A stretch of DNA of 64,000 bases, taken from assembly GCA_036172245.1 (NCBI GenBank), contig JAYWIR010000009.1, forward strand, positions 1,116,001 to 1,180,000. The letters are read 5' to 3'. Positions 1 to 64,000 of the stretch are shown here, in pieces. This stretch comes from Raillietiella orientalis. Its lineage: Eukaryota. Made by a program: the position numbers and the translations under genes. The notes under the pieces are model-generated. The model saw nothing but the letters and a program-made list of their open reading frames with translations, did not search any database and was not told the DNA's origin. Position 1 is the first letter of the stretch. Every line of letters starts with the position of its first letter.

Positions 1-600
1 TGTTCCACGCCAACCGGGTGACCGCATAGCGACTCTTCAAGATAAAGGGGACCACCGGAAAGGTTCCGGAGGAAGGAGTCCGTTCCTCCTTCTACTCGTA
101 GGAGGGAACCCCGAACCTATTCCTCATCTAGGAAGGAATCTCTCACCAAAAGGACCCCCCGGTTTTTGTTTGGACCGCGCCTCGTCTCTTCTCCGAAGGG
201 AACCTGGAAAGAATCCGCTCCTGGAATTTATTTTCCGAAGGGAACCCCCGCGAGGGAACTGCTCCTTATTTCCTCCTCTGGAAAGAACCCCGATGGAGTG
301 CTTCCAAGTTTCCCTGAAGAGAACTCCGAAGAGAACCGCTTCCTTGTTTTTCCTGGAAGGATCTCGGGAGGACAGCCTCCGATCCCGAGCAGTCAACGGG
401 GACTTCTGGTTTCCGGGCTTCCATCGCTGCAGCACCCAAAGCCTACAGGCCAACCAGCGTGATTCATCCTGCGGAAAGGATTCGAAACCCACGACGCACC
501 CCCTATTTCTCGGGCGTCGATGCTTCCCCGGGAGGGATTCGAATCCGCGACGCTCGGTGCCACGTGCGGAGCCGCAGCCACGCAGGCTGCCAACGCGGGC
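1..600 (-). mobile_element. tRNA-headed SINE-like repeat family A, copy 1 (runs off the window start)
   Basis: The minus strand starts GCCCGCGTTGGCAGCC...GCGGATTCGAATCCC (B-box), then a second GGTTTCGAATCC, then the hairpin-unit array. It aligns by eye with seven other copies. Confidence 0.75.
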
Positions 601-779
601 AGCACATCCGAAAAGGAAAATTTGATGCTGGATTCTTCAATCTCTTGCCTTTCGTCCCCAGAAAGGCTCCTCCAGACACCTGGAATGAGACCAATCGGAA
701 TTGGGACACATTTTGAGTAAGAAAACGGTTCTGCATCGACTTGGGTACGGAGAAGGCAATCACTGAGAAGAGGATAGAG

Positions 780-1160
780 AAGATCAATTCACTAATGAGA
801 CACTGAGGAAGTAATTCAAACGCACTGCTTCAGACAAAGATGAACTGTCCTTTGCCTCAGTAAGCTGAGTGGAGAGGTTCTGGAAATCCGGCAAGGAGAG
901 GGGGAAAGCTGGAAAAATTCCCATGTGCAGTCATGAAACAGGCTTGGGATAATACAGATTTGAGATGCACCGAAGAGAGGAATGACCTTCCTCGAAGTTT
1001 GGAGAGTTCTCATCGCTGGAAAGAATGTAACGCAGCTGGAGACACGCGCAAACTTAAAGAGCTGAAACACACCAGCTCTGTGCTGCTTTTGCATATCCAG
1101 GCATCTTCAGGATGCAAGAACACCATCTGTTTCGATCTCAAGTTGCACGTCCTCTAAAAG
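780..1160 (-). mobile_element. Possible BEL/Pao gag fragment
   Basis: IPSLFHDCTWEFF followed, after a frameshift, by SSLSEAVRLNYFLSV. This resembles the Pao gag pattern PxFxG..W..F / LS..EKxxYL. Confidence 0.3.
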
Positions 1161-1949
1161 AAGCCGGATGAGAGACTGAAAGGTTTCCTTTTGCGAGAAG
1201 TGCGGAAGCTCGAAGTTGGTTTCTAAAGAAGAGAGGCGCTGCACTTTTTCCAAGAACTATTTCTGGCACAAAGTTGTGAGCACTCTCATTGCCTTAGCTT
1301 TTGGTCCTTTGTGAGCATGCCGAGCAGGAGATGTAATTCAATTTCCTCTTTCTCTCTTGAGAAGCTGTCCAATGATGATCCATGATGCAACAAGTAAGTA
1401 TGAGGTAATGGTTGCGGACGACCGATCGAATGCCTCGACATAACTAGATGAGCACAAAGACTAATCTAGTGTCATCACTTATGAAGAGGACACTTTCAAG
1501 TGCTACCAAGCACGGGCAGCTAGGTCAACTACTCACTGATCCTGTTCGGTTCCTTTGGTTATTTATTCTCTTCAGAATTCAAACTCAACTCGAATTGAGA
1601 GTACTGAATAAGAAAAACACGTGTGGTATGGCGTCATAGCAATAAAGTAAGAAGGTCGCAACGCACCCATACAGAACTACAGCTAAAGAAAACTTTTAGT
1701 TTTGATTTTTTTCCAATAGTCAGATGTGCTCCAGACGAGGATGTTGTCACTGATGTCTTCTGAACACGCATTAGAAATTTCCTTCTGTACAACGACCTTC
1801 CTCCATTCTCTCATCCATTTAAATCCCTTCTTGACTGGGGAAGAAGATCCGAAAGGACCCCTTTAGCATATTCCACGGTCTTTTCCTTTGAATACCCCTT
1901 AACCACCTGCAAACGAAACCTTCTTTCCTCATCAGAAGTTCGTTTCACA

Positions 1950-4900
1950 TCTTTCTTCATCGAGAATAGCAGTGGGTTGCAAAAGCAGCTTCAGGAAGAC
2001 TCCATTGGAACGTGGTCGGTTGCCCCGGGCGTTCAGCGCAATTTCCATAGGGAACCGCCCACCAGGACGACGGTTCTCGTGCTGTTCTCTTCGCAGTGTG
2101 TGGGCAGGTGCGAATAGCAACCTGCCCACACACTTCTTCAGTCCGGCTACCGGACGTGGTGGCCCACTGCAAGTCGTCGGTCCATTCACGGCCCTCTTCC
2201 CCCTCCTGCACGAACAGGACAGAACGCGCCTTCGCATCCAGCGACAGATGGGAAGAGACTGGCCGAAACGCAGATGCGAAGAGCGAAGCTATCCGAGAAT
2301 CCCCACTCGAGCACCGTAGAGGTCAATTGACCCTTTGATTATGGCGACAATGCCGCGGCCTCCATTCCTTTTCGGGAGAGATTGCAATCTGTTAATTTTT
2401 CTTCCTTATCCCGTCTGGCCGTGAGGAGTGCTTCCTCTCCGTGCGTCTTTGGACGACTCAATCCCGAGTCCACACCCAGGACTTGCTGGTTCGCAGAGTT
2501 CAGTCTCCATCCGGCTGTAGAGATGGAGGCTTTCCTTATTCTACCCCCAATTCCATTGTGCCGTTATTGGCACATGGGAGAATGCCTCATGCAGAGGTTT
2601 AGTATATGAGGCAACATACACCACGTTCTCTGCTTCCTTCTACCGCACGCCTGGAAGGTACCACCGGCGACTGGGAGTTGCCATGCAGCGGAGATCCCTT
2701 GATTATGCAGCTGAGGTTGACGATACTTTTAAATACGATACGATTAAATAAGATGAAGAAGGTCAAAAAAAAATGGTAGCATTTCATCGGTCGAACTGCC
2801 TTTCCAAGTACAACCAACGCGTGACTGAACGAGCAGCTTCCTGGACCAGCACCCTAGAGGTAAGGCGCCGCAATGTTCCTCGCAAGCTGTGCCCACTAAC
2901 GAGAGGGTATGCCTTGCATCGGCTCGCCGTCGACGGAAAAGAGACCATCCAAGTACTGCTGGGCAAAATCATATCCAAGAGCGCCTGTTTTTTCCTTTTT
3001 TTTCCTGACAAAATGGGAAGGTCGATCGAGAAATTCGCTTGGATCTCAACTGACATCTACCTGCTTGTATTAAGCAGGAATCCCAAGAGTGCAGACATCA
3101 TGTCGTGAGCTGCAGCGAGGATGACCAAAACTCAAGATAAACCCGTTTTGGTCCCAGAAGATTCTCGGCGAATTTTTAAGGAATCCGACAAGACTGGAAA
3201 TCATGAGGTGCCTGGAGAGTTTGAGGAAAGCGAAGATTGCCGTGATGCTTGGCAAGGAGAAGGAATAGGAAGCTCCCAGAATTCTCACAGCTAATAGCCA
3301 TGCACGGAAGATGGTCCAGTCTCTGAGCGCCTCCGTCATTTTGATAAGATTACGGAGAAATCAATAGAATTTTAGCGGGAAGAAACGAACACCACGCACA
3401 TTTTTTTTTTTTTTTGCATCTCTTTTCAAAAAAAGTTGAGCAGGTAGGGTGGATTTTTCTGTGCTCTGTGCTTACCGTCTGAGGTCCAGAAGAGTAAAGG
3501 AGCGGAATTCGTCAGGTGCTCCCTATTCTCGAGCAATAGGAAACCGGAGCTTCCATGGAGACTGCGGAGCGCCACCGGGCAAGCCCCCTTTGCGAGGCGG
3601 AAAAGAACCGATCCGTGGAAGGAACACTCAGAATAGATGAGAATTGAATGATCTACAGCATCATGGAGAAGGAAAGACCACGCTGCCCCTGAGGAGAGTT
3701 CCAGAGTGTTTAGCAAAGATGGGTCTTAACACGGTGCTTTAGGATGAATCCTCAGTTTCAACTCCCGAGCTCCAGCGGGCGAGGTGCCTTCAACGAAGAC
3801 AAAGATCTCGTTTTAGCAGTTGGAAAAACAAACCCAGGAGACTTTCCCCCACCTTGCTACAGCTCCGAGAAATCGGGAAGGTGAGGTATTCTAGCATGGA
3901 GTTTTGCGGTCTCATCATAGGAGCAGCGAGGGAGTCGACACCAACACGTGTTCGCCCGCTCTGCTCTTTTCTTTGTCAAGCAGTCAAACTACCGTTACCT
4001 GAGATCTCTCCGCACACCACACCCCTGAACAAGACTGTCAGGAGGAACCATGTACCGGACAAAAGGGGTTGCGGAATTTTCTCCCAATTCCGGGACTCCA
4101 AACCGATACCCAGGAGCCGTCTGCTAGCTGGGGATCCGTTGGACTAAAGAGAGCAACGCGGCGTGATTGGAAGAACGAGCATATCAAGACGGAATTCTGC
4201 GACTACCCTCTTCTTTGGGAAAAGAGAGAGCTCGGCCTCTTGTACCTCGACCGGGACTTCCTGACCGCTCAGAGGCTGATCATCCTCGTCTACCGAGCAT
4301 CCGGCCTCTGGGTCGGGCTTCTTCCTGCGGATGCCCTCTGCTTACGGATCGCCCACCCACGCTGCAGCAGCAGAAGCAGCTGAGGGGAACCTTCCCACCT
4401 ACCAGCCTCCAACTCAGAACCCACTCCCATTTCGTGCCTCTGAGCGCGTTCCTCCCAAACCGAACGGCATCCATCGGTACGTCTTTCTCGGAGAAGTGCT
4501 TCTAGGATTCCTCCACCATCAGTACATCCAGATGACGTCGTCAGTAATGAAGCGGCTTAGATGACGCTCGTGGCGAATAAAAAAGCGAGCATGACGGAAA
4601 GGAGGAAAGCTGCCTACACCTCCCTTGGAATCATTATGTTTGTCTCGCGTTGAAATGGCACACGCGAAAGTCATCTCGGGAGTGTCTTGACAATGCTACC
4701 AGCTTCGAGTCCCTTAGAATCAAACAAAAAACCTTCTTCTTCTTCTTCTTCTTCTTTTTCTCCTCTTTTTCATCTCATCAATCTTTGGAGCATCCCGCCG
4801 TCGTTTGTGCTCATTGCATTCAATGCCTCCCGCTAATTCGAAGAGTTTTCCCATCAGAGACACTCGCTGCAATTCATCTAAGCACTTCCTGGACATGTTC

Positions 4901-5650
4901 CCGCCGATTTTGCTTCCGTTAATGAATCATCGCAATTTGGATCTTAATTAACCGTTTCATTTGGGCTGGTGGGTCCTCCGACCGAGAAGTTCCTCGTCAC
5001 CGGGATCCATCTGTCGGTTTTGCAGCTCCTCTCCGCTTCGTTGGTCTCCCTCGCAGCGATGAGAACGGCTCTTACCGCTTCTTCGCTCCGTCGTGCGCTG
5101 AGTTGGTTGCGGGCGCCATCTGCAAACCTCCTGCCGAATCTCCAGCGTTCGGAACGGTGACCCCCTCCCTCCGATTGAGCGTGTCATCCGTTCTTAGGAG
5201 CCAGCCTGAGGGGAAGGCTTTGGAGGAAGGCAAAGAAGGCGGAGAAAGGCGGCCAGCACGAACGAACGGGTGACCCATGAGGACCGACGCGCGCTGACCA
5301 ATTGCGGCGTGTGTGCGAAACTTTGCCCGCGAGGTCACAGCGGAGTGAACCTGCCTGGACAGATGAAGTCAGCCTCTCCTTCAAACTTCTTCTTCGGAGC
5401 CTCGCTTGCCGAGGAAGGGTCAGGATTCGGCTGCATGCATAATGGACCACTCCAAGAGAAGCGACGATGGCTAGCCGAATCTGAATCTCACCCCTCTGAC
5501 ACACTTACTGAGGTCTTCAGCAAAAGAAGATTTGCTTCTTGGTTACTTCCACTTGAAAGTAGAAGTGGGGACAGAAATGGAGAGATGAGATAGAGGCAAG
5601 AACGGAGCCGATGAAATTCATGGACAGCATGAAGATGGAATGGAAACTTG
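1950..5650 (-). mobile_element. Mosaic of decayed Ty3/Gypsy fragments (integrase, RNase H, RT, gag)
   Basis: Integrase C-terminal-like EWTDDLQW...VAIRTCPHTA (~2000-2210), RNase H-like LPLGCWSRKL (~2830-2870), RT-like YRWMPFGL (~4445-4480) and gag-like segments at ~4950-5350. Confidence 0.5.
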
Positions 5651-6024
5651 GAGACCATCTTTTTTGCATCCGTGCTTTTCGCTGCTTATTCTTCCCCAAG
5701 AACTTCCTCCTCGTTGCTCCGTGAGAGGCGAGGACCGCTGGATGCTTCCACTCGCAAAGGTCATTGGAGGTCATCGCGATCTCGAAATCATCTCCTGCTG
5801 CTCTGGATGATTCCGTATCTACTCTTCCGTCGAGGAATCGCTTGCGCCCATTCGATCTAAGCGGAAACAGCAGCTCTTTTTGGGGACTCTCATCTTCCCA
5901 AGACTCTTGCAGAGAGCTGTCGGTTCGATACGCTAATCCGTTCTTGCCCGTTTTTGTGAATTCTTCAGAGGAGTAGGAAAGACCGGCAGTTCGGACTGGG
6001 AGCGTCTCCATCGACGTATCCGTC

Positions 6025-6558
6025 AGCGGGGGAAGGAGGCTCGTTCCTCACTTCTTCCTGGGAGGCAACTTTCCTCCCGCCCTGGTTGCCTTTCGAAGGG
6101 AGCCCCGGAAGGAATCTCTTCCTTATTCTCTACGGTTTCTTTGAGGGGTCACTCCTTGTTTCTTCTCCTAAGGGAATTTCCGCAAGGGAACCGCTCCTTT
6201 TTTCCTCCCCCAGAGACGCTTCCCAATGTCTGCGGACGGCGTTTCCCGGAAGGAGCAGCGCGCTTTTCTACACCTTGAAGAGGAATTGTCAATCCAACAG
6301 CTCCATGGAGCTTCATCTATGCAACCGGAGGGGAACCTTGAAGAGAACCGTCGCCCCTTCGTTCCTGGAAAGGCCCCGGAGGGTCGATTTCGGATCCCAA
6401 TCAGTCAACGGGGGCATCCGGAGACTTCCGGTGGAATCCCCGCGTGGAGAGAATGGAAACCGACGACGCTCCCATTTCTCGGCGTCCACGGTGGGGATTC
6501 GAACCCGCGACGTTTCGAACCATCCGCGGAGACCGCAGCCACGTGGCCGCCGAAGCGG
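6025..6558 (-). mobile_element. Family A copy 2
   Basis: Shares ccgcaagggaaccgctcc, cagctccatggagcttcat, cagtcaacggg and ggattcgaacccgcgacg with the other copies. Confidence 0.75.
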
Positions 6559-7599
6559 GAGGAGGAAGCAGGAAGGATCGTTTACTAGCTCGGGTTTCCC
6601 AGCCCGCGAAAAGGACTAGAACACTGCGAGTGCTCCCGGCCGAGAGAAGAGCAAGCGAAATGAGGAAGAGTCGCGATTCTGACAGTGGAGTTTCCTGTCC
6701 TCTCCACTGGAAGTGGATTGAGTGGGACACCATTCATTAGGAGGACACACAGCAGAAGACCCTCTCCACTCTTCGGTCGCTTCATTAACGACGGTGAGCT
6801 CCCGTCCCTGCACTCGTCCTGGAAGCGCTCAACTTTCTTGACAGATCTCTGGGTTCCTCACGTGCGCGCGGACCCGCAGGCCGTTGGCGGACGACGTGCA
6901 ATGAACGCGGCGCGAATCGCGGATCCCTTTCGGAGGGGATGCTGGATGCAAGCAAAGGGCGAAAGGGGCGCTGCTGTTCACGAATACTCCTGCCACAGCT
7001 ACAGCGAGAAGAGAAGAAAGCCTCTTCAGAGAAAGAGGGCTGCTGGCTCACCTTCCTGGAGAAGTCGAGATGAGCCTGAGCGAAAACGTCCCGACGCTAC
7101 AGCACCGAGGCTGTACATCCGAACTGGGACGCTGCCGAGGGTTGCAGCCGCCGAAGGCACTATGATTTTCTGCAGAACGGACTCGCAGTTTTTTTCATTC
7201 CCTCCTGGCTACCATCCTCTTCGTTGAGAGGGACGGAACGGGAGAAGAATCGCGGAAGGTCGGGGCAAACACTCCCGGTTACCTGACGAGTCCTGCAGGA
7301 AATGGAGAAACCTCCAGAGCCAGAACGAACCAGAACCCCTTTCTCCTTAGAGAATGCAGGCTGCTTGACGTCTTATTGCCACGGGAATTCGTGATTTTTT
7401 TTTTTTTTTTCCCCCTTGCAGCATCCACTCTCCTGAGGGGTGAACTTCGGAAAGTTAGTTGAATCCCTTCCTGTCCCCCTCATCTGCCCCGTCCCAGACA
7501 CAACGGCATCAACGTAACCCGCGAGGATGTCGAAGAGGTCCCTCTGTCGATAAGCTGCAATCGCAGAACGGGTAACGCGGGGTCATAACAGCTGGTAAA

Positions 7600-9350
7600 T
7601 ATTTGTGGTCCCCTCCCTCCCGTTCCGGACTTGCGGCTTACCGACCTGCGTGTCGGGGGTCCCTCTATTCGTTTTTCTGTGTCCTTTGTCCGGGAACACT
7701 GTTCTCGGATCGTTTAGAAATAGATTCCCCGGCGCACCCGGGTGGGAAAGTATGCAAAAGCGCCAAATCGGACAGAGGACTTCGGGGAGATTCATCTTCC
7801 GGCACCTGTTCAGCACGCGATCGAGCAAATTTCTTTTTTCTTTTTCCAAATCAGGGGGGGGGGGGGAGAAAAAAAAACATTCATCCTTAAGGAGGGCAGT
7901 GCAATCGAGCAGGGAGCACCTCGGGACGCTGGGCGCGCTTCCAAAGCAACCACCCCCCGGACCGACGGTGGTGCTCCGCGGATGCCACCGCCGTGCCAGC
8001 TCCGTCTCCCCGGCAGGTCCCGGGACGAGTGCTCATCGACCAAAAATCGGGTGGGAGAAGGGGAGCGAGGGAGAGGGGGGAAAAAAAAACCTGCGCGCGA
8101 CGTTGGCGTTCTCCCGCGGAAAACCTACGTCCCTGCTGAGGCGGTACGTCCCTTTGGATCCACTCGTTAGTAAATGATGATTGGGAATTTTTCACGACTG
8201 CGTGAATGTCATTCTTGTATTCTTTTTATGAATATATTCGACACTGCGCTTGTGTCGGCTCCGTAATAAAAATACCGCTTTGATGATGCTCGGATTTTCG
8301 ATATCACATGTTGATCACATTGCCAGTTTCCTCCCGCGTGTACCACTGTTATCTGGTCCGGCCGTGTGAGAGGCTCTCCGACAGCACCAAGGTAGGACTC
8401 TTCTGCCCTTCCTCCTATCCCCCTTTTTTGGGGGGAGGGGGGGGGCGTCCTTTGGGCATTTACTCGGAAGGGGCTTTGAAACATCCCGTGGCGTTTTTTT
8501 CTTTTTTCTCCGAAGATTTGCCACCGGCGGCTGGACGGCACCCGCGCGAAACGGCTGGGGAGGGAAAAAGAGGTGGGAAGGGATGCCCTGCCCACACTTC
8601 TGCCGGAACTTTCGTGGACCCCCCCCCCATTCCTCCCTTCTGTGAGATAGTCCGCGCAGGAAGATTTCATTGTCGCGGAGTAGGGTTTTCAGCCCGAGGA
8701 AAGAAGGGGGGGAAAGGGAAGGGTCCTCGCAAAATTTCATTGCCGGAATTCGGAACCCGCAAGACCTCAACGACCTGGTCGTTTGTGGACAAGCGGACCG
8801 GGGGTCTCTCTGATTCCTGGAGCGGTGAGAAACCCTCCGGGAGAGCACCCACTCGCCGGCAAGAGGAGCTAGCCGGGAGCGCAACAAGGAGTGAGTGTGG
8901 CTTACCCCTGGCGTTGGCTGATTCCAGAGTCGCTTCAGGCTGCTCGGCCACCTCCACCGGGGGAAGAGCAGGGACTCACGCTGAAGAGAGCACCGGAGCA
9001 CCTGCACCGCAAGCCGGAGCGGCTGCATCTCTCGTTCACCGGAGAGAGCAGCTCCCAGCATCCGGACCCACTCTGCGGATCCGCTGCTGGCGCGCACAGT
9101 GCGGCCCAACCGGAGTCATTCGGGGGGATTTCCGGAGGTGCAAGCAGCGCGGGACGTCCGTCCAATAATCCCATCTTTCTTGTTGCTGTTCGGCTCGTGC
9201 TGAGCACCTTGGGGTCTCCACGGAGTCGTCCGGGGACACCACGCCACCCGGCGCCATGGCGATCGGCACGGCACCAGCCATCGGGGAGGGGGGGGAGGGC
9301 GCACCGACTTCCTCCCCGGACAGGGCGATAAGGTGAAGAGGTCGACACCC
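7600..9350 (+). mobile_element. Decayed Ty3/Gypsy pol (RNase H to integrase)
   Basis: Integrase-like order SFVDKRTG...ECGLPLALADS...VLSTLGSPRSRPGTP. Heavily frameshifted at homopolymer runs. Confidence 0.4.
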
Positions 9351-9599
9351 GGCCGCGCTGCCGTAGCGGAGGGCACCCGGTATGCAACGGGTTCGGAAGG
9401 CGGGCGTTCCGAGGGAGTGCGGGAGTTCGCCGCAAAGGGCACAACGAACGTGTCTGCGTCCGGCGAACAGACCCCGTTCCCGAAAACAAGCCCTCCGACT
9501 GAAATGGGCAGATGCGTCTCTTATTGCTGCTGCGGATTCAGGGCCGCTGCAGGGGAAAGCGGTGGTCGATGTTTCTTCTCTTTTTTCCAAAAAAAAAAA

Positions 9600-12500
9600 A
9601 GAAGGAAAGGATGGGATACAAAATCGACTCCTCAAAATCTGCCGCAGTGCTGACGGGAGGATTCGGAGGCGCCCTTCCCTGGACAAATTCCCACGTGTGC
9701 ATTCAAGGCGGATGCGCACGATTGCGTTTTTCCTCCCCCGTCCCAATGATTCGCTCTGCCGCCTCGAGATTTCTCGTTCATTGATCCGAGGTGGATCCCG
9801 GCGAGTTCGCCTCCTTCCTTCCCGTCCCTTTTTCTCCTCCGTGCTCCACATCCCAGCAAACGGTCGTGTTCTTCCTGTGTTGCAGATGCCAAACTCGGCG
9901 TGGAAGCGCGCAATCTGTTGCATGGTGGCGTGCTGGTTCACGAGCAGGGCGATCGGTCCGGTCGACTGCTACCCGTCGGGAACGATCGACCAGTCCAACT
10001 CACCTGTCCTGTTGGGAGAGCTGGGAGCCGCCTCCAGAGGCGTGACCGCGTGGCTCTTCATCCCGGGAAACGGTTACGACGAAGAGGACGTCCTGATCCC
10101 GATCGAAGACACGTTGTGGAACGATCCGAGAGTCATCCCCAGCAGGATCAAAGTAGGTGGCAGTCGCGATAGACCGGAACTGGAGCCACGACTTGACCCT
10201 GGCCAGTCGTGTCGGCTCGTGACGGTTCTTCGCTTCGGTCTTGGCGAAAATGTTTCCGAGAGTCCTTTCCGCCCTCAAGGACCATTTTCTTACTCGAGGA
10301 AAGCGTCTGGCGCAATTTGCTCTTTGCAGCTCCTCTCCCTTTCCAGCCTCCTTCCTTGCTCTCCAACCTTCAATCGAGAGCGGGGCCGTATGAGCGCGAC
10401 CCGACACCCCACGGCAAGTGATCTCTGCGAGTTTTGATCGAAGCTGCGACGCGAAACGCTGGAACGGGGCGTGGCACACTCCTTGCAGACCCTCGGAGGA
10501 ATCCACGGTTAAATCCGCACAGCTGCCATCCGCCGAGCGGTGGCGCAAAGAGGATCCCCGGAAGCTCTCAGCTTGCCAATGATTTTCACCGGCCATCTGT
10601 AGGAAACTGCTCAGATGAACCAGTCGCAAAGTGGCAACTCGAACGAGGCCCAGAGCTGCGATCGGAACTCCTGAAGAAAGGAGAAGGAGGATGAGAAATG
10701 AGCGAACGGCTGCATCCTAGTTGGATTCTTTCGCATCAGACCTCTGCGTGGTTTCTTCGGGCTGTTCCGCGCGTGCATCCCGTAAGCGCGATCCCTCGTC
10801 CTTTTTTTTTCAATCGGATCGGAAAAACAGGCCTTACGCGAGATATTCGCCGAGCAACCTCTCGCACCTCTCGCAAACAGTTCTGGTCCAGATCCTGGAC
10901 CAGAACTGTTTGCTAAGTGCAGTCATTACTACATGACAAATGACGTTGTCGATGAACTGGGGCAGTGGCGCTGCCGACTGTCCCAGCATCTCGTCCGGCG
11001 CGCTGGAGGAATGAAGGAATCTACTGTTTCTAATAGACGTCGACACTCCATAGAAGCGTTCGCTGAAACCGCAATCACGGAACTGCATTTCGTCTCAGCG
11101 CACGTCCCTTGCAGCGCTGGAGCGGAGCGTTTCTCGAAGGATGGTGGCGGTGGGACCTTTGCATTTTTCCTTCTTGACGCTCACTTCCTGACTCCTTGCC
11201 GAATGACCTGCGAGCCCGAAAAAAAGGTGTTTTCTCGAAGCCGCTGCCCACCTCCAGTGCATGCGAGGTGCACGCCCTCGTCATCGCGCGGAGCTCTAAA
11301 AAAAACTCTACTGCTGTCGTACACTCAAAGACACCCATGCTGACTGCACAACACAACACCAACCGCGATATGTGAAAGAAAATACACGCATGAGTGTATG
11401 CGAGAATTTTAAAAATCTGCCTTGCCATCCATAAAGTTCTTAGACGAAAAGGTTGAAGTGGAGGAACTTCCTTTAATGAACAGATGCGACCAGTTCTGTA
11501 GAAACCCAGCAACATCCCATCTGGATGGAGACTGAGACAGGGCGACGGTGAGGAACAGATGCTCAAGCCGCTTTCAAGGATGGATAAGGATGCTCAGAGC
11601 CAAGACGGCGAGTCGCTTTCTTGAGACGAGATGGCTAGTTGCCTTCAAGCGTTCTTTCTTGAGCTCGCAGCACTGAAAAATCCAAATTTCTGCTATCGTG
11701 AGATCAGCATCTGAGATTCTTTCACCGATTCGAAGACCGGTCAGGATGCTGCTGCCAAACGGACCGTAACAGCTTTCGCTGAACGCTGGAGGGAACATTC
11801 CGACCGACCCATTCCGGTCGCCATCGCTTAAATTTTACCATAACAAAAAATAAGTCTCTTTCCATTGGCCAGCATGAGGGGAAGCCAGCACGAGGGCGGT
11901 AGTGACGCAGGATCACGGGAACCGGAGGGAGCAGGGAGAGCGATCTTCCAAAATCAAGATGGAATGGGTTCGAGGGAATTGTGTGACCACGAACGTACCA
12001 ATACGCACGAAGATCCACTTGAGGAGAGGAGAAGCCAGTTCTTTGCAGCCCGGCTAAACTCGGGCAAATAGAGGAAAGAAAGAACGTGTCTACATCCTAC
12101 CCCGTCATCTGGGATCTCGTAGCCACTTTAAAATCCTTACCGTGCCATTATTTTCGTTGAGGTGTCATTCCGAAATCTCCTCATTGTCTCTGGAAGGGTA
12201 ATTTCAACGACGGTGTCCCGGAAAGATCTGTGGCAACGGCTTCCCTACCCCTGAACTCGGTCTTACCTAGAAGCATTTCGATGCTTTATGGCTCCATATC
12301 AGCTGCCTTTGCGAACACACGGTTGATCCAGTTTATGGATCAATTCTCCCCCCTCCCTCCTTCTTGGCAGTCTGCATCCATCCAGTACATTGTCCTGGAG
12401 CACGAAAAGCCATGATTAGAACAAATATCCTACTATGCAATAAACTGACTGCGTGGAAGGGCTCTCCAAGTCAATTGGATTGCCTCAATCGAGTTCTCCA

Positions 12501-14100
12501 AGCCGATTGCCAGAGCATCTCATGACCGGTGTGACCCGGAGGCGGAGGTGAACCGACAGAGGATGTTCGAGCCGAGGATCTAGACTTCCTGGAAGGAGGA
12601 CCGGATCACCGGGTGCCAGACTGAAGGCTCCGACTCGGTCTTGGGCTTAATTCGATTCCACCGGGCCGGATTCCGGAAGCTCTGTACCGGCCAGAAAATC
12701 TGAGGGATCCTCAAGGGGAAGCGAACGTGCGAGCGACCCTGAGCACCTCGCAAGCTAATTGGATTTGCCCGTCTGGAAGACAGGGGGGTGCAATCCCAAA
12801 ACTTTGCTCGGCGTAATTCTGCAAATCTCCGAGTTGCTTCTTCCGATTCCCGACTACAAAGTGGTCCAAGCACTTGCGGGGGCTGAAGGAGTCCTTGGAT
12901 TTTTCGAGAAGCTTTTCTCAGGGTAATATGTGCTGATTTTCGAATCGGTGTTCCTGGAGCCCGCCGCAGCTCTACTTTGGGACGTTCCCCAGGAACTGTT
13001 CCTGCAGCTTTCGTGGGAGAAACGTCGCACCTTGAGACGATGCAGTGGATGCGATTAGCCGGTTAATGACCTGAGTGACGAGCTCACGCGACGGCTAGTC
13101 ACTGGTAGCTGCCTCTGTCGCATGAGGTTTGCTTCTTCATCTCTTCGGGTGTTGCTGTGCTGCCACTGCTATGTTCTGACCTCTGTAAGGCTCCTGCAGC
13201 TATTCTCGATAGACCAGATTCTGGGTCCCTCCCCTGAAATCTGCCTTATTCCCCCACGAGCTGCCAACTGAGCGTGATTCAGAGTGCAAGTAGTCCGAGA
13301 CTGGGCACGTGGAAAGTTTTGCAAGTGTTTTTTTTTTTCCCCTGGGGAACTTCTCGAAGTCTCCTTCTATGCTATTCTTTGAACTCATGGATTCCCCCCC
13401 CCCCTTTTTTTTAACATGTTTTTTTTCTTGCTTGGCTGCTCTTCGGGTGTATCTGGCAGCAACACGGGCAGATGAAACTTGCTCTGTTTCTTATTCATGT
13501 TGCCACTGAGGAAACATTGTCGAACACTTGGGTTTCGCGAGGGAACCAAAGGTAACTCCATCAGAGAGAGAATTCCTACATCCAGCTCTCTGTTTCTACG
13601 GAAGTTGTTGGTGCATGCGTCAGTTCATACGAGAAGCGACTTACCACCACCACCGTTCGCAGCACGCACGAAGTGGAGAAGCGAAGCTGCGCAAGAAGAT
13701 GAGTGAACAAGTCGGAACAAGCAGCACTCAGCTTGGCGAGCAAGTTTCCTACATCTACAAGTCGGTTGAAAGATCCGAAGACACAGAACCTACCGGAGCC
13801 AGCCTTTGCCCCGCCCTATTTAAAAAAAACAAAAACAAAAGGGTAGCCACAGCTCTCCTTCCCACCTCAAAAGAAATCAGGCGGGGATTGCTTCGTTGCT
13901 AAGCACAGTTATTTGAGCTCTTCCTGACTGATGGTGCATCCGAAAAGGATAATTTCAGAAATCTGGAAACGCAGCAACAGTTTTCATCACGAAAGCTTCC
14001 TTCGTGGCGGATTACAATCGAATAAGTCTTCGTGCGCTCGCGGCATCCTTCGTCTTTAGGATTAGAGCTTCCGCAAGGATGCCGAGATACGAATGACATC
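9600..14100. mobile_element. Cluster of Gypsy gag-like fragments on both strands
   Basis: Segments resemble FxxRxQxxGE...LRxLA (+10800-10880, +13650-13750) and IxxGL...DLTI (-11650-11800). A gag N-terminal-like segment lies on the minus strand at 9900-10150. Confidence 0.3.
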
Positions 14101-14299
14101 ATTCATTCCGACTGAGTCTACGGCACGAATGGCCGTATCGGATGGATCCTCAAGCAAACTCTACGAACTCCCCTTACGGATGTCATTGAAGGTGGATAAG
14201 GGAGTGGGGGAAGGGAGAAAGGTGACCAGGAGAGAGTAAGAAGCGCGTAAATGGTCGATATCCTAAAGAGTCCGCGTTTCAAGAGTTTTCTCGATTACT

Positions 14300-14900
14300 C
14301 TAGAAAGATATGAAAATTCCGAATCTTCTTGGATCCATTCTGCAAGCCAGAGAAACTTCGTTGCCTCCGATGTCTGTCCTTCGTGTATTTTTAATGAACC
14401 TCTACGAGCTTCACTCGGTTTGTCCTCACGCTGCTGCGTTTTCTTGCGGGAGCAGACGCAGTCCTCTGCATGTAGGAATCTCTTCCTGTGGAGTCGGTTC
14501 CAAAAGACTTCCCTGGATTGCGTTTTCCTCCAGGAATTCCAAAGTGGGAATCCAAGAGCCTCCAGGATTGCGCAGTTTCCCTCCGCACGTACTCCATCAG
14601 GTTTTAAGCATGCGTCCAGGTGGAACTTGGCATCTCTTTCGGTTTTGAGGGCATACCATCCCCTATGGGGAAAGTCTCCTTGTCTCTGTAGTTTCTTTGG
14701 TTACCTGGGAATCCTCCAGACTTGTCCTTCTTCCAACAGATGAAGATCCATTCATTTCACATCATACGTCGCTCAGCATCATTGCAGAACGAGTACTTTT
14801 CATGGCTCCTGTTCCCCTTCGAAAGAAACTATAAACTCAATAGAAGAAACTTAAAAGTTGGGAGGATACTGGGAAACAAGAGGCCAGACTCCGTGCAGTG
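14300..14900 (+). mobile_element. Gypsy integrase fragment
   Basis: SVLRAYHPLWG resembles the T(S)AYHPQxNG motif. Confidence 0.35.
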
Positions 14901-15019
14901 CGTGGAAGCTTAGCTCTTTGTTTTCTTTTGGCTTGCCAAGTGCTGAAGAACTGTCTTTCTCCTTAGGGGAAGGAGGGGAGGGGGGGCTCACTCCATCCGC
15001 GAAGGCATCCAACTATCCA

Positions 15020-15660
15020 AGTTAGAGGACACCTCGAGAGGGAACCACCCTATGAATCCAGAAAGGCTCCGGAGGAAGGAGTCCCGTTCCCCTTACGCTT
15101 CGTAGAGGGCCCCGAAGGGAATCTCTTCCTTCTTCTCCACAGAGAGACCTCCGGAAGGAGCACTCCTCATTTCTTCTTCGCAGGAAATCAGGAAAGGATT
15201 TGCTCTTGGAGTTTCTTCTCCAGAAGAAACTTCCGCAAGGGAACCACTCCTGGTTTCCTCCTGTGAGGAGAATCCCGGAGGGATGTTCCCAAATTTTTTT
15301 GAAGGGCGCCCCCCAGAAGAAGCAGCGCGATTCTTCACACCCTGGAGAGGAATAAGTCCACCAGCTCCATGAAGCTTCATCTGTGCAACCGGAGAAGAAC
15401 CCCGAAGGAAATGTCGCTCCTTGGTTCCTGGAAGGACCCCGGATGGTCGACTTCCGATCCTGGCCAGTCAGCGGAGGCATCCGGGGGTCTCTGGCTTTTA
15501 CTAGTGCCGCACCCGAAACCTAGAGGCCAGCTGGGGTCATCTTGCGGGGGGAACTTGGAACTCACGACGCATCGCCCGTTCTTGGCGCTCTATCCTCCAC
15601 CTGGAGATGCGAACTCGCGACTCTTGGCACCACTCGCGGAGATCGTAGCCGCATGGTCTA
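15020..15660 (-). mobile_element. Family A copy 3
   Basis: Contains accaccctatgaatccag...ctccggaggaaggagtcccgttc...cacgacgca...ttggcaccactcgcggag. Confidence 0.75.
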
Positions 15661-15899
15661 GAAGCTTCATCGGCACAACCAGATCTCGAAAGAGGAGCAG
15701 GGAAAGCTGCTTTCACCGTATCTCCCTGGGGAACAACCAATGTCTTTTTCGAGCGAAGGGGATTCCTTCCTGGTAGATTCGTGGAAAATAGGATGCAAGG
15801 TGCAGCCTGTGTTTTGGAAAGGAATTGCATAGGTGTCTAAAATAGTGAGCAAGGAATAGAAAAAGGAGCGGCATCTCTTGGAACACTCACCTCTTCCAC

Positions 15900-18800
15900 T
15901 TTCCTCTAAGATTCAATTTGATTCTGGAATCTTCTTGACCCTCGATACCGCATCAGTAGGAGGACGTTGGGAATATTGAGTCTTTCTTACTAAAAATGTC
16001 TGAATCGCGCGGCACTGGATGCTGTCATCATCACATTCCAACATCCTGGCCATATCCCCCTACCGTTCTCCTCCCCTCTACCTTCATTTATGCCTCCTTC
16101 GCCATCACCTTCCATCTGGCTGGCCACTGTGGTTACAAAAGAAGAGCTGAAAGCTTTCCTTTCGTTTTCTTCTGAGTTCCGTCAGACTTGGAGCAACTCT
16201 TTTTGAGCCGATTCCACAGACTCTCCCCATTGCACATCTCGATCCCGTGCCTGGAGCACAAGGATCCCAAGAGAGAGGTTTCGGAGACATCCGCGTCGAG
16301 AACCCGACCTGGCGCACCAACCGTTTCAGGCATGCGATTGTCCCACCCTTGTTCTATTATTTTCTCACGTCGCTTCCATTGCAAGGACCTTTAATCGTGT
16401 GGGATCCTCTGGGACTCCCTACCAGTCCCACTGCTTCTCTTCACAGCTGCTTTCATACAACAGCAGTGGCTTAGGGGCTTCTGCTCCTCGTTTTTCATCT
16501 GCCCTCGAGACGACGCGTCAGCGAAATGAAAGGCATTATCCGAAGCCTTCCGGAATTCCGTGCTTTAGTCAGGACTGCCTTGGAGACTCCCGTTCAATTC
16601 CTCCCCACTTGACACCTTTTACGATCTTGGGAAGCAGGAAGATTTCCTTCCTGCGCATCTTCAAGACGGGAAAAATCGAAAATGGTTTCGAGCCCACCAC
16701 GGAATCCAGTTCTTGCTTTCCTGGAGGAGCGAACGAGACCAAAAGGGTCCGAACATCTCGGTCAGTGGGAGCAGCTCGGGAAGAGACGCGATCCGCCCCG
16801 CGATTCACCGGAAGGGGCGATGGAAACAAGACGGCGCGTCCTGCGTTCCCGGAGAAATCATCCGACAGTCGAGCTGAGTGGGTCCGGTCGTCCACATGTA
16901 CGCGCGCTCGAACCACGTGGAAAAGGATGGGCAGTGGGTCACTGCTTTGCTCGTGTGGAGCCCGGGGCCGGAAGAAACCCCCGAGCAGCTCTCGTGGGAG
17001 GGTGGAGGGCCACCGCTTACTCTGAATGCCGAACGTTCTTGGAGGATTGGCGTGAGAGACCCTTCGCCGGCAGCGAAGCCATCTCAGCGAGGAGGCCATC
17101 CTCATTAGGGGAGTCGGCCTTCTCCACTGCCACGGACTTCGCACAGCCATCTTGGAACTTTGCCGACCGTGTTTTGCGTGTCCACGCGTGACTTCCGAAA
17201 AGACTTGCATGCACCGAAGATTCCCGACGACAATAAAGAAAAAAAAAAAACATGCAGCCCTGCTGAGCGCCGCCACGCACTTTCCCGGGTGCTGCAGTTC
17301 CAGGAGCATGGAAGCTGGAACACTCATGACAATCATCCGCGCAGACTTATCCTTGCTTCCACCTGGGTTCCGCGGAGCCCTAGTGAACCAGAAGGAAGGA
17401 ATTCGGTCTTGAGAGGGAGGCACGGAAGAAACCCTCAGATCTGTGATGAGCAGTGGAGAGTGTCCTCAGACTAGAGGGAGAGTGGTCTTCTGAAGTCGGA
17501 AACGGCAGCAATTTTCCTTCGAGAAGCACTTGAGAAGTGCAGGACGGAACGAGCGAATCCATGAATCCATGCCGAAGGAAAAGAGGAGTAACCGCTAGAA
17601 ACAGGCCGAACAGGAAGTGTGGAAACAGAACTGTCAAGTAGGACGAAAGCTCATTGCATCCTTGCCGTTTCTTTTTTTTTTTTCAGTATTTCTCCCTTTT
17701 CTTTCACTTAGTCCCGCTGATGGAACACCCGGTTCCTTTCGGTTGCCTAGTTTTTCAACAGTGTCCTTCCTACCTTTTTTCTCAGTGTTGATCCATTGGA
17801 GTCGATTTCGAAATGTTCAACCCACTGTTTCCAGACATAGGGAAGTTTGAGCTTGATCTTCTCATTCCTGGGAGACGATCCTCCGCTACTCCTGAAGGCA
17901 ATGGCTCCTTACTCTTGGAATCTTTTCTTTCTTTATCAGCAATTAACCTGTCTTGTCTGGAGTGCAAGGGTCTTCCAAGGAGATATCTTCTTAATGTTGT
18001 TCAGTCTCCAATAATGTGCGACGATCCTTTTCTCTCCATCGATGATCCTCATTAACCTAGACGATCAGAAAGTTAGGAGCCCTTTGGGTTCTCAAAACAA
18101 GTCCGTTCCTTCTAACCATCTTTATCTTTCCGAACTTTACGTATGGGTTGCTTGCAAATGAGGCGATCGAAACCTTCAGCCCCCACTTTCTTGCCACTGA
18201 AGCGAATACACAGCGACTTGCTTCGGCAGCTCTTATCCATTCAGTTGCTTTTCTCCACGTCCCTGACGTCATTCTGGTTCTCACTGTGCAGAGAATCTTA
18301 GGCAGTTGTCTCTTAAGTCATCCTTTCAAGTCATCCTTTAAGGGGGATGACAGGACGAAAAGAGCTTTTGCGGGTCACGCACGGAGATTGGTCTTGGAAT
18401 CGGTAAACCATTCACAGAACTTCGAGCTCTTGACTTGACGTCAGAGTGGCTGAGCAGAGGATCTCACAGTCCAGATTCTAAACGATCGTTCGATATGCGT
18501 GGACATTTCTCTGGAAGCACTCCATTGAGTGCAGAATTGCGCTAGAAGAATGGGTCCAGTAATGGGGATCTCGGATTGTGCTGCAAGGGAAATACCAGCT
18601 AACCTCTCCAAATTCCTTTCTTAAGACGGCTAATCCAAGTTCCCGATGCCAATCGATATGCTTTGCCCTGCGACCTCAAGAGGCAAAAATGGAGATTTTT
18701 GAGTAACTCTCCTCTCTGGTTCATTCCTGATTCAGCTTCATGCCCAAATTCGAACTGGAGAACGAACCGCAGATGCAATCCCAGTGTCAGCATTTGACTT

Positions 18801-21800
18801 TTGTTCGAATCTGGTGTACACATGCTCGATATGGATATTTCATCATTTCCACCAGCTGGTCGTCTGTTGAAGGCAGACTGGCAGCTCATCCTGGCTGATG
18901 ACTATTAGAATGTGTGCCCAGAACAAATCCCGAACTGTGTTGGATGTTGAAAAACACTTTCATTCTCTTCTTCATGTTTTCTGCCTTTGTACGGCGAATC
19001 TCGAGTTTACGAAGCATCTCGTCGTTTTCCAGGTTCAAGACTAGCACCGAAGACGGTAAACTCCTTCGGCGAAGGAGACATGGTTCCATCGGCCTCCTTC
19101 CTTTGTCGAGTCTCTTCCAGACTCAGTTTTTCACATCAATTAGAATTTCCTTGGCAGGCAGCATCGAGCAGAAGGTCTCGACTATCATTATGGCAGTGGG
19201 TCCGGAAGGGATGTGAGTCTTTTTGTCCCGGGATTGGTTGGTTTGAGATCTCGAGTAGCCGTTTTGCCCGCCCTGACTATTTCATGAGGTCGATGCCTCC
19301 TCGTGGGGCAATTGCAACTTTTTTCCAAGAAGTCAGCGAGGATGTGTTGAAGACTGTCCCCATGCTAAACATCTTTCGTACCTTTGATCCTCATCGGCGC
19401 TTGTAGCGCTCTCATGGACAGACTCAGGCAGGCAGCGTGAGCGGAAGGAAAATCGAGAGGTCGCAGATGACCTCCGGTCCGCAGAAAGTGGCTGAACGCA
19501 CAGTGTTTCCTGATGCAAGACATGACATTCCTTGATCCGACATCCGCGTGGATGAAGGAATGCTGCGGCCTCCCAGCGCTGCAGCATCCACACACCAGAG
19601 TGAAAATTTGGGTTCCCTACTTCTGCCAAAACGAAGTTCTCGCATCAACATGGTGACGTGGGAATTTGCTCTTTTTTCAAGAACATCTCCTACTTTTTCA
19701 GAAAGAGCATTTTTGAGCGGACATTCGGAAACACATATAGAGCGAGGAACTTGCGCGAAGATTCTTCCTAACTGCTCCAGTCAAGTCGGAAAGATCGATG
19801 AATGATTTGAAGGATCCGCCAATTTGTCTGGAGCACACGGATAGAGACGAAACTTGTAAACAGAGTCGAGGGACTGCTTCCGTTTCCCTCCACCAAATCT
19901 CCCGTAACCGTAGGGCTGAGGTTTTCCGATTTTTTCTCGATGTTTCTTCTTTGGGCCGGAGTTCGGTCTTTCGATTCAGTCTGGCAGCTGGGCTTCCAAG
20001 TCGTTCTCTGCTGCATCCGACATGGCATTAGGGGTCCTTCATCTGGATGCATGCCTTATTATTTTAAAGGATGCACGGCTATGCACCGATAAGAATCCTG
20101 CGGTTTCTGTTGCGGGAGAATTCCAGTCAGAAGGTGGGAAAAAAGACTCAAGAGACACGAAGATCTCGATAAATTGGGTGCCAGTACATCCCTGGAAGAA
20201 ACATTCTTCTCACGAAACACAGTAGGGAATCCTTGGAAGCGTGAAGGGGATTCCATGATCAAAGAGTGTGATACGAGAGTATTCAATGGGACTGTCCTAG
20301 ACGGTCTGGCTGTTCTATGGACACAATGACTCTCCTTGACTACAAGGCGCTGAAGGGTCAACTGATGAATGTTTCCGCGATCTCATTCTGGAATCTTCCA
20401 AGCGTTGTCTTCGAAGCGGTTGCAGCATGATCCAGAATGTTAGTTGCATGTCCTCGACATCATCCTATGTTCGTCCGGTGTTCTTTTACATATCGATTGA
20501 AGAGCATCATGAAACCATCAGCCGCAAAAAAAAAAAAAAACACCAGTCACTTACTGGCTTACTGCTTATTTTTACTTCATGATTTTGTAGGAACTGGGTA
20601 GCACGTTAAGTGCGAGTTCATCCTAAGCATAGATTTGGATTTTTTTTTTTTTTGGAGCCTCTTCTCGAGTTATGGTCATATGGAAGCACTTAAATAGCAA
20701 GGAACACTGCAATGAACAATGCGGATTCATCCTGTAGAATAGGAGGAGCCTGCAAAAAACCAACTACAGATTTAGTAACCATCTCAGTAAAAAGGGAAGA
20801 AAGGTCAAGGCGTACTTGCTCTCTGTCTTGCTCCTTGCAATGAGTCCAAGGATACTCCAAGTCCAGAAAGGGAAAGAGTTTCTTCGATTCCAGGTACCAA
20901 GACAGACCATAAAACTATAAAGAGCATGCAGAAGGCATAAAAATTTGCATCAGCACACTTTTAGTGTTTTGATGGCGAGTCGATCAGTCTGACTTCAAAA
21001 CTGAGAAGCTGCTCTCCTTAAATGCTGGTTTCATGCCAGGAACGGAAAAGACGAAGTGCTTGGAGAAATTCCAGACCCGGTCTTCAGCTAGAGGACTTTA
21101 CTTTCCGAGCTCAGCTGGGCGCAAAGTAAAGGTCAGAGAGGCATTCGTTCAGAAGGCATCTCAAGAAGAATTCGACTGAGCTCAAATCAAGACTGAATCT
21201 GCTTTGAAGAAGATTGATTCCACTGGCCGCTGTGTGGTCTTTCCCTCTTGTGAACATCCAGAGTCGTGTAACATCCGCCCAACAACGATCTCAGTATCGT
21301 TCTCTTGAAGGTAAAGATACGGAAACTACGTTATCAGTATCCTCGAGGAGATGAGACGTCTCGTCGGATGAAAGAAAGATCATTAGAACTTGGAATTGGA
21401 AATATTCTCTAGACTGTTGCTAAGTCCATCCGAATCAAAGAAAAAAATCGTCTCCAGCAGTGTTTCCAGCATTCTCTTTTCTACTTGGACAAAGTTAGGA
21501 TGCGAATAGACCCTTCGTGACAGGAAGTTCTGAAGAAATGATCGCCACAAGAAGTAAACTACTGGGCTCTAATGGATTCAGAAGACAGTGCTCAGTCATG
21601 CTGGATGTTGGCAAAGCCATCCTGCTGAAATAGCCGACTGTTCATCAATGAATCGCATCACGTATTTCCATCCAAAGACCCTCCAGTCGAACACTTTACT
21701 AAATGGCGGAGATGGGAATTGTCCTCTAAAATAGTTCTGCTCCTCTGTGAAAGCTCCTTTCCCTGCTTCAGACTCAGTCGGGCCCGAATGTTTTCCCGAA
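15900..21800 (-). mobile_element. Decayed BEL/Pao LTR retrotransposon (gag-pol through integrase)
   Basis: Minus ORF 16569-17423 has Pao-integrase-like segments: LLGGFFRP (~GLDYFGP), LFHVVRARVHVD (~LFTC..TRAVHLE), LSDDF and KWGGIERE (~WGGxWER). RT-like PSGPTAIMIVETF...ILIDVK lies near 19130-19215. Many stops and frameshifts. Confidence 0.6.
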
Positions 21801-21829
21801 GGAAATCATCGACTTTGCTTAGTTGAAAT

Positions 21830-23300
21830 TTAAAATTTGCTCAGGTGAAAACCCCTTTGGAGTGCGGTGCCAGAAAAGGCGCCTTCCCGATGCAGGGAGA
21901 GCTGCTCCTGGAGGTCAAATGGCGAGAGGACAATTCGGTTTCGGTTGCGCTGCAACCGAAGGAACATTCCAGAGACCCTCCGAATGATGAAAAAACTTTG
22001 AGACCATATGAAGTAAGATCGATTCTCCTGACAATTGGCTTCTCTTCCCAGACGGATAGAAAATAAGAGCTGAGACGGTGACCGAGCATAGCGCCAAGTC
22101 AAGATTCGTTCCGAGATCCTTCTCGAAGCCTGAAAAATGCTGGAAGTCTACATTCTGAGTAATCAGCGTCGACGAGAGTGGATGGGTAGAAGTCAGAACA
22201 AATTATGTTGTCCTCCATATATTGAGATGGGATGGGAAGTTTTCACCGTAACTGTCACGAAGGCGAAAATACGAAAGTTTTTTGTATACTGCGAAGTTTC
22301 AATCTCAGTCCATCCAGAGACTGCAGTTTGGTTTTTTTCCCTGCCTCTTTCAAGTTATCGACCGAACGAATATGCCATTGGCGAAGAAAAGCGACAGGGA
22401 CGAACACTTTCTGGAAGCTTATCGGTCGCGTTTTTTCAACCAAAGCTGAAAAAAAAGATATCCTCAGAGGGGACTCTGGAATAGCTCGCTAAGAGGATAG
22501 CCATCCAGCAGCCCTCCAGGAGATAAGGAAGGACAGGAAGTAAGCCAGCTAAGGCATGAGATGAAATAAATCAGCCCATCATCACCCTGGTTCTCTTCCG
22601 TGTCCAGAGATGGAGGAGCATCGAAACTCCTCACACCAGAAATGCACCTTCTTGTTGTCACATGAGGTTGGTGGCGCAGAAGGGGCCAACTCTCAGAGCC
22701 TGGAAGCGTGAGTTGACTCCCGCCTCCAGCCAAGGAGAGCATCTCTTCCGCCAAATGCTGATCAGTTGAAGCTGGCGAACCTCGACGAGGTCGTCCAATG
22801 CTTGGAAACACGTGAAAAGGAAATGTTGGCATTTTTAAAGGGGAGAGCAGCAGCCACGCCATCCCAAACTTCAAGTGACAAGAGTCTGGCCGCTAGACCT
22901 GCTTATATGGTTTTTTGTGTCTCTTCCTCATCTGATGGATCGCACAGAAACACATTTCTACCGCGAGTAACGTGACAAGGTGAGCTCTGTTGGGCACCGC
23001 CAATCGAAACTGGTGCTAAGGAAACATCACCAGAGCAAGCCAAGGAAAGCTCTGGAAAGGACACATCTTCGCTTCCATAATCGCGGAAACTACAAATGCT
23101 TGACTCGGTACCTTCCTGGGAACATCTTCCCTCAAGAAACAGAAGGACCCATCATGGAAACAGAGGTGCTTCGAGTTCGGCGTTCGTCCGCCCAACCAGT
23201 CGGTGCACCCAGCAGCCAGGTCGGATGCGGGGGACCGACTTTCTAGAAGCAACCCACGCTAAAAGTAGGCGGCATACGTACTCCCTGGGGCATGCTCGCT
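21830..23300 (+). mobile_element. Decayed Gypsy pol (RT thumb, RNase H, integrase N-terminus)
   Basis: YEVRSILLTIGF (~EVRSFLG) and AVWFFSLPLSSYRPNEYAIGEEK (~PIAFxSxxLxxxExxYxxxEKE), in the expected order. Confidence 0.5.
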
Positions 23301-24226
23301 TTTCGGAAACCCACTTCTTCCTCGTCATTTTCTCTCGGCCTCGCTGCAGATGTGGTCGCATCCACGTCCTGCAGACACTCCAGATACCAGACTCTCTTTC
23401 TTGCAGCCGTGAACCAGGGAATGCTGATAGCACGCAGAAATCTTTTCTCTTCCATGGCTTTTAAGACCGCAGTGACTCAGTAGTTAGGTTCCTCCTTCAA
23501 GGCGGCATTCCCAGTCACCACAATGAATGTTGCTACTCGAGTAGGGTACCGCAAGAATAGAAACCATGCAGACCTTAGAGAGAACAAAACCAATGTTTGG
23601 AAACTCCAAGAATGCAGCATAAAAGGCCACAGAGAAGTCATCGGGCAATCCAATGGTTTCCGTTGTCCCTGTTTTCCTATTTGAACTGCAGCTGGGACCG
23701 ACCCACGTGATGAAGCTCCGCTGTCTTCATTCGATCGCAGTGCGAAATGGCCAGGACCAAGGGACTTTTCTCTTGAGTGATCTGTAAGGCTGCTGGGAAT
23801 TCCCTCGATCGCAGTGAGGACACTGTGATAATTCCCCAGTCCGACCAGCGGAGAGGTGAATTTATTGACCAGAGAGTGTTTTACATAGCAACCCTTTACA
23901 AACAAGGCTCAATTCCCTTCCAGTTTTGCCTATGGCAACCCTTGAGGTATTCCGCCCTTTCACGGTCTCTCGTGTTTGTCCTTACATTTTGAGGAGGAAG
24001 AACGTCACTTCTGTACGTCTGGGCGGGGATCATCCCGCAGCTGCGAATTCCTATTTTCCCGATGAAGTCGTAACAGGAAGGAGGCCATCGAAAATCACGG
24101 GGAAGTCCTCTTCTTCTTCTTCTGCTTGGGAGAAGTCCATTATTTGGTCTCAGCATATTTTTCAGCGCCGATCTTGCTTTCCGACTCGGCAAAGTCTGTG
24201 GATTCTTCTTTTCCCTGATGCGTTGG

Positions 24227-24676
24227 TCACGTGACCCTTGATATTTTCCTCTTCGGGGGCAGGTTTCCCTGGGGCGGTCCGATGAATATGGTTTCCTCTT
24301 TGTTCAGCGCGTTCACCGCCTGGAAGAGCAACTTTCTATCTCTTAAAGTGTTGAGAAAACGGAGATGCGCAATAGAAACTTCCGCTTCTCCTCCTTGTCG
24401 TCCAGAATGACCATTTTCGCGAGTGAGGCCACTTCTTGCTCGTACTCTGGGGTCTTCTGCTTCTCTTCCTCTTCGGTTGAGAGGCTTTCTATCTCTGCTA
24501 CTGGAGGGAGGGGGTAAGGGAAGGAGATCTACTGATTCCTCTTCTTCTGGGGCTTCTTCTGCTGCTGCTGCAATTCTCGGAGGCTCGAGTTGACGAATGA
24601 GCAGGAGAGGAGCTTCGCTTGCTTCCCCATCGTCTCCGCTTCGGGAAGCGGAGGCAGTCCTCGAGCCACGAGTCAC
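24227..24676 (-). mobile_element. Possible L1/Tx1-like ORF1 end / endonuclease start fragment
   Basis: A low-complexity E/P/R-rich stretch followed by LRFLNTLRDRKLLFQAVNALNKEETIFI, reminiscent of an APE N-terminus. Confidence 0.25.
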
Positions 24677-24849
24677 TTGCTTTGATCCCAGGTTTCCCCG
24701 GGTCCGACAATCGGTGCGGTGAACTTATTCAACAACGACAACGGTACAATCACAGTAATGTTGCCAAATCACACTCGTCTGGTCATATTCCGTCTGCGGA
24801 TTTTCACAATTCGCCGTTTTCCACGCACGTTGGGTGTCCTTGGGGATGT

Positions 24850-25360
24850 CACCATCAAGGCCGCTTCCCTTAGAGAGGATTGCTGAGGGCTGGAGGGCAG
24901 TTCGCTCTCTTGGGGCACGTCCGCGATCTTTTTCAAGATGTGGAGGTACGTCCAGGAGGGTATCCTGCCTCAGTTCCTGACCTGCGTCTCTCGTCCTATC
25001 AGTCCCCTCAATGCTGATGGCGGGAGCTGTAGCCCACGTATTATTCTCATCTTTGCCCTTCTTATCACGGCACCCGTGACGAAGAGGGCGATGGTGGTGG
25101 TCCGAATCATGGGATTGTACCGTGGAACATTTGGTTCCCATCGAACATTCCCGCGAAAATCTGTATACTCTTGTGGTCGTCTGCAGGCCAATCACAGCGT
25201 GCTCCAGTCTGGGCGCAGCGTCGGGCAGATGAGGCCGTGGAGCTCCTTTCGATCACAGCAGGCTCGTGGTCATGAGGATCCGAAATCAATCCGAAACCTC
25301 TGGGCCTTGACTTTCTTCTTCCATAACTTAAGTGAAAAACGTCGCCTCGACTACTGAAAG
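24850..25360 (+). mobile_element. Non-LTR (L1/Tx1-like) RT fragment
   Basis: RPISPLNADG (~RPISLLNxD) and a later degenerate RG..QG.P-like segment. Confidence 0.45.
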
Positions 25361-25861
25361 CTGCCGATTTTTTTTTTTTTAAAAAAAAAAAAAGAAAGAA
25401 AAGACATGACCGCTTAAATGTTTGCCTTTTCTGACTGTGCAGGTGGTGCATACTCTTGAAATTTTCCTCCTAACACAACCTCTTTGTTCCAGATGAGTAA
25501 GAAAACAGGACTGGGTCCTTCGCTGTCCGTGATGCAACCCATCAACGTCCTGAGGGAGCAGTTTTCCCACAAAACACGACAATCCCAGATCAGAAAGAAC
25601 CAAGAGTACTTGAACAGAATAGGTTAGCCAACGGTGTAATCGGTAGTCGTGAGTTTAGTTCAAGTGAAGAAAAAGCTCCACTGGGCTTCGGCGGTGTGCT
25701 GCACCAGTAATGCACGATTTCCATTTGAAATTTCAACATTTGGTTAGTTATGTATGGCGTAAAAAAAAAAAAATGAAATAAAAAATCATCACTCCCAGAG
25801 TTTCTTGTCTTTTTCACCAAGCCTTGGATTCTACTGGCCTAAGACGATGGAAATACTCTTG

Positions 25862-26625
25862 GGTTCCTTTCTGTCGTCGCTGTTTTCCTTCCAGCTCTTT
25901 TTTGGCTCGCCAAGTACCTCAGGAACCGTCGCGCCTGGTGGCTCACGCAGCTCTTTAACGCTGTTCCACGCCACCCGAGGGTGCGTGTAATTCTTCAAGA
26001 TAAGGGGGTGCCCCGAGAGGGGACCACCCTATAAATCCAGGAAGGACTCCGGACGAAGGAAACCCTCTACCCTGGTTGTCTCCTAAGGGAGCCCCCAAAG
26101 GAATCTCCTTCCTTTTTCTCTCTGGAGAGATCCCTGTAGGAGACCGCCCCATTTTTTCTTCTCCAAAGGGAACCCGGAAAGGACCCGCTCTCCGGATGTC
26201 TCCTCCGGAGGGAACCCCCTCAAGGGAACCGCTCTTTGTTACTCCTCTGAAGAGAACACCGGAGGGACGCTTCCGAATTTTCTCAGAACGGCAACACGCT
26301 TCTTTGCACTCTGGAGAGGCATCATCAATGCCAGCTCCATGGTACGAGACGGAGAGTTCTCCTTGAAGGGGGGGGGGGATGATCCGCTCCTTTGCACAAC
26401 TGGAGAACTCTCACTCCTTGATTCCGTTTCGTGGAAAGGCCCCGGAGGGTCGACTCCCAATCCCAGCTACTCATCAAGGCATCCGGTTTTAACCACTCCA
26501 AGTGCTGCACCCGAATGAATAGAGGCCAACCAACATCATCTTGCAGGAACCTACATCTCTCGGCGTCGAACCTTACCGAATATTCGACCCCGCGACGCTC
26601 GGAGACCGCAACCACATGGTCTTCG
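25862..26625 (-). mobile_element. Family A copy 4 (longest 3' extension)
   Basis: Contains ggtggctcacgcagctctttaacgctgttccacgcc...ggaccaccctataaatccaggaagg..., with the tRNA-like end near 26580-26625. Confidence 0.75.
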
Positions 26626-27499
26626 ACGAGGTTCAGTGGTTACGGTTTTTCACCAGCCTTTGGGTTCTAGGGGAAACTGGCCGTTTGTCGCAACCGCAAG
26701 GGATTTCTCCAACCTTGAGAAATGGGATGCTCCCCTCATTTCCTGTGAACAAATGCACCAGAGCCTCATCAGGGGTCGAGACAGAGACCTTCTTCGTGCT
26801 TCTGGTCCCGAACCTCACTCTGGAACTCAGAGACTCGAGGCGAAACTCAGCGTTGCATCCTCTGCGATCACTGAAGGTCTGTCGATGAGCGCCGAACGCC
26901 CGTAGAGGACTCTTTCTTTCAAACGCAGAAACATAGGGCTCAGTAAGTTTTCGGGATGCAGTTGTGCTCTAATCCGAACCAACCTCGAGCCCCAGGTCTT
27001 GAGGACTGATTGGAGAGCAAAGGCGATTCCCGAGTCCTTTCCTTCGAATCCTGACCTGTTGTTCTCATCGCCATTTCGCCTGTTCTTAGTGTACAAGACG
27101 TGACCGAGGTGTTCGAAAACTTCGGGGAGAAGATGAAAGTCCAAGAAGATGCACGCGAGAGGTTACAAGCGGGAGAGGCGGGGGAAAGCAGCTGAGTCGC
27201 CGAAAGCTTCTGGAGGAAGCCCGTCTTGGAAATGAAAGGGAGTTCTCACTTTGATATCAGTCGGTGGAGAGCTGGCGGAGTGCCGAGCACCAACAGACGG
27301 CAGTGCCTTCTGGAGTTGGCCGTGGTGCAGCCCACTTCTGGTGTCGCCCTCCAAAACACAGCTGCTTATGGACATTTTGCTAGGCCGAGCGTCGAGCCCC
27401 GCTGAGGAACTTCGTATCAAGCAATGGCTGCTGGAGAGCTATTAGTATCGCTCTGCTTGATCAGAACGGAGCTAACATGACCTCGCAGCCGTGGCGAGG

Positions 27500-28700
27500 T
27501 AAACAAGAGACCATTCTTCAGCGTGAATCATTTCCCAGGATTCAAAAGACTCAAAGCAAGCACTGAGAAGACTCGTCACTTTGTTGCCAAGGAAACCAAA
27601 GCGGATGCGGTCCTTGAGACACTTTCCATATCCTATCAGCAGCCGTCCTCTAGTGGATGGAGATGAGACATTTGTTTCTGAAGGAGTTCAGCTACGAGCT
27701 TGGAGGTAGCCAGCTGTGAAGCTTTAACTCCAAGGGGAGGTTGACTCCAAGGGCACTATGAGTGCAAGATGCAATCGATAAGAAATCAGCTTATATAATG
27801 CGTCAAATTGCCAAGTAGCATATCTTGTCTCCGAGGAAATGCAATGAATTATTTGTCGGGAATGTACTCGAAGTAACGCGATGAAAGCATCTTCTCGTGA
27901 GTGATAGGCAGAAGGAGTTCCTCCGTGGATGAGGAACCTCGTCTTCAGCAGTATGGCATCAAAACATGATAGTGAGGATAACGGTAGCTTGCTAATTGCT
28001 CTTATGGACGCAAAAAAAAATAAAATAAAATGGAAAAAATGAATCTGATAATACTGCCTGATTTTAGAGGCCTCAGGTGTCGCATTTCTGCTTGATCAAT
28101 CTGCGGCGGATTTAAAGAATGGACCGTATTGAGCTTCCCACTTCTTGACCGTTCGAGATTCGAAGGTGTGATGAGAAGAAAAGCAGTTGCTTGGAGCTCA
28201 CGATAAACGATGAGCATGCCTGGCCAGCTGCTGAACAGAGAAGCAGCGATCTTTTAAAGATAACTTGACAGAAGGCGAAGCAATCTCCATAGTGAATTGA
28301 AATTGAAATCGGTTTAGGGATCTTGAGCACCTCATCGTTCAGGAGGCTGAAGCAGCAGACTGTCGAGGAAACTGTAAATGCGCTGGCAGAAGCGTTCTTG
28401 TAGAATGTCAGCGAAGGAGTTGCGTTCGACGTTGCCTGGATACGAAACCCTGGATAGGCAGTAACTGGTCCATCGAGTTGGGAATGGGGATCGAGGTAAC
28501 CTTCGAGAGATGGTTTGCGATAACTTGGTTAGGGGACCGTGAATTGGTGATTGGCAACAAAATGGATGTGAAATGGGTCCAATCTGAAAGCACAGAGATT
28601 GACGATTGCAGAGGGGAGAAGGCGGGGAATGCCTTTTACCCGTTACTACGGGGCTGTTTGCCAAAAAATAAATAAGCAAAGTGGGAACTGGGTTCCTACC
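27500..28700 (-). mobile_element. Gypsy RT fragment
   Basis: IPIPNSMDQLL / SFADILQERFCQ resemble xPLPxIDxLL...FSxLDLxxAYxQ. Confidence 0.4.
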
Positions 28701-29099
28701 AGCCCCTTCATGGTAAGAAAGGGATGTTGATCGACGTGCGACCTGTCCGGAGAAAGAGGTCTTGATGGGGGAGGAACAAGAAGTAAACGAAAAGGAATGA
28801 GTGGACGGGAAGAGTCATAGGGCTCTGGCTCTTCTGGTCACACATCACGACTTTTCCTTCCTCTCCGGCTTTCGAGTGGCAGAGCCACACGAAAGACGCC
28901 GCCACGGCTACTCAAACGTCCTCCGGGCCGATCTCTAGCGGCGACATCATGGTCGCGAAAGGGGAGCGAGACGAGAGTGCCCCAGCACGATGCGAGATAT
29001 GACCTCTCTTCGCTTACGGAGTCTCTCGAGGCCATCCTGTCACTCTCCGAAGCTTGGAGATAGCCAGGGAGAAGACGTCCTCTCTGTTCCCCGTATCCT

Positions 29100-29520
29100 T
29101 CCTCCTCCTCGTGCTTGTAAAGGCGCCTCGTCGCGAGACGGACGACTTAGGAGCCGCGCGCGCAGCACAGGACCGTGGCTTCCGCAGGGCGAATGGAAGT
29201 CCACCCCGGAAGGAGAAACCCCGCGCGAGGATGTCATTCGTCTGGGAAGATTTCCAAACCAACCTGCAGTTTCCCAGAGGAGAAGGGACCGATTCTTCGA
29301 CCACGCCTTCGTGGGATCGACGGAGACTTTCCGTCGTGGGATGGAGGCTCCTTCCGCACACGATCTCCGGCACAGGGAGCGTACTATCGCCTGCTGCATG
29401 CTGATGGGAAGCATGATGCTGCTGCTTTCCGGACGCGATCGAGGAACCGGCGAATGCTGTTGGGCGAATGCCGACGGTTCCGCCCGGAGCGTGAGCTCGT
29501 AGTGGCCGCGCGTCGGCCAG
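29100..29520 (-). mobile_element. Gypsy (Mag-like) gag fragment
   Basis: AAGDSTL...LHPTTES...LRKPRSC follows the LLxxxG...PxxPxxxS...LRxLAxxC gag pattern. Confidence 0.35.
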
Positions 29521-30299
29521 CTCGATGGCCACCGCCGTTCATCCACCGAAGAGATGGAAGTCCCTCACGCCGTTGGAACAGAAAAAGTGTGCCCTCCTGC
29601 GCTAGTGCGCATCCTCCTGTGACCCGTATGGCTTCCTTATGAAGTTCGCCCAGCCGCTGTTGTTGAGAGAGAAACTGAACAGGGGGAAATGGATCGTGCC
29701 GGCGGCTCCTAACGGAGACGAAAAGCCTACGAAGAGAAATCGTGCTTCGTAAGCTGTAAGGCGCGGTCTTCTTAATGGGCTGCAGTGCAATCGAAGGTGA
29801 TGAACCAATCTAGTACAGCGCCACACGGAAGACGTCGCTAGGGCTTCTCGGCCGTCCCTCGAGTCGGCCTCTAGCAGCGACATCGTGGTCACAGAAGGGA
29901 AGCGAGACATGAGCGGTGTATGCCTGAGGGCGGCCGAGATATTCCCAAGGAGGAGGAGGAGAAGAACAAGCGGTGGAGGTGCGCCTTGGGCGTTTCCCGG
30001 GAAACGCGTCAAGTGGGGCTCGCCTCCGAGGCACAACAGCATCTTCGCCACGTGCCAGCCAGGTAGGCAACCTCTTCTGAGAGAAGAGAACAGACGGATC
30101 TTCCCTCCGAGAGGCTATCATTCTCTTGTCTGCATCTCTGCTTTCTACTGGACGAACAAAGAGGACTCGGAGCAAAGAAGAAATAGAGTTCAGAAATAGA
30201 TGGCAGGGGTAGAAATAGAGTTCTTTCCGCTCCGCAGACGTGGCCAGCTGTCGTCGAACCCTTGGAACTGGCGATCGGCTTCTCTTCGACTCTCCCCCC

Positions 30300-31900
30300 C
30301 TTCCTCTTCAGACACTGGGAAAAGTCCTTCGCTACCTAAAGCTTCCCATGTTACATATTTCCCTTCCTTTCCTTTTCCTCCCACTACCATCTGCAACCGC
30401 CTTATCACGCCGAGTCAAAGGAGGAGCAAGAGAGGGCCACCACCGGCATCCACCCTTCCGGTCTTTGGCATGCGCTGCGGCACCCTGCTGGCGTCCCACT
30501 TCAGTGGCACTTCTTGCCGAAGACCCGACTGCCATAGCAATCCGTTTCCAGGTGAGTTTGCCATCACGTCTCAAGAGTCTCGGGTCAGTGTCCGTGAAAA
30601 AGCACTCTAGGACATCCAGCACTCCGGATGGGGACTCGATCCCGGAAAGATGGATCCCCCAGAGGATCCGGACGACAAGGTGAACCGGGGAGCGGAGGTG
30701 GCGCACGTTCGGAATGGTGCGGGGTGGCCAGCGGTGAGGAACGAGGTAGTGAAAGAAGGTGGAAGGGATCTGGCGGGAGAGAGCTCCTGGCGCCGGACCT
30801 CCAGGTGTGCGGAGCGATCCCTCTATCGGCGGCTCGGGAATCCGGGACTGCTCCTTTCCCGCCGGCATCTCGAAGGAGTGGATTCGAGAGTTCGCCTTTC
30901 CTCAATTCTTAGGACTCGAGTCATGGCATGGACACTTCCGGACGGAATCTCATTAGGATCCAGCGGCTGCGCGTGGAAGTTCCGGGAAGATACACGCGCG
31001 CGCGCGAGGCTTCGATCGGCGAATCTCTCCCGGATCTTCGGTCCCTCCCCCCCAGCAAGATATGGGTGAGCGCACCATACCGCCGCCATCCTTGGTTCCT
31101 CTTCATGACTCCGGTGACCCAGGGTCATTCTGTAGGAGTGGTTCTTTCCAGCTTTTGCAATTCCCGCCAGGTGTTCGGTAGCTCCAAGCCAGGATCCAAA
31201 CTGCCTGTCCTTTGCAGACCCGCTGAGTCTCCTTCCGGCTTTCCAGTCTCGATTCCTGCCGGAAAGAAGGCGATGGCACCATGGAGTCGTGCGAGATTCG
31301 AGGTCTCCCTCCATTCTGGCAGCCCATTCGGGATCCCTGCTTCCACGTCGCTCTTTCAGCGACCCATGCACCACGAAGATGACGCCTTCCTCCTCCTCTT
31401 GCTGAGGACGAGGCTGATTTCCCTGCTTTCCGAGGATCCTGGTGGTGAGCGGCACGAACTCCTGACCTCGCTGGCGATTCTCCACAACTCAGCTTGCTGC
31501 ATGGCGGAGAAAGACGTCATGAAACCATGGAGACCAGGACCAGCAGGCGTGGACGAAGCAGAGCAGTTCCCTGCAGTGTTCTTCGGATGCAGAGAAGCTT
31601 CCACTAAACCCTTTGAGCTGCTCCTCCTCGCACTAAGCTGTAGGAGCACGTAGGATCCGCAAAGGGGAGAAAGGAGGAGAAACATCTACCTCCCCGGACC
31701 TGAGGCGCAGCTTCGCTCCGTGGCTCCGGAGTTCGCTCCGTGGGGAACCAGGGAGCCAGAAGAGCACCGTTTTGTGTTGTGCTGCGACCTGGATGGGAGA
31801 GAGGGAGAAAGCACGGAGCTTTTTGTACGAGTGGAAGGAATCTTCGCAGGATTCACCACCCATCGGAGCAGTTGTCTGATGCGAGCGAGCACCCCGAAGT
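30300..31900 (-). mobile_element. Decayed L1/Tx1-like LINE ORF2 (endonuclease end, linker, RT)
   Basis: In order on the minus strand: GPGLHGF (~GPGxWKLN), GSRDPEWAARMEGDLESRTTPW (~RSRxxWxxEGExxT), PLDPNEI (~PITxxEI), GGPAPGALSRQIPSTFF (~GVRQGxPLSPxLF). Confidence 0.45.
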
Positions 31901-31999
31901 CGCGTGGGGGTCGGTGAGCCAGCATACCATCCCAGCGTCCAGAAGTTGGTTCGTTCCGGCGATGAGGCGCCCATCCGGCTGGAAACTGCCGTTCCTCTC

Positions 32000-32390
32000 C
32001 CTCAAAGAAGGGTTTCTTTCCAGATTTCCTTCGGAGAAGAAACAATGGAGAGGCTTCCTTCAGGGGTCCCTCCGGAGAGAATAAGGAAGAGTTTCCGCCT
32101 TCGGGGTTTCCTTCGGAGACAACCAGGGTGGGAGAAAGGTTCTCTTCGGTATTGCCTCCCAGGCGTGAGAGCAACGGACTCCGTTTCCTCCAGAGCCCTT
32201 CCTGGATTCATAGGGTGATCCCCTCCTGGGGTATTCCCTTTCTTGAAGAGTTAACACTTATCTTGTGGTGGGGTGGAACAGCGTTAAAAAGCTGCGTGTC
32301 CCGCTAGGCACGCGGCGGTTCTTGAAGTACTCGGCAAATCAAAAAAAAAAAAAATCTGGAAGGAAAAGAACGACGACAGAAAAGACTTCC
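32000..32390 (+). mobile_element. Family A copy 5, 5'-truncated, opposite orientation
   Basis: ccttcctggattcatagggtg...gtggaacagcgttaaaaagctgcgtg...ttcttgaagtact...ctggaaggaaaagaacgacgacagaaa is the reverse complement of the copy 4 sequence. Confidence 0.7.
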
Positions 32391-32859
32391 TATTCATTCC
32401 AAAAGATTTCTGTCATCAACCTCTTCGGACGATCTTCTGCCTCCCCCAAAACGAAAACGCTTGGCAGCAGGCGGCGCTGGAGTCCAGGGTGTCACTCTGA
32501 GTGCGCTGCAGAAACTCCCATGCAAACCACAGGGAGATCTCCTGCAGGAACTGGACACAGTGGCCCCTGATAGCCGTCACAATTCTTGCTACAGCACTGT
32601 CTGCTCTCAGGGCAAACTATGGCAGCAGCCAGGAGGAGGGGTGGAAGTCATCGCACACAATTGCAAGAGTTGAGGAAATCCCTGAAGGCTGCAAAAAAAA
32701 AAAATAACTTGGATGGAAAATACAGAATGGAACCCCAAAGGATTTCCATCTTCCTCGAGAGAGGAGCTGTTCTGCGACTTGGAGGTCGGAGACGCTGTTT
32801 CTTTGGGATCCCACCGGACCTCCTCCAGGAAGATGCTGCTCAGGCGCAAGGCGAAATGA

Positions 32860-34175
32860 ACTGACCCTGAGAAGGTCCTCACGACCCCGGTTCAGGAGAT
32901 TGTATCCTTCTCTGTCTCCATGAGTTGCAACTCAAGGGATGGCGAGAAATCCATTGGATACTTTTCCAAAAGATAGGCCACTTCAGCGGAAAACCAAGTG
33001 ACCTCTGAGGACCCGAGTCTTGCAAGCCTCGCGCGCCGTCGGCGCAGCCTCTCTAACTGCGGACTACAGCTTCGGCGCGTGCCCACTCTCACCAGAAAGA
33101 ACAGCTGGATCTCGTGCCACCCCGCGAATGGTGGTGCTTGGTTGCGGGAAACCGTCCACACGTGGGCGGAGCACAACGAGTCATGCTCGGAACGGACTCA
33201 GCGTTTGCTGAGCTGTTTCTATAACAACGGCTACCTCCGGGAGATTCTGAAACACCCTCTGAGGAGTGCGTGGGCAAGACTAACAACGTATCTTGCCGCA
33301 GCGCTGCACCCCTTGAGGAACATTGGAGCAGCAGCAGCCTTGTGGCTAGATGGGAGGTTAGTGTGGAGATCTCTGCCAGAAGGAAGAGACTGCACGAAGG
33401 ACGACGGGCCAGCTTACGGACGCTGTGACCCGGATGTCACAGCGTCCTCAAAGTCCTCATGGACTTTTGAGCTAGGGCGAGCTACTGGATATTCCGGAGG
33501 AATACCTGCAGTGGACCCCACTGCTCTTGGACAGACGCACACCTTCCCGTTAATAGTGGCAGGAGTCGGCGTTCGAGATGCCGAATTGAGGTCTCCCGTG
33601 CAACGCCTGCCGGCATCACTAAACCCGGGAGAAAGTTAGACCCTAAGTGAGCAAAATGTGAGGAACGTGGATCCCTCCCTCACCTGCTTGTGAACTGTGT
33701 TGCCCTCCGGCACCTCTGGGAGCGCTTTGCCGCCACCCTACGAACCCCCGAAGGTAACTCCCGGGAATCATCAAGACCCCTCTTCGCACACGATGCTCTT
33801 CGGCAGGCAGCTCTTTGCTGCCTATACGGGATCATTACTGCCCGGAGAGACGCAAGAGGGGGACTGATAGAGAGAGATGCCATCCACTTCGCCGTCCGCT
33901 TCATGAGGATGACCCCGCCTAGAAAAAAACATTCAGAAAGAGCTTACCACCATCCTCGAAAGGATTCATAGGATCTTTCCCAGCAGAACGTGACCCCTTT
34001 GCACACCCCTCCAAAGTTTATCTATTTTTTATTTTTGTTTATCCCCTCCCCTCTGCTGCCGTGGTGGACCGTACCTGTGAACCATTAACGCGGAAGGCTA
34101 AGTATGAAAAGGACGTGGTTGGACGGTTGTACAACCACAAAGATTGTAGATGTTTGTTTATTTATAAATAAACGC
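32860..34175 (+). mobile_element. L1/Tx1-like LINE 3' portion with zf-RVT-like motif and 3' UTR
   Basis: HPANGGAWL (~PxxxGGLGL) and KCEERGSLPHLLVNCVALRHLW (C..ExxxHLLxxC..W). It ends near an AATAAA at ~34167. Confidence 0.55.
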
Positions 34176-35545
34176 TCCGGCTCACCCGGGTGATAGCCCG
34201 AGTCTTGCAACCCTTTGCAGCCCGGTCCAACTCCTCAGGAAGTCGCCCTCTGGAAGGCGCCGTCGCTGTGTCTGAATCCAGACTTCTAGAGACAACTTTC
34301 CGAAGTGTAGATGCGGATACATCCTCTTCAGGATGAAGATACCCCGTCTGGTACCGAGGCGCAGGACGACAATGCCTTCGAGGATGACTGCTGGCCTCTT
34401 TCGAAAGATCGTCGTCGCTTCACCTCTTCTGGCAGGTGGCGGAGGGGGAGACGGGAGTGGTCCGAAGGCGGGAGATGGAGGATGGACAAAGGTCAGGGAG
34501 CTCCGAGAGAGACCTTCGTGCCGGAAGTAGATCTGTTCGAGTGTAGGAGGGAATTCTCTAGCATCATTTCAGAGCAGGCTGCCAATCGAATGCATCCGGA
34601 GGAACTGGACTCGAAGGAAGAGGACAAGAAAGCGCGGAACCCGAGAAAGGCAAGTGGGAACGGAGGCAATCAGCTCGTCGCCCTCCTCCCTCCTCAGTGG
34701 CTCCCTTTAATTCCGGAAACGCCGGTTCATTCCTTCTCTCAATCAATCAATGACACGGGTGGAGGAGAACGGCGCCATATTGCGGAACGCGAGGAGCTGA
34801 CCGATCCTGTGGTGGCGGCACGTGAGGGTGGAGGATGGGGAAAGAGGAAGCAGCTAAGTTAATAAGTGAGGTACGACCCCTCCTCGGGAGCGGTCCCGAA
34901 AGCCCGCTTCGAGAAGAAGGGAATTGGACCGTCTCCCCCGGCGCGCGTTTTCGGTAATCCCTCCTCCAGTTACTGCGGCAACCTGCCCTAGCAGCACCGC
35001 TATCCCACTTCCCATGACGACGGATGTGGCGGATAAGGGAGGCAAGCGTTCAGAGCAGTGGTTCATGAGGCACGTCACTGGCAGGCTCTTGCGAGGTAAA
35101 AAACCCATCCCCTAGCAAGAGGAAGAACCCGAAACATCAAAGAGGTTTTTCAGGGTAATCCAAGCGAACCTCTCTGCCTCTTTGGAGTCCGGAAAGCGTC
35201 TCTGGACGAGGCTTCGTCATTCATCCCACGGTGGACAGGACCCTGATCCTGAGGATCAGTTTTTACGCTGCAGGAGAATTCATCCTATCTTCTCATCGTA
35301 GTTGCAGGAGGGAACCTAGGACACCCTGGGAAGCCTGCAAGAGGTCGTGCGACTCGCCCCAGAGCTACTGCCAGAACACTGGACGCTCTGGAATTCTTCC
35401 ACTATCGGCTGGCAGGAGACTTTTCAGAGAAAGGTGGGGACCGGTTACCAGGAGCTCGGGACAAGATGCGAGGAGAGAAGGTACGGAAAGGGTTGCGGAG
35501 TCTGAGAAAGTGACTGGCAGTGGTCCTTTTCTCAAGAGGATTCGT

Positions 35546-36205
35546 TCATGAAGCTCTTGGACATCGCCCGCGCAACCCGAAGGGGCGCATCACTCTTCAA
35601 GCTAGATAGGGTAACCCCAGAGGGACCACCCTATGAATTCAGGAAGGCTCCGGAGGAAAGAGACCGTTCCTCTTACGCTCGGGAGGAAACCCCGAAGGGA
35701 GCCTCTTTCTTATTCTCTCCTAAGGGAACCAGGGAAGAAACCGATCCTGAATTTCTTCCCCTGAGGGACTCCCAGAAAGGATCAGCTCCTTGTTTCCTCC
35801 TCTTCGGAAGAGAACCCCGAAGAAAGGCTTCCAAATTTTCCTGAAGGATGCTTCCCGGAGGGAGCAGCGCACTTTTTGACACTGGAGACAACTCCCCGAG
35901 GGGGATATCAATCAGCTCCATGGTACGCGATGGAGCATCTCTTCGAGAGGAGGGGGTGCTCCTTGGTTCCTGGAAGGACCTTGTAGGGTCAAATTCTAAT
36001 CCTGGCCAGTCAACTGGGCATCTGGTGTTTCCGGCTTCCACAAGTATCGCATCTAAAGCCTGCAGGCCACTCAGCATCATCTTGTGGGATGAACTCGAAA
36101 CCCACGATGCATCCCATTTCTTAACATTGACACTTCTCCGGGAAGGATTCGAACCTGCAGCGCTTGGTGCCATGCGCGCGTAGCCACACGGGCGTCAACG
36201 CGGGC
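35546..36205 (-). mobile_element. Family A copy 6
   Basis: Ends in ggaaggattcgaacctgcagcgcttggtgcca...caacgcgggc, the same 5' boundary (GCCCGCGTTG on the minus strand) as copy 1. Confidence 0.75.
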
Positions 36206-36209
36206 CTGT

Positions 36210-38300
36210 GGTAGGTCGCTCTTCCAGATCGCATCCCCAATCGCTCACAGGTTCACGATTTGGTTCCCGCAGCGGTGGGCAGGTATGAAGAGGGCTCCGC
36301 TGCCTCCGTCTCTAATGAGATTTCCCTCGGGTTCTTCTTTGTTATTCTTTGGTTCTTCTTTGGACCACGCATAGTTACTGTGGTTTTCTCCACGGTTTGC
36401 GTGTCCTACCAGTGTGATGTCTCGCTGGCTGTTCGCGGCTGCTATGCAGCCGCATTTCGTGGAAAGGTCCACTGGTGGTGAACGGTTCGCACTCCCCAAT
36501 GGTCGGTCCAGGCTTTCGAAATATCCAAAGCTGCTTCTCCCGGTGAACAGGAAGGAAGCAAGAAGTCACCGAGGCCCCATCCAGATTTCTTTACTGCGAG
36601 GTACCATCTTGAGATGGTGAGTCCTCACCGGTGATCTGCTTTCTTCCCACATGGGATCCATGTCCGCCTGCCTTCCAGGCTTGCCGATTGGGGCTGACAT
36701 CAGGCCACTGCGAGGTTGTTCAACGACTTCGGAAGGTTTCCATGAGCCACAGGCGGTCGCCTGTCCCCATGCTCGGCGAGTTCAACGTGCCATCTCGTGT
36801 TCGTGCCCTCCATGGCCGTTCCAGAGACTTCATTCCTATCCGGTCGCCTTCTCCCGGGCGGCACAGCAGTTTGAGCCTCAATCCGCGGTTCCAATTCCTT
36901 TCAGAGAAGTTTCCTTTGAAGTTGTCCGACCTTCGTTTGAGGCTTCTTGTCCATTCGGCCTCCGTAGAGCACGCCGTTCCACAAGTTAGCCTTCCTCTTC
37001 ATGCTGGAGTCGATACGAGAGTACTTTCCTGCCTCTTCTCTTCTGGTTTTACCCAGGACCGCTCTCCAAAGAATCTAGGACACGGAAGCATTTGCCATGG
37101 CAACCTATTGAACGCTGAAATTTGAAAAATTCTTATCCGATCATAAGGGAAAAGTCAGAGAGGCAGGGATGACTCAGCCGCTCCAAAGGCAGAAGAGCAG
37201 ACCATACGAGCAAGAAGCTCCAGGTGCAAAAAATGGGAACAGAAGCGCAAAACAGAACCTTCGAGCAAATCACCTTTTTCTGCCATCGAGATGAGAGCAG
37301 TCAGCTAAGGTGAGGCACCTCCCAGATGCGAACCGAGTCTGGGAATGTGGGACGGAAACCCCCTGATTAGGACGCTATTCACAGAAATGAAGATCTGCGC
37401 GTGATGCGCACTTCGATAGGTCTCGCCTGTTTCGAGGCTCTTCCGCTCCCTTTTTGTGCGTTCCCGAGACCGCGGGACGTCAGGAAGAATAAGGAATTCT
37501 GAGGAATCCTCGACACCCGTTGGCAAAAGTCGGAAGGAAAATGATCGGAAGCAAGGAGCCAGATTCCTGCGTGTACAGTACAATCTCCACGGTGGAAACG
37601 GGACGTCCTGCTGTTTCTGCCCTGGGAGATTTCCGGTGCAACCAGAGCAGGTACCCGGTTTCCTGTGGAGTTGCTGCCTCCCCGAACTTTTCCAGGTGCA
37701 GGGCGGTGGGATCATTCCCACAACTCCTATTGGAGTGCACTGCTCTGGAGGATATTTGGCGGAGAGTTGCCTCGGTGACCTCCACCCCGCCCCGCCCACC
37801 CTCCTCGCTTCGGAATTGCTGCGGCGCTTCTTCTCGCAAGGCGGACTGACGGCGGACAAAGAGGAGGTCGCTTTACCGGAGGAGTCCCTTCGCCCGGGAA
37901 CGAGGAGTGGGATCGCCCACCAACTCGCTCGCCTTGCAGCCGTCGGGAATTTTCTCAACTCCTGTAATGGGATGACTACCACCCTGCCTCCTGGCTGCTG
38001 CCATTATTGGCCTCGAGGACAGACAGTGCTGCGGCAAGGGATGTGAGGCTATACGGGGCCATTGTGTCCAGTCCCTGCAGGAGATCTCCTGGAAGTTTGC
38101 ATAGGAGTTTCCGCAGCGGACGCAGTTCCTCTGAGTACACCTCCAAAGCGGCGACCCAGAACTCCAGCGCCTTCTGCCGCCGGGCGTGCCCGAGTAGGAA
38201 AGAGATGGGTATTCGGGAGGTGCTGCCTCTCAGCCATCGTTCCGAAGATGACAGCGCATGCAAGAGCTTTCACGGTCCGTAACTTTCATCAAATCACTCT
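36210..38300 (-). mobile_element. Gypsy (Mag-like) gag-protease-RT start remnant
   Basis: Gag-like ERQHL...RRQK...ELRPL (38000-38260), degenerate double zinc knuckle CSGCTG...DVP...CTRRN (~37560-37660) and a protease-like RIDSS near 37010. A related gag copy lies inverted at ~32465-32655. Confidence 0.5.
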
Positions 38301-39450
38301 CTCCCTCGATGATACAATTCTCCACTTGAAAGCACTTCCGGAATCCATTGTAGATGCCTCCGACTGTGGAAAATAATGCAGATCCGAAATTCCTTTAAGA
38401 GGTTTAAAAGTTTTCGTCTTCCTGGATTGTGTTGGTCTTTCGGTACGAGAAGGTTGCGAGGTTGAAAAGATAGGAGGAGGGCTCTTAGGCGAAAATTTTC
38501 GCCAGAGGCAACAACTTGAAGAAGAGCTCCGTTGTTGTCTAGGATACACCTAGGGTTTTTGAAAAATTTCTCTTCGCTATTGATCGGGTCGAAGCTTCTC
38601 GGAAAAGGTTCTGGTCGACTATTCAGCCGCTGATGGCAAAAGAACCAAAATCTATCCTGCAACAAAGTCTTCGAATTTTCTGCATTTTCTAATCTTACTC
38701 CGGATATGATCAAAGGATTGACATGTACAGCAAGAAAAAAAAAAAACTGCAAACAACGCCTTCCTACACCGAGGAAATAGCCCAACGGAAAGCCAAACTT
38801 GCCCGTAGTGCCGTCGGCCGATCTGAAGTGCAGTCCACTGCGGCTCCAAAAAGTTGATGTCCATAGAATTCAAAGACCATCAAAAAGAAGAGTTCAGTTG
38901 AGAACACCTCATGATGACTCTCCAGCTCTTGAGGTGAGTGCAAAGCACGTGTTCAGGAAGATAGAGCGGACAGTTGGAATGGAAAGACACCACAGTCGAA
39001 AATGATGGGTCTCTAGGAAGAAGACTGTTTTGTGGAGACACCATGGGTCAGCCATTTAGCTCTCGGCGATGAAACAGCGACCATCTCCAGTTGTCTCAGT
39101 TTGAACGAGAGGATGGTGCGGAATATGTAAGCGATCGCATCGGTGTCCACGATTCCAAGAATTAAAGGAATTTTTCTGTTTCAGAGTGTCGTAATGTACT
39201 GAGGGTTGACCCAAATTTCTGTGATGGCAGACAAAGAGCTGCAGATTGCCCAAAATCCTTGAAACAGGAATGACTTTCTACTGAAGCTACTGATCAACTT
39301 TTCCACGCCTGTTCCCAACATTCGCCTCCGCAGCCCTGAGGTTTCCTTGCGTTTATGCTCCAAGATCGAAGAATGAAGTGAAAGAACCATCGTCATATAA
39401 TGAGGAATGATGCGTGCTCTCTTTCAGTTGCTTCGCGTGTTTCTGGGAGT
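38300..39450 (-). mobile_element. Decayed Gypsy pol (RNase H / integrase)
   Basis: RKALFAVFF (~ExLAVV) and IFHSRRHLQWIPE (~YHPQSNG.E). Confidence 0.3.
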
Positions 39451-39830
39451 GCATGCAAGGGAAACGACCCCATAAACGTCAATTTCCCGCGCGCTTCACA
39501 AGAGGGAAACTCATTGCCGGAAGATCTGCTGTGCATCCTCTGAAGTCAAGATACGAGTCCCGAGTAACTTGATGGGATTGCTTATCTCCTTTTGCACTTT
39601 GAATCACCTTAGTTTGGGGTTTCTTGCCTTCTACTCACCACTTTTTTTGCCTTCTGACCACCACCTTGCTTGCCTTCTAGTCATCATCTGTTTTGAGTTT
39701 CCTGAAACGATTCTGCTTTGTTTATTCCAGTTAACCGATTCCATGGAAACTGCCTCTCTTTCTTGTCTCCCTTTTTTTCAAAAAAAAGGAAATCTGCAAG
39801 CAGTACCTTTTCATCTTTGGGGTAATTCCC

Positions 39831-40525
39831 TCAGTACCTCAAGAACTGTCGCGCGCCTGGTGGCTCACGAAGCTCTTTAAAACTGTTCCACGCCATTCGA
39901 GAGTGTGTGCAGTAACTCTTCTAGTTAGAGGAGGTGCCTCGAGAGGAAATCCCATGAATCCAGGAAGGACTCCGGAGAAAGGAGTCCGTTCCTCTCACGC
40001 CTGGGAGGGAACCCCGAAGGGAACCTCTTCCTTATTCTCTCCGAAGGAATCCGGAGGGGGTCGCTCCATTGTTTCTTCTCCGAGGGGAACGCGGAAAGGA
40101 TTCCCTCTTGGAATTTCACCCCGGAGGCAACCCCCGCAAGGGAACAGCTCTTTGTTACTCCTCTGAAGAGAGCTCCGAAGGGACGCTTCCGAATTTTCTC
40201 TGAAGGGAGCGCACCTCTTCACACTCTAGAGACGTATCAATCCACCGCTCCATGGTACGAGATCGAGAAGGTCCCTTCCGAGAGGACTCCGAAAGGGGAA
40301 GGGGAGGTTGGCTCCATTTTCTGAACCGAAGGAGAATCCCGAAGGGAACTGAATCCTTGATTCTGATTCCTGGAAGACCTCGGAGGGCCAGCTTCCAATC
40401 CAAACCAGTCAACGGGGTCATCCGGTTTCCACCTTGTACCAGCGCCGCACTCGAACATAGACCAAGCAGAGTCATCTCGCGGAGGAACTGGAAACTCACG
40501 ACGCACTCATTACTCGCCGTCGATC
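39831..40525 (-). mobile_element. Family A copy 7 (lacks the outer tRNA-like head)
   Basis: Contains ctggtggctcacgaagctctttaaaactgttccacgcc...cccatgaatccaggaagg...aaactcacgacgcac. Confidence 0.75.
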
Positions 40526-41394
40526 CTTTATTTTCAGCTGGTCACGCTGGGGTGTTTCATGTAAAACATATATATATATATATATACATAGATACACATA
40601 AAAAACGGTCATATACTAGACAAAAATTGTCTTTCTTGGTAATGGCTTCACATCACCACGACGAAGGGAAATGCCTCGGAGGCGCTGCTTCTCGTGTTCA
40701 GTTTCCCGATGAGGTCCGCACAAGAGTGGGGGAAGGGGTAAACAAAATAAAGAACACCCACATACGAGTTAAGTACAAAAATATGTTGGAGAGGAATAGA
40801 ATGGATCACATATTTCTTCCTGGCGTTCTCAACATCCTCTGGAGGATGTTGGCAACTTCCTCCTTCACTATTTTTTTTTTTTTTTTTTGGAAAGAGAGTG
40901 TCTGAGCGGACGCGTTGGACTCGCGTTGCTGAGAAACCCGCGCGATTACGTAAAAACAATTTTCTTTCCTTTGCGCGCTGCCTGGGACGGGCGCCCCTTG
41001 GCTGTTGAATGTTCATTCCTGTGGGAACGGGAGTCCCCCGATCTCATTGGCTTGTCGTCCGGGCCGCGGGTACGGGCGTGTCCCGGATACCGAATGACTC
41101 GCACTGTTTGGTGACCACGCCCTCGAGGGCAGGCAGCGGCGATACGAGAAGACGAGGAACCGGACCAGGCTGCAAGTCACTTTCTTTCTGTACCGGATGA
41201 GGACGCGTCAGCGTGAATCGTTCGGGAAACAGGGAATGTGTGTGTGGAGGGAAGCGTTTCAGGAGCGGCGACGGTGGAGCCAAGGTCGACGACAGGCAAG
41301 GTCAGCGGCAGCTCAAGAACGTACGGACGGTCTGCCAACCCAGTCTCCCGAAACCCGTTGGAGCTGCGAGGAAGTGCCGCAAGCGAACCATCGA

Positions 41395-41735
41395 CCTGGA
41401 GACATCACACGGAGATGAGCTGACCATGCAATGATTAGACATCGACACGGAGATCAGTTGACGTCACGATGATCAGCCAAAGACAACAAGATGAGGCGGA
41501 AACCTGACCGAACATGCATCAGCGACGCGACGATCGTCCATCGGCACGGTGATGAGCCGGCGACACGATGATTGGTCAACGACCGGGCACTGAGCCGAAT
41601 GCCCAATGATCAAGCGACGACGTGGCGATCAGCCGGCACCAAGCCGGTCAGGCAAGGACACGGAGATGTGGAGAGGACACGGAGATGACCCCATACGATG
41701 ATGAGCCAACGACACGGTCACGAGTCGACGGGCTG
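41395..41735. repeat. Degenerate ~18-nt minisatellite (consensus approx. GACACGGAGATGAGCCGAC)
   Basis: Repeated cacggagatgagc / gacacggagatcagt / cacggtgatgagccggc / acgatgatgagccaac units. Confidence 0.6.
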
Positions 41736-41799
41736 CCTGACCAGTACAACTTTGTTGCTTCCTCCTCCACTTTTTTTTTTTTTTTTCCACTTTTGTTGG

Positions 41800-42760
41800 C
41801 AGAGATGTGACCATCTTGCCGCCTTCCTCATGAAGGAGCAGTTGATTGGGATGACCTCACCGTTAACCCAGCCTCTTTCGGCGCAGCTTCTCGATACCGC
41901 AGTTCCGCGATGGCAGCACGGATCTTTGAGGGGAGCTGCAGACGACGTCGAGGCGCTCGTGAAGAGGCACCACAAAACCTCTTTGCCGTTGCCCATCGGG
42001 AGTGGAAGGGCCGCTGCGAAGCGTTGCCAATCACTCAGGAGAGCACCAGGTGCAGGAAAATTTTCCTTGCCCTGCACCTGAAACAGACCGGGACTGCAAT
42101 CCCTCTCGTCCAATGGTCGACTCGCGCGTTGAATGGGATCGTCCAGTGCAACAGCCGTGACGTCGAGTCCCGCCACTCCAGTGGAAGTATAAAGCTGTCC
42201 ACAAACACGGAGGAAATTCCACCTCTTCAGAAGGGATGTCCAGGAGCTCCGCCCAGTGAAGAATTCCTCTCGAGAGGGCGGAGGGGGTTCATGTGTCGGA
42301 CAATTGACACACCGCGCAGCATCCCTGCTGCTTCTTTTTTCCTGCGATTTCCCAGGATAGTTCCCATCTCGCAAGGCCATCGCCACGTCCACTTTGTTGG
42401 ATTATGTTGCGCGTGGCTGCAAGTGGGGTGTTCCGTGCCCAGGTCGTCTTCCTTGGGCAGTCCTTGGTTTCCCGCAACGAGCGGCGAGCATCGCTCGAGA
42501 ACCGCAAGCTATCGCGATTGCTCCAGGCTCGTGCCGTCTCTTTCCGCTCACTCCTGAAGCGTTTCCTGTCTCCAGGCAGCTAAATGTTGGCGGGGAGGCA
42601 GGAAATCCACCTGTTTCTCCTGGATCAAGGCAGCCATTTGCCGGAGTTGGTACCCGCATCGGGGCAACTCTCAGTGGCCATGAACGGAAAGCGTACCGCG
42701 TTCCTCTGCTCTGACTGCTCGCTCAGCCAGGAGTCTGGCTGGGACGCATCAATGAATGGT
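41800..42760 (-). mobile_element. Gypsy RNase H plus integrase remnant
   Basis: DASQP (~DASxxG) near 42745. ORF 41718-42392 has DWQRFAAALPLPMGNGKEVLWCLF (~PWxRxxxD...GxxxLxxVD). Confidence 0.45.
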
Positions 42761-44477
42761 CCAGAGCTTCGCCTCTAGTGCTCATCTTCTACACTGGAGC
42801 TAAAGCTCCATCCTTTACGCGATCAATTTCCCTGAAAGCTCTATCCTTTACGAACATTCCCACCCTCAAGGCTTGGTACCACTCGCAAAGACGGCCTCCA
42901 ACGAGGGTTTTGTCTCGTTATAGACGTTCGGGTGATCCAAATGCGAACCAGACTTTCGATTTCATCCTGCGAAGAGTCTTTTCTGGGAACCTTGAGTTGA
43001 TCCAGTTGGCTTTTGCAATCGATGAAGCTCAAGAAGCAGTTTCCCCCGTCCTGGTGGCCATCTTCAGGCTCGGTGAACGCATGGAAGGCGCGGGCGTCCT
43101 TCCTGGAGCAAAAACTTCGTGCATGCGGGAATTCGTGCTATGGAGGAATGGGATCGCCACACGTCGACAAAATTCTCTTTAGGGTGTGGACGTCCTCGTT
43201 GCGGCGTGAAGCGACCGATGCACGGTTTCATTCCTGTTTGAAACCCTACAAAACCCGAGTTAGACATCCGTCAAGCAACCACAAGCTTATTGCAACTGGA
43301 TGTAAAAAGGTCTCTTCGCAGGGCGGCAAGGATAAGGGAGGATACCCCTCGTCTCTATGCTTCAGGCTTCCTCTTGCAGAGCGATCGTGCCTCGATGGCT
43401 TCTGCCTGCCTGCATGCTGGGTAAGAGAAACTCGTATTGATTTTTCACAGCCACCCTTGTGACCTACTCATGGCAGCTGTGTCCAGGGCAAGCAAACAGA
43501 CGAAACGTTTCTAAAAGAAAGTGATTTGCATCTGCTTCGAATAAAACTCACGGGAAAGACGTAAATATCGTCTCCGAACTGAGTACCGAGAAGATTCAAG
43601 CGCATCGATCCTCTTATTTGTTTTTAACTTCTAAGTCTACTCTCTCTTCTTTTGGAGGATTTCTTTTTTTTTTTTTTTGGTACTTTTGTTGCACTTTGTT
43701 TTTAGAAAAGAAAAGAAATATGGCGATGGTTTTGGAGTAAAAATCCTGCATACTCAAGAAGAAACATGACTTTGCACTTAGCCCTGTTCCCGAAATTACC
43801 GCTGCTTGTGCATTCGTTTCAGCTCAAAGCCAGCCGATGCGACCACTCATCCGAAGAGGAACGACGACTCTTCTGCCTCGGTTTTCGTACCGTTTCGCCG
43901 TTCAGGCAGAGAAACATTCCAGAAATTTCCGAGGCGCTTGGATCCACCGTTCGAAGCGACAGCTTCAACACAGTGTTTCGCATTTCTACTCTTGACAGTT
44001 GCGCTGAAGAGATTCTCATCCAAAGCGTAGCCGAAAGCGGAAAGCTGGGGCCCCTTCGAGACCATGAAAGCTCAGCTCCTGAAAAGGAGATTCAGAAGCA
44101 GATGCCAGCGTCTACTTCTGAATCGTCTGCTTTTGGTGCCTTTCCTCGGACTGGAGGAATCCATCTTTTCAAATGCTCTGGGAATTTAGAGGTCAGGTCT
44201 GTGAGGTGAATCCATTTCCCTTCAGCCTTCTTTTTGGCTTCACACGGATTCAACAGAAATGCTACAAACGAGGAACGGAAAGAAAAGAAAGGAATCCCAG
44301 ATAAAGACATCCCCGATGAGAGTTGTAGAGGAACAAATGAATTTCAGTTTCCTGCACTGGTGCAGGGCGAGAGCAGCCCAAGCAGCTCCTGCAAACGCAA
44401 TGCCCCAAAGCCTCATTTCTTTTTCTTTTTGTTTAGTTCACCAAGCGCTGAAGAACCGTTCGCCTCTTTAAGGAGGA

Positions 44478-45168
44478 CTCACGAAGCTCTTGAACACTGT
44501 CCATGCCACCTGAGGGGGCGTGTTTAACTCTTATAGTTATAGAGGGGACCACCCTATGAATCCAGGAAGGCTCCGGAGGAAGGAGTCCCGTTCTCTTACG
44601 CTTGGTAGGGAACCACTTCCTTATTCTCTCCAGAGGGGTCAGTCGGTCCCCCTGAGAAAAAAATGGAGCGAACCCCTGAGGGGCTTAGCTCCATTTTTCT
44701 TCTCGGAAAGGATACGCTCTTGGAGTTTCTTTTCCAGAGGGAACTTCCGCAAGGGAACCGCTCCTGGTTTCCTCCTGTGAAGAGAACTCCGAAGGGACGT
44801 TCCCAAATTTCTCTGAAGGGCGTTCTTCGGAAGGAGCAGCGCGATGCTTCACACTCTGGAGAGGAATCATCAATCCACCAGCTCCATCGAGCTTCATTTG
44901 TACAATCGAAGGGGAACTCCGGCTGCACAAATGAAGGGAACCGTCGCTCCTTGATTCCTGGAAAGACCACGGAGGGTCGAGTTCCAAACCCGGACAGTCA
45001 GCAGAGGCATCCGGAGATTTCCGGATGCTTCCACCAGTGCCGCACCCGAAGCCCACTGGCCAGCTGAGGTCATCCTGCGGGGGAGAATCGAAACCCACGA
45101 CGCACTTATCTCTCGAGTTCGGTCCTTCCCCGGGCGAGACTCGAACCAGCAACGCTTGGCACCACTCG
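44478..45168 (-). mobile_element. Family A copy 8, head abutted or interrupted by a mariner remnant
   Basis: Contains ggggaccaccctatgaatccaggaaggctccggaggaaggagtcc...gaatcgaaacccacgacgcac...cgcttggcaccactcg. Confidence 0.75.
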
Positions 45169-45772
45169 TGGGGGGTGATCAAAAAGTTCTCATTCGAATG
45201 TCTGAATTGTTAGGGGTGTGCGGACAGCAGTGCGTGGGACCAAAAGGGTGTGTGCTTTTGGAGGACTTTAGGGAGCCTGGAACGACCACCACTTCGCCAG
45301 CCTACTGCCGAACACTCTCGAAGCTGCGGCGTGCCATTCGGAACCGACGGCGTGGAATGCTGCGATCAGGAATTGTTCTTCTCCTTCACGACAACGCGCG
45401 CCCAACACTGCTGTCCAGACAATTCAGAAATTCGAACACGAACTTTTTTGATCTCCCATTTTACCGCCCTGACATCGCGCCCAGTGACTACCACGTCTTC
45501 CTGCACTTCAAGAAGTGGCTCAGCAATCCGTGCGCGAAAGAGAGGAGCTGAAAACCGCAAGGCTGAGCTGCCTGGACTCCCAGGCGGCGGAATTTCATGC
45601 AAGGGTTCCAGAAAAAGTCCTTCCACGGGGTCAGAAGTGTTTGGGGAAAAAAAGGTGACCACGTGGAAAAGTGACATGGGGACGCAAGTGTGTACAACCA
45701 CTAATGCATTTTTGCTTCTTTTATTTGTTGTTCTTTCTATCCGATCGGCCGTTACTTTCGAGATGCGCTCAC
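45165..45772 (+). mobile_element. Internally deleted mariner (Tc1/mariner DD34D type) transposon remnant
   Basis: ORF 45156-45551 contains YCRTLSKLRRAIRNRRRG...LLLHDNARP...PFYRPDIAPSDYHVFLHFKKWL. There are 31 residues between the last two catalytic Asp, implying a small deletion. Degenerate TIR-like ends: ggggtgatcaaaaagt and ttactttcgagatgcgctc. Confidence 0.85.
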
Positions 45773-45976
45773 CACCATTGCCTTCAGTGAGCATCTTTTG
45801 CAGATCTTAACGAGGTTCTTTGAGAGCGCTCCCGAAACCATCAGTTTATTTTCGTTTTTATTGTTTTGTTTTGTTTTTGTTCCATCCGATCGCTTCGGAG
45901 CGTTTACTTAAACGGAATAAACAGACATTTCGGGAAATGCAGTCCCCAAATAAAACAAAAAAAAAAAAAAAAAGGA

Positions 45977-46241
45977 TGTGGAGGGAGAGGTTCACCGACA
46001 CGTAGGTTGGTTACTTGCGCAGCTTGGAGAAGGAAGGAAGGGGAGAATAAATAGATGAAGGTAGGGTGGGGACAGGGGTCACTTCCTTCCGGCTCAGCAG
46101 CAAAGCAGCATGCCGGCGATCTGACTGAACTCGGCTTCTCTCTTCCGGCTGCAGCAGCCACCTCGCTGCTGTCCTCGTGTGGGCGTCTGCGACGTAGACG
46201 GCCTCCCTTCGCCGACCCCGGGGCTCCAACACATGGCGACC
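45977..46241 (+). mobile_element. LTR-like segment followed by a PBS-like TGGCGACC
   Basis: Starts TGTGGAG, has an internal AATAAA, ends CTCCAACACA at 46233, and is followed immediately by TGGCGACC. Confidence 0.4.
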
Positions 46242-46385
46242 TGTGACGTTGGCGTGGATGCAGCGTCTCGCTGCCTCAATCAGGGCGCCCGCTGACAGTC
46301 CTCTGAGCTAATAATAAACGCGCTCTTTTCTTTTCTTTTTATTACTGATTTCAGAGTTTCATTTCTGCATACTTATTTTCACACA
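46242..46385 (+). mobile_element. Short solo-LTR-like segment
   Basis: TGTGA...AATAAA...TCACA(CA) terminal inverted pentamer. No target-site duplication seen. Confidence 0.35.
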
Positions 46386-47435
46386 GGTTATATACACAAA
46401 TATGGGGTAACGCATTGCAAACGAATCGTGCGATTCCATTCTCACGCAACCGGTGCGAGCGAAGACCTAACGTAAGATACACGACAAAACATCCATCCTC
46501 AAGTGGTGGGATGTTTGCCCTGGATTCAGGCGCGATTCCGATTTTTTATTTTGCTCTTCAGTTTTGGTTAATCATATTTCATTGTACTCTAAATTTTAGT
46601 TTTTGTCGCACTGAGTGGGCATCTGGTCAGTTTAGTACCATGATAATCCATCATCAATAGGCGAATACCCTCTCTCCCAGATGAGTCAAATAAAACGGAC
46701 GATACTTTCGTACGCTGCACCAGATGCGTGGGCAAGCCGACGATCCTCTTTTCTGGGGGGATTAAAAACTCCTGAATCCGATGCTCATTGGTGCAACTGC
46801 TGGGAGAAAGAAGATGCTTGGATAACGTCAACTAAATGAGAGCAACATGCCTAGTTGTTAAGAGCAAGTAACCACTCTCTGCCACCTCTTTAAATATATG
46901 TGATTCTTAAATGTTTAAGATTCCATGATCATAAACGAACTTGTTCCATAGCTGCAATATTTGCTCCACAAGCTCTCCTGCTTCCAAAAATTGAAACCAA
47001 ACCCCAATCTAGCTTCACATGATTTTCCCGTGTTTCTAAGATCTGTATCCTTTTCTTCTTGCGTTCTGTTCAGTCACCCTTTCCGACTTTCATGCGTCAG
47101 CTTCTCATTAAGCATTGCATCCTATAACCTTGTAAATCATAATGCACCTTGTACGTGCATAGATTATGCCTTGAAGCATAGCCCACAGCATAGTGTAACG
47201 TAAAAGTGAGCAGAAAACCAGTAACACATTGGCAGTGTCTTGTGGAACGCATTTGCAGCACCATCACTTTCACTGTCATACCCTGACATGAACAGGGGCT
47301 ACTTCGGATACATTTTTATTTAAATTACTGACAATCTTCTGGAATGACTAGGTTGTTTCTCAACACACAACTACCCCAATATACAGAAAGATGCTTTGAG
47401 CAGTGAGGATTAATCATTGAATAGAGTTTCTTAAT

Positions 47436-49166
47436 CTAATCTGATTTCTCGGAATTATTCTCACTTTTGAAGTATTGGTTCAATTGCAGCAACTGCAAAG
47501 AAAAAAGAATGGAAAGCTTGCTGGGAACATTTGGAAGAATGGTGTTTACCTTCTTTGTTTCATTTACTGGCATATGCTGTTTCCGATAGTCTTTGTCAAC
47601 CAGTTTTGGTTTATTCAAATGATTCTGCAGCGTCACCTTCATTGACACATCATGCATACTGAATTTTGTGTCTGATTTTATGGGTAATTTTGAAGTTTCC
47701 ACAGCATCATGGTGAGTAGGATTCATAGTTGTCAGATTGGCATACGTACTAGTCAAGAGGATGACTATGCCAAAGCATAGCACGATCTTTTGGAAATTTT
47801 ATGGTTTTACTATGCCTTTTTTCCCCATCATAAATACCTGAGCAACCAGTTTTTCAGTTGTCTGTTTCTTGCATGCAACACTGAAAATCGCGGATGGATA
47901 GATAAAGCACACTGCTGCTCCTGTGGTAGAGCCAAGAAGTCCTAGAACATTCTCAATGTCGGGCACCAACAAGCTGATCACGAAGCAGATGATAACTGTA
48001 CAAAATGTAATCATAAAAAAATATGGATTGGGGACAAAAGTGCCATGGCCTAGATCGTTCGCAATTTCTAGCGAATGATCATGTGCTTTGCGACTTGGGT
48101 TGATTTTTTTGAAAAAACAGGAATAAATACTGGCTCTGTAAGGGAACATGCATAATGGGAAGCTGATCGCTACTGATATAACAAAACAAAACTTTATGGT
48201 ATCAGAAGAAGCTGATGAATTGAATGCATTTAAAATATTTCCTGGTACTTGAGCATGTTGAGATGCAAAGCATCCAAAGATACCAATGAATAAATAGACC
48301 ACAGTACATGCACATAAAGCTTGTCCAACAATTCTTTTCATTCCAAACAAATTGGGTTCCTTCATGGCACCATATATTTCAAATACCTGGCTAGAAAGAC
48401 TAAATAAATTATACTCACAATTATGGGATATCTACGTTTGACATGACAGTGCCATGGCCATGATAGGAAGACACTGAAGAACACCCTCTGGTTTCCAAAG
48501 TACAAGTGTGCTGGGCCAGCCATCAGCATGCAAATGTTGAATACCTTCTCCTACTATCTGATAGGGATGTCTGGGACATCACATAGGAACTTGCCTTCAA
48601 TATAAGGGCTAAATAAAAGATAATTGACAAGGCACTCAAATGTGCCAGCACTTCTGGACTACGGAAGAGAGCAAGTGGGAAACAGACTCCAAATCCTAGT
48701 ATAATCAAAACAAGCATGCGGAGTCCATTGGTTAGTTCCAGATGAAATGCTTTGGCTACGAGGGCAGGTCCCAAATCTCCCATAATCACAAAAAATGCAA
48801 CACATGTGCCCAAAAGAAATCCCATAATGCTGATTTCCACAAGAAATTTACCCAAATGACCATGTGTATGAAATGCTAAGCACAGAATGAAGATGGAATA
48901 GAAAATAAGCATGGCTTACCGATCATCTCAAAACATCGAAAGTGACACATCACTGCAGTTTTGAGTAACATATCACATGTAAGCTGGGCCAGCATAGCAC
49001 ACCCTACAAGTAGCAGACTTCCCAGCAGCAAGCCACACTATCCACAACAATTAGCAAACAAATAAACTAAAAAGTAACTAACTTGTTGAAGGCAATAGGG
49101 AATTGCCAAGATACTGACACCAATGATGCTGTTTGCAAGAGTTATGGCCAGAGTTCCATCTACCAT
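47436..49166 (-). CDS. SLC38A10: SLC38A10-like amino acid transporter (Aa_trans/AAAP family), at least 6 exons, ~480-500 aa
   Basis: Exons 49166-49083, 49037-48920, 48875-48595, 48557-48436, 48390-47838 and 47786-47436 join in frame; a further in-frame 57-nt intron at 47549-47493 is possible. Motifs include LANSIIGVSILAIPYCLQQCG, LLGTCVAFFVIMGDLGP, LPIMAMALSCQTQVFEIY, ISFPLCMFPYRASI and VLGLLGSTTGAAVCFIYPS. AATAAA lies on the minus strand at 47320-47315. The 3' end is less certain. Confidence 0.9.
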
Positions 49167-49172
49167 CTGAAA
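49167..49172 (-). promoter_or_regulatory. Putative trans-splice acceptor (TTTCAG) directly before the SLC38A10 ATG
   Basis: The minus strand reads ...aatgtttcatttcag|ATGGTAGAT. The only upstream sequence is the 133-nt gap after the SNU13 stop codon. Confidence 0.65.
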
Positions 49173-49299
49173 TGAAACATTAGAATTCTACTAATCTCAA
49201 ATTCTTAGTGACAAACAGGGTGGTACGATTTCAAACCTTCCACCCTGAACTATATCTTGGATCAAGTAATACACTAAAAATAAATACAAATATGGATAA

Positions 49300-49930
49300 T
49301 TAAATGAGAAGTTTTTCGATTTCTTGCTGTATAACCATGATCTGTGGCTTCAATTGGGATTCTTCATTGGCAGTAACGCAACAAGCAACTACTGATCTTG
49401 AGACACCACAGGCTCGCCCCAACACTACAAAAGCTCTTGTTGCAGTTTAGTATATGTTGAGACTCCTCACCTTGTTTAGAACGCACAAATACATAAGGGA
49501 CATTTTTGTCTTCACATAGCAATGGAAGATGCAATAAGATTTCCAGTGGTTCAGCATCAGCTGCCATTACAATGAATTCTGCCAATCCACGGTTAAGTGC
49601 TTTTGTAGCTACAGTAGGAAACAATCAAAACCAAAAAAAATGCCAAGTTCAAAACATCTTGATCAACAATAAATATTAAGATAAATTCATTACATTATAC
49701 TTTTCTATTATAACAAAAAAGAGCATTTTGCAAATACGTTTCTTTTGACAACAAATGTAAGGAAATCATTATGGGACCAATTCAAAACTGGAAGCACTAA
49801 AAAATTATTCACCTTCATTCGCCCCTTTTTTCAGCTGTTTATAATTATTAGACTGTTGAACCATATTTAAGATTTTTGTGGTCAGGTTGGCATCAGCCAA
49901 TGGATATGCTTTAGGATTCACACCATCCAT
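49300..49930 (-). CDS. SNU13: SNU13 / NHP2-like protein 1 (15.5K, L7Ae-family K-turn binding protein), 3 exons, 126 aa
   Basis: Manual splicing of exons 49930-49813, 49608-49471 and 49424-49300 (GT-AG introns of 204 and 46 nt) gives [126 protein letters not shown], a typical Snu13 sequence. Confidence 0.97.
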
Positions 49931-50270
49931 GTAGATGCTAAATTTCAAATAAAGAAGTTATAAAATTACAATAACATCGCCGAGTTAACCGGAAATGGCA
50001 CTTGATTTGTCTATAAGATATACAGTATTGATAATCAAGGTAATTTGCCTAAATTCTGTTAACTCGGATTATACTAAATACCAAAGTGGGATAATTTTGA
50101 AAAAGCAATCTACTTGAAAAGTTCTTATTACACGACAACAAATCTATTAAATTGCTCTCCATTTATAATTCTGATCCTCACATTACATTATAACCAATGA
50201 TTTCCTAAGCACCCGCTTACAGTAAAACATTTCCCAAAAAGCGGGGCAACCGACGTGCACTACGCATTTC

Positions 50271-50344
50271 CAACGCTTGTAAACAATAAATTCAAATCGG
50301 CTTTACGGATCTGCAACGCTTGTAAACAATAAACTCAAATCGGC
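50271..50344. repeat. 31-bp direct repeat (1 mismatch) upstream of SNU13, each copy containing GTAAACAA
   Basis: caacgcttgtaaacaataaattcaaatcggc (50271-50301) and caacgcttgtaaacaataaactcaaatcggc (50314-50344). Confidence 0.85.
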
Positions 50345-51399
50345 AATCTACCTCCACCGATCTTTCTGATTTTTCGTAAGAATAATTACACATAAAAGAT
50401 ACGATTAAAAAACAGTGATGAACAGAATTGGCTGCACAACTGTTCACACAAGTGCACGCCAACTTTTACCAACAAGTCACCGTGAAAGCTTCTCGACTTA
50501 AGAAAATAACATAGTCAAGTCATATCTAAAATTTATATTCCACTCCCAATACGATCATGTTTGGTACAGAAAAACGTTATACATACTTCAATTTTTTCGT
50601 GAAATAACAGCCTAAACTTCAGACTTTACGCTGCACCACACATGTGCAAGCCACTGATAGATTTGATAACAGGGTTCTCGACATAATAAGTAAACATAGC
50701 TCTCTATATGAAAATTTCCAACTGATAAAAATAAACAAAGAATATTTTCCAGTAAGACAATATTTTCTAATAAAAACTGAATGATATCTGTTTTGGAGTT
50801 AGCATCGGCAAGGCCAGTGGGTCTGTGGACCCCTTACTATAGTTGGGAAATAGCATACTATTCTCGGGCATGATGGTTAAAAGCTTTTAAAACAACGTTT
50901 CTGATGGAGGAGATGGACGTCTCATCTTCTCAATCTGCAATGTAGCATTTAACTCATGTACGAACGGGCACAGACATATTCATGGTGCATAAGTGGAAAC
51001 TGTGAAGCCCAGAATTCTTATGATTTCACACTTCCGTATCCATCATAAATTTTTGCTTTATTTTGTTCACACAAACTTCATCGCATAGCACTATACTGTT
51101 TGATGAAAAATTCATTCAGAGTTTATCGCAGAAAATTTAAACAAAAGTAAGAATTTTCATAAGACCAAATTGAATTCCAGATTAATAAATAATAATAATT
51201 CTATTTGAACATTTTTTCATATTTTCTTTTATCAAAGTCTGAAACCGATCCTTGAGATTTCAGTTTTCAAAGAAAATTAAGCAAAATTCATTCATCAGAA
51301 TCTCAATGTATATACGTTATCCAAAATCGCAGAATGAGTAAATACAAATAGAGGTGAGAGATAGGTCTAAGATAAACAACTAAAGAAAAAACAGCTGCT

Positions 51400-53000
51400 T
51401 CTCTTAATTAACCTATGTCACTGAGTCAGAATGATTAATGTGGTATGACCTAGAAAGACAACCTGAAAACATGGTCCGTGTTTCGCAAAAATTTCACATT
51501 AAATACAATAATTGAACGGACTGATAGAAAAGGATAAAGAAAATCCAGAAAGGAAAGAAAAGAATCAAGCGAATAAGAGGTTCATCATGGATTCGTACAC
51601 TTTGGGAAGTACCAGTGAACTCCAATATGAATGATTATTTCCATCTAAACTCTTACGACAAACTCCAAAGCATTCATTAAAGAACTAAGATCTGTTTTGT
51701 GTAGACATCAAAGCTATTTAAATTTCTAATGAGGTATCTCGATTCAAAATGAAAAAATTAGACAGAAAAAATCAGCAAAATAGTGCAAACACTAAAGTGG
51801 ATAAAATTCGAAAGTGAACTCTAAAGTAGATGCATATTAGAATGGTGCTCAATAGATACTTTTTCCATTCAAAGTAGAGTTCCTTAATACGAATCAGATT
51901 TTGCACATATTAATAATGTCTTGGAACGCGTAAACGTCAAAAATAGTTGCCAAAGCAGCCACATTTACCATGTTTGCAATTGAAGAGACCCATAATAAAA
52001 AATTCAGCTGGGACTCCTTCAAAATTTAAATGAACTCTGTTTAGGATTCATGTAGCAGCAAGTGCTCTACTGAATTTTACATCGTCGAAAGAAAATCGCA
52101 TTGATTATTCGTAATAGATTACTTGCAGCAAACAAGGGTAGCTTGTGGTTTCCTTGAATGTCCCATGAAACTATTGTAGCTTGAGTTCTATGATGCTCGT
52201 TCTACAATCTCAGAAACCATGTAGAAGTTTCGCAATAGCCTTCCTGAGAAACGGTCTCAGTTCGAGTCGTCTCATTTAGGAACCAGTTTTCTATCATGCC
52301 GATTGTCAGCAAACAAAATCAATCGATGAAACAGCCCAAATACTATAGTCGGTAATTGTAGCTGATTAGGGAAAACCAGAGATAATTATTCCTGAGCTTG
52401 GAAAGTAGTGAACGTAACAGGGATTGGTTTCAGCAAAGGTTTAAGGTTGTTACTGCAATGAACAATGCAATGACGAATGCAATGCGAATTCACTGATCCG
52501 TGAAATATTAGAGAAAATAGAAAAGCATCTTCTTGAATATCACGTACAACTCCTACTTTTCTTAGACACGACATTCCTTCTTTTCTTAGCTATGACACTG
52601 CATTTCTCAGCTATTCATCTCTTTCCACAGCTTCACCTCTATCATAAAAGGCTGTATAATTATCGCCTGAGGTGGGCATTTGCTCTCACAGAGAACTCGG
52701 TAACATCAAATGCCATATTATGTAAAGATTTTCTGTTTAATCTAAAGGACAGGGTCAGAGATGGTCTTATCAGCGAAATACTGTTGCATTGAGGCGTTCA
52801 TGGTTCATCACCCGAAATCCAGAAGATATTCGTAAGGCGATTTTGATACTCTATGCTATAGCACTTTTCAACCTACTCTTAGTAATTGAAAACTGCAATA
52901 CTTTGGAATATCAACTTTGTTTTTACTTTATCGTAGCAGAAGTTGCAAGCAATGTCGACTCAGCTGAAACCTGAACGAATGTTTGGGAGACAATCCTAAG
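51400..53000 (+). mobile_element. Possible ancient non-LTR RT remnant
   Basis: Weak ordered resemblance to FLDxxxAF (~52580), GVxQGS (GVHGS, ~52793) and YADD-like (~52930) motifs, with many stops. Confidence 0.2.
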
Positions 53001-56000
53001 AATGCTATTGTTCTAATCATATCAGGTTTTGGGTGATACCAGGTTGAGAACTCCGTTTCTCTTCATCTTGAAGACCCTCCACGTGGTGAATAGTATTCAT
53101 TTAGTTGAAAATTGAACCGCGATGCTCTTCGAAACTTCATGGTTGGAAGAGAGAAAATTCGAAAAGGTTTCAGAAACCAATAATTTTGAAGTGGCCTAGA
53201 AGTTCTGATGAGCAACATACATGAATTATCAAGGAATGAGAGGAAAAGGGAGCGAGAAATCTCACTTTCAATTTCGAGCTCCTTGTTGGCACTTTATTTT
53301 GAATTAATATGGGATCTGTTTCAATTCCAAACGATGAATCGATGAAACCTTTTCTAAACATAATGAGCTTGGAAACTCAAGTTTTCAAGAGGTAAAGCTT
53401 TCTTTCCATGTTCATTCCTAAAAATAGACTTAGCTGAATTCTTCTCTGACTTCAGAATGGATAGAAATGGATACAATTCAACGTGTGTGTGTATGTGTGT
53501 GTTTTTTTTACAGTTGCTTCTTTATGCAGGAACCGTTCACCTTTAGGCTTAGCTATGCTTCTTAGTTGAAGTTGCCTTTTTCCAAAATCTTTTGCCTCAC
53601 AAGTAATAAATCCGATTTTTGCATTCGTAAGTTTATAAGAGGAAAGGAATGAAAAGGTATTGTTCTTCAGTTGATATGCAAAACGTTTCACTATCCAAAA
53701 TGAAGCAAATGTCTCTGAAGATTGTGCTCAGACCAATTCACTACTAAAAATCCCTTGATGTATATTGTGCTCGGTGGTGATGCGTGAGGTTTCCATAATC
53801 GATGAGCAGAATATCTGATGACAGTACCTGAAAGAAAATGCGGATTCCGGAACTTCAGAGACAGAAATCCAAAATAACATTGAGCTCTCCATCTCGATCT
53901 ATGATATCCGCTTATGTTTGTGTTGCAAAATCTCACTATATATTCAAGAATTTGTCTTTATAGTAACTACTGAAAGTTTCATTTGATTTGTTAAGACATA
54001 GTTGGAGTTAGTTTCACGAATGTTACATGCAGAGTGATTCAGGGCTATCCCTTTTTAGGCGTTAATTTCTATTTCTAATAGGTAACCACATTAATTTATT
54101 TTGAGTAGTGTGGTTTTAAAAATTGCGTGTGATACGGTTGATCTCGTTATATTGTTTATGGAGCAGATACTGCACTATAGTGAATAATTATCAGCAATAA
54201 ATAATTTATAGGCGATTTTATTGTGGTTTTATTTATCTCATCATTCATAATCACTTAATTCAGTTTCCAATTGCTCATTCTGAAAGCTAATTTTGGAAAC
54301 ATTTTGTTCAATGGTTTCAAAATCAGATGTTCGTTAGGTGGCAACACTATCCACTTTTTGCTGTCGTGCTATGTATTGTGTTACGATGTATATTCTACAA
54401 ATCGGCATGAAAATGCTTATATCGCTGAAGGTAACTACCGTTTTCTTACTAGGATTCCAATTGCAACTTCCATAGATTTGATACGTTGAGGTGGCATAAG
54501 TTGCTTCGGTTTGTTTGGAACTAACCCTTTAGCTTGCGAAGATATAGGCACAGTATGTCGAGTTACTTTGTTTTACTAGTCTGGAATGGAAAGTTGAATC
54601 AATGAGAAACATGAAGCGTACATTCAATATATATAACATGCATCAGATGTGCCATGGAGGCTGATCTAGCAGAGATTTAAATTCACAAACTGTTTTTTTG
54701 AAAATAGGTGGATTGTTTTTCTTGGTATTCGTTATTCTTGTTTCCCATTGAATGATGTGCCGTCGCAAAATGAGTACCAGCTATTAAATAATAAATGAAG
54801 TTGTATGTTACTACAATGTGCCATATCATTTTTTATTATAACAGTGTTTAATATATTGTCTTTTAATACAAGTCGACAACTACTTGAGTACAGTTTCTGG
54901 GAGAAATTGGAGGTGTGATTGTGATTGAGGCGTACAAGTACAACAGCAGTTACTGCTCACCTTTTTTCTTTTTTATCTGTTTGCCATAATACGCATAATT
55001 TTCAAGAGAAAACTGAGGATTTTGGAAAATAAGTTGCACATGCATCATAGAATGTAGATAAAAAGTGTGGTGTAAATTCTTGTGGTTTGTCTCCGTGTTC
55101 AGCTCCGAACATTCTTATGCTTCTGTTTGCTTGCATGGTAAATATACAGAAATCACTGTTTGAGCTGTAATTTTCGTTTATTTTGATATTTACGCCACTA
55201 ATTCTAGAAAGTCATATGTGAGTTAAGGTTTTGATTTTTCTTGAACTTGTAACATGCTATAATTCACTAAGATATCACTAAGATTCTGTGATTGCTTGAA
55301 ATATTTTATTAAAGAAAACTATGCAAAGCGTGGGAATAATTGGTATTTTCAAAATTTGTTTGGTACTTTCAGATTTGATTCTGTTTTGAAATGACCTTTG
55401 CTTCATAAAATGTAGTTTCAATAATATGCAGTTATCTTATAGTTCTGTGTGTATATATACGTTATTACATACATCTTTATAGGTATTTGAATTTGTGTTG
55501 CTCATAAAATAATACTTACAGGTTATCTGATTTGGTAGCGTTGTACATTGTTTTCAAAATAGATAATTTCACATGAAATACTGTCAGCAGGGTAGTAATA
55601 TGCTTTCACTCGTGGTTTTGAAACATGACTTAAACTTCTAATTGAACAGGTGATATGTATTGGGTCTATGTATCTATGAAAAACCTTTAACAGTTTCAAA
55701 GTAGATGAGCACTTTCAGTGATTGGAAAGAGCCCATTTGAGTCATAACAATGTATGGACCAAGTTTTTGTATTTATTAGCGTAATTTAGATTAGACAATT
55801 GTTACATATCTAAATTACATAAAACCATATCAGTTTCTAACCTAATAATTTTATTTCACAAATCACAAAAGTTTCAAACTTTCTAAAGTGAATGTGGTAT
55901 AGCTTCAGTATGTGCTCATGTTTCCATCTCTGCATTTTCAGGTAATACTAAAATGCATGGTACTTCCCAAATGTTAACATACAGTATGTGATATGTGCCA

Positions 56001-57499
56001 AATTAAATTCCCTCCAAGACTCTTGGAGAGGAAGTACTTTCTTAATTTTAATAGGTAAGCATTTATATTTGGAACTTGAAAAACTGAAATATGCATTCAA
56101 GAATTTTGCATGCTATATAGGTTTCATAGAGTTAATTCTACGAGTTACTCTTATTTTTGAATTGCTTCAATTACAAGATATAGTCTTAAAAGTTTGTAGG
56201 TATTCATGAACCATGAAATAACTAGTATTCGATTGCTATTAAGCATACAAGACTGGAATTTCACAATTTGTTGCACTGTGCATATTATGTGACTAGGAGT
56301 TATGTACATGGGAATGTATGAAAATATGAATCCAATGCAATTGATAATTTAAATTCTTATGGTCTTGTGAATATCTTCAAAATCTTGCATGATTGTTGCA
56401 CTGGAAAATGATTTAAATTAAACTTTATTGTCCACTCCTTTCATTTTTATTAAAATTGATAGTAAAGTAACTTTACAGAGAAAAGCAAATAAATACCTAC
56501 ACTTCATTACCAGTTATGTATTTGCAGCTGTTGATTCATTACGATTTCTACATAACAGTATTCTCCTGATTAAAAAAAACTGCATTGTTTATATTAACTT
56601 TTATATAAACATGCAAGCATTCAAAAGCATTCATTTCAGACTTGTAATCTTTTCAGCAAATCTTAAATGAAATTAATTGAAATAGATGCATACTTCTTGT
56701 CTTTTACAATTTATAGTATCTTCTCTACAATTATGTTGGTTCCACATGTATGCTTAGTAAGTAAACTCATTTAGTGTTCTCTGAATAAAATAAATATGTT
56801 TATGATGTGTATGCTTTTGCAATTATTTGTCGTGCAATTTTTGTATTTGAAGTACCAGAATGGTAATTTCAGATGACGGAAATCTTTGAAATGCCAGATT
56901 TGTGTGTTGGATGAGCTCATGCATAAACTCAGGGTTTTACTGATTAAGTGCCAGCTTTAATTTGTAAAATGGTTTAGAGGCAGGTTTTTCTGTTCTGGAG
57001 ATGCACAATTTACTGTCTCTTAATATTAAAAAAAAAAAAAAATGATGCGATTATTTTCTAAGCAAAAAAAAACAGCGGTTTGAATTTTAGATTTCAAAAT
57101 TCGTTAATTCAGGGAGAAAGCCCTTATTTGGACTGTGAATAACTTATGGGTGATCATCATGTATGTATCACCTAAGCTGACATTAAGTAGGCAGCAAACA
57201 GATTTCTGTACTGCGTATATTGGAGTAATCCCAAACAGCTTACATTTACTTTTTGTTGAGAAATGTTAAAACGATTTTCTTTTTTTTGCACACAATTTAC
57301 ATTTGCAGCTGAACTTTTTCGGTGTTTTAGAAAATCTCGTCTCCCATAAAAATTGTCAGTTACTTTTTGACAGTAACTATGTGCATATGTAGGTAAAATT
57401 TAAACAGCCATGGGTTTTGAATTACGTGAAAATTTTTGATAAGAATGATTAATTTGAATCGATGTAACAAAAGTGTGATTGCATTTCGTTGGTGAGGAC

Positions 57500-58950
57500 G
57501 TGCGTAATACCCAAAGTTAAACCTTTTCTGATGAACTTGAAAAGAAGAGAAGCCCAATTTGAAAGCGAATCGGAAATTACTTCAGAAAAATGCATTGAAC
57601 AAGTAGTTAAAAGTGAAGAAAGGAGCCTCGACGATCGAGTAAACCGTCAGTGACTTTCACTGAATTCAGCAAACTGATGAAACCACAAACCGATGAGTGG
57701 AAGGATCAATAGCGATAGTGAAATAGAAAGTGAATTAGAAAAAAATATGGGCGCTCTCAAATGTCGTTTTTTTCAGCACACACGTTCTGGTTCCTCCTCT
57801 GTTTATACCACCCTTTTCTGTTAATGGTTTGAGCACAGCAATTGCACTTTTTCATGATATTTTTGAATAGTTATGGATGAGGCATCGAACGGTAATTCCA
57901 TTTTATGGAGTCATCGTATTGAAGTGTAATGGGCGCGTTTGGTTCGCGTCAGCTACGTGCACGAAGAATATGGCATGTAAAGGGGGTGTTGAACGTGGAG
58001 GGTGTTATGTGCATTGCTGCAATTGCAGTAATTCGAAGTTGTTTGTAATTACTCGAACATGGTTCCATGTCTGTATAACTGACGCCAAGTAAATGCACTT
58101 GAAAGTAGGTGTGCGTACTTCCGGGAACAACGAGGATGTGGGTCCGACTTGGAAATTTTTGCTCGAGGTCTGACGTGTTTGTTTGTTTTTCTTGTTTACC
58201 AAGCGATAAATGTTTACCATCCGCCGATCTACCTGAAGCGATGGGTTTTCGGTGATCACGTGCTGATTTCTGGAGAGGTCCACGTTATCAGCTTTCGTGA
58301 AAACACAGGAGCGCATGTTCATTGTGAGAAGTGGTCATCCGAGGGTCCGTAAGTACTTTCAAATGACCATTTCTCGCAGTTTCCATTCCCTTTGCGAATC
58401 CTTTGTGCTCTCTGATGCAATCCGTCGGTATTTTTCACATGAAGTGTGGTTCTGGAAGACAGCGTGTAGTGCACTCTGATTAAAAAGGGATGGTTCCCGT
58501 TTCTAACATTCAAGGTGAAAAACACGGAAGTATAGTTATGCGAATGGTGTGGGGATATTGAATTTTTGGAGGGTACTTGTTTTTACGGATGTGTGTTTGC
58601 AGCAGGAATCGAGGGATTCACATAAAATCTGCAATTGCTTGTAAAGTCGAAATGGGTGAAGGTTCGGGAAAATACCGCAATGTCCCACCTACTTCGATGG
58701 GGCATTTGGGTGTTTTCCCGAACAGGAATTTACGCCACATCGTGCACGATGAAATCATTTGGCTTTTCACGGTGGTCATCCCGCAAAACATACACAACTA
58801 CGAAACGTTTTAACAAGCTCGAAATTCGTGTGTCTTTTCATGAGCCATCCTTTTTTCGTTTCAAAATGAAATTCCTACATTACATTACATCAGGAATCCG
58901 CATTCTTGAGAGTCGAATAAAGTGTGTGCACTTGTGTTGAGGTGTGCACA
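57500..58950 (-). mobile_element. piggyBac-like transposase remnant(s)
   Basis: ENPSLQVDRRMV (~PxxxLxVDExMV) in ORF 58005-58322 and VHVADANQ (~GVDxADQ) near 57950. An acidic low-complexity stretch lies on the plus strand at 57530-57740. Confidence 0.4.
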
Positions 58951-60529
58951 CTTTACTCAACCATATTTTGTGAGTGCGGTGTGCAATGTCATTAGCACGT
59001 GCTGCTGATGAAAGTCATGTCTGAACTGCCAGCGTACCGTTATATCGAGGAGCAGTACAGGAACCATGTTTACAAAAGTGTGTATTCCTTTCTAATTTAT
59101 TATTAACTGAAACAGTGTATTTTGACATAAGTAGCAGATTGGGATACTGTCTGGTAATATGTATGTTTTTCAGCCAGGTTTCTTAGGTGAGATTTTAGAG
59201 ACTTGCATTTCTTGAAACTGTGTATGAATTCCTCTGCCACTTCTGAATGTTTTAAAGTTCTCACTTGCTTTACACCCACTTGTCCTCATTCGCTCAAGCT
59301 GTATTTTATAATTATAACGTTTCTGCAGAATCCTGTGGTTGGTGATTATCCATATGCTTCATGAGGATCTGTGACTGCAAGGACTTCACTCATTACCAGA
59401 ACTTCGGTTTCTTTTTTCATGGACAAGGCGAACGGTGTGTGCCAATTCGATTCACTTTTGTGCAAAATTGTCATTTTCCCCCAGCAACACACGTAGCATG
59501 ATCTGCAGCTAATAGTTATTCAAATAGTTATTCAGATTTTGGTTGCACTCAGACGTGTAATACTTTCCTTTAGTCCTCCAATTCAAATACATAGTTTAGG
59601 ATTTGTGGAAGCAGTAGCCCACAGTAACTTCCGTGTCCTTGACTTGTCCTGTTGAATTTTCATGTTTATTTCCGTGTATGTATGCATTTCTTGAGCTATA
59701 CAATTGAAAACATTCCAGGAATACATAATTGATACAATTTCAGCGTGTGATTTCCCGCTTTATCCGTTTTAAGCGTTTTTAACCATCATTTTCTTGAGTT
59801 CTGCTATGTTTTGTAAGAAAAAAATCTCTTCTAGTTTCAAGAGATGAAGACTTAATAAAGCATTGAGGTTGTATTTTTAAGCTTTCTGGTTTTCCACTGC
59901 GTTAATTTCTTACGTTTTTTCTATATTACATGTTTTACTTTTTGCTTTGCATTTTTGCCTGCGTTTTCCTCTGATCTCTCGGTTCCCTCCTTCCCCCCCC
60001 CCCCCCCTTCTCGTGTTCATGAAACGTCCTTAGCCGTTCTGCTTTGACAGATGGACATCCCGGAAGTACAGTGAGCTCCTCTCAACATAATTTACTTTGT
60101 AAGACATGGAACACATTTAATGTTGTGTCAGGTTTTTGATTGCCTTTTCTTCCTTCGCAAAGTAGCAGACTGGCACTTCTTGTGATTCATATCACTGGGT
60201 TTCCAAGTGTTGCCTGCTCGTGTTTGGAATAATCGTGGGCATCGTAAATAAACGAAACTGAAGGTGTCGACACGTTTCTATGAGCAGCGTTTTCCTTTTT
60301 GCCAAATCGTGAACAGTCAGAGTTTCTTTGAGAGACGTTTGCCGGTCAAGTATTGGATTCAGATGGGCAGAGAATTTCACAGCGAGATCATCTTGCACAA
60401 CTGACGAGGAAATTATGTTTGTCTGGAAGGGTCCCCAATTCTGAAACGAATTTTCAGAGGTAGGAATGGGCTTGAGAAATCCCATCGAGACTGAATGCGA
60501 ATTCAGACTGTCGTTCGTAATCTATAGTT

Positions 60530-60840
60530 TTTGCTTCGTAAACTCTATAGCGTTCTGCAGGCATCCGTGACAAAGTGCACACACTCTTTCGTGGTGCTTT
60601 TCCTGGCTGCAAGTTCCGTGTCCCGCTTCGAGCATCGGCTGGACCCGGGACGGCTGTTGCCAGTGCGGGGGCGATGCTACTCTTCTCAGATTATTCAAAG
60701 ATATCTCGGAGGAAAGCCGTCATATGGAAAAAATTGGCCACGTCGAAAAAAGGAATGGAGAAATCATATGGTCGAAGGACAAGGACGACTGTCGATTGCA
60801 GGAATGTTGGATGCAAAGATAGATCGGAGAATATTCTGAA
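60530..60840 (+). mobile_element. Possible Merlin/ISXO2-like transposase fragment
   Basis: RKKEWRNHMVEGQGRLSIAGMLD resembles KRKYxRGRxVEGxWVFGxxE. Confidence 0.25.
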
Positions 60841-61109
60841 GCAGGAATGGCGAACGTACTGATTCGAGTCCTTTTCCACCGTTGAAAAAGCTCGAACTTG
60901 AAGGAGTTGCGCATCGTTGAACCGGAAAGAGAATGGGATACATCTTTTCCTTTTTTTAAAAATAGGTAAAAAGTGTTACATACGGATGTCTGGAGTCTTG
61001 GTTAATTGTATGCGATTCGGAGGCAACTTTTTCGAACAGCAGATCTCGTACACTTTCCTGAATTGCATTTAATTTTGATTTCCTGCTCGGTTTTGTTAAC
61101 CGGTAATAA

Positions 61110-61144
<35 letters not shown>

Positions 61145-62199
61145 GGTGGTGCACGAAAACCAGAAGATACTCCGGAGTGATTAATTGTACACGTTTGTGC
61201 AACTGATTTATTCGATCTGCGTTTTCTTACTAAAATTTCTTTCATTGTGAGGTGCGATAACGTGGAACCTGAAGTAGGAATCGAAAATCCTAGAATCTCG
61301 GGAAGTGTGCTCCTATTTTCCTCAGCAAACCTAATGTGAAAATTCAGGATATGTGCAAAGAAGAAGAAAAGAGGGGGGGGGGGGGGGAGGGGAAAAAAAA
61401 GCGTGAGCTCGTCACGGCATTGCTTTTTCCGTCATCCAGTGATGACGAAAGCATTCTGGGATGCAGTCGGGAAGGCGAAGTCCCGGCTGGAAAATCGAGA
61501 ATTCGTTTCATTCGTTCCTGTTGAAGACACGTAATTTGTGGCAATTCCCTTCGCGATGCGCGCAGGGTGCTCTCCAAGAAATTCCGATTATGTGCACGGT
61601 CCACGTTGGTCGCGAGCACCCCGTGGTCTCATTACACGGATCCCGTTATTGTCTGGATGCCCCTGGAAAACTATCCTGCTTTCTTCGTCCAGCGTATGTA
61701 GCGAGGCATCCCCTGCATCGTCCTCGACGGTTTTCTTCCCGGTTGCTCCTCCTTCCCGGTTCGCTGATCAAACCGTTATTGCGACGTTCTTCCATGGCGC
61801 GGTGTTTGCAAGTCCACGAAGGGTGTCGTTCTTGCATGCGTCTTCGTGAATGCATTGCTTTGCGTGTGCTTTCATTATCATTCAAGAGGTACTGATTTGA
61901 GCGGCTCGTGTTTACGCGAATTCATTCGCTAACCAACGTGGTACTTGGCATGAGGAAAGAATTCTCAGTTAGGACGTACGAAGGTGGTGGGAGGAGACCT
62001 TTCGTTTCTAATTTTAGCTTCTTGATTCAGGAATGTACGGCAGAATGTAGTAGAGGCTTGATCATCATGATGTGGATGCCGTCACCAGCAGTTGCTTGTT
62101 TGTTCCGTTCACGATGATGATGCCTTCTGTTAGTGGATTTTGTGTTGTCGCGTTGCCTCAGGTCATGCCTGCGATTATGTGATCTATTCTGTGGGGTGG

Positions 62200-63070
62200 G
62201 AGGTGCCGCCCTGTTCTTATAATGCCGGTGACCGACGAATCCGAGGATTGCACACGAGGATTCGACACGAACGAAACTTCCGAAGTCTACTGTAAACACT
62301 GCGAAGGTATTCGGTTGGAATACGATGCCCTCACCTCTTCTGTTTTACTTGTCATTGCTCCTTGCCCGCATTTTGCGAATGTTGTCTGCCCTTTTTGTGT
62401 GTGTAGGTTGGGTGGTTGACGTTGCCGATGGTCACTGTGTGTTCGGGACCAGGGGGTCGTTTGTTCTCTCGCGGAGGGTGAATGTCGAGGGTTTTCAGGG
62501 GGAAGCCGTGCGCCTGTTGCTGGAAGTGTACCGAAAGGTCGCGCATAACAGCCATGGATCTGTACTCACGTAATTGTCCCGCAGATCGAGTTCCCTGTGC
62601 TCTCGGCGGATGATTGATGACATTGGTTTGATGGCGATGTAAAAGTAACCGAAGGAAGTCGTATCTTCTGCTTGCTGCTGCTTTTCTCATCCCGGCTGCT
62701 CTTTGTGGAGCTGTGTTCACGAGTGGTTTCAAATGAGTGCAAGAATGGTGAATTTGAGCACAGATAAGAAATTTCGCAACAGATTCCCAGAGGGTCCACA
62801 CTCTTACAAGAAGACCGTGTGCCAGTCATGCAGCATATGCATTAAAGTGCAGAATTCTCGAGTGAGGGCATAGCCTGGCGGAAAAGTACATCTGTTTTAC
62901 TTACGGAGACTTTTTCCGTTTTCCGTACAGGAAGATTATTGTCATTCAGATTGAATCCTGCGAGGGAAAATGTAGAAAAAAGTGACTTCCCGGATCCACG
63001 AGTCCAGATTTTTTGTTCGTTTTTTTGCATTCTTTTCGATCCAGATTGGATCCAGTTCTCTCGCATCCGA
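62200..63070 (-). mobile_element. piggyBac-like transposase C-terminal remnant
   Basis: GTRSAGQLREYRS (~GVDxADQLRxxY) followed by a decayed basic/Cys C-terminal-like segment. Confidence 0.35.
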
Positions 63071-63267
63071 GCATCATAGCTGGCAGCTTATTGGTTTCAC
63101 GGAACATACTCATTCAGATTGTGGATTTAAAATGAGTAACCATAGCAGATAGGTACCCTGATTAGATTGTAGCAGCTTTTCTTGTGCTGAAGTTATGGTA
63201 TTGCATATTGGTTTGAGACAGATTAATCGTAGCCGAGCGGAAATTTTTGATCTGTAATCTTTAGAGT

Positions 63268-63314
<47 letters not shown>

Positions 63315-64000
63315 CATATATATTTGAAGTTCGAGGGATTCGAATTCTATTCTTTTGAACGCCCGCACATTATCACAGTGGCATGCCGACCCCGGCAGTT
63401 TCATGCATGTGCGTTATTCGCAAACTGCTTGATTCGAACACAGCGTGATCCAGCTTGTGCCTTAGTCATCCTGCTCTGGAAAGCGAAGCTGAGCCCTGCT
63501 TTCACGTACAAACCTGGAAGGAAAATGGAAGCCATAATTTGCGAATGCTCAGGAGCGCCTTGTCCTTTCGCCGGTGCCGAATGCTAGTGCAAGGAGGAAA
63601 ACGTCTGGTGCTTCCAACTGAGCTTGTCGCCGTTTCCGGCAAACCATTTGCAAGCACATAAGCGTGTTCCCAACATTTGATTTGAGGGGAGGGAGCGAAA
63701 AAAAAAAAAAAAAAAGTTAGGTCCTTCCATCGCCCCCTAAAGACAGTTATTTCCTTGGCACGTTCCTGTGTTTCAGTACTCCGTCCGAGTTGAGGGAAAA
63801 GTTGCCTGAACGCCTGTAGCATTTCTGCAACATGATTTGTCTAGCGGGCGAATGTATGTGTGCGAGCGCAAACGCGGAAGTTTTCCTTGGGGGAGAGGGG
63901 GGGGGGGGGAAGGGCCCCATTCCCGCCTTTTGGACATGCAGGGGATGGTTGCGCGTTGCATCCGAACTCACGCGGTGCGCGCGTTTTGGGGATCTCTATT

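Follow-up and report, generated by a model that had tools for sequence, protein, structure and literature searches.

The window, a 64-kb stretch of the Raillietiella orientalis genome (contig JAYWIR010000009.1), contains several copies of a repeat with a tRNA-like head, and the question raised by this locus is what kind of element the repeat represents. The initial annotation described eight homologous copies and offered three readings: an unusually long SINE, a multicopy structured ncRNA, or the Pol III-driven leader of a larger element. The first of these has been borne out by the tRNA-derived head, the conserved B-box, the T-run and poly(A) at the end and the target-site duplications of young copies, so that the family is very probably a SINE, a non-autonomous retroposon derived from a tRNA, and an exceptionally long one. 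Moreover, an L1/Tx1-like LINE (family B) has landed repeatedly at fixed sites within this SINE, including copy 7 of the window.

Copies in the window

All eight copies were recovered by self-BLAST and by a family-profile search (Table 1). Where two of them align over more than 200 nt, identity ranges from 66 to 74%, with a best E of 1e-107. They diverge from the consensus by 14-23% and are dead relics. The open frames overlapping them are of low complexity, and the only match of the frame tested (44955-45548) was the adjacent transposase relic. A tRNA-like head had been attributed to every copy, which proved too generous, as copy 5 is headless, a LINE has displaced the head of copy 7, the beginning of copy 8 is missing and the B-boxes of copies 3 and 4 are decayed. 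The head fragment beyond the LINE pieces is probably the displaced head of copy 7. In addition, a LINE ORF2 relic (36209-37104) adjoins the head of copy 6, and a mariner-like relic lies upstream of copy 8.

Table 1. Repeat copies and associated features of the window
Feature	Position	Strand	State
Copy 1	1-600	-	Head intact; internal deletion of ~125 nt; ends ~8 nt past the window start, model ~749
Copy 1, first B-box	535-546	-	One substitution vs family box
Copy 1, second B-box-like duplicate	478-489	-	Degenerate
Copy 2	6027-6560	-	Head with intact B-box (6495-6505); 3'-truncated, model ~653
Copy 3	14880-15670 (approximate)	-	Near full length up to internal A-rich run; decayed B-box (15605-15615)
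Copy 4	25834-26633	-	From head to slightly beyond the TTTCCATC site (25846-25853); decayed B-box
Copy 4, probable ~24-nt target-site duplication, upstream half	26646-26669	-	12 nt short of head
Copy 4, probable ~24-nt target-site duplication, downstream half	25810-25833	-	Abuts element 3' end
Copy 5	32002-32419	+	3' part without head, model 508-883 (profile)
Copy 6	35542-36205	-	Head and B-box (36145-36155) intact; 3'-truncated, model ~763
Copy 7, body	39758-40528	-	Model 76-843 (profile)
LINE B pieces in copy 7	40530-42576	-	3' end 40530-40867, upstream part 41803-42576; sense, at copy-7 position ~75
Decayed head fragment	42840-42908	-	Model 2-84, E 0.00086 (profile)
Copy 8	44415-45173	-	Model 30-827; first 29 nt missing; B-box 45137-45147; second box ~45085-45096

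The exact 5' boundary claimed for copies 1 and 6 is confirmed, since exact matches to GCCCGCGTTG are confined to two minus-strand sites, 600 and 36205. The B-box GG(A/T)TTCGAATCC, reported for the same two copies, is found in copy 1 (at 546 and 489, 57 nt apart) but not in copy 6, whose box is GGTTCGAATCC at 36145-36155, with a degenerate second box ~52 nt further. ARAGORN found no tRNA gene in the window, and a search of it against Rfam 15 gave no family at the gathering score. In 12 loci of the family, the 16 matches were all below threshold and included neither tRNA nor ribozyme.

Family size, length and 5' boundary

The SINE family is dispersed, with about 11,000 copies genome-wide (31 in 590 kb of arbitrary sequence, ~2.6%) and matches on more than 20 contigs; its copies are interspersed and non-tandem, and their number lies above the SINEBase threshold of at least 100. 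A search for the head as an exact 16-mer pattern gave 318 matches, and its reversed control gave 4. The common 5' boundary, whose absence beyond the window had been named as a refutation, holds genome-wide: in 50 aligned heads the flank composition is random up to -1, with no conserved upstream flank, while from +1 to +11 the head base is present in 72-96%. The length of 600-750 nt first given is too short, the old consensus being ~925 nt and the young full-length copies, from head to T-run, 1.00-1.10 kb (10 loci). Copies are overall 12.5-26% from the consensus, and young ones show 2-7% private change. Head-only fragments outnumber tail-only fragments; 2 of 30 copies are headless and 13 of 29 tailless (p=0.0009). 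That so few copies are 5'-truncated counts against the SINE reading, as a retroposon of 1 kb does not usually show this.

The tRNA-like head and its sources

Compared with genomic tRNAs, the head reaches a best score of 63 (Arg-CCT), attained by none of 300 shuffles, whereas the antisense head is not tRNA-like (172 of 300 shuffles reach its score). Identities are 50 of 72 aligned positions to tRNA-Arg(CCT) (63% of 79 columns) and 50 of 71 to tRNA-Glu(TTC), i.e. ~70%, above the SINEBase limit of at least 60% over at least 60 nt; the comparison set comprised 30 of the 62 tRNA loci found, and these two tRNAs are therefore candidate sources. The A-box is degenerate and shows no special conservation (head 1-55 ~80%), and the pairing of the T-stem is not conserved either. 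Young subfamilies carry an A at the position equivalent to C61, which is invariant in tRNAs; both the A-box and this change count against the SINE reading.

Two B-boxes had been proposed. The first is indeed conserved: across 82 copies, no other 11-mer among 52 windows has as few substitutions (46 observed, 114.5 expected from context), and its substitutions stay at 40-45% of expectation even with subfamily-variable columns removed. The second arose as a duplicate of the T-arm and is degenerate, its conservation of ~85% being near the mean of 83%.

Subfamilies lie 21-30% apart and are marked by inherited indels, yet the B-box core is kept, which points to many source copies. Distances are 8-14% within a subfamily and 24-30% on average between them. 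Five copies of subfamily Y1 have a common tail deletion and an identical end site; a further candidate group, Y3, was dropped as not real, its internal distance being 26%.

The same conservation could arise in another way, on a SINE origin, if purifying selection acted on the dispersed B-boxes where they now lie, the boxes serving in their thousands as chromatin sites bound by TFIIIC, with heads kept and tails deleted. This is improbable, although several observations agree with it: the substitution deficit of the box next to an unconserved A-box region and T-stem, the excess of head-only fragments, the star-like tree of 73 long copies (terminal branches sum to 13.6, internal ones to 0.78) and the private B-box changes of young groups (6 of 172, 11.1 expected, p=0.07). 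Against it, the divergence of source lineages with the box retained is directly visible and is enough for the pattern. Furthermore, in copies split by the LINE the decay of the box is 9 of 102 (8.8%), and the LINE pieces themselves have decayed to a similar degree, by 7-17%; GTTCRANNC is intact in only 34 of 55 scorable old copies (20/35 and 14/20); and some 3' truncations date from insertion, as shown below.

The hairpin body

The hairpin array of the initial annotation corresponds to a tandem duplication of a hairpin unit of ~35-45 nt, which makes up the body of the element; covariation between its copies is absent, and from one subfamily to another its stems are preserved only to a modest extent. 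These observations bear on whether the family could encode, in many gene copies, a functional ncRNA that is structured and transcribed by Pol III, a reading that is very unlikely. In its favour, local hairpins exceed shuffles in stability (z -2.4 to -3.6), stems predicted from one young subfamily suffer fewer breaks in another than expected (15 vs 27.6, p=0.002; 13 vs 24.9, p=0.004), and the CTTCGG motif is present six times in the sense strand and absent from the antisense. The antisense strand, however, folds about equally well (z -2.4 to -2.6), and compensatory changes are few between subfamilies (3-4 vs 1.3-1.4) and at chance level in the T-stem among copies (5 vs 4.6 expected), the best of 450 helices reaching p=0.004 uncorrected. 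Moreover, the family shows no conserved upstream flank, homogeneous gene set or Rfam match, and its diverged copies are frequently truncated or interrupted by LINEs.

Tail and insertion signatures

The tail, left unresolved at first, consists of a T-run plus poly(A): a complete 3' end with T-run and/or A-run was found in 10 of 11 aligned tails. Target-site duplications of 12-14 bp, starting with AAA(A)G, follow the poly(A) in six of the 11 full-length young copies, or five of ten loci when only independent ones are counted; cross-pairs, as a control, gave 2 of 110. The other five copies have none. Such duplications are an L1-type insertion signature and, together with the A-tail, the signature of retroposition. 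Two of the three young copies checked are free of TTTT, L177 and L180 lacking it over 1,041 nt while having 6-7 AAAA runs; the third, L174, has one internal TTTT.

A family with one end fixed and the other ragged might also be read in the opposite orientation, as 5'-truncated copies with the "head" as their fixed 3' end or as a rolling-circle element. This is hardly credible: the tRNA likeness, poly(A), T-run and duplications all match the sense reading, and for young copies it is refuted by the A-tail and duplication at the far end. Helitron ends are recognized by CTRR and a target motif, and the fixed end has neither. The idea of an LTR, with TG...CA counted from the TTTCCATCA end, was given up once the tail was shown to extend further. 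Solo LTRs have both ends fixed, TG...CA termini and 4-6-bp duplications; a solo LTR was rejected here on the ragged 3' end, the GCCC start, the poly(A) and the 12-14-bp duplications.

Among older head-bearing copies only 3 of 59 have a duplication, the power for 12-bp duplications being 7-22%; a 48-nt match at L155 was left out of this count as a self-overlap artefact. The first screens of old copies gave 0 of 44 at a score of at least 8 and 0 of 47 at a score of at least 10, results that are uninformative because of the age of the copies, with the power just given, and of misplaced 3' windows. The probable duplication of copy 4 has an alignment score of 14.5, reached by 0.1% of control pairs. 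The 3'-truncated L179 has an A-tail and a 12-of-14 duplication, and L175 is likewise flanked by a duplication; at least some 3' truncations therefore date from insertion.

LINE B within the SINE

Antisense LINE B lies at model position ~165-175 in 12 loci, with inserts of 49-1,075 nt, and only L032 and L033 have a common 5' end. In nine loci (L025, L030, L033, L038, L042, L045, L050, L057 and L093) a LINE fragment follows the 3' region of the element in sense. In copy 7 of the window, a ~10-nt AAAGGAT motif is present on either side of the LINE. The antisense loci show repeated independent insertion of LINE B at one site with duplication. LINE B also combines an APE endonuclease, an RT and a C-terminal CCHC knuckle in one ORF: upstream of the B 3' end, L129 has stretches resembling APE, RT and the knuckle, with 28-37% identity to the L172 protein, which matches PF03372 and PF00078. 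Three LINE B frames had no Pfam match, and a C-terminal frame of B, compared directly with the protein of the young LINE, gave no significant match.

The nine sense loci are what could suggest that a larger LINE or composite element uses the repeat as its 5' leader, driven by Pol III. This has very little chance of being correct, as the duplications largely refute it. The starting point differs between LINE pieces, and in four of the nine loci the site is duplicated and the element tail resumes beyond the LINE; full-length young copies have a T-run, A-tail and duplication of their own at the end; and three 9.5-kb stretches of young LINE arrays contain no part of the element. No tail common to the SINE and either LINE B or the young arrays was found. 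LINE B was rejected, on the resumed tails with duplication and the absence of anything shared with the young arrays, both as the partner of the SINE and as the body of a larger element.

A bolder proposal would join the two sets of results: a kb-long Pol III SINE that seeded ~10,000 B-boxes throughout the genome, kept by the host under purifying selection as TFIIIC sites so that heads persist as tails erode, together with several LINE subfamilies specialised on sites 10-110 nt downstream of the box and in the tail, as on a multi-site landing pad. It is considered unlikely.

Proposed mechanism

For the preferred reading, a tRNA-derived SINE, the features of copies suggest the following course. 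TFIIIC would bind the B-box and Pol III would transcribe the element from the head to the T-run; the enzyme pair of an L1/Tx1-type LINE would then nick at 5'-CTTT(T), prime on the A-tail and paste the copy. Some copies may have been primed internally, at A-rich tracts or, by microhomology, at the CATCATCC site, which would yield 3'-truncated ("tailless") copies, a few of them with longer duplications. Any copy retaining its head could turn into a new source, and source lineages would in this way have diverged by 21-30% while retaining GGTTCGAAT. Many head-bearing sources would explain both the conservation of the B-box and the excess of head-only over tail-only fragments. A separate LINE family would later have taken fixed sites of the SINE as targets.

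Significance and comparison with known systems

As it stands, the result is a repeat annotation: a large SINE family (~2.6% of the sampled sequence) that stretches the accepted size range. Its instructive features are the amplification from many diverging sources that keep only the B-box core, the mixture of poly(A)- and internally primed insertion, and the targeting by LINEs. With the young copies, both transcription by Pol III and the identity of the partner LINE become accessible to testing. If selection in place truly acted on the B-boxes of dead copies, the family would provide SINE-derived TFIIIC sites on a genome scale with a direct evolutionary signature, of much wider interest. A search of mostly open literature found no published description of this SINE family or of a LINE targeting a tRNA-SINE, which does not imply absence from print.

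The SINEBase description, in its definition, gives less than 700 bp as typical and less than 1 kb as formal limit (PMC3531059). The old consensus lies within this limit and the young full-length copies (10 loci) exceed it, so that the family is filed as an over-length variant of a tRNA-derived SINE. As described for tRNA-derived poly(A) SINEs moved by relaxed L1-clade LINEs (PMC3531059; PMC3747384), it has a tRNA-related head, a body, an A-tail, a dispersed high copy number, subfamilies and short duplications at an A-rich nick site; a LINE-derived tail was not found here. Unlike the SINEs covered in those descriptions, it measures 0.92-1.1 kb, its body is mostly a tandem hairpin array, its A-box is degenerate, a T-arm segment is duplicated and many copies are 3'-truncated.

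For tailless retropseudogenes, internal priming has been described at A-rich sites that are single-stranded and complementary to the target (Noll et al. 2015, PMC5322556). The truncated copies resemble these, and tailless SINE copies, in their fixed 5' end, in 3' ends clustered at A-rich or defined internal sites, and in target complementarity at the 3' junction (L175, L003, L126 and window copy 4). They differ from what is described there for therian mammals and their L1 in that tailless copies appear to found subfamilies (Y1) and that three copies have long duplications (~24, 50 and 59 nt).

Finally, as in the accounts of Tx1-Mar LINEs in Mariner-N4_AMi and of Tx1 in Tx1D (Kojima 2015, PMC4494074), a group of LINEs occupies two main sites of an old repeat, here of ~11,000 copies, one in antisense near the 5' end and the other in sense near the 3' end. 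Unlike Mariner-N4_AMi as described there, the landing pad is a tRNA-SINE instead of a DNA transposon, and LINE B is, by its sequence features, a putative member of the Tx1 clade.

Identity, abundance and age of the family

On its sequence, the family appears to be a real, tRNA-derived and mechanistically ordinary SINE, classed as an over-length variant because its young copies exceed the formal limit of <1 kb. This was one of the readings put forward in the initial annotation, and it is borne out by the tRNA-derived head, the conserved B-box, the poly(A) with duplications and the length of young full-length copies (1.00-1.10 kb from head to T-run). The present analysis adds an estimate of genome-wide copies, statistical tests of B-box conservation and of copy polarity, and a series of target-site duplications. 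All eight window copies previously reported were recovered, 14-23% distant from the family consensus; tRNA genes and Rfam families were sought across the window and none was called.

Features located in the window
Feature	Position	Strand	Remarks
SINE copies 1-4 and 6-8 (seven)		-	
SINE copy 5		+	
LINE ORF2 relic	24919-25263	-	related to young LINE arrays
3' kilobase of LINE B	33136-34195	+	free-standing, outside SINE
LINE ORF2 relic	36209-37104	-	related to young LINE arrays
Mariner-like transposase relic	45200-45810	+	decayed, adjoins copy 8; weak PF01359 match below curated cut-off
Amino-acid transporter exon	47799-48431	-	PF01490, E 8e-25; low-GC region; sole longer relative found 37% identical

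The eukaryotic assembly containing the window (210 Mb, 491 contigs) was searched with copy 8, yielding 4,971 first-look candidates, 40 of them scored, with more than 20 contigs matched at 65-81% identity. An arbitrary sample of 59 stretches of 10 kb, set at self-chosen round coordinates and excluding the stretch adjoining the window, contained 31 copies (15.6 kb, 2.6% of the sequence); the genome-wide estimate is ~11,000 copies (Poisson range ~7,500-15,700, small contigs being under-sampled). Divergence from the consensus is 12.5-26%, with a mean of 17.7% (86 copies, each aligned over 300 nt or more). Family-wide, identity at CpG columns is only a little below that at the remaining columns (78% vs 83%), which suggests weak CpG methylation of these repeats.

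Two near-identical pairs of loci with common flanks (L008/L009 and L193-L196) are either recent segmental duplicates or assembly duplicates. At locus L181 a young copy lies antisense within an older one of the same family, and at L091 (~7900) the sequence upstream of a copy is the head in reverse complement, a head-to-head inversion.

The tRNA-like head and its B-box

The 5' end is sharp and its flank random (50 heads), and an exact 16-mer of the head has 318 matches vs 4 for a control. The exact boundary ascribed to copies 1 and 6 holds, its 10-mer occurring in the window only at 600 and 36205; the accompanying 12-nt B-box pattern matches copy 1 alone, copy 6 carrying the plain family box. 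Genome-wide, a common 5' boundary and B-box conservation are both present.

When compared with 30 of the 62 tRNA loci found in the genome, the first 80 nt of the head score 63 with tRNA-Arg(CCT) and 61 with tRNA-Glu(TTC), a likeness equalled by none of 300 dinucleotide shuffles; the antisense head (172/300 shuffles as good) and the second-box segment (92/300) are at chance level. Aligned identity is 50/72 and 50/71, respectively, which places the head within the SINEBase rule of 60% tRNA identity over 60 nt (PMC3531059).

In 82 long copies the first B-box has fewer substitutions than any other 11-mer among 52 windows, with 46 changes vs 114.5 expected from trinucleotide context (46 vs 102 once subfamily-variable columns are removed), and it stands among the top three windows in each of three copy sets gathered separately. 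Of the two B-boxes initially proposed only this one is strongly conserved, the second being near average (85% vs an overall mean of 83%); moreover, conservation of the A-box region is not above average and the T-stem gives no sign of compensatory change (5 vs 4.6 expected). Conservation in the head thus concerns a DNA motif and not the tRNA fold.

Two readings fit the B-box conservation. Many copies may have acted as sources and needed the box, in which case much of the 17% divergence would have arisen in source lineages; such divergence is seen directly in the subfamily distances. This tells against the second reading, selection of the box in place in dispersed copies, for which the star-like tree of copies and the young groups, with 6 private B-box changes vs 11 expected (p=0.07), leave room. 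In copies split by LINEs, however, the box has decayed by 8.8%, close to the 7-17% of the LINE pieces, and selection in place is considered unlikely.

The hairpin body

Positions ~230-690 of the SINE model are built from a 35-45-nt unit, duplicated in tandem, that has CCCTTCGGGG-like hairpins at its centre, with six CTTCGG motifs on the sense strand and 0 on the antisense. Compared with shuffles, global folding is only mildly better (array, z -1.5; whole element, z -2.0), and local folding reaches z -2.4 to -3.6 (antisense strand, -2.4 to -2.6). The proposal of a multicopy structured ncRNA found no backing, since none of 450 candidate helices showed covariation among copies surviving correction; folding, covariation and stem tests likewise gave no support to a host RNA function. 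Three of the four comparisons between subfamily consensuses find fewer broken sense stems than expected (p 0.002-0.005; fourth 0.32), antisense stems give p 0.04-0.12, and compensatory changes number just 2-4 per comparison. There is modest support for the hairpins having been kept in SINE source lineages. At locus L012 (2275-2334), spurious microRNA-model matches stem from an inverted repeat, perfect over ~28 bp, that has arisen at the SINE 3' end.

Tail, insertion and 3' truncation

Most old copies terminate at TTTCCATCATC or within the element at an A-run, but 10/11 aligned tails continue for another ~45 nt, reaching a conserved end with T and/or A runs after it. Younger groups, located by exact sequence patterns, are 21-30% apart and nevertheless retain GGTTCGAAT. 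Group Y1 has a common tail deletion, five of its six copies terminating at a CATCATC site; group Y2 shows 2-7% private change, its closest pair being 4.6% apart.

Full-length pairs were assembled by joining head matches (the first 100 of 245) and tail matches by coordinates; 11 of 14 such pairs were examined. Among the matches listed, 6/11 young full-length copies, or 5/10 independent loci, have a duplication of 12-14 bp directly 3' of the poly(A) that begins with AAA(A)G, two of the six positives being one duplicated locus. In a cross-pair control 2/110 match, most likely both from that same duplicated locus. L179, although cut at ~720 nt, carries an A-tail together with a 12/14 duplication. 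TTTT is absent from the 1,041 nt of L177 and L180 and occurs once in L174. T-run, poly(A) and short duplications are the signature of insertion primed on poly(A) by relaxed L1-type machinery, as described in PMC3747384.

In the arbitrary sample, counted by hand with edge-cut copies omitted, 2/30 copies are headless vs 13/29 without the 3' part (p=0.0009). Some 3' truncations date from insertion, since truncated ends are flanked by duplications: ~22 nt at L175, whose end falls at a point of similarity between its own sequence and the target, and ~59, 50 and 24 nt, respectively, at L126, L003 and window copy 4, all three truncated at the CATC site or close to it. The long duplications (~24-59 nt) may reflect a second partner LINE. 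The truncations fit internal priming, which PMC5322556 describes for tailless retropseudogenes.

Relation to LINEs

The suggestion that the SINE is the Pol III leader of a larger element found no support in three stretches of young LINE arrays, which lack any part of it; nor did these yield a LINE partner sharing its tail. Young APE-RT LINEs of ~5.6 kb form tandem head-to-tail arrays at L171-L173 (G000 C139, C71, C26) and in many further matches. Neighbours in the arrays are 75-97% identical, one having a 1,810-aa open frame, and different subfamilies have a 49-nt junction segment in common.

LINE B is a second repeat, corresponding to an APE-RT-knuckle LINE at its 3' end, and makes up ~4% of the sequence in the initial 390 kb of the sample. 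At 12 loci it is inserted antisense near SINE position ~165-175, with visible duplications and insert lengths of 49-1,075 nt; in sense, 9 loci have it at the CATCATCC site, and window copy 7 and L004 at position ~75. The counts of 12 and 9 loci are biased, in that an interrupted copy was the query of the search that supplied 9/12 antisense loci; the antisense insertion occurs in only 1/31 arbitrary SINE copies. The arbitrary sample has 18 LINE B 3' ends, of which three touch the SINE, whose share of that sample is 2.6%. At L191, and possibly L201, a young SINE copy has a LINE B-like 3' end directly before its head, which may mark another target site. Among described cases the nearest is Tx1-Mar, which inserts in Mariner-N4_AMi at one antisense and one sense site (PMC4494074); LINE B likewise uses antisense and sense sites in the SINE.
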